NCBI GenBank assembly: GCA_043804695.1
Contig: JAZDIV010000047.1
Coordinates: forward strand, 1-27,097
DNA length: 27,097 nucleotides
Reading direction: 5' to 3'
From: PVC group bacterium
Lineage (GTDB): Bacteria; Auribacterota; Erginobacteria; Erginobacterales; Erginobacteraceae
Part shown: positions 1-27,097 of the stretch, piece by piece
Numbering within the stretch: the stretch's first letter is position 1
Layout: each line of letters opens with the position of its first letter
Made by a program: the position numbers and the translations under genes
The notes under the pieces: model-generated
The model's input: only the letters and a program-made list of their open reading frames with translations
The model's database searches: none
Told to the model about the DNA's origin: nothing

Positions 1-128
1 ACTCATGTCCTTTTCTGGTTTAAAATCTAAAGGGTTAAATGTCACTTCTTGTACAATAGAATTCGAACTAATCCCCGTACATCATCCGACTGTTACCGGT
101 TTGAATAGTATAACCCGCAATAAGTAAC

Positions 129-157
129 TAAATTTGCGACCGAAAGTCGCTAATTTA
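129..157 (+). repeat. REP-like palindrome (family A) ending 4 nt before the dprA ATG
   Basis: TAAATTtGCGAC-cgaaa-GTCGCtAATTTA, 12-bp arms with 1 mismatch, then TACA-ATG. Confidence 0.8.
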
Positions 158-161
158 TACA

Positions 162-1262
162 ATGAATGAGAAGGAGTATCTGCTCATACTTAATCTGATC
201 CGGGGCCTGGGCCCGGTCAGAATCCGGAACCTGATGAGTCATTTCGGCCGGGCTTCCGACATCATCAGGCAGCCGGCTGCCGCCCTGCAGCAGGTGCCGG
301 GAATCGGCCCGCGCCTGGCCCGGGCCATCAGCGTCTGGGAAGAGCTGGAATACCGGGAAGAGTTCAGGCTGATCGAGAAGCTGGGATTGACGATTCTGAC
401 TGTCTTCGATCCCGGATATCCCGCCAACCTGAAAGAGATATATGATCCGCCGGTCATTCTCTATGTCTCGGGGAGGCTGATCCCGGAGGACAAGCCGGCC
501 CTGGCCGTTGTCGGATCCCGCCGGGCGTCTCAGTACGGGCTCCAATCCGCCCGGAAACTGTCGTATCAGCTGGCCTCCCGCGGGTTCACGGTGGTGAGCG
601 GGCTGGCCCGGGGAATTGATACCGCCGCTCACCGGGGGGCGCTGACCGCCGGCGGCCGGACGATCGCGGTTCTCGGCAGCGGCCTCGGGAACATTTATCC
701 TCCCGAGAACAGAAAGCTGGCGGAGGAGATCGCCGCCGCCGGCGCGGTAATCTCCGAGTTTCCGGTCCGCGCGGTCCCGGACCGGCAGAATTTTCCGCTC
801 CGCAACCGCCTGGTGAGCGGACTCTCCCTCGGCGTCCTGGTGGTTGAGGCCGCCCGGCGGAGCGGGGCTTTGATCACGGCCCGTCTGGCCATGGACCAGG
901 GACGCCCGGTCATGGCGGTCCCGGGACGGATAGACAGCTTCGCCGCCCGGGGCGTCAACTCCCTGATCCAGGACGGCGCCAAGATGGTCTCCGAGGTCGA
1001 TGACATTCTGGAGGAGTTCGAGTATCTCTTCCCCCGGGCCTCTGCTGCCGGCCCCGTCATCCCGGCCGGCCCCGGCCGGACCGGCAATCTCTCGCCGGAC
1101 GAGCGCCTGGTCTACGATGTTTTCTCCGAGGAAGAAACCGGGATGGAGCGGATATTGTCGGAGTCGGGGCTCTCGTCGCCGGCGGCATCCGCGGCCCTGG
1201 TCTCGCTGGAGCTGAAGCGGATGATCAGGCGGCTGCCGGGTAAACTTTTCATCAGAACATAA
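162..1262 (+). CDS. dprA: DNA-processing protein DprA/Smf
   Basis: Motifs YPANLKEIYDPP, AVVGSR, VVSGLARGIDTAAH, FPLRNRLVSGLS, VEAARRSGALITA; C-terminal winged-helix tail. Confidence 0.97.
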   Translation: MNEKEYLLILNLIRGLGPVRIRNLMSHFGRASDIIRQPAAALQQVPGIGPRLARAISVWEELEYREEFRLIEKLGLTILTVFDPGYPANLKEIYDPPVILYVSGRLIPEDKPALAVVGSRRASQYGLQSARKLSYQLASRGFTVVSGLARGIDTAAHRGALTAGGRTIAVLGSGLGNIYPPENRKLAEEIAAAGAVISEFPVRAVPDRQNFPLRNRLVSGLSLGVLVVEAARRSGALITARLAMDQGRPVMAVPGRIDSFAARGVNSLIQDGAKMVSEVDDILEEFEYLFPRASAAGPVIPAGPGRTGNLSPDERLVYDVFSEEETGMERILSESGLSSPAASAALVSLELKRMIRRLPGKLFIRT

Positions 1263-1287
1263 ATTAGCGCCGTCGGCGCTACTTTAT
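1259..1287. repeat. REP-like palindrome (family A) overlapping the dprA stop codon
   Basis: ATAAAtTAGCGCC-gtc-GGCGCTAcTTTAT; TAA at 1260-1262 lies in the left arm. Confidence 0.85.
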
Positions 1288-1379
1288 AAGACCAACAATT
1301 CGCTGAAATACAGTTTAATTGATACTGCCTGGGGGATGAGAAAAATCAAACAGATCACGCCACAACGGCAATTCAATAA

Positions 1380-1452
1380 TCTTATTTTTCTCCCCCGATT
1401 GATACCTCCCCGATTAAAGCTTCGGGGCGGGGGGCGGGGCGGAAAAATAAGA
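1380..1452. repeat. Imperfect long inverted repeat in the dprA-xerC gap
   Basis: TCTTATTTTTC (1380-1390) / GAAAAATAAGA (1442-1452) enclosing C-rich then G-rich tracts, including CCCCGA...TCGGGG. Confidence 0.55.
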
Positions 1453-1494
1453 ATGTGCAAGCATTGGACCGGCATTGCCGGGATATTTTAAAGT

Positions 1495-1521
1495 AAATTC
1501 GTGTAATTCGCGAAATTCGTA
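1495..1521. repeat. Three degenerate 9-mer tandem repeats
   Basis: AAATTCGTG TAATTCGCG AAATTCGTA. Confidence 0.6.
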
Positions 1522-1540
1522 GTTTATTTAGTTGCCCGAG

Positions 1541-1581
1541 CCCCGATAAATCGGGGTAGACTGCGCGAGGGCTAAGTTCTA
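1541..1581 (+). repeat. Small hairpin plus degenerate family A right arm before xerC
   Basis: CCCCGAT-aa-ATCGGGG at 1541-1556; GCTAAgTTcTA-ATG resembles GCTAATTTATA-ATG seen at pyk and tatD. Confidence 0.5.
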
Positions 1582-2478
1582 ATGGTCGCTACTTTTGAAT
1601 CCTATATCGATGCGTTCGTCCGCTACCTCCGTCTGGAAAAGAACGCATCTCCCCACACTCTCCGGAATTACCGGTCGGACCTCGCCCAGTTTCAGCGGTT
1701 TCTGAGTTCCCAGGATGTCTCCGGGGCGATCAGGGTGACGGGAATCGACCGGCTGACGCTGCGGGGATATATGGCCTTCCTGCAGCAGCAAGGAGTCGGC
1801 AAGCGCTCCCTTTCCCGCAAGATCTCGGCCCTCCGTTCTTTTTTCCGTTTCCTGAGGAGGGAAGGGGTGATGGAGAGTAATCCGGCCAGCCAGGTCTGGC
1901 TCCCGCGCCAGGACAAAAAATTACCTTCTTTTCTCGATCTTGATGAGATCAGGGCCCTGCTGGAGATGCCCGATCGATCAACCCTGCTCGGTCTGCGGGA
2001 CTGCGCCATTCTCGAGACCCTCTACAGCACGGGGATCCGGGTGGGAGCCCTGGTCTCCATGAACCGGGGCAACGTGGACCTGATCGGCGACCTGGTCAAG
2101 GTGCGGGAAAAAGGGAAGAAGGAGCGCCTCTGCCCGCTCGGCCCCTATGCCGTCCGGGCGTTGAGAAAGTATCTGGAGACCTCTCCGGGGGAGGCCGCTT
2201 CCGTCCCCCTGTTCGTCAATCGTTCCCGGGAGAGGCTTTCGGCGGAGGCGGTCGGAAAGATGCTGAAAAAATACATCACGAAGGCGGCGATCACTAAAAA
2301 GATCACCCCCCACGCCATCCGGCACTCGTTTGCCACCCATCTTCTTGACGCCGGAGCGGACCTCCGTTCGGTGCAGGAACTGCTCGGCCACGAGTCCCTC
2401 AGCACCACCCAGATTTACACCCACGTCTCGAAAGAGCGCCTGAAAAAGGAGTACGACCGCACCCATCCCCGCGCCTGA
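1582..2478 (+). CDS. xerC: Tyrosine recombinase XerC
   Basis: N-terminal SAM-like domain (SPHTLRNYRSDL); catalytic TGIR, HAIRHSFATHLL, QELLGH, TTQIYTH; C-terminus HPRA; downstream of dprA. Confidence 0.9.
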   Translation: MVATFESYIDAFVRYLRLEKNASPHTLRNYRSDLAQFQRFLSSQDVSGAIRVTGIDRLTLRGYMAFLQQQGVGKRSLSRKISALRSFFRFLRREGVMESNPASQVWLPRQDKKLPSFLDLDEIRALLEMPDRSTLLGLRDCAILETLYSTGIRVGALVSMNRGNVDLIGDLVKVREKGKKERLCPLGPYAVRALRKYLETSPGEAASVPLFVNRSRERLSAEAVGKMLKKYITKAAITKKITPHAIRHSFATHLLDAGADLRSVQELLGHESLSTTQIYTHVSKERLKKEYDRTHPRA

Positions 2479-2483
2479 TCATT

Positions 2484-2558
2484 ATGATAAAGAATGTGGT
2501 GCTGATTATAGCCGGGTTGTTATCGCAGATCGTCATCAGCCAGGCAGGGGAATTTTAA
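2484..2558 (+). pseudogene. 24-codon ORF resembling a bare signal peptide (possible gene remnant or small protein)
   Basis: Hand translation MIKNVVLIIAGLLSQIVISQAGEF*, starting 5 nt after the xerC stop. Confidence 0.35.
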
Positions 2559-2565
2559 TGATGTG

Positions 2566-2628
2566 GTGTAAAGTTTAATGTGTTAAGTGGAAAGTTTATT
2601 TACACGTTCAACTTTACACTTTCCACTT
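2566..2628. repeat. Degenerate heptamer tandem array followed by its reverse complement
   Basis: GTGTAAA GTTTAAT GTGTTAA GTGGAAA GTTTATT then TTCAACT TTACACT TTCCACT; perfect IR AAGTGGAAAGT (2585-2595) / ACTTTCCACTT (2618-2628). Confidence 0.7.
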
Positions 2629-2655
2629 CAAGTCAGCGCCGGAGGCGCTGACTTG
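2629..2655 (+). repeat. REP-like palindrome (family A variant)
   Basis: CAAGTCAGCGCC-gga-GGCGCTGACTTG, perfect 12-bp stem. Confidence 0.9.
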
Positions 2656-2662
2656 TTTTGTA

Positions 2663-2691
2663 TTGACAGTCAGGGAGACTGGAGATAGGTT
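2663..2691 (+). promoter_or_regulatory. Putative sigma70 promoter for the lipoprotein gene
   Basis: TTGACA-17 nt-TAGGTT; GGAG RBS at 2725-2728. Confidence 0.55.
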
Positions 2692-2736
2692 TACCCTCGG
2701 AAAAATCACAACCTTATTTTTTACGGAGCAAAAAAT

Positions 2737-3159
2737 ATGAAAATGACGGCAGTCGTGGTATCGATGGCGGCGCTGCTGGCGTGCCTTTCCGGCTGCGGCG
2801 GGGGCAAGTACGCCGACGCGGAAAAAGTTATCAACCGGCAGTATGAGATGATGGACGCGTTTACGATCGAGGTCGATAAGGCCGAAGAGGCGGCGCAGGT
2901 GATTGCCGCCCTGAAGAAGTTTCAGAAGACCGCGGAAGGCGCCAGAGAGGAGATGATGCAGCTGACTAAAAAGTATCCTGAGTTGATGACCAAGGAGAAC
3001 GCGCCGGAAGAGCTGCAGGAAGTGGTAAAAAAGATGGATGAGATGATGCCCCGGTTTATCAACGCCATGATGAAGATCGGGCAGCAGTACGGCGATAATC
3101 CGGAAGTCAAGAAGGTCCTCGCGGATATGCAGTCCAGCCTGGCGCCCCCCCGGAAGTAA
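2737..3159 (+). CDS. Uncharacterised helical lipoprotein
   Basis: Signal peptide with lipobox LSG-C20; Met/Glu/Lys-rich helical-looking body; RBS, promoter and terminator present. Confidence 0.85.
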   Translation: MKMTAVVVSMAALLACLSGCGGGKYADAEKVINRQYEMMDAFTIEVDKAEEAAQVIAALKKFQKTAEGAREEMMQLTKKYPELMTKENAPEELQEVVKKMDEMMPRFINAMMKIGQQYGDNPEVKKVLADMQSSLAPPRK

Positions 3160-3186
3160 AAGACCCGGTTGTCATTGTTTGTTCGG

Positions 3187-3226
3187 AATCCGGGGCGGGG
3201 AGTTTTTTCCCCGCCCCGGATTTTTT
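3187..3226 (+). terminator. Intrinsic terminator between the convergent lipoprotein and RND genes
   Basis: AATCCGGGGCGGGGA-6 nt-TCCCCGCCCCGGATT followed by a T run. Confidence 0.8.
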
Positions 3227-3297
3227 ATGTAACAGCGTGCGAAGCGGATTATTTCGTCAATCTGTATAATCCGCGGTTACATATGTTGCGGAGACTC

Positions 3298-6200
3298 TCA
3301 GCGGGTGATCCGGTCAACGATCTTCCGCAGATGTTGCCGGGGGCTGGAGAAGACGACGTAGATGGCCGGCATCACGATCAGGGCCAGCAGTCCTCCCCCG
3401 ATCATCCCGCCGATGGAAACGATCGCCATCGGCGCCCGGAATCCGCCGCCCCAGCCCATCCCCAGGGCGAGGGGGATCATGGCCACGATGGTCGTTATAT
3501 TGGCCATCAGAAGCGGCCGGAGGCGCACCACGCAGGCGCTGACGACGGCATCCTCGATCGATTTCCCTTCCCTGCGGAGGAGATTGCTGTAATCCACGAT
3601 TACGATGGTATTATTGATGACCAGCCCGACCAGCATGACCATGGCCATCAGGGAGAAGATGTTGAGTGTCGTGTCGGTCAAAAGCAGCATGATGAAAACA
3701 GTGGACATGGCGAGGGGGAGAGAGAGCATGATCATGACCGGATACCGGTAGGACTCGAGGATCGCGGCCAGCATGAGAAAGGTCAGGATGACGGCCAGGC
3801 CGAGGGCCATGAAGATGTCGCTGAAATTTTCCTGCATCCGCTCGATCTCTCCGCTGAAAAAGTATGTATAGCCGGGGGGGAGGCCGGCTTCCTCCCTGAG
3901 GAAGTTTCTCATCTGCGCGGCCACTTCCCCCGACGTGGCGCCGATCACGTTGGCCGACACCGTCACGATTCTCTCCCGGTCCTTCCGGGTGATCGTGGTT
4001 GGGCCTTCCCGCATTTCGATCCGGCAGACCGCCGTCAGGGGAACGGGCCGGGAGTTTTTATCCAGGATCGAGATGTCCTTGATCTGCTCCCGGAAGTTCC
4101 GGTCTTTTTCGTCCAGCTTGACCCGGATGTCGAACTCATCGTCCATTTCCCTGAACGTGGAAGCCACTTCGCCGGTCAGCGAGTCGCGGATGGTCCGGGC
4201 GATTTCCGCCACGGTGATCCCGTATTCACTGGCCCGATCCCGTTCGGGGATGATCCAGATCTCCGGGTTTCCCGTTCTCCAGTCGGTGTCCACGTCCGCC
4301 GCCCCGGGGATGTTCCTGGCGCGGCCGACCGTCCTGGCCGCCAGTTCGTTGAGGATGTCGATATCGTCTCCGTGGATCTCGAGCTGGATCGGTTTTTCCC
4401 CGCTTCCGCCTCCCTGCTGTGTCTCCTGGAGGGTGAAACCCGCGCCCGGAATGCCGGCCAGGGCCGGCCGGATAGAATTCATGACCTGTGCGGTCGACCG
4501 GTTTCTTCTATCCTGATCGACCAGGTCCACGGTGATCTCGGCCAGATTGATGCCCTGGTTGCTCCCCCCCAGCATCCGGCTCAGCTTTCCGATCGTGGTG
4601 AATATTTTTTCCTGCTCGGGAAGTCCCCGGAGAATTGCCTCCACCCGCCCGGTAATCATGTCGGTCATCGCCAGGTTGGCCCCGACCGGAGTCTCGATGG
4701 TGATCTTGAAGATCCCTTCATCTGCCCGGGGGAAGAATTCGGAACCGATCCGGGGGACGATCAAGAAAATGACCGCGAGAAAGACCGCCAGCGCCAGGCC
4801 GATGACCGCCCATTTGAAGCGGATGAGCTTTCGTACCAGGTTTCCGTAGCGATGGGAGAGAGATATGTAAAAACGGTCCCAGCTCTCAAAGAGTTTCGCT
4901 TTCTTCTCCTTCTCTTTCAGGAAGCGCGCGGCCAGCATGGGGGTCAGCGTGTAGGAGACGAAGAGCGAGAAGATGGTGGAAAAGACGACCGTCATGGCGA
5001 ACTGGCGGAAGAACTGTCCGACGATACTGGCCATGAAGGCGATCGGCACGAAGACGACGATGTTGGTCAGGGTGGTACTGGCGACCGCGGCCGCGATCTC
5101 GGATGTCCCGACCCGGGCGGCCTCCACTCGCGGTTTTCCCATGTCCAGGTAACGGTGAATATTTTCCAGCACCAGGATCGAGTTGTTGACCAGAATCCCG
5201 ACGGAGAGAGCCAGCCCCAGCATGCTCATGATGTTGATCGAGTAGCCGAAGAGAAAGAGGAGCAGGAAGGTGGAGACGATGCTCGTCGGCATGGCCACCG
5301 TGAGAATGAGTGTGCTCCTGAGATCATGGAGAAAGAGGAAAAGGCAGATCGCGGTCAGGATGATCCCGATGACCATGTTGTTCCAGACCTCGCTCAGGGA
5401 ACCGCGGATGAACTCCGAGTTATCCTCCGCGACGGCGATCCGGATATCCCCGGGAAGCGTTTTCTCCAATTCTTTAATAGTTTCTCTGACCCGATCCGCG
5501 ACCGCTATCGTGTTGGCGTCGGCCCGCTTCCTGATCACCATCCCCAGTGCCGGCTCGCCCTGGAAACGGGCCAGTTCCCGGACCTCCTTGACCGTGTCCT
5601 TGATCTCACCCAGGTCCGCCAGGCGCACTTTTTCACCATCGGGGGTCGGGATTTTCAGGCTGGAAAAGCGCGCCACTTCCTCAACCTTGCCGGCCAGTCT
5701 GACCGTGTACTCGGTCAACTGCTGGGTAATGTGTCCGGAAGGCAGCTCGAGATTGGCGGCGCTGATCGCCCGGGCGATGTCCCCGGGCTGGAGGTGGTAG
5801 GCGTTGAGGCGATCGAGGTCTATCGAGACCAGGATCTCCCGTTCCTGTCCCCCCACGATCTCGGCGGAGGCCGCGCCCTTGATCTTGGCAAACTGGGGCT
5901 TGATCCTGTTGTCGGCTATCAGGTAAAGATCCTGGGGCGAGCGTTGACCGGAGACGGCCAGCTGCATGATCGGGCTCGCGTTGATATCGAACTTCTGGAT
6001 CAGCGGCTTGTCTGCGTCATCAGGCAGGTCCGGTTCCACCAGGGCCACCTTGTCCCGGACGTCCGCCGCCGCGACGTCGACATCCTGGTCGAGCTCGAAC
6101 TCGAGCAGGACCAGGGAGATCCCCTCCTTGGAGACGGATTTGATGTGCTTCAGGCCTTCCGTGGTGCTCAACTCCTCTTCCAGGGGCTTGCTGATCAGGG

Positions 6201-6381
6201 TCTCGATCTCTCGCGGTCCGGCCCCCAGATAAGTGGTGGAGACGGTGATGACGGGGATGTCCACCGGAGGGAAAAGATCGATCGGAAGTTTCACGTAGCC
6301 GACGATCCCCAGGAGGACGCAGATCAGGATGACCACCGTCATCAGAACGCGGCGTTTGATTGCCAGGTTGGAGAGGAACAT
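3298..6381 (-). CDS. RND-family (AcrB/HAE1-like) efflux permease
   Basis: 1027 aa; LPIDLFPPVDIP, GAGPREIETLISKPLEEEL, two periplasmic lobes, RLRP motif, PLALG...APMAIVSIGG. Confidence 0.95.
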   Translation of the reverse strand: MFLSNLAIKRRVLMTVVILICVLLGIVGYVKLPIDLFPPVDIPVITVSTTYLGAGPREIETLISKPLEEELSTTEGLKHIKSVSKEGISLVLLEFELDQDVDVAAADVRDKVALVEPDLPDDADKPLIQKFDINASPIMQLAVSGQRSPQDLYLIADNRIKPQFAKIKGAASAEIVGGQEREILVSIDLDRLNAYHLQPGDIARAISAANLELPSGHITQQLTEYTVRLAGKVEEVARFSSLKIPTPDGEKVRLADLGEIKDTVKEVRELARFQGEPALGMVIRKRADANTIAVADRVRETIKELEKTLPGDIRIAVAEDNSEFIRGSLSEVWNNMVIGIILTAICLFLFLHDLRSTLILTVAMPTSIVSTFLLLFLFGYSINIMSMLGLALSVGILVNNSILVLENIHRYLDMGKPRVEAARVGTSEIAAAVASTTLTNIVVFVPIAFMASIVGQFFRQFAMTVVFSTIFSLFVSYTLTPMLAARFLKEKEKKAKLFESWDRFYISLSHRYGNLVRKLIRFKWAVIGLALAVFLAVIFLIVPRIGSEFFPRADEGIFKITIETPVGANLAMTDMITGRVEAILRGLPEQEKIFTTIGKLSRMLGGSNQGINLAEITVDLVDQDRRNRSTAQVMNSIRPALAGIPGAGFTLQETQQGGGSGEKPIQLEIHGDDIDILNELAARTVGRARNIPGAADVDTDWRTGNPEIWIIPERDRASEYGITVAEIARTIRDSLTGEVASTFREMDDEFDIRVKLDEKDRNFREQIKDISILDKNSRPVPLTAVCRIEMREGPTTITRKDRERIVTVSANVIGATSGEVAAQMRNFLREEAGLPPGYTYFFSGEIERMQENFSDIFMALGLAVILTFLMLAAILESYRYPVMIMLSLPLAMSTVFIMLLLTDTTLNIFSLMAMVMLVGLVINNTIVIVDYSNLLRREGKSIEDAVVSACVVRLRPLLMANITTIVAMIPLALGMGWGGGFRAPMAIVSIGGMIGGGLLALIVMPAIYVVFSSPRQHLRKIVDRITR

Positions 6382-6405
6382 AAAATTTTTCTTCGAAAAA
6401 TTTTA
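6381..6405 (-). repeat. AT-rich hairpin (family B) overlapping the A of the RND start codon
   Basis: Coding strand TAAAATTTTTC-gaa-GAAAAATTTTA|TG, perfect 11-bp stem. Confidence 0.8.
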
Positions 6406-6436
6406 ATTATTAAGGAGATCATTAAATAGATTACAT

Positions 6437-6515
6437 GTCATTGCGAGGAACGAAGTGACGAAGCAATCTCAGTCAATTGGAGAATAAGGGATTGCTTCGC
6501 TCCGCTCGCAATGAC
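6437..6515. repeat. 79-bp palindromic element, copy 1
   Basis: GTCATTGCGAG...GAAGCAATC...GATTGCTTC...CTCGCAATGAC; second copy at 16803-16881. Confidence 0.9.
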
Positions 6516-6588
6516 TATTGCACAGGATGCGATCTATTTAATGCTCTCCTTAAAAGAATTATTTTTATCCATGTTTGTTGATTACCGT

Positions 6589-7680
6589 TTACCGCTCACT
6601 TATTATTTTCACCCTGCTTCCCTCGGTCAGGCGCTCCTGTCCGCTGATCACCACCGGGGCATCCGGCGGCAATTCTCCGGTCACTTCGATCAGGCCCCGG
6701 TAGGCCACGCCGGGCGTTACCGGCATGAACCGCACGATCCCGGTATTCTGTTCCACCAGGAAAACTCCCTGCTCTCCCCGGGGATTCTTCACGATCGCTT
6801 CCTGGGGAAGGACCGTGGCCCCGGGATGGAGATCGATGACGATCTCAACCCGGGCGTACATCCCGGGCATGAGGAGTCCCTCCGGATTGGGTATTTTTAT
6901 TTTCACCGTGAAGAGGCGGCTGCTGCCCTGGGCGGTCGGGTTGACGGTGTCGATTTTCGCCTCCCAGATCCGGCCCGGGTAGGCGTCCGGGTAGACAAAA
7001 GCGGTCTGGCCGATCCTGACCTCCCGGATCAGCATCTCGGATACCGGGCAGTGGGCCTCGACGCCGGTGATGTCGACGATCTCCAGGATGGGTTTCCCTT
7101 CGTCGGAGAGCTCTCCCGGTTCCTTGTAGCGGCGGGAGACCAGACCGGTCAGAGGTGAGCTGATCCGCGTGTCCTGGAGCATATCCCGGGCCTTCAGGTA
7201 ATTGGCCTCTGCCTGGTTCACATTTACGCCGGCCCGGTCAAGCTCCTGGCGGGAAATGGCCCCCGCCTCGAAAAGGGCCTGCGCCCGCTGGAAATTACGC
7301 CGTTCCTCTTCCAGGGCGGTTTGTCCGGCCTTGACGCTGCTCTCGACGGACTCCTTCTCCAGAAAGATGGCGGCATCGCCCCGGTTGATCCGGTCGCCCT
7401 CGTCCACCGTGATGGAGTCGATCATCCGGTTCAGTCGGGATACCAGGACGGCCCTGGTCTCGGGTTCGATGGTTCCGTCGAGGAGAAGAACCACCGGCAT
7501 CTCCCTCCTGGCCGGGGAGGTCGTTCTCACCGGGATCCCCTCCCGCCTCTGGATCCCCTCGATGGTCGGCGGCCGCACAATTTGTTTTTTCGCCTCGATC
7601 TTCCAGATGACGGCCCCCGCCAGGAGGGCGGCCGCCGCGATCAGGATAATGAACAGCAGTACTTTTTTCTTTGTCTTCAT
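6589..7680 (-). CDS. RND periplasmic adaptor (membrane fusion protein)
   Basis: N-terminal TM; VDEGDRINRGD lipoyl half; alpha-hairpin (LFEAGAISRQELD); ISSPLTGLV; LMPGMYARV. Confidence 0.95.
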   Translation of the reverse strand: MKTKKKVLLFIILIAAAALLAGAVIWKIEAKKQIVRPPTIEGIQRREGIPVRTTSPARREMPVVLLLDGTIEPETRAVLVSRLNRMIDSITVDEGDRINRGDAAIFLEKESVESSVKAGQTALEEERRNFQRAQALFEAGAISRQELDRAGVNVNQAEANYLKARDMLQDTRISSPLTGLVSRRYKEPGELSDEGKPILEIVDITGVEAHCPVSEMLIREVRIGQTAFVYPDAYPGRIWEAKIDTVNPTAQGSSRLFTVKIKIPNPEGLLMPGMYARVEIVIDLHPGATVLPQEAIVKNPRGEQGVFLVEQNTGIVRFMPVTPGVAYRGLIEVTGELPPDAPVVISGQERLTEGSRVKIISER

Positions 7681-7681
7681 A

Positions 7682-9043
7682 TCAGCTCTCAGTTTTTGAT
7701 TCAGTCTTGACGTCCGCCCGGATCTCCGGCAGCGGCATGCCCATCGTCTGCTCGAGTTTTGCCAGGGATATCCAGTGCGCGGCCAGGGCCTCCTGGAGCA
7801 TCAACCTGGCTTCCGAGAGGTTCAGTTCGGCGTCGGTCAGTTCCAGCGAGGTGCTGATGCCGTTTTCCCAGCGGATCCGGGCGATCCGGTAGGCCGCTTC
7901 GGCCTGTTCCACCGTTTCTCTCTGGGATTCAAATGCCTTCTGGGCGGCCCGGATGTCCAGGTAGGCCTGCTTGATGCCCAGAAGAACCGTCCGGGTCGCG
8001 TCTTCGGTATCGATTTTTGCCTGATGGTAGCGGGCGTTTGCTTCCTGTACCTTTCCGGGGGTCATCAAGCCGTCAAAGAGACTCCACTTCAGCGCGGCCC
8101 CCGCCAGCCACTCGAACTCGAACCGGTCTTCGGGGGGAAGCCCGCTCTGCGGCTGCTCTCCCTGGTAGGTGGCGAAGACGGAAAGACTGGGCTGGTACCC
8201 GGATCGGGAGGCCCGGAGATTCTGTTCCTGGAGCTGCTCCTGCAGAAGCACCTCTTTCAAAAGCGGCCGGTGCTCGCGACCGAGACGGTTAAGATCATCC
8301 AGGCCGGCCTGAAAAGGCTGGTAGGAAAGTTCCCCGGTGATATTGAAGTCACCGGCCGGGATACCCATCTCCCGGGAGAGGGAAGTCTTCAGGATGTCGA
8401 CGCGGTTCTCGGCCTGGATCAGGGGGGGGCGGGAGTTCGCCAGGCGGACCCGGGCGGTGATGAGGTCGAACTCCGAAGTTGTCCCCTGGTCGTATCTTTT
8501 TCGGGTTATCTCCAGGTAGTCCTCCATGTGAGCGACGGTATCGCGACGGACCCGGACGATCCCTTCCTGCAGAACGATGAGGTAGAAATTTTCCTTCACC
8601 CGGTATGTTACTTCGATGAGCGCTTCCTGAAAATATGCCTCGGCGTATTCGTTGTAAAGAGCGGCCGCTTTTATCCCCGCCAGGATCTGGCCGCCTTTAT
8701 ACAGGTTCTGCTCGATCGTGACGCCGGCGTTGTAGTTGTCGTGGAGGTTGAGAGGAAGGTCGCCCATCTCGGTCTCGTACGTCTGGATCCGGTCCAGGTA
8801 AGTGTAGCCGGCCTCCCCGGAAAGATGCGGGATCGCCTCGGAGAGAGCCTGGAGCTTACGACCTCCGGCGGCTTTGATCTCCTGGAGGGCCCTGAGGATG
8901 ATGGGGTTCTTTGCATAGGCCAGATCCAGGCAGTTGTCCAGTGAATATGGTCCGGCGGAGCCGTCCGGCTGCCCGTTGACTCCGCCCGGTACGGCCGGCA
9001 GGAGGGTGAAGAGAACCATCAGTGTAATGTGGCCGGCCCTCAT
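7682..9043 (-). CDS. TolC-family outer membrane efflux protein
   Basis: Signal peptide; SLDNCLDLAYAKNP; repeated OEP helices (RYDQGTTSEFDL, RWENGISTSLEL); WSLFDG. Confidence 0.93.
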   Translation of the reverse strand: MRAGHITLMVLFTLLPAVPGGVNGQPDGSAGPYSLDNCLDLAYAKNPIILRALQEIKAAGGRKLQALSEAIPHLSGEAGYTYLDRIQTYETEMGDLPLNLHDNYNAGVTIEQNLYKGGQILAGIKAAALYNEYAEAYFQEALIEVTYRVKENFYLIVLQEGIVRVRRDTVAHMEDYLEITRKRYDQGTTSEFDLITARVRLANSRPPLIQAENRVDILKTSLSREMGIPAGDFNITGELSYQPFQAGLDDLNRLGREHRPLLKEVLLQEQLQEQNLRASRSGYQPSLSVFATYQGEQPQSGLPPEDRFEFEWLAGAALKWSLFDGLMTPGKVQEANARYHQAKIDTEDATRTVLLGIKQAYLDIRAAQKAFESQRETVEQAEAAYRIARIRWENGISTSLELTDAELNLSEARLMLQEALAAHWISLAKLEQTMGMPLPEIRADVKTESKTES

Positions 9044-9050
9044 CTCGCCC

Positions 9051-9629
9051 CTAGGCTCCTATGCCCCGGATTAATGTCTCAATGATCTCTTCCGGGCGGG
9101 TAAGCGGGATTCGTTTCGTCCCCTTGAGGATCACCAGCATCTGGCCGTGGAGGACCCCCATCAGATGGAGACTCAGTTTCATCGGGTCGAGAGGACGAAA
9201 AATCCCGGCGTCAACCCCTTCCCGGAATATCCGGGCGACAATCTCGAGGCTGGCACGGCCGTATTCCTCGACGTCCACCTCGGGGGCGAAAGTGTCTCCG
9301 CGGTAAAAAGCCATCAGTGTCAACTTGACCTGTTCGGGATGGTTTCGACAGTGTTTCAGGTTGTATTCCGCCACCCGGATCAGCTTTTCCCGGGGAGGCT
9401 TCTTCTCCCCGGCGATGGCGGCGATCTCCCGGTTGAACCTCTCGAAGTTCTCCTCGATCAGAGCCCGGTACAGTTCTTCCTTGGAGGGAAAGTAGTAGTA
9501 GAGGGTGGGCTTGGTGACCCCGCTCTGCTCGACGATCTCCCGGGTGGAAGCCCCCGCGAAGCCCTTCTCGGTGAAGAGGCGGAGGGCGGCGTCCATGAGC
9601 CGCTGTTTGGTATCGGTCTGGTCTCTCAT
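9051..9629 (-). CDS. TetR/AcrR-family transcriptional regulator
   Basis: HTH signature AALRLFTEKGFAGASTREIVEQSGVTKPTLYYYFPSKEELY; first gene of the efflux operon. Confidence 0.96.
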   Translation of the reverse strand: MRDQTDTKQRLMDAALRLFTEKGFAGASTREIVEQSGVTKPTLYYYFPSKEELYRALIEENFERFNREIAAIAGEKKPPREKLIRVAEYNLKHCRNHPEQVKLTLMAFYRGDTFAPEVDVEEYGRASLEIVARIFREGVDAGIFRPLDPMKLSLHLMGVLHGQMLVILKGTKRIPLTRPEEIIETLIRGIGA

Positions 9630-9633
9630 TATA

Positions 9634-9653
9634 TATACCTACCGGTAGGTATA
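9634..9653. promoter_or_regulatory. Probable TetR operator
   Basis: Perfect 20-bp palindrome TATACCTACCGGTAGGTATA, 4 nt upstream of the tetR ATG. Confidence 0.75.
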
Positions 9654-9676
9654 CACCATCGCCATAGACCTGTCAA
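9648..9676 (-). promoter_or_regulatory. Putative sigma70 promoter of the efflux operon
   Basis: Minus strand TTGACA (9676-9671)-17 nt-TATACC (9653-9648); the -10 overlaps the operator. Confidence 0.55.
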
Positions 9677-9717
9677 ACTGAAAAGTCAGCGCCTCCGGCG
9701 CTGACTTTTCAGTTTGA
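9673..9717 (-). repeat. Long REP-like palindrome (family A variant)
   Basis: TCAAACTGAAAAGTCAGCGCC-tcc-GGCGCTGACTTTTCAGTTTGA, perfect 21-bp stem; central 25 bp is the exact reverse complement of 2630-2654. Confidence 0.9.
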
Positions 9718-9772
9718 TAACATCCGGATAGGTAATAAACAGGATAGGCGCCTGGTTTAAAAAGGGATATCA

Positions 9773-9952
9773 AGTTAGCGCCTCCGGCGCAACTCGGTTA
9801 CGGTTACGGTGACGATGCCCGTTTCGTCTATCGGTTACGGTTACGTTGGCTGAGCGTGACCGCCGTCACCCTTACCCTCACCGATACGGGCTTCGTTACC
9901 CTTACCGTTTTTGAAATTCCGGGGCAGGAACGTAGCGCCTCCGGCGCTAACT
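9773..9952. repeat. Composite repeat: two family A palindromes flanking hexamer arrays
   Basis: AGTTAGCGCCTCCGGCGCAACT (9773-9794) and TAGCGCCTCCGGCGCTAACT (9933-9952); interior of CGGTTA-like then TACCCT/CACCGA-like units. Confidence 0.75.
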
Positions 9953-9985
9953 ATTTATTGTGGCAACGTCCGGGGATTGAATTGA

Positions 9986-10810
9986 TTAGTCGATTATCCC
10001 GGCGTTTCTCTGTCCCCGGCCACTTTCTTGCTTCGCCGGGTGCTCGCCCTCGGGCTGGTCTTTCGAACGGTGGGAGGTATAGAGCCCGATCAGCCGGGCG
10101 ACCAGGATGGCCAGGTAGAGCTGGCCGGCCACCGATTCCAGGTTGGCGAAGACCATCGCCAGGTCGCTGTGGGGGACGATGTCGCCGTAGCCGACAGTGC
10201 AGAGCGTGGTAAAACTGAAATACTGGGCTTCGGCGAAACTGGCGATCCGCGCGCCCCCGTCCCGGATGATCGTCCCGGGCTCAAGGAACTCGAACAAACA
10301 GTACAGGAAGGCCCAGAGCAGCCCCAGCAGGAGGTAGGCCACGATCGCGCCGAAGATCTTGTTGACGGTGACCCGGGACCCCGAGAAGAGGTCCCGGATA
10401 ATCATGAAGATCAGGGAGAGGATGAGGAGGGTGTACCCGATCACGGCAATAAAGCTAAGCAGGTGGAGCCAGAACGCCTCCCCGGATAGATGGAACAGCC
10501 CCGCCGACCATAAATAAAGTTCTTCTTTGTTCCCCAGTACCGTGTAAAGCACGCTCTGTCCCAGATCCGCGATGAAGGCGATGATGATGGTTGCCCGGAT
10601 TCCCCATTTATAGAGAGGCTTGCGCGGGGCGACCCCCTCGGTGATCGTCACCTTGATGGCGGCCAGAAGGAAGAGCAGCAAAAAGACCGAGAGGACGAGA
10701 TTGTTGATGAGGTCGTTGTGGACATCAATGCATGGCATTACCACCATGATGGAGAGGAGGGCGATCAGGATTGCAAGGTAAGACCGAGTTTTGGCTGATT
10801 TCGAGAACAT
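9986..10810 (-). CDS. Potassium channel family protein (pore domain with N-terminal TM helices)
   Basis: YFSFTTLCTVGYGDIVP selectivity filter; ESVAGQLYLAILVARLIG. I moved the start to ATG 10810 because the ORF-track extension runs through a repeat. Confidence 0.88.
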   Translation of the reverse strand: MFSKSAKTRSYLAILIALLSIMVVMPCIDVHNDLINNLVLSVFLLLFLLAAIKVTITEGVAPRKPLYKWGIRATIIIAFIADLGQSVLYTVLGNKEELYLWSAGLFHLSGEAFWLHLLSFIAVIGYTLLILSLIFMIIRDLFSGSRVTVNKIFGAIVAYLLLGLLWAFLYCLFEFLEPGTIIRDGGARIASFAEAQYFSFTTLCTVGYGDIVPHSDLAMVFANLESVAGQLYLAILVARLIGLYTSHRSKDQPEGEHPAKQESGRGQRNAGIID

Positions 10811-10876
10811 GATGAGAATTCCGGCCGGCCCGGAGATTGATCTTATATCACGGCCGGAGAATGACCGTCCAACATA

Positions 10877-10899
10877 AATTAGCGCCTGTGGCGCTAATT
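10877..10899. repeat. REP-like palindrome (family A)
   Basis: AATTAGCGCC-tgt-GGCGCTAATT; AACATAAATTAGCGCC (10871-10886) is identical to 1256-1271. Confidence 0.85.
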
Positions 10900-11129
10900 C
10901 AAACAATTGTTTATTTCGCGCTGAAACACGATTGCTGAAGCTGTTGGGATCAGTTTTTATCCAGCGATTCAAGTCGGAAGAGTGATCCTGATCACGGTTT
11001 TAGGGGCACTTTTTTCTCAACAAACGACTTTGATTCGAGTATTATGTCTATTATGACCTGAACTGTTGGCTGAGATTATAAGGCTTTTTCCGGTGTTGCC
11101 TCGGTCAATTGATTTCAGTTTGACCGGCA

Positions 11130-11148
11130 GACCCGACGAAGTCGGGTC
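11130..11148 (+). repeat. Small GAA-loop hairpin
   Basis: GACCCGAC-gaa-GTCGGGTC. Confidence 0.7.
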
Positions 11149-11153
11149 CACTT

Positions 11154-11182
11154 TAAATTAGCGACCGAAGGGAGCTAATTTA
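11154..11182 (+). repeat. REP-like palindrome (family A) ending 2 nt before the pyk ATG
   Basis: TAAATTAGCgaCC-gaa-GGgaGCTAATTTA-TA-ATG; the mismatch creates an SD-like GGGAG. Confidence 0.8.
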
Positions 11183-11184
11183 TA

Positions 11185-12633
11185 ATGAAAAAGACCAAGA
11201 TTGTCTGCACGATCGGGCCCGCCTCGGATGCCCCGGACGTCATCGAAAAGCTGATCGAGGCGGGGATGGACGTGGCCCGGCTGAACTTCTCCCACGGCAC
11301 CCATCAGGAGCACGGAGCCAGGATCAGGCTGATCCGGGAGACCGCCCGGAGGCTGAACCGGCCGGTCGCCATCCTGACCGACATCGCCGGGCCGAAGATC
11401 CGGATCGGGAAGATCGCCGCCGGGACCGTGGAGCTGAAGACGGGACAGAACTTCATTCTGACCGCCCGGCCCGTGCCCGGAGACGCCGGCGAAGTGTCGG
11501 TCAACTACCGGGGCCTGCCGAAACTGGTCCGGAAGGGGGACCGGATCCTCCTCAGCGACGGGACGCTCGAGCTAGAGGTGATCTGCCGGTCGGCTGACCG
11601 GATCACCTGCCGGGTGATCACCGGCGGTTCCCTCAGCTCCCGCAAGGGCGTCAACCTCCCGACCCGCTCGACCGGGATACCGATCCTGACTGCGAAGGAC
11701 AAAAAAGATCTGACCTTCATCGCCGGACAGGATGTCGATTTTATCGGTCTCTCCTTTGTCCGGACGGCCGGCGAGGTGGAGAAGGTCAGGTCGATGCTGA
11801 AAAGGAGAAAGAGCGGGGCCGCTCTGGTGGCCAAGATCGAGAAACCCGAAGCCGTGGGGAACCTGGACGCGATCATCGGGGCGGCGGACGGGATCATGGT
11901 CGCCCGGGGAGACCTCGGAGTGGAGATCCCCTTCGCCGAGGTCCCGGTCCTGCAGAAGACGATCATCTCCAAGGCCCGGCGGGCGGGCAAGCCGGTGATC
12001 ACGGCGACCCAGATGATGGAGTCGATGGTCGAGAGCCCGCGCCCGACCCGGGCCGAGGTATCCGATGTGGCCGGCGCCATTTTTGACGGCACCGATGCCG
12101 TCATGCTTTCCGAAGAGACCGCCGCCGGCAAATACCCGGTCCGGGCGGTCCAGGCGATGGCCGGGATCGCCCGGGAGATTGATGCAGATCCCGTCTACCG
12201 GAGGTGGACTCGGGAATGGGTCGAAAGACTGATCGGCGAGGAAGGGGAACTGCCGGTCGAGGAGTCCGTCGCCCGCTCGGCCTGCTCCCTGGCCGAGGGG
12301 ATCGGGGCCGCCGGTATCGTCACCCACACCGCGAGCGGGAGCGCTGCCCGGAGGGTGGCCAAGTATCGCCCCCCCGTGTTGATCCTGGCCGTGACCTCCA
12401 GTCCCGCCGTCTGCCGGTCTCTCTCCCTGGTCTGGGGGGTGGTCCCGCTCCTGATCCCGCCGTCCGATGACTTCGAGGAGGTGGTCCGGCAGACAGCCGG
12501 CCTCTCCCTGAAATCGGGCCTGTTGAAGAAGGGGGATCTGGTCGTCGTTACCGCCGGGGTGCCGCTCGGCCACCCGGGGCACACCAATGTGGTCAGGGTG
12601 ATGACGGTGGGAGAGGGGTGGAAGACGTTTTGA
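11185..12633 (+). CDS. pyk: Pyruvate kinase
   Basis: KTKIVCTIGPAS, ARLNFSHG, AKIEK, IMVARGDLGVE, ATQMMESM, PTRAE, DGTDAVMLSEETA. Confidence 0.98.
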   Translation: MKKTKIVCTIGPASDAPDVIEKLIEAGMDVARLNFSHGTHQEHGARIRLIRETARRLNRPVAILTDIAGPKIRIGKIAAGTVELKTGQNFILTARPVPGDAGEVSVNYRGLPKLVRKGDRILLSDGTLELEVICRSADRITCRVITGGSLSSRKGVNLPTRSTGIPILTAKDKKDLTFIAGQDVDFIGLSFVRTAGEVEKVRSMLKRRKSGAALVAKIEKPEAVGNLDAIIGAADGIMVARGDLGVEIPFAEVPVLQKTIISKARRAGKPVITATQMMESMVESPRPTRAEVSDVAGAIFDGTDAVMLSEETAAGKYPVRAVQAMAGIAREIDADPVYRRWTREWVERLIGEEGELPVEESVARSACSLAEGIGAAGIVTHTASGSAARRVAKYRPPVLILAVTSSPAVCRSLSLVWGVVPLLIPPSDDFEEVVRQTAGLSLKSGLLKKGDLVVVTAGVPLGHPGHTNVVRVMTVGEGWKTF

Positions 12634-12637
12634 GGAG

Positions 12638-12769
12638 TCAGGGTTCAGGGTTCAGGGGGCAGGGGGAAGGAGAAGAATGGTAATCAGTGATCGGTAATCA
12701 GTGGGCGGGTAAACAGGTTACACTGATCACTGATCACCGATTACTGATCACCGATTACTGATTACCGAT
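12638..12769. repeat. Heptamer tandem arrays in inverted arrangement (STRR-like)
   Basis: TTCAGGG-like units, then GGTAATCAGTGATCGGTAATCAGTG (12679-12703), then 7 x YACYGAT (12721-12769). Confidence 0.85.
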
Positions 12770-12784
12770 ATAAAGGGGACAGAT

Positions 12785-13327
12785 ATGAAGAAGCCGCTGT
12801 TGACAGCACTGGTTGTATTGGTAACCCTGATGATCAGCACCGCCCCCCGGGCGGGGGATTTCCGGGAGGCGGACTGGGGGATGACCGTGAAAGAGGTCCG
12901 CGCAACCGAGAAAGACCTGCTCCCGATCGTGGATAACGACCCCGCCGCCGGAAGCAGCATGATCCTGGGATTGAAATATATCGGGACCCTGGGCGGTTCG
13001 CCGGCCATGATCAGCTATTTTTTCTCCCGGGGGAAACTGGTTCAGGGAGAGTATTACATCGAGTCGAACATCTTGAAGGACTCCGGCGGCACCTATCAGA
13101 CGATCAAGAGCACCCTCTACCAGAAATACGGAGATCCGGTCTCGGAGGTGGAGAGACGGTCGAACGATCTCTTCCGGATACCGATGGGATGGGTGGTGAA
13201 GTGGCGGACCGAGCGGACCGGGATCGTATTTTCGATCAAGAAGCCGGAAGGATCGATCACGCTGACCTATACCGACCGGACGTTTCAGGACATCAGCGTA
13301 CCGAAGACGCTTAGCCAGGAGTTGTAG
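12785..13327 (+). CDS. Exported hypothetical protein
   Basis: Sec signal peptide MKKPLLTALVVLVTLMISTAPRA; RBS-like AAAGGGGA; mature start GDFREADWGMTVKEV. Confidence 0.8.
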   Translation: MKKPLLTALVVLVTLMISTAPRAGDFREADWGMTVKEVRATEKDLLPIVDNDPAAGSSMILGLKYIGTLGGSPAMISYFFSRGKLVQGEYYIESNILKDSGGTYQTIKSTLYQKYGDPVSEVERRSNDLFRIPMGWVVKWRTERTGIVFSIKKPEGSITLTYTDRTFQDISVPKTLSQEL

Positions 13328-13348
13328 GCGTAGTTTACAATAACTGCC

Positions 13349-14026
13349 ATGCCTTTCTCCCAGATACTTATCTTCCTGCCGGTGCTGCTTTTCTCGGTGA
13401 TCATCCACGAATATGCCCACGGGTGGATGGCGCTCAGGTGCGGCGACCCGACCGCCCGCGACGCGGGCCGGCTGACGTTGAACCCGATCCCCCATATCGA
13501 CCCGTTCATGACGATTCTTTTGCCCCTTTTTCTGATCATATCGCATTCCGGCTTCATCATCGGGGGAGCAAAACCGGTCCCGGTCAACCCTTCCCTCTTC
13601 CGGAGAGGGGAGAAGGACGGTGTTCTGGTTGCGGCCTCCGGCGCCGCCGCCAATATACTCCTGGCGGTCTGCGCGTTTTTCCTTTCTCTGATTATAACGA
13701 TTATCTACAAGCTGACCGGCGGCTCGATCATCATCGCCGCCCTGCGGTTTTTTAACAGCGTCATTTTTCTTAATCTCGTTCTCGCCAATTTTAACCTTCT
13801 TCCGATCCCGCCTCTCGACGGTTCCCACATCCTGGCATATTTTTTGAAAGGAGAGGCTAAGTACGCCTATCTTCGGCTCTCGCGTTACGGTTTTATGATC
13901 CTGATCGGTGTCATTATTCTGGGTGATATGCTGCCGATCAGGGGAGGATTGTTCTCGCTCCTCCTGGCGCCGAGTATTTCCCTGATCGAGGCCGTGACCG
14001 GTGTGCAGCTGTCGTGGCTGACCTGA
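13349..14026 (+). CDS. Site-2 protease family (M50) membrane metalloprotease
   Basis: HEYAH zinc motif, GDPTARDAGRLTLNP, FNLLPIPPLDGSHI. Confidence 0.95.
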   Translation: MPFSQILIFLPVLLFSVIIHEYAHGWMALRCGDPTARDAGRLTLNPIPHIDPFMTILLPLFLIISHSGFIIGGAKPVPVNPSLFRRGEKDGVLVAASGAAANILLAVCAFFLSLIITIIYKLTGGSIIIAALRFFNSVIFLNLVLANFNLLPIPPLDGSHILAYFLKGEAKYAYLRLSRYGFMILIGVIILGDMLPIRGGLFSLLLAPSISLIEAVTGVQLSWLT

Positions 14027-14037
14027 GGTTAAGGGTG

Positions 14038-15762
14038 ATGAGAGGCGGCATGATCTGGTGTTGTCAGCCCGTTGATGAAGAGACGGCCCGTCGGCTGTCC
14101 GGGTCGCTGGGGGTGTCTCTCCCGCTCGCCCGTCTCCTGGTCCGGCGGGGGTATGAAGAAGAGGAGACCGCCCGCCGGTTTCTCTCCCCCCACCCGTCGC
14201 AACTGCGCGATCCCTACCTGATGGCGGACATGAAGAAGGCGGTGGCAAGGCTGGGGAGGGCCATCTCGGAAAAGGAGAAGGTCTTTATCTTCGGCGACTA
14301 CGATGTTGACGGGGTGACGTCGATCACCATCCTCTCCGCGCTGCTCGATGCCGCCGGCGTCCCCTACCGGGCTTATCAGCCCAACCGGCTCAAGGAGGGG
14401 TACGGCCTGAGCAGGGAAGGAGTGGACCGGGCCCTCGAGTACGGAGCCTCGCTTCTCTTTGCCCTCGACTGCGGCACGGAGGCGGGAGAAGAGATCGCCT
14501 ATGCCCGGAGCCGGGGCCTGGACGTGATCGTGATCGACCACCATACACAGAGGGGACCGCTGCCGGACGCCGCCGCCATCCTCAACCCCAACCGGGCCGA
14601 CTGCCCCTATCCCTTCAAGGGTTTGGCCGCGGTTGGCGTGGTCTTTAAATTTCTGCACGGCGGCCTAGCTGAATGGTCCGTTCCGGTGGACTGGGAACGC
14701 CTCTATCAGCTGGCCGCTCTCGGGACGGTGGCGGACGTGGCTCCTCTCGTGGACGAGAACCGGGTCCTGGTCGCCGCCGGCCTTCACTTCCTGGAAAGTA
14801 GGCCGGACCCTCCCCTGCGGGCGCTGCTGGAAGTTTCCGGCTTCACTTCCGGCCGGTTAACCGCGGGCCAGCTCGCTTTCCAGATTGCTCCCCGCCTTAA
14901 CGCCGCCGGGCGGATGGGAAGGGCCGAACTCGGGCGGCAGCTCCTGGCCGCCCGGGACCGGGGGGAGATGAGGAACCTGGCCGAACAGCTGAACCGGCTG
15001 AACGATGAACGCCGCTCTCTCCAGGCCGCGATACTCGACGAAGCCGGGGAGAAGATCGAAGCCGAGAGGGAAAAATATCTCGGGAGCGTGATCGTCGTCG
15101 AGGGAGAGGGGTGGAACAAGGGGATTGTCGGCATCGTCGCCGCCAAACTCCAGGAGAGGTACTACCGTCCGGTGGTGGTCATCGCCCTGGAAGGGGAGAG
15201 AGGGACCGGCTCCGCCCGCGGCATCCCCGGATTCAATCTCTTCGAGGCGGTCAGCCGCTGCGCGGAATACCTCACCGCCTTCGGCGGCCATCAGGCGGCG
15301 GCTGGAATCAGGATCGACCGGGAACGGATCGATGATTTCCGCAAAGCGCTGGACCGGGTCGCCGGTGTCATGCTGGGGAAGGAAAGTCCGGTGCCCGAAC
15401 TGGAAATTGATGCCGAGATCGAACTCGAGGAGGCTACCATCGAGCTGGCCGGCGAGCTGGACCGGCTGGAGCCCTTCGGGCACGGCAATCCCCGCCCGGT
15501 GTTCTGCAGCGTGACAAAGTCCATGGCGGGGTCCCCGTCGGTTATGGGGAAGAAGAACAACCATCTGAAGATCCGGCTTCTCGGTGAGGGAGGAACCTGG
15601 GAATGCGTGGGCTGGGAGATGGCCCCCCGGGTATCCGACCTTGATTCCGGCCCGATCGATATCGCCTACCAGATCAGGACGGACACGTTCCGTAGCCGGC
15701 CGCGGGTCCAGCTGGTCCTGAAAGATTTCCGGCAGTCGATGCCTGTTTCGGAATTTCAATAA
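14038..15762 (+). CDS. recJ: Single-stranded DNA exonuclease RecJ
   Basis: GDYDVDG, DCG, DHH, GTVADV, APRLNAAGR, GSAR, FGGHQAAAG, LEPFGHGNP; start uncertain (14014 GTG, 14038 ATG or 14050 ATG). Confidence 0.95.
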   Translation: MRGGMIWCCQPVDEETARRLSGSLGVSLPLARLLVRRGYEEEETARRFLSPHPSQLRDPYLMADMKKAVARLGRAISEKEKVFIFGDYDVDGVTSITILSALLDAAGVPYRAYQPNRLKEGYGLSREGVDRALEYGASLLFALDCGTEAGEEIAYARSRGLDVIVIDHHTQRGPLPDAAAILNPNRADCPYPFKGLAAVGVVFKFLHGGLAEWSVPVDWERLYQLAALGTVADVAPLVDENRVLVAAGLHFLESRPDPPLRALLEVSGFTSGRLTAGQLAFQIAPRLNAAGRMGRAELGRQLLAARDRGEMRNLAEQLNRLNDERRSLQAAILDEAGEKIEAEREKYLGSVIVVEGEGWNKGIVGIVAAKLQERYYRPVVVIALEGERGTGSARGIPGFNLFEAVSRCAEYLTAFGGHQAAAGIRIDRERIDDFRKALDRVAGVMLGKESPVPELEIDAEIELEEATIELAGELDRLEPFGHGNPRPVFCSVTKSMAGSPSVMGKKNNHLKIRLLGEGGTWECVGWEMAPRVSDLDSGPIDIAYQIRTDTFRSRPRVQLVLKDFRQSMPVSEFQ

Positions 15763-15796
15763 TCGGAAAAATCCGATTATTGAAATTTCGAAACAG
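15743..15796. repeat. 25-bp-stem hairpin spanning the recJ stop (terminator or MITE-like)
   Basis: CTGTTTCGGAATTTCAATAATCGGA-aaaa-TCCGATTATTGAAATTTCGAAACAG, one G-T mismatch. Confidence 0.8.
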
Positions 15797-15935
15797 ACGA
15801 AAAAGCAACTAAAATAACAATTTTCGATTTTGTTTTATGATAACTGGGACTTACCGTTTTGGCGTGAATAGTTGGATTGAAACTAATCAAAATAACGTAA
15901 ACAAACTTCTTTTATTGTAAGATAAAAGAACCCAC

Positions 15936-15962
15936 TAAATTAGCGCCGAAGGCGCTAATTTA
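15936..15962 (+). repeat. REP-like palindrome (family A, perfect) ending 2 nt before the tatD ATG
   Basis: TAAATTAGCGCC-gaa-GGCGCTAATTTA-TA-ATG. Confidence 0.9.
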
Positions 15963-15964
15963 TA

Positions 15965-16747
15965 ATGATGAATCTGATCGACTGCCACGCCCATCTCGAC
16001 GAGTTTGACGATATCGGTTCCGTTCTCGAGCGGGCGGCCTCTGCCGGGGTCGGCGGGATCCTCGGTGTCGGCGTCAATACCGCCACCAGCCGGAAGATCC
16101 TGGAGATCTCCCGAATCCATCCTTCACCCGGGATTGCGCCGGCCGCCGGCCTCTATCCCGATGAAGTCACGGAGGGCGAAATCGGGACCATCCTGGAACT
16201 GATCGATCGGGAACATCCCGGTTTGGCGGCACTCGGCGAGATCGGTCTCGATTACTGGGTCCGGGCCCTTCGCAAGAAGCAGCCGGGCCGGGAACGGACA
16301 AAGGCGCTCCAGCAGGAAGCCTTCCGCCGGCAGCTCAGGAAGGCCCGGCAGTATTCGCTGGTGCCGATCGTACACAGCCGCGGGGCCTGGGCGGATTGTT
16401 TCCGGCTGGTGGAGGAGGAGGGCCTGGAGCGGGCGGTCTTCCACTGGTACACCGGTCCCCTGGATGTGCTGGATAAAATTCTGGCCGCCGGCTACCACGT
16501 CTCCGCCACCCCGGCGACCGCCTACAGTCCCCAGTTGAGGGAAGTACTTCAGAGGACTCCGCTCGAGAAGATTATCCTGGAGACGGATTGCCCGGTGCCC
16601 CGGTGGGAAGGAGAGGAAAGGATCCGGACCGAGCCGGCCGACGTTTGTTATTCATTGAAAGCAGTTGCTCAATTGAAAGGAATCCCGGAAGAGGAGGTTG
16701 CCCGAATTACTACAGATACTGCTAGGAAACTCTTTTTTAAAGTGTAA
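15965..16747 (+). CDS. tatD: TatD-family hydrolase/nuclease
   Basis: IDCHAHL, GEIGLDY, VHSR, VFHWYTG, LETDCP. Confidence 0.92.
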   Translation: MMNLIDCHAHLDEFDDIGSVLERAASAGVGGILGVGVNTATSRKILEISRIHPSPGIAPAAGLYPDEVTEGEIGTILELIDREHPGLAALGEIGLDYWVRALRKKQPGRERTKALQQEAFRRQLRKARQYSLVPIVHSRGAWADCFRLVEEEGLERAVFHWYTGPLDVLDKILAAGYHVSATPATAYSPQLREVLQRTPLEKIILETDCPVPRWEGEERIRTEPADVCYSLKAVAQLKGIPEEEVARITTDTARKLFFKV

Positions 16748-16774
16748 GCGCCAATATCTGATAAATAATATTTA

Positions 16775-16917
16775 GTGTCTGACCGAAAACCCTAAAATTC
16801 AGGTCATTGCGAGGAGGGACGACGAAGCAATCTGCTTAGTTTGTGAGGAGATTGCTTTGTCGCTCCGCTCCTCGCAATGACAAAATCTATGCGTTTCAGG
16901 GGTTTTCGTTCAGACAC
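16775..16917. mobile_element. 143-bp MITE-like element
   Basis: Terminal IRs GTGTCTGACCGAAAACCC / GGGTTTTCGTTCAGACAC (17/18 match), flanked by direct repeat TATTTA (16769-16774, 16918-16923). Confidence 0.7.
16803..16881. repeat. 79-bp palindromic element, copy 2 (nested in the MITE)
   Basis: GTCATTGCGAGGA...GACGAAGCAATCT...AGATTGCT...CTCGCAATGAC. Confidence 0.9.
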
Positions 16918-16940
16918 TATTTAGTAAAAATCCCAAATCC

Positions 16941-16971
16941 CAAGCACCTCAGCCTCCGGCTGAGGTGCTTG
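16941..16971 (-). repeat. 14-bp-stem hairpin with GCC-tcc-GGC core
   Basis: CAAGCACCTCAGCC-tcc-GGCTGAGGTGCTTG followed by TTATTT; may double as a terminator. Confidence 0.75.
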
Positions 16972-17012
16972 TTATTTGTGATTTCTTCAATCTCTGGAAT
17001 TGACAACACTCA

Positions 17013-18179
17013 ATGAGCTTAGAATCTTCCCCCCGCCTTTATACAACCGAATTCCTGAAGGTGACCGTGATCATGTTCTTGATCATGACCACCATGACCA
17101 TGTTTCTTCTTCTCCCCCTGCTGATCGAAAAAATGGGCGGCGATGCGGCGGACATTGGACTGGTGATGGGGATCACTCCGCTCGGCGCCGTGATCAGCCG
17201 GATCTTCTGGGGCCGGTGGATGGACCTGGCGGGAAGGAAAAAGATACTTCTCCTCGGCACGCTGCTCAATACGGCCGCGATCCTGCTTTTCCTCACGGTC
17301 CGCGGGGTGGGGATCCTGATGGTCATGCTCCGTCTTCTCCAGGGTCTCGCGTTGGGGGGGAATATCACCGCGGTCTGGACGATCATCGCCGATATCACGC
17401 CGCAGCGACGCCTGGCGGAGTCGCTGGGGATCTTCGGAATCGCCGGGATGGCGGCGCTGGCGCTGGGGCCGTGGGGAGGGGAACTGGTCATGAAAGCGCA
17501 CGGTTTTCCGGGGCTGTTCATCGCCTCCGGTCTTCTCTCCCTCACCGCCGTACTCCTCTCCCTCCGGGTCAGGGAGAGCCGACCCTCATCAGCCTGCGAT
17601 TCAATTACCCCCTCCTATCGGAAAATGCTGAAGGGCGGGGTGATGTCCGTCTTCCTGGTCACGATCGCCTTCGCCGTCAGCCGGAGCGCCTTCGCCTCTT
17701 TCTTCGCCGAGTACTCCCGGCTCCGGCAGATCGGCTCTATGGGCGTGTACTCCATCATCTATTCGGGGACGACGATCGGCTTCCGGCTTCTGGCCGGCAG
17801 GCTCCCCGACCGACTCGGGCGAACCCGGGTCCTGATCCCGGCCCTGATCGTCTTCGGGACCGGGATCGGCCTGATCGCGTTCATCCATTCCTGGCCCCTT
17901 TTCATTCTCTCCGCGTTTTTCTGCGGGCTGGGGCACTGTTTTCTCTACCCGGTCCTGAACGCCCTGGTCATCCAGAAAGTGCACTCCTGCACCCGGGGCA
18001 CGGCCACCGGTCTTTTTATCAACAGTTTTGACCTCGGGATCGGAGCGGGCTCGATCGCCTGGGGGCTGGCGGCCCAGTTCGGAGGGTACCGCCTGATGTA
18101 TCTGCTTGGGGGAGCAACCGCCCTGCTCGGGATCGGGGGCGTTCGCCGCTTACTCAGGGAAGCTTCACCTGCCGGGTGA
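17013..18179 (+). CDS. MFS transporter
   Basis: About 12 hydrophobic segments; motif A GRWMDLAGRKK and GRLPDRLGRTR; RLLQGLALG. Confidence 0.93.
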   Translation: MSLESSPRLYTTEFLKVTVIMFLIMTTMTMFLLLPLLIEKMGGDAADIGLVMGITPLGAVISRIFWGRWMDLAGRKKILLLGTLLNTAAILLFLTVRGVGILMVMLRLLQGLALGGNITAVWTIIADITPQRRLAESLGIFGIAGMAALALGPWGGELVMKAHGFPGLFIASGLLSLTAVLLSLRVRESRPSSACDSITPSYRKMLKGGVMSVFLVTIAFAVSRSAFASFFAEYSRLRQIGSMGVYSIIYSGTTIGFRLLAGRLPDRLGRTRVLIPALIVFGTGIGLIAFIHSWPLFILSAFFCGLGHCFLYPVLNALVIQKVHSCTRGTATGLFINSFDLGIGAGSIAWGLAAQFGGYRLMYLLGGATALLGIGGVRRLLREASPAG

Positions 18180-18339
18180 CCGTTTTTGTCCGTAGCATTT
18201 CCCGCCGGTTCCGGTATACTGTGCTTTTACCGCCGGCATTAACAGGAAGAATAACACGTTGTCCTTCCGGAGAAGAAAAAACAGAGTGCTGTAGCCGTAT
18301 AAACGAGATTGCTATTCATAATGCATTGAACGACAATCA

Positions 18340-18391
18340 TTAACCCGAATTATTCATGAAAATTTTAAATTTCATGAATAATTCGGGTTAA
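18340..18391. repeat. Perfect 22-bp inverted repeat ending 5 nt before the uvrA ATG (possible mini-MITE between TTAA sites)
   Basis: TTAACCCGAATTATTCATGAAA-8 nt-TTTCATGAATAATTCGGGTTAA. Confidence 0.8.
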
Positions 18392-18396
18392 GCCCG

Positions 18397-21261
<2,865 letters not shown>

Positions 21262-21303
21262 TGCTTGGTATCGAAAATATCTTACCACGAAGAACATGTG
21301 GAA

Positions 21304-21498
21304 AAATGACTAAATCCGAATGAGACATGACGAAAGAATGTCGAATCCAGAATGACGAAACTTTCTCCGGCTGTCTGCGTTGCGTAGTCGAGGGGTGAAA
21401 TTGGAAATTTAGTAATTCATCATTCGGATTTCATTCGGGTTTCGTCATTCGGTTTTCGTCATTTATTTTCGGGTTTCGTCATTTGAGTTTCGTCATTT
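21304..21498. repeat. Inverted array of AATGACGAAA / TTTCGTCATT units
   Basis: Two ATGACGAAA plus degenerate copies on the left; four TTTCGTCATT plus TCATTCGG on the right. Confidence 0.8.
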
Positions 21499-21573
21499 CT
21501 TTATTCATGCTCTTATTCTCTGTTATGTTACTATCATCTTTAACTGAACCAATAATGTATCCGGAGGTTTCCC

Positions 21574-22194
21574 ATGTCTTTCTTTGTCTTTAACCAGGGC
21601 GGTCCCCTGATGTACCTGATCCTGCTGGGCTCGGTGATCGGCCTGGCGGTTTTCCTTGAACGGTCCTTCCACCTGCACCGGGCCCGGATCGACACCGATC
21701 AGTTCATGAAAGAAATCCGTTCGCTGATCCGGCAGAAGAAGATTGCCGAAGCCATCAGCCTCTGCCGCCGGACGCCCGGCCCGGTTGCCCACATCCTGAC
21801 CGCCGGGCTGGCCCAGCACGGGCGCAGCCGCCCGGAGATCCGGGAAGCGATCGAGGACGCGGGCGTCCACGAAGTGCCCCGGCTGGAGAAGAACCTGATC
21901 GTCCTCGCCACCGTGGCCCATGTTTCGCCTCTGCTGGGGCTCCTGGGAACGGTGACGGGGATGATCCGGGCCTTCATGACCATTCAGGAGATGGAAGGGG
22001 TGGTCAACCCCTCCGATCTGGCCGGCGGCATCTGGGAAGCGCTCCTGACCACCGCCTTCGGTCTCCTGGTGGCGATCATGGCGTATGTGGCCTACAATTA
22101 CCTGGTGTCCCGGGTGGGGAAGATGGTCCTGGACATGGAGACCAGCGCGTCCGACGTCGTCAGCCTCCTCTCCGAAGAAGGCACTTCTGATTAG
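21574..22194 (+). CDS. exbB: MotA/TolQ/ExbB proton channel protein
   Basis: GGPLMY, SPLLGLLGTVTGMI, GGIWEALLTTAFGLLVAI; GGAGGT RBS. Confidence 0.92.
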   Translation: MSFFVFNQGGPLMYLILLGSVIGLAVFLERSFHLHRARIDTDQFMKEIRSLIRQKKIAEAISLCRRTPGPVAHILTAGLAQHGRSRPEIREAIEDAGVHEVPRLEKNLIVLATVAHVSPLLGLLGTVTGMIRAFMTIQEMEGVVNPSDLAGGIWEALLTTAFGLLVAIMAYVAYNYLVSRVGKMVLDMETSASDVVSLLSEEGTSD

Positions 22195-22244
22195 GGCATG
22201 AGCACCGATCCTGGAAACTGTGTGTTGTTCGGCCGGATGATTAT

Positions 22245-22277
22245 TTTTAAAATTTTACCGCAGGTAAAATTTTAAAA
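22245..22277 (+). repeat. AT-rich hairpin (family B) overlapping the A of the exbD start codon
   Basis: TTTTAAAATTTTACC-gca-GGTAAAATTTTAAAA|TG, perfect 15-bp stem. Confidence 0.85.
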
Positions 22278-22699
22278 TGAAGTTTAAACGAAAGACAATG
22301 CTGGAGCGGGGGCGGCTTGACATTGCTCCTCTCATTGACGTCGTTCTCCTTCTCCTGATCTTTTTCATGCTCACCTCCAGCTTTATCACCCCGGCGGGCT
22401 TGAGGGTCGATCTCCCCGAATCAAGCGTCGCCGAGCCGCAGGAGAAGGAGAATCTGGTCATCGTCATTTCCGGGGAGGGGGACCTGTTTATCGAAAATGA
22501 GCCGGTCTCCTGGGATTCCTGCCGGGAGCGGCTGGCTTCCAGCCTCGCCTTTTCCCCGAAAAGGGTCTTGATTCTGGAAGCGGATCGCCAGGCCCGCCAC
22601 GGGGTGGTGGTGCGGGTGATGTCCCTGGCCAGGGAACTCGGCTGGAAACGGATGGCGATCGCCGCCCAGCCTAACGCGAATGTAACAGACGAAGATTAG
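22277..22699 (+). CDS. exbD: ExbD/TolR biopolymer transport protein
   Basis: DIAPLIDVVLLLLIFFMLTS, VDLP, ADRQARHGVVVRVM. Confidence 0.93.
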   Translation: MKFKRKTMLERGRLDIAPLIDVVLLLLIFFMLTSSFITPAGLRVDLPESSVAEPQEKENLVIVISGEGDLFIENEPVSWDSCRERLASSLAFSPKRVLILEADRQARHGVVVRVMSLARELGWKRMAIAAQPNANVTDED

Positions 22700-22955
22700 T
22701 TATTTTCCCCCCCGCCTCTCCCCCGATAAGAAAGCAGACGATTGAATGTGATTGAATAGATTTGGTTGGCCCGCCGCCACGGTCGACGTTCGACGTTCAA
22801 TCTTTTACCGGGCGCCATGCTCTATGCTCTCTGCGTCTCCGCGGTTCATCTTTTGCCGTAAAAATCGTCAAAAACCGTGATTTTTTCGAAATTTCTTTTT
22901 TTCCTCTCGTCGATGTAGTAAACTCACATTCAAGACAACCCCCTTACTTACCTGT

Positions 22956-22982
22956 TAAAATTTTTGCGGAGCCAAAATTTTA
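22956..22982 (+). repeat. AT-rich hairpin (family B) ending 1 nt before the dnaE ATG
   Basis: TAAAATTTTtGC-gga-GCcAAAATTTTA-T-ATG, 12-bp arms with 1 mismatch. Confidence 0.75.
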
Positions 22983-22983
22983 T

Positions 22984-25900
22984 ATGAGTTCTTCCGACTT
23001 CGTCCATCTTCACGTACATACCGAGTATAGCCTGCTGGACGGCGCCTGTCGGCTGCCGGTTCTCCTGGAACGCGCCTCCCGGCTGAAGATGCCGGCTCTG
23101 GCCATTACCGATCACGGATCGATGTCCGGGGTGGTGAAGTTTTACAAGGCGGCCCTGGACGTGGGCATCAAGCCCATCATTGGCTGCGAATTCTATGTCG
23201 CTCCCGCCGGCCGTTTTGATAAAACCGCCGGCCCGAAAGCGGCGGCCTCTCACCTCACCCTCCTGGCCCGGGACCGGACGGGGTATCAGAATCTTTTAGT
23301 GCTCATCTCCCGGGCTCACCTGGAAGGTTTTTATTACAAGCCCCGGATCGACCGGGAGCTGCTGGAAGAGCGCCATCAGGGGCTGATCGGGTTAAGCGGC
23401 TGCCTGAAGGGGGAAATCGCCCGGGCGTTGCTGGGGGACGACCGCCCGGCCGCCGAAGGCTTCCTGGCCTATTATTCCGATCTTTTTGGCAGGGATAATT
23501 TCTACCTCGAGCTGATGGATCACGGCCTGCCCGAGCAGAAGCGGCTCACCCCGCTCCTGCTCGATCTCTCCCGCCGATCCGGGGTGCCGCCGGCAGCCAC
23601 CAACGATGTCCATTACGTGAATCGGGAAGACGCCTATTCCCAGGAGGTTTTGCTCTGCATCCAGACCGGGCGGCAGCTGGAGGACAAGGCCCGGATGAAG
23701 CTCGCCTCCGAGGAGTTTTACCTGAAGTCCGCCCAGGAGATGGGAGCGCTTTTCGGCGAAGTGCCGGAGGCTCTCCTGAACACCCGCCGGATCGCCGACC
23801 GGTGTTCGCTGGAGATGGAGTTCGGACTAGATCTCCTTCCCCGCTTCGAGCCCCCCCCGGGAAAGACCCCCCCGGAATATCTCCGGGAACTTTGCGAGAA
23901 AGGGATCGCCGGGCGTTACGGGAGGGAAACGGAAACGATCCGGGAGCGTCTGGAGCATGAGTTGAAAGTTATCGAGGGGAAACGCTTCGCCAGTTATTTC
24001 CTGATCGTCTGGGATCTTATCCGTTACGCGAAAGTTCACAAAATACCGGTCGGGCCCGGCCGCGGGTCCGTCGCCGGGAGCATTGTCGCCTACCTGCTCG
24101 GGATCACCGACATCGACCCTTTCCGGCACGACCTGCTCTTTGAGCGTTTTCTCAACCCCAACCGGACCACGATGCCGGACATCGACATGGATATTTCCGA
24201 CCAGGGGCGGGCGGAACTGATTAAATATTCCAGCCAGAAATACGGGGAAGAACGGGTCTGCCAGATCATCACCTTCGGCTCCATGAAGGCCCGGGCGGTC
24301 ATCCGCGATGTCGGACGGGTGATGGGGATGCCGTACGGGGAGGTCGACCGGATTGCCAAACTGGTCCCCCCGGGCCCTCACATGACCCTGCAGAAAGCCC
24401 TCCAGGCCGAACCGAAACTGCAGGCTCTCTATGAGAAAGACGCCCGGCTCCAGGAGTTATTCGACGCCAGTTTCAAGCTGGAAGGGATCTCCCGCCACGC
24501 CGGGACCCACGCCGCCGGGGTTCTTATCTCCCGCCGGCCCCTGATCGAGAACGTGCCGCTTCGGCGGGGGAAGGACGATGAGGTGATCACCCAGTTCGAC
24601 ATGCACGACGCGGAAGAAGTCGGCCTCCTCAAAATGGATTTCCTCGGGCTGCGCACCCTCTCCGTCATTCAGAACACGCTGGATCTGATCGAGAAGATCC
24701 GGGGGGAGGTGATCGGCATCAACGCCATTACCCTCGATGATCCCGAAACCTTCAGCCTCCTCTCCAAGGCCAACACCATGGGAGTGTTCCAGCTGGAAGG
24801 ATCCGGGATGAGGGATCTCTCCACCCGGATCGGATTGAAGAGGTTCGACGACATCCTGGACCTGGTCGCGCTCTACCGCCCGGGGCCGATGCATATGCTG
24901 GAGGACTACATCTCCCGGAAGCACGGCAAAATAAAGATCAAGTACGCCCACCCGCTCCTGGAGCCGATCCTGAAAGACACCTACGGCGTCATGCTCTACC
25001 AGGAGCAGGTGATGCTGATCGCCAACCGGCTGGGCGGTTTTACCCTGGCCAAAGCCGACACCCTCCGCCAGGCGATGGCCAAGAAAAATGCCGAGAAGAT
25101 GGCCCAGCTGGGCGAATCCTTTATCAGGGGAGCGATGGAGAGGGGGATCGCGAGATCGGTGGCGGAAAACATTTTTCAAGACATGTCCCGGTTCGCCGCC
25201 TACGGCTTCAACAAGTCTCACAGCGCGGCCTACGCCATGATCGCGTACCGCACCGCCTACCTGAAGGCCCATTATCCCCGGGAGTTCATGGCGTCGCTTC
25301 TTACCAGTGAGATGAACGACATGGACAAGATGATGTCCTATGTGGCGGAGTGCCGGGAGATGGGGATCGAGGTCATGCCCCCGGACATCAACGAGAGCGA
25401 AGCCAGTTTTACCGTGGTCGGGAAAAATATCCGTTTCGGGCTGAACGCCATCAAGAATGTGGGCGCGGTCGCGGTCGCGGCGATTTTGTCCGCCCGCCGG
25501 GAGGGGGGGGCGTTTGATTCTTTTTTCCGGCTGCTGGAGAGACTGGATCTCTCTGCGGTTAATAAAAAAGTCCTGGAGACCCTGATCAAGTGCGGCGCCC
25601 TCGACTCCCTTCCCGGTTTTCGGTCGCAGAAGCTGGAGGTCCTGGACGGCGCGCTCCAGAGGGCTCATCTGACCCGGAAAGACCGGGAGAACGGACAGAG
25701 CACGCTCTTTGCTCAGTTCGAGACGGAGAAGAGGGAAAACGGCGAAACTGGTTTCCCGGAGATGGACGAATGGCACCAGAACCAGTGCCTGGCCATGGAG
25801 AAGGAACTGATGGGAATGTACATCTCCGGCCACCCCCTGAGTGCGCACGAAAAGATCATCCGGTCGCTCTCCACACACTCGATCCTCCAGCTGAGGGAGC

Positions 25901-26418
25901 TCAGGGATGGAACACAGGTCAGGGTGGGGGGGATCATCGAGCAGGTCAAGGAGCAGACGCTGCAGAAGACCGGCCGCACGTTTGCCTTCTGCCAGATGGA
26001 GGACCTGACCGGGGTGGTTGAGGTGACGGCCTGGAGCGATGAGTACCGCGCCTTCGGCCACCTGCTCCAGCCGGGGAAGATCGTCTTCGTGGAGGGCAAA
26101 GTCAAGTCCCGCGACCGGGGGAGCAATGTCCAGATCTCGATGGTGTATCCCCTCGAGGAGGCGCAGGAGCATTTTGCCCGGGCCCTCCATGTTGATCTTC
26201 ACCTGGCCGCCCTTGACGGCGAGCGGATCCAGGCCCTGCGGCAGGTGCTCGGCCGCGTCCGGGGCCGCTGCCCGGTGTATCTCGATTTCGCTTTTGCCAC
26301 CGGGGAAAAAGTCATCATTCAGGCCGGCGAGCAATACCGGGTGCAATGCACGCCCCAGCTGATCAAGGAGATTGAGGATCTGCTGGGCGAGAATACCGCA
26401 TTTATCAAGACCCGGTGA
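22984..26418 (+). CDS. dnaE: DNA polymerase III alpha subunit
   Basis: FVHLHVHTEYSLLDG, GPGRGS, PDIDMD, LLKMDFLGL, YGFNKSHS, OB fold; start moved to ATG 22984; no intein-sized insert. Confidence 0.98.
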   Translation: MSSSDFVHLHVHTEYSLLDGACRLPVLLERASRLKMPALAITDHGSMSGVVKFYKAALDVGIKPIIGCEFYVAPAGRFDKTAGPKAAASHLTLLARDRTGYQNLLVLISRAHLEGFYYKPRIDRELLEERHQGLIGLSGCLKGEIARALLGDDRPAAEGFLAYYSDLFGRDNFYLELMDHGLPEQKRLTPLLLDLSRRSGVPPAATNDVHYVNREDAYSQEVLLCIQTGRQLEDKARMKLASEEFYLKSAQEMGALFGEVPEALLNTRRIADRCSLEMEFGLDLLPRFEPPPGKTPPEYLRELCEKGIAGRYGRETETIRERLEHELKVIEGKRFASYFLIVWDLIRYAKVHKIPVGPGRGSVAGSIVAYLLGITDIDPFRHDLLFERFLNPNRTTMPDIDMDISDQGRAELIKYSSQKYGEERVCQIITFGSMKARAVIRDVGRVMGMPYGEVDRIAKLVPPGPHMTLQKALQAEPKLQALYEKDARLQELFDASFKLEGISRHAGTHAAGVLISRRPLIENVPLRRGKDDEVITQFDMHDAEEVGLLKMDFLGLRTLSVIQNTLDLIEKIRGEVIGINAITLDDPETFSLLSKANTMGVFQLEGSGMRDLSTRIGLKRFDDILDLVALYRPGPMHMLEDYISRKHGKIKIKYAHPLLEPILKDTYGVMLYQEQVMLIANRLGGFTLAKADTLRQAMAKKNAEKMAQLGESFIRGAMERGIARSVAENIFQDMSRFAAYGFNKSHSAAYAMIAYRTAYLKAHYPREFMASLLTSEMNDMDKMMSYVAECREMGIEVMPPDINESEASFTVVGKNIRFGLNAIKNVGAVAVAAILSARREGGAFDSFFRLLERLDLSAVNKKVLETLIKCGALDSLPGFRSQKLEVLDGALQRAHLTRKDRENGQSTLFAQFETEKRENGETGFPEMDEWHQNQCLAMEKELMGMYISGHPLSAHEKIIRSLSTHSILQLRELRDGTQVRVGGIIEQVKEQTLQKTGRTFAFCQMEDLTGVVEVTAWSDEYRAFGHLLQPGKIVFVEGKVKSRDRGSNVQISMVYPLEEAQEHFARALHVDLHLAALDGERIQALRQVLGRVRGRCPVYLDFAFATGEKVIIQAGEQYRVQCTPQLIKEIEDLLGENTAFIKTR

Positions 26419-26444
26419 GGCAGCCGCCCGGCCGGAATTTTATA

Positions 26445-26473
26445 TTGCATTGCCCCGGAGGGGCTGATAACAT
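26445..26473 (+). promoter_or_regulatory. Putative sigma70 promoter for HU
   Basis: TTGCAT-17 nt-TAACAT with TG at the extended -10 position. Confidence 0.5.
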
Positions 26474-26508
26474 GCAGCCCGCTCAAAATAGGGTTGCCGC
26501 ATCAACAG

Positions 26509-26553
26509 GATTGCTATTCAAGATAGTGAACGATAATGAATAATCCGGGTTAA
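26509..26553 (+). repeat. Motif shared with the uvrA upstream region
   Basis: GATTGCTATTCA (also 18307-18318), TGAACGAYAAT, ATGAATAATYCGGGTTAA (also 18374-18391). Confidence 0.75.
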
Positions 26554-26628
26554 CAGGCGAAATCCGCGGCGTCGGCGCGCCGCTTCAATGGTTTTCACGA
26601 TCGAGGAAGAATAGAAAGGGGGAAGAAG

Positions 26629-26913
26629 ATGACCAAACGAGACCTTGTGGTAAAGATAGCCGGTGAGACCGGTCTGACTCAACTGGCGGTCAAGGAGGTT
26701 ATTCAGAAATTTCTGGACAGCGTTATCGACGATCTGGCCCGGGGGGAGAACGTCGAATTCCGCAACTTCGGCGTCTTCCAGTGCGTCTACCGGAAGCCCC
26801 GGATCGGCCGGAATCCCCGGCGCCCGCAGGACATTGTGCAGATCCCGGGCCGGCGGGTGGTCCGGTTCAAGTCGGGCAAGGATATGAAGATCAAGGTGTC
26901 CCGGGCCGGCTGA
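26629..26913 (+). CDS. hup: HU/IHF family nucleoid-associated protein
   Basis: MTKRDLV, VEFRNFGVF, RIGRNPR, IPGRRVVRFKSGK; purine-rich RBS; HU versus IHF not resolvable by eye. Confidence 0.9.
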   Translation: MTKRDLVVKIAGETGLTQLAVKEVIQKFLDSVIDDLARGENVEFRNFGVFQCVYRKPRIGRNPRRPQDIVQIPGRRVVRFKSGKDMKIKVSRAG

Positions 26914-27021
26914 TTCCCGGGAGCTGTCATCTCCCCCGATCAAGAGGAATCCGTAAAACCGGCGACGGCGCTGCGACCGATGGCGGCGCCGTCTTCGCCA
27001 TAGATTATTCAGGTTCAGAAC

Positions 27022-27073
27022 AGACCCCAATCACAGTGATTGGGGTCTATCATTTTTACTCCGTAAAAATGAT
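27022..27073. repeat. Two abutting palindromes
   Basis: AGACCCCAATCAC-a-GTGATTGGGGTCT (27022-27048) and ATCATTTTTAC-tcc-GTAAAAATGAT (27049-27073). Confidence 0.75.
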
Positions 27074-27097
27074 ATGCTGCTGTTCCGTAAATTGAAT

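What the first reader, a model, noticed from the sequence alone, without database searches (positions are those of the whole stretch)
129..22986. GNA-loop hairpins abut the start codons of six unrelated genes: candidate non-canonical translation-initiation or control signal
Seen on the coding strand: dprA TAAATTtGCGACcGAAaGTCGCtAATTTA-taca-ATG (129-164); RND TAAAATTTTTC-GAA-GAAAAATTTT-ATG (6405-6379, minus strand); pyk TAAATTAGCgaCC-GAA-GGgaGCTAATTTA-ta-ATG (11154-11187); tatD TAAATTAGCGCC-GAA-GGCGCTAATTTA-ta-ATG (15936-15967); exbD TTTTAAAATTTTACC-GCA-GGTAAAATTTTAAA-ATG (22245-22279); dnaE TAAAATTTTtGC-GGA-GCcAAAATTTTA-t-ATG (22956-22986). The loop reads GNA in the sense direction in all six, its centre is 12-19 nt from the ATG, and the stem base is AT-rich. 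Two different sequence families give the same geometry, which suggests conserved structure rather than sequence. Genes with an ordinary SD (lipoprotein, 12785 ORF, exbB, hup) lack the hairpin. xerC has a degenerate right arm, and uvrA has a different long hairpin in the same position. Established: stable structure over the ribosome loading site normally inhibits initiation, so recurrence before dnaE is unexpected. Inference, four options: an SD-independent initiation signal; a meltable or protein-bound translational switch (loop plus 3' arm give SD-like GGAG/AAGG/AGGT at long spacing); an RNase site producing short-leader mRNAs; or a mobile palindrome that targets AT-rich start regions.
Basis: partly seen in the sequence, partly recalled or inferred. 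Interest (0 to 1): 0.78.

Follow-up and report, generated by a model that had tools for sequence, protein, structure and literature searches.

The report
Polar hairpin repeats abutting gene boundaries
The hairpins in front of the start codons are real and far from chance, but they belong to a family of small repeated palindromes that crowd against both ends of genes, tRNA genes included, in one uncultured bacterial lineage, so they are probably not a special signal for starting translation.

Summary
Of 411 C(GNA)G-loop hairpins in this 2.97-Mb draft genome, 111 end -3 to +6 nt from a start codon of a called gene. About 30 more are followed directly by a normal Shine-Dalgarno (SD) sequence and then the start. 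The opposite loop orientation abuts a start about ten times less often.

The same hairpins also end 0-6 nt before tRNA and tmRNA genes. Flipped copies begin at stop codons and at tRNA 3' ends. On both sides of a gene the loop reads GNA toward the gene: 83:8 and 76:5.

They are solo copies or end modules of 180-250-nt repeat cassettes. They are confined to one bacterial family and a few genomes of its order. They are gained and lost between genera, replacing SD leaders and splitting the exbB-exbD junction.

I read them as polar, REP/BIME-like mosaic repeats that are transcribed in leaders and tolerated there. SD-like loops (GGA) are enriched at starts in this genome and in G003, but not in five other relatives.

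This scan described the start-codon hairpin before, on other pieces of this genome (e1-1164851).

The parts
129..157 (+). Hairpin 4 nt before the dprA ATG (162). It is a GC-core family variant with a 5-nt CGAAA loop.
   Evidence: -9.9 kcal/mol as RNA
1259..1287 (.). Same GC-core family at the other end of dprA. The stop codon TAA (1260-1262) lies in the left arm. The loop is GTC, an atypical copy.
1532..1575 (+). Composite hairpin 6 nt before the xerC ATG (1582). An outer hairpin with tandem G.A mismatches encloses a second small hairpin (1541-1556). The intact outer family precedes pyk in another species (L001).
2714..2737 (+). A/T hairpin with a GGA loop whose last base is the A of the ATG of the 2737-3159 ORF. 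It has one A.C mismatch.
6381..6405 (-). A/T-only hairpin with a GAA loop. The stem's last A is the A of the RND transporter ATG.
   Evidence: -6.0 kcal/mol
9632..9655 (-). Different palindrome (CCGG centre) a few nt before the ATG of the 9051-9629 gene. It shows that other palindromes also abut starts.
11066..11184 (+). Partial copy of repeat cassette X in front of pyk. It holds a promoter-like stretch, a GC hairpin (11130-11148) and the terminal hairpin (11154-11182) with tandem G.A mismatches. The ATG is at 11185.
15743..15962 (+). One whole cassette of the Y/Z family fills the gap between the 14050 gene and tatD. Its long hairpin (15743-15796) supplies the last six codons and the stop (15760-15762) of the upstream gene. 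Its terminal GAA hairpin (15936-15962) ends 2 nt before the tatD ATG (15965).
22245..22277 (+). 15-bp A/T hairpin with a GCA loop. Its last base is the A of the exbD ATG. It lies in an 82-nt spacer inside the exbB-exbD pair that relatives G005 and G006 lack.
22956..22982 (+). A/T hairpin with a GGA loop, 1 nt before the dnaE ATG (22984). It is kept at the same site in the same-genus genome G001 and is absent in G004, G005 and G006.
   Evidence: -4.9 kcal/mol

Best explanation
The hairpins are copies of a lineage-restricted family of small interspersed palindromic repeats. Some are solo units of 25-33 bp. Others are the end modules of 180-250-bp mosaic cassettes. These cassettes can replace a whole intergenic region, running from the upstream gene's last codons to the downstream start codon.

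Shown:
- They pile up against the first or last functional base of genes of any kind (start codon, SD, stop codon, tRNA and tmRNA ends).
- They are polar. The strand on which the loop reads C-GNA-G runs 5' to 3' toward the adjacent gene at either end of it.
- They turn over between genera.

Inferred, step 1: they spread by a DNA-level, strand-specific copying or insertion process that uses the C(GNA)G form. This form makes an unusually stable single-stranded DNA mini-hairpin, and its RNA version is much weaker. The enzyme is unknown.

Inferred, step 2: once in place they are transcribed as part of 5' leaders. The grounds are copies in the 16S-23S spacer, copies in operon junctions, and a cassette with its own promoter-like TTGGCT-N18-TATnnT about 100 nt upstream.

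Inferred, step 3: translation starts beside them because the lower stem is A/U-rich and weak. Copies whose loop happens to read GGAG or AAGG are kept preferentially at starts, as a displaced substitute SD.

They are therefore tolerated, and in part co-opted, repeats rather than a dedicated initiation signal.
For: Family and spread:
- The GC-core pattern has 115 matches in G000, 63 in G001, 64 in G003, 16 in G004, 1 in G006 and none in the other 26 genomes searched.
- The A/T pattern has 144 matches in G000, 115 in G001, 91 in G003, 1 to 27 in ten further genomes (G004-G009, G011, G013, G022, G029) and none in the other 18.

Turnover:
- tatD has the cassette only in G000. All 12 closest relatives examined lack it, and at least three of them (G001, G003, G006) carry an SD there instead.
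- exbD has an insertion in the operon junction.
- The dnaE hairpin is shared only within the genus.
- The xerC hairpin family sits before pyk in another species.

Cassettes:
- Family X has 47 copies. The hairpin end abuts a start in 33, a stop in 2 and neither in 12.
- Family Y/Z gave 37 hits, some duplicated: start 20, stop 9, neither 8.
- The full-length X consensus has a TNC hairpin at its left end and a GNA hairpin at its right end.

Not translation-specific:
- 18 of 37 tRNA/tmRNA genes have a hairpin at the 5' end (GNA 9, TNC 1, other 8).
- 17 of 37 have one at the 3' end (TNC 6, GNA 2, other 9).
- Three further cases precede tRNA genes in G011 and G013.

Polarity:
- Hairpins adjacent to the gene on their left are TNC 76, GNA 5. 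Those adjacent to the gene on their right are GNA 83, TNC 8.
- The rule holds in ++, -- and divergent contexts and decays to random beyond about 100 nt.
- It holds for copies with unique inner flanks: starts 52:6, stops 28:12.

DNA-level signs:
- Stem mismatches show no G.U excess.
- The closing C and G are 99-100% conserved.
- C-GNA-G is the DNA mini-hairpin motif, and its RNA counterparts are much less stable (PMC13037366, passages read).

Other:
- A repeat supplies the C-terminal tail and stop codon of the gene upstream of tatD.
- Loop bias at starts in G000 is 32 GGA, 14 GAA, 3 GCA. Stop-adjacent copies give 10, 9, 11 and other copies 22, 20, 19 plus 4 GTA. Fisher p is about 3e-4.
Against: - No mobilising enzyme was found. 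Y1 transposase genes are not flanked by these hairpins. Counts of Y1_Tnp, IS110 and DDE_3 genes do not track hairpin copy number.
- No target-site duplication could be read, because the element ends are A/T-rich and palindromic.
- The pattern was absent from viral contigs.
- A purely selfish model does not by itself explain two things: why copies sit exactly at the boundary rather than anywhere in the spacer (111 at -3..+6 against 23 at 17-40 nt), and why the family is three times rarer in convergent gaps (0.25 per kb against 0.63-0.76). Both point to some link with gene 5' regions.
- Cassette X points at starts 33:2, which looks selected.
- The DNA-level cause of the polarity is inference only. 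Two separate RNA-level preferences (GNA in leaders, UNC in trailers) would give the same pattern.
- The SD-like loop bias was not seen in G001 (3/2/3) or in G005, G006, G011 and G013 together (9/6/8).
- Transcript ends are unknown.
Confidence: 0.6

Rival explanations
1. Loop-displayed ribosome-binding site. The hairpin is an RNA element selected for initiation. The loop plus the first 3'-arm bases (GGAGG, GGAGA, GAAGG) pair with the anti-SD. The 10-15-bp helix acts as a compact spacer that brings a linearly distant SD to the right distance from the AUG at its base.
For: - The 16S 3' end carries the canonical CCUCC.
- 68 of 111 start-abutting hairpins contain GGAG or GAGG, all at -17 to -10.
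- Start-adjacent copies in G000 are GGA-rich and GCA-poor compared with stop-adjacent and other copies of the same family. G003 shows the same trend, 8/2/0.
- Hairpins that have their own SD downstream have a baseline loop mix: 10 GGA, 19 GAA, 7 GCA, 1 GTA.
- The cassette replaced an SD leader at tatD.
Against: - The same hairpins and the same polarity occur at tRNA and tmRNA genes and, mirrored, at stops.
- 43 of 111 lack any GGAG or GAGG.
- The motif sits about 5 nt farther upstream than the genome's SD peak at -11.
- TNC hairpins abut starts in tight gaps as often as GNA ones, 9:6.
- No loop bias was seen in G001, G005, G006, G011 or G013.
- Copies within a subfamily are not independent, so the Fisher tests overstate the case.
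Confidence: 0.2
2. RNA end-defining stem-loops. GNA hairpins protect or define 5' ends, or mark a cleavage that yields leaderless or short-leader mRNAs and tRNA precursors. UNC hairpins protect or define 3' ends. This resembles REP stabilisers, or hairpin and protein caps in chloroplast transcripts.
For: - The hairpin base coincides with the start of the functional RNA in three classes: AUG, SD, and the tRNA/tmRNA 5' end.
- Mirrored hairpins sit at stop codons and tRNA 3' ends.
- E. coli REPs close to stop codons are a known case of hairpins acting on mRNA (PMC12306157, passages read).
Against: - Stems show no G.U tolerance signature.
- The 5' and 3' hairpins of one gene are unrelated: 0 of 16 share an arm.
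- Stop-adjacent copies are rare in convergent gaps, where 3' protection is needed most.
- Loop type should not matter for exonuclease blocking.
- GNA triloops are the stable form in DNA rather than RNA.
- The A/T stems are weak as RNA.
Confidence: 0.1
3. Promoter element. The left arm (TAAAAT or TAAATT) is a -10 box and the loop G, six bases downstream, is the transcription start. In that case no hairpin exists in the RNA and the leader begins GGAGG.
For: With 12-nt arms the hexamer-to-loop spacing is exactly that of a -10 box to +1, and C then G gives the usual pyrimidine-purine start (logo). The model would unify mRNA, SD-bearing and tRNA cases.
Against: - No -35 signal appears at the right distance (information at most 0.1 bit).
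- In cassette X that position is a GC hairpin, and a better promoter-like site lies about 100 nt upstream.
- Position -11 is A in only 42% of copies.
- Copies occur inside the rRNA spacer and in 0-7-nt operon gaps.
- At stop codons the same element would fire antisense into the gene.
- The model leaves the palindromy unexplained.
Confidence: 0.05
4. Binding sites of a dimeric DNA-binding protein, either a global regulator or a nucleoid protein, at gene boundaries.
For: The elements are perfect palindromes of 25-33 bp at fixed positions relative to genes.
Against: - Stem sequences differ widely between families while only the C-GNA-G centre is constant.
- A symmetric dimer cannot read loop polarity, yet polarity is 10:1 or better.
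- Copies are gained and lost between close relatives.
Confidence: 0.05

Closest known systems
REP sequences and BIME mosaics of enterobacteria and pseudomonads (mobilised by RAYT Y1 transposases)
   Same: Both are short extragenic palindromes in hundreds of copies, combined with other modules into mosaics and transcribed with neighbouring genes. Many E. coli REPs lie within 15 nt of a stop codon and affect the upstream gene (Liang et al. 2015, as cited in PMC12306157; passages read). One subfamily here has GTAG in its left arm.
   Different: These elements are A/T-rich at the base with an invariant C-GNA-G triloop. They abut start codons, SDs and tRNA ends, not only 3' ends. They show strict polarity toward the gene on both sides. 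No RAYT gene is flanked by them; the one RAYT-like locus found is flanked by a different GC-rich repeat.
Correia elements (Neisseria) and other bacterial MITEs such as ERIC, RUP and BOX (recalled, not read here)
   Same: Both are small non-autonomous repeats that insert next to genes, are co-transcribed, can carry promoter-like sequence and can form hairpins in mRNA. Both are lineage-restricted and variable between strains.
   Different: The cassette ends here are two different hairpins rather than matching terminal inverted repeats. No target duplication and no parent insertion sequence were identified. Solo 25-bp palindromes dominate.
DNA mini-hairpins d(GCGNAGC) in single-strand initiation signals and phage N4 virion-RNA-polymerase promoters
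   Same: The core is identical: CCGAAGG, CCGGAGG, GCGGAGC and GCGAAGC are the commonest cores here. These are the sequences named for RSF1010 ssiA and N4 promoters in PMC13037366 (passages read).
   Different: Those act in single-stranded phage or plasmid DNA, with the hairpin on the template strand. Here there are hundreds of chromosomal copies at gene boundaries, with the GNA form on the non-template strand at 5' ends. No link to priming or to a phage polymerase was shown.
Shine-Dalgarno sequences
   Same: The loop plus the adjacent stem bases often read GGAGG, GGAGA or GAAGG. The organism has the canonical anti-SD and uses SDs: a core is found at -18..-5 in 34% of my called genes against 10% in a control window.
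   Different: The motif lies about 5 nt too far upstream and is partly paired. It is missing in 43 of 111 copies. The element also precedes untranslated genes.

Membership tests
REP/BIME (RAYT-associated) | Short imperfect palindrome, more than 100 copies, extragenic | tested here: met
   418 GNA/TNC hairpins, 399 of them outside called genes
REP/BIME (RAYT-associated) | Combination with other modules into mosaic units | tested here: met
   Cassettes X and Y/Z combine several hairpins with a shared body
REP/BIME (RAYT-associated) | A Y1 (RAYT) transposase gene flanked by the same repeats | tested here: not met
   G000 has 6 PF01797 matches and none is flanked by these hairpins. One is flanked by a different GC-rich repeat. 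Counts in 31 genomes do not follow hairpin abundance.
MITE | Matching terminal inverted repeats and a target-site duplication | tested here: inconclusive
   The two cassette ends are different hairpin families. Each solo hairpin is its own inverted repeat. The A/T-rich palindromic ends hide any duplication.
MITE | A related full-length insertion sequence with transposase | tested here: inconclusive
   DDE_3 was not found in G000 or G001. IS110 has 1 match in G000 and none in G003. Only three transposase families were tried.
Shine-Dalgarno site | Complementarity to the 16S 3' end | tested here: inconclusive
   68 of 111 contain GGAG or GAGG and 43 do not. The anti-SD is canonical.
Shine-Dalgarno site | Spacing like the genome's other SDs | tested here: not met
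   The 4-mer starts at -17..-14 in most copies, against a genome peak at -11.
Shine-Dalgarno site | Confined to translated genes | tested here: not met
   Found at 18 of 37 tRNA/tmRNA 5' ends.
Intrinsic (Rho-independent) terminator | G+C-rich stem followed by a U-tract | tested here: inconclusive
   By eye, the sequences after stop-adjacent copies are not T-rich (list). T content was not counted. In tight operon gaps, TNC copies directly precede the next start.
DNA mini-hairpin d(C-GNA-G) | GNA triloop closed by C-G | tested here: met
   The closing C and G are 99-100% conserved. The loop middle base is G 58%, A 35%, C 7%. The motif definition is from PMC13037366.
DNA mini-hairpin d(C-GNA-G) | Forms in single-stranded DNA in the cell | not testable with these tools
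   No structural or in vivo data are available.

The most novel reading that the evidence does not exclude
A previously undescribed kind of mobile DNA. Minimal palindromes spread through a single-stranded C(GNA)G mini-hairpin intermediate and insert with fixed polarity at the edges of functional genes. The host ribosome has adapted by using the loop as an SD that is held at working distance from the AUG by the folded helix. In effect the repeat family would have rewritten the ribosome-binding sites and leaders of roughly 5% or more of the genes, essential ones such as dnaE and pyk included.
Probability: 0.2. Interest if true: 0.85.

Novelty: new variant of a known kind. Interest (0 to 1): 0.6.

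Why it matters
More than 100 genes, including dnaE, pyk and tatD, begin translation within two bases of a hairpin and have no SD at normal spacing. This bacterium is therefore a natural test of how much structure and how little SD a bacterial ribosome tolerates.

The strict polarity of a near-perfect palindrome toward the adjacent gene, at both gene ends and at tRNA genes, is not a property I know from REP, BIME or MITE families. It points to an unknown strand-specific mechanism or to paired RNA-level preferences.

For annotation, the elements mark start codons, stop codons and tRNA ends to within a few bases in this lineage. They also show that whole intergenic regions, with a terminator-like hairpin, a promoter-like box and a leader, can be exchanged as cassettes.

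Tried and rejected
- Panhandle or processing stalk between the 5' and 3' hairpins of one gene. Rejected: of 16 genes with both, none shares an arm and 2 have complementary loops (permutation mean 1.5).
- UNC-loop hairpins as one-way terminators. Weakened: TNC copies directly precede starts in tight operon gaps, 9 against 6 GNA, and no T-tract is evident after them (one search list).
- Transcription start just after the hairpin, giving leaderless mRNA from a -10 box in the right arm. Rejected: there is no TAnnnT at -12..-7 from the ATG in either family (reading).
- In-situ palindrome formation around an ancestral SD. Rejected: it cannot give identical families at many loci, at tRNA genes and at stop sites.
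- Replication-strand bias. Rejected: the two ends of one gene carry opposite orientations.
- RNA evidence. For window 13101-23100, no RNA holder was listed.
- Rfam. Nothing reached the gathering score in the window.
- Viral contigs. The GC-core pattern gave 0 matches.
- Transposase profiling with PF01797, PF01548 and PF13358. None tracks hairpin abundance.
- Literature. Searches (hairpin, triloop, start codon, SD; palindromic intergenic repeat, MITE, start and stop codon; Auribacterota, Aureabacteria, SURF-CP-2) listed no paper describing hairpin repeats abutting start codons. I judged this from listings and abstract starts only, not from full texts.
- A covariance model, protein searches and structure tools were not used. 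They would not have addressed the open questions about these repeats.

Full report
**What is in the window.** Folded as RNA they range from marginal to solid. dnaE gives -4.9 kcal/mol (z = -0.76) and RND -6.0. dprA gives -9.9, pyk -11.8, exbD -12.4 and tatD -15.9. The start codons themselves look right. The N-termini MKKTKIVC (pyk), MMNLIDCHAH (tatD), MSSSDFVH (dnaE) and MKFKRKT (exbD) line up with those of relatives.

The window is contig C47 of a 2.97-Mb, 155-contig draft at 57.8% G+C.
- My scan used a stem of at least 9 paired bases, at most one mismatch and a loop of 3-5. It found 1582 hairpins, dominated by triloops closed by C-G: GAA/TTC 181, GGA/TCC 160 and GCA/TGC 61.
- Of 418 such hairpins, 399 lie outside my 2178 crude gene calls.
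- In the GNA direction, 113 of 399 are followed within -3..+12 nt by an ATG opening at least 100 codons. The TNC direction gives 12 of 399 and other loops give 52 of 1520.
- A stricter count requires the start to be in frame with a called gene. It gives 111 of 411 at -3..+6 nt, with peaks at -1 and +2.
- A second class of 37 lies at +7..16. By eye, about 30 of these have AAGGAG or GGAGG directly after the stem.
- The hairpin base therefore sits either against the ATG or against a normal SD.

**The hairpins are not specific to translated genes.**
- ARAGORN finds 37 tRNA/tmRNA genes. Eighteen have a hairpin ending -3..+8 nt from the mature 5' end (GNA 9, TNC 1, other 8). These include tmRNA and the tRNA-Ile inside the 16S-23S spacer.
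- Seventeen have a hairpin starting -3..+8 nt from the 3' end (TNC 6, GNA 2, other 9).
- In relatives G011 and G013, three of the fetched copies end 4 nt before tRNA-Ala or tRNA-Ser.
- Protein genes show the mirror image at their 3' ends. TNC hairpins (read in the gene's sense) peak at -12..+5 nt from the stop, often with the stop codon inside the left arm. GNA hairpins are flat there.
- Only 5 of 69 such cases could be confused with antisense shadow ORFs, and in those five codon-position G+C supports the called gene.

**A polarity rule.**
- On the plus strand, hairpins within 10 nt of the gene on their left read TNC 76 times and GNA 5 times. Those within 10 nt of the gene on their right read GNA 83 times and TNC 8 times.
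- The rule holds in ++, -- and divergent contexts and fades to random beyond about 100 nt.
- In other words, the loop reads GNA toward the adjacent gene whichever end of the gene it is.
- Copies whose inner flank is unique in the genome keep the rule: starts 52:6, stops 28:12.
- Where one hairpin touches both a stop and the next start, the orientation is mixed: TNC 9, GNA 6. GNA is therefore not needed for a start next to a hairpin, and UNC hairpins are not strong terminators.
- The family is three times rarer in convergent gaps (0.25 per kb) than in co-directional (0.66-0.76) or divergent (0.63) gaps. Other hairpins are equally common everywhere.
- Most stop-adjacent copies thus belong to intergenic regions that also hold a gene start.

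**They are repeats, often the ends of cassettes.**
- The upstream flanks of GC-core hairpins fall into repeated families.
- Family X has 47 copies. The hairpin end abuts a start in 33, a stop in 2 and neither in 12, and several of the 12 are visibly starts that my caller missed.
- Family Y/Z gave 37 hits, with some duplicates: start 20, stop 9, neither 8.
- Twenty-seven long X copies aligned to a unit of about 215 nt. It comprises a TNC hairpin on the left, a stretch reading TTGGCT-N18-TATnnT, a GC hairpin, and the GNA hairpin on the right. Within the second hexamer, positions 4 and 5 are the least conserved columns.
- In the window, the whole 14050-gene-to-tatD gap (15743-15962) is one Y/Z cassette. 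Its first hairpin encodes the last six residues and the stop of the upstream protein, whose relatives end differently after a conserved LKDFH.
- The pyk leader (11066-11184) is a partial X copy.

**Lineage restriction and turnover.**
- The GC-core pattern has 115 matches in G000, 63 in G001 (same genus), 64 in G003, 16 in G004 and 1 in G006. The other 26 genomes searched have none.
- The A/T pattern has 144, 115 and 91 in G000, G001 and G003. It has 1-27 in ten further genomes, eight of them in the same bacterial family or order and two (G022, G029) elsewhere in the phylum with one match each. The other 18 genomes have none.
- Backwards-read controls gave 0 everywhere.
- In G005, G006, G011 and G013, 30 loci were fetched. 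Twenty-one abut an ATG of an ORF of at least 80 codons, two abut an rpmE-like short ORF, one is followed by an SD and a start, three precede tRNAs, and three do none of these.
- In G001 and G003, 8 and 10 of 30 fetched loci are ATG-adjacent, and 4 and 2 have an SD plus a start.
- tatD carries the cassette only in G000. All 12 closest orthologous loci examined lack it, and G001, G003 and G006 visibly have an SD there.
- exbD follows exbB after 8-9 nt in G005 and G006, but after an 82-nt spacer with the hairpin in G000. G003 has another hairpin family at that site.
- The dnaE hairpin is shared with G001 only.
- The hairpin family before xerC here precedes pyk in another species (L001).

**DNA or RNA?**
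- Stem mismatches in 319 distinct hairpins show no wobble excess: G.T/T.G 20 against A.C/C.A 26.
- The invariant part is C-GNA-G. A 2026 review (PMC13037366, passages read) describes this as the extraordinarily stable DNA mini-hairpin and says its RNA counterparts are considerably less stable. It names CCGAAGG in RSF1010 ssiA and GCGGAGC in phage N4 promoters, which are the same cores as here.
- This evidence, and a polarity that ignores transcription direction and gene type, lead me to favour a DNA-level, strand-specific origin of the polarity. This is inference.
- The elements are nevertheless almost certainly transcribed. Copies lie in the rRNA spacer, in 0-7-nt operon gaps and downstream of the promoter-like box of cassette X.

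**Is the loop an SD?**
- The 16S 3' end is canonical.
- About a third of my called genes have an SD core at -18..-5, peaking at -11. In hairpin genes, 68 of 111 carry GGAG or GAGG, mostly at -17..-14.
- Within the A/T family in G000, start-adjacent loops are GGA 32, GAA 14 and GCA 3. Stop-adjacent loops are 10, 9 and 11, and other copies are 22, 20, 19 and 4 (Fisher p about 3e-4). The unique-flank subset behaves the same way.
- G003 shows the trend (8/2/0). G001 (3/2/3) and the four more distant genomes together (9/6/8) do not.
- I take this as suggestive of secondary selection in some genomes, weakened by the non-independence of repeat copies.

**What I could not settle.**
- No RNA run was listed, so transcript ends are unknown.
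- No mobilising enzyme was found. Six Y1-transposase matches in G000 are not flanked by these hairpins, and one is flanked by a different GC-rich repeat. Y1_Tnp, IS110 and DDE_3 counts do not follow hairpin abundance. No viral contig holds the pattern.
- The exact abutment to gene boundaries and the rarity in convergent gaps are not explained by neutral insertion alone.

**Comparison with known systems.**
- The nearest known systems are REP/BIME mosaics. Their stop-codon-proximal copies in E. coli are known to act on translation (Liang et al. 2015, as cited in PMC12306157; passages read). Co-transcribed MITEs such as Correia elements (recalled) are also close.
- The start-codon and tRNA abutment, the replacement of SD leaders and the gene-directed polarity are the unusual features.
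- An earlier report of this scan (e1-1164851) reached a similar view of the start-codon hairpin from other pieces of this genome.
- The tRNA cases, the mirrored stop-codon rule, the polarity statistics, the tight-gap test and the loop-bias test are added here.
- The name Auribacterota for the organism comes from those notes and was not verified.

Noticed in passing
window 15743-15762: The last six codons (PVSEFQ) and the stop of the 14050-15762 gene are encoded by the first hairpin of a repeat cassette. Relatives have unrelated tails after the conserved LKDFH.
   Followed up: partly
window 11161-11176; also 1536-1571 and locus L001 upstream of pyk: A recurrent hairpin variant has two stacked G.A/A.G mismatches two pairs below the GNA loop. 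It is kept in different stem backgrounds and in another species. In some copies the right arm repeats the left arm directly instead of complementing it, which hints at template-switch mutation.
   Followed up: partly
window about 6430-6560 (minus strand) and about 16800-16880: A long hairpin repeat (CATTGCGAG...GAAGCAATC type) occurs twice in the window.
   Followed up: no
window 12640-12770 and 21300-21510: Intergenic arrays of short tandem units lie after pyk (GGGTTCAGGG-like, GTAATCAGTGATC-like and their complements) and before exbB (CATTCGGGTTTCGT-like). The two halves face each other.
   Followed up: no
window 18340-18390; G000 contig C84 about 12392-12442; window about 26530-26550: The long hairpin before uvrA belongs to another repeat family (AACCCGGATTATTCATGAAAATT...). 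It also precedes an SD and start on contig C84, and a half copy lies between dnaE and hup.
   Followed up: no
G000 contig C62, 11655-13028: A Y1-transposase-like ORF (12037-12336) is flanked by arrays of a GC-rich palindrome (CCCCTGCCGC-GYAAG-GCGGCAGGGG). This is a classic REP-RAYT arrangement, unrelated to the A/T-rich hairpins.
   Followed up: partly
G000 contig C48, about 37686-37937 (16S-23S spacer): tRNA-Ile and tRNA-Ala in the rRNA spacer are each bracketed tightly by A/T hairpins. One of them has a C(UUCG)G tetraloop.
   Followed up: partly
loci L132 (G005) and L124 (G011): A ribosomal protein L31-like gene (MKxKIHPEY) has the A/T GGA hairpin directly before its ATG in two different families of the order. 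It may be an old or recurrent insertion at one gene.
   Followed up: no
window 22277 against 22298: My codon-usage caller started exbD at 22298.
   Followed up: yes
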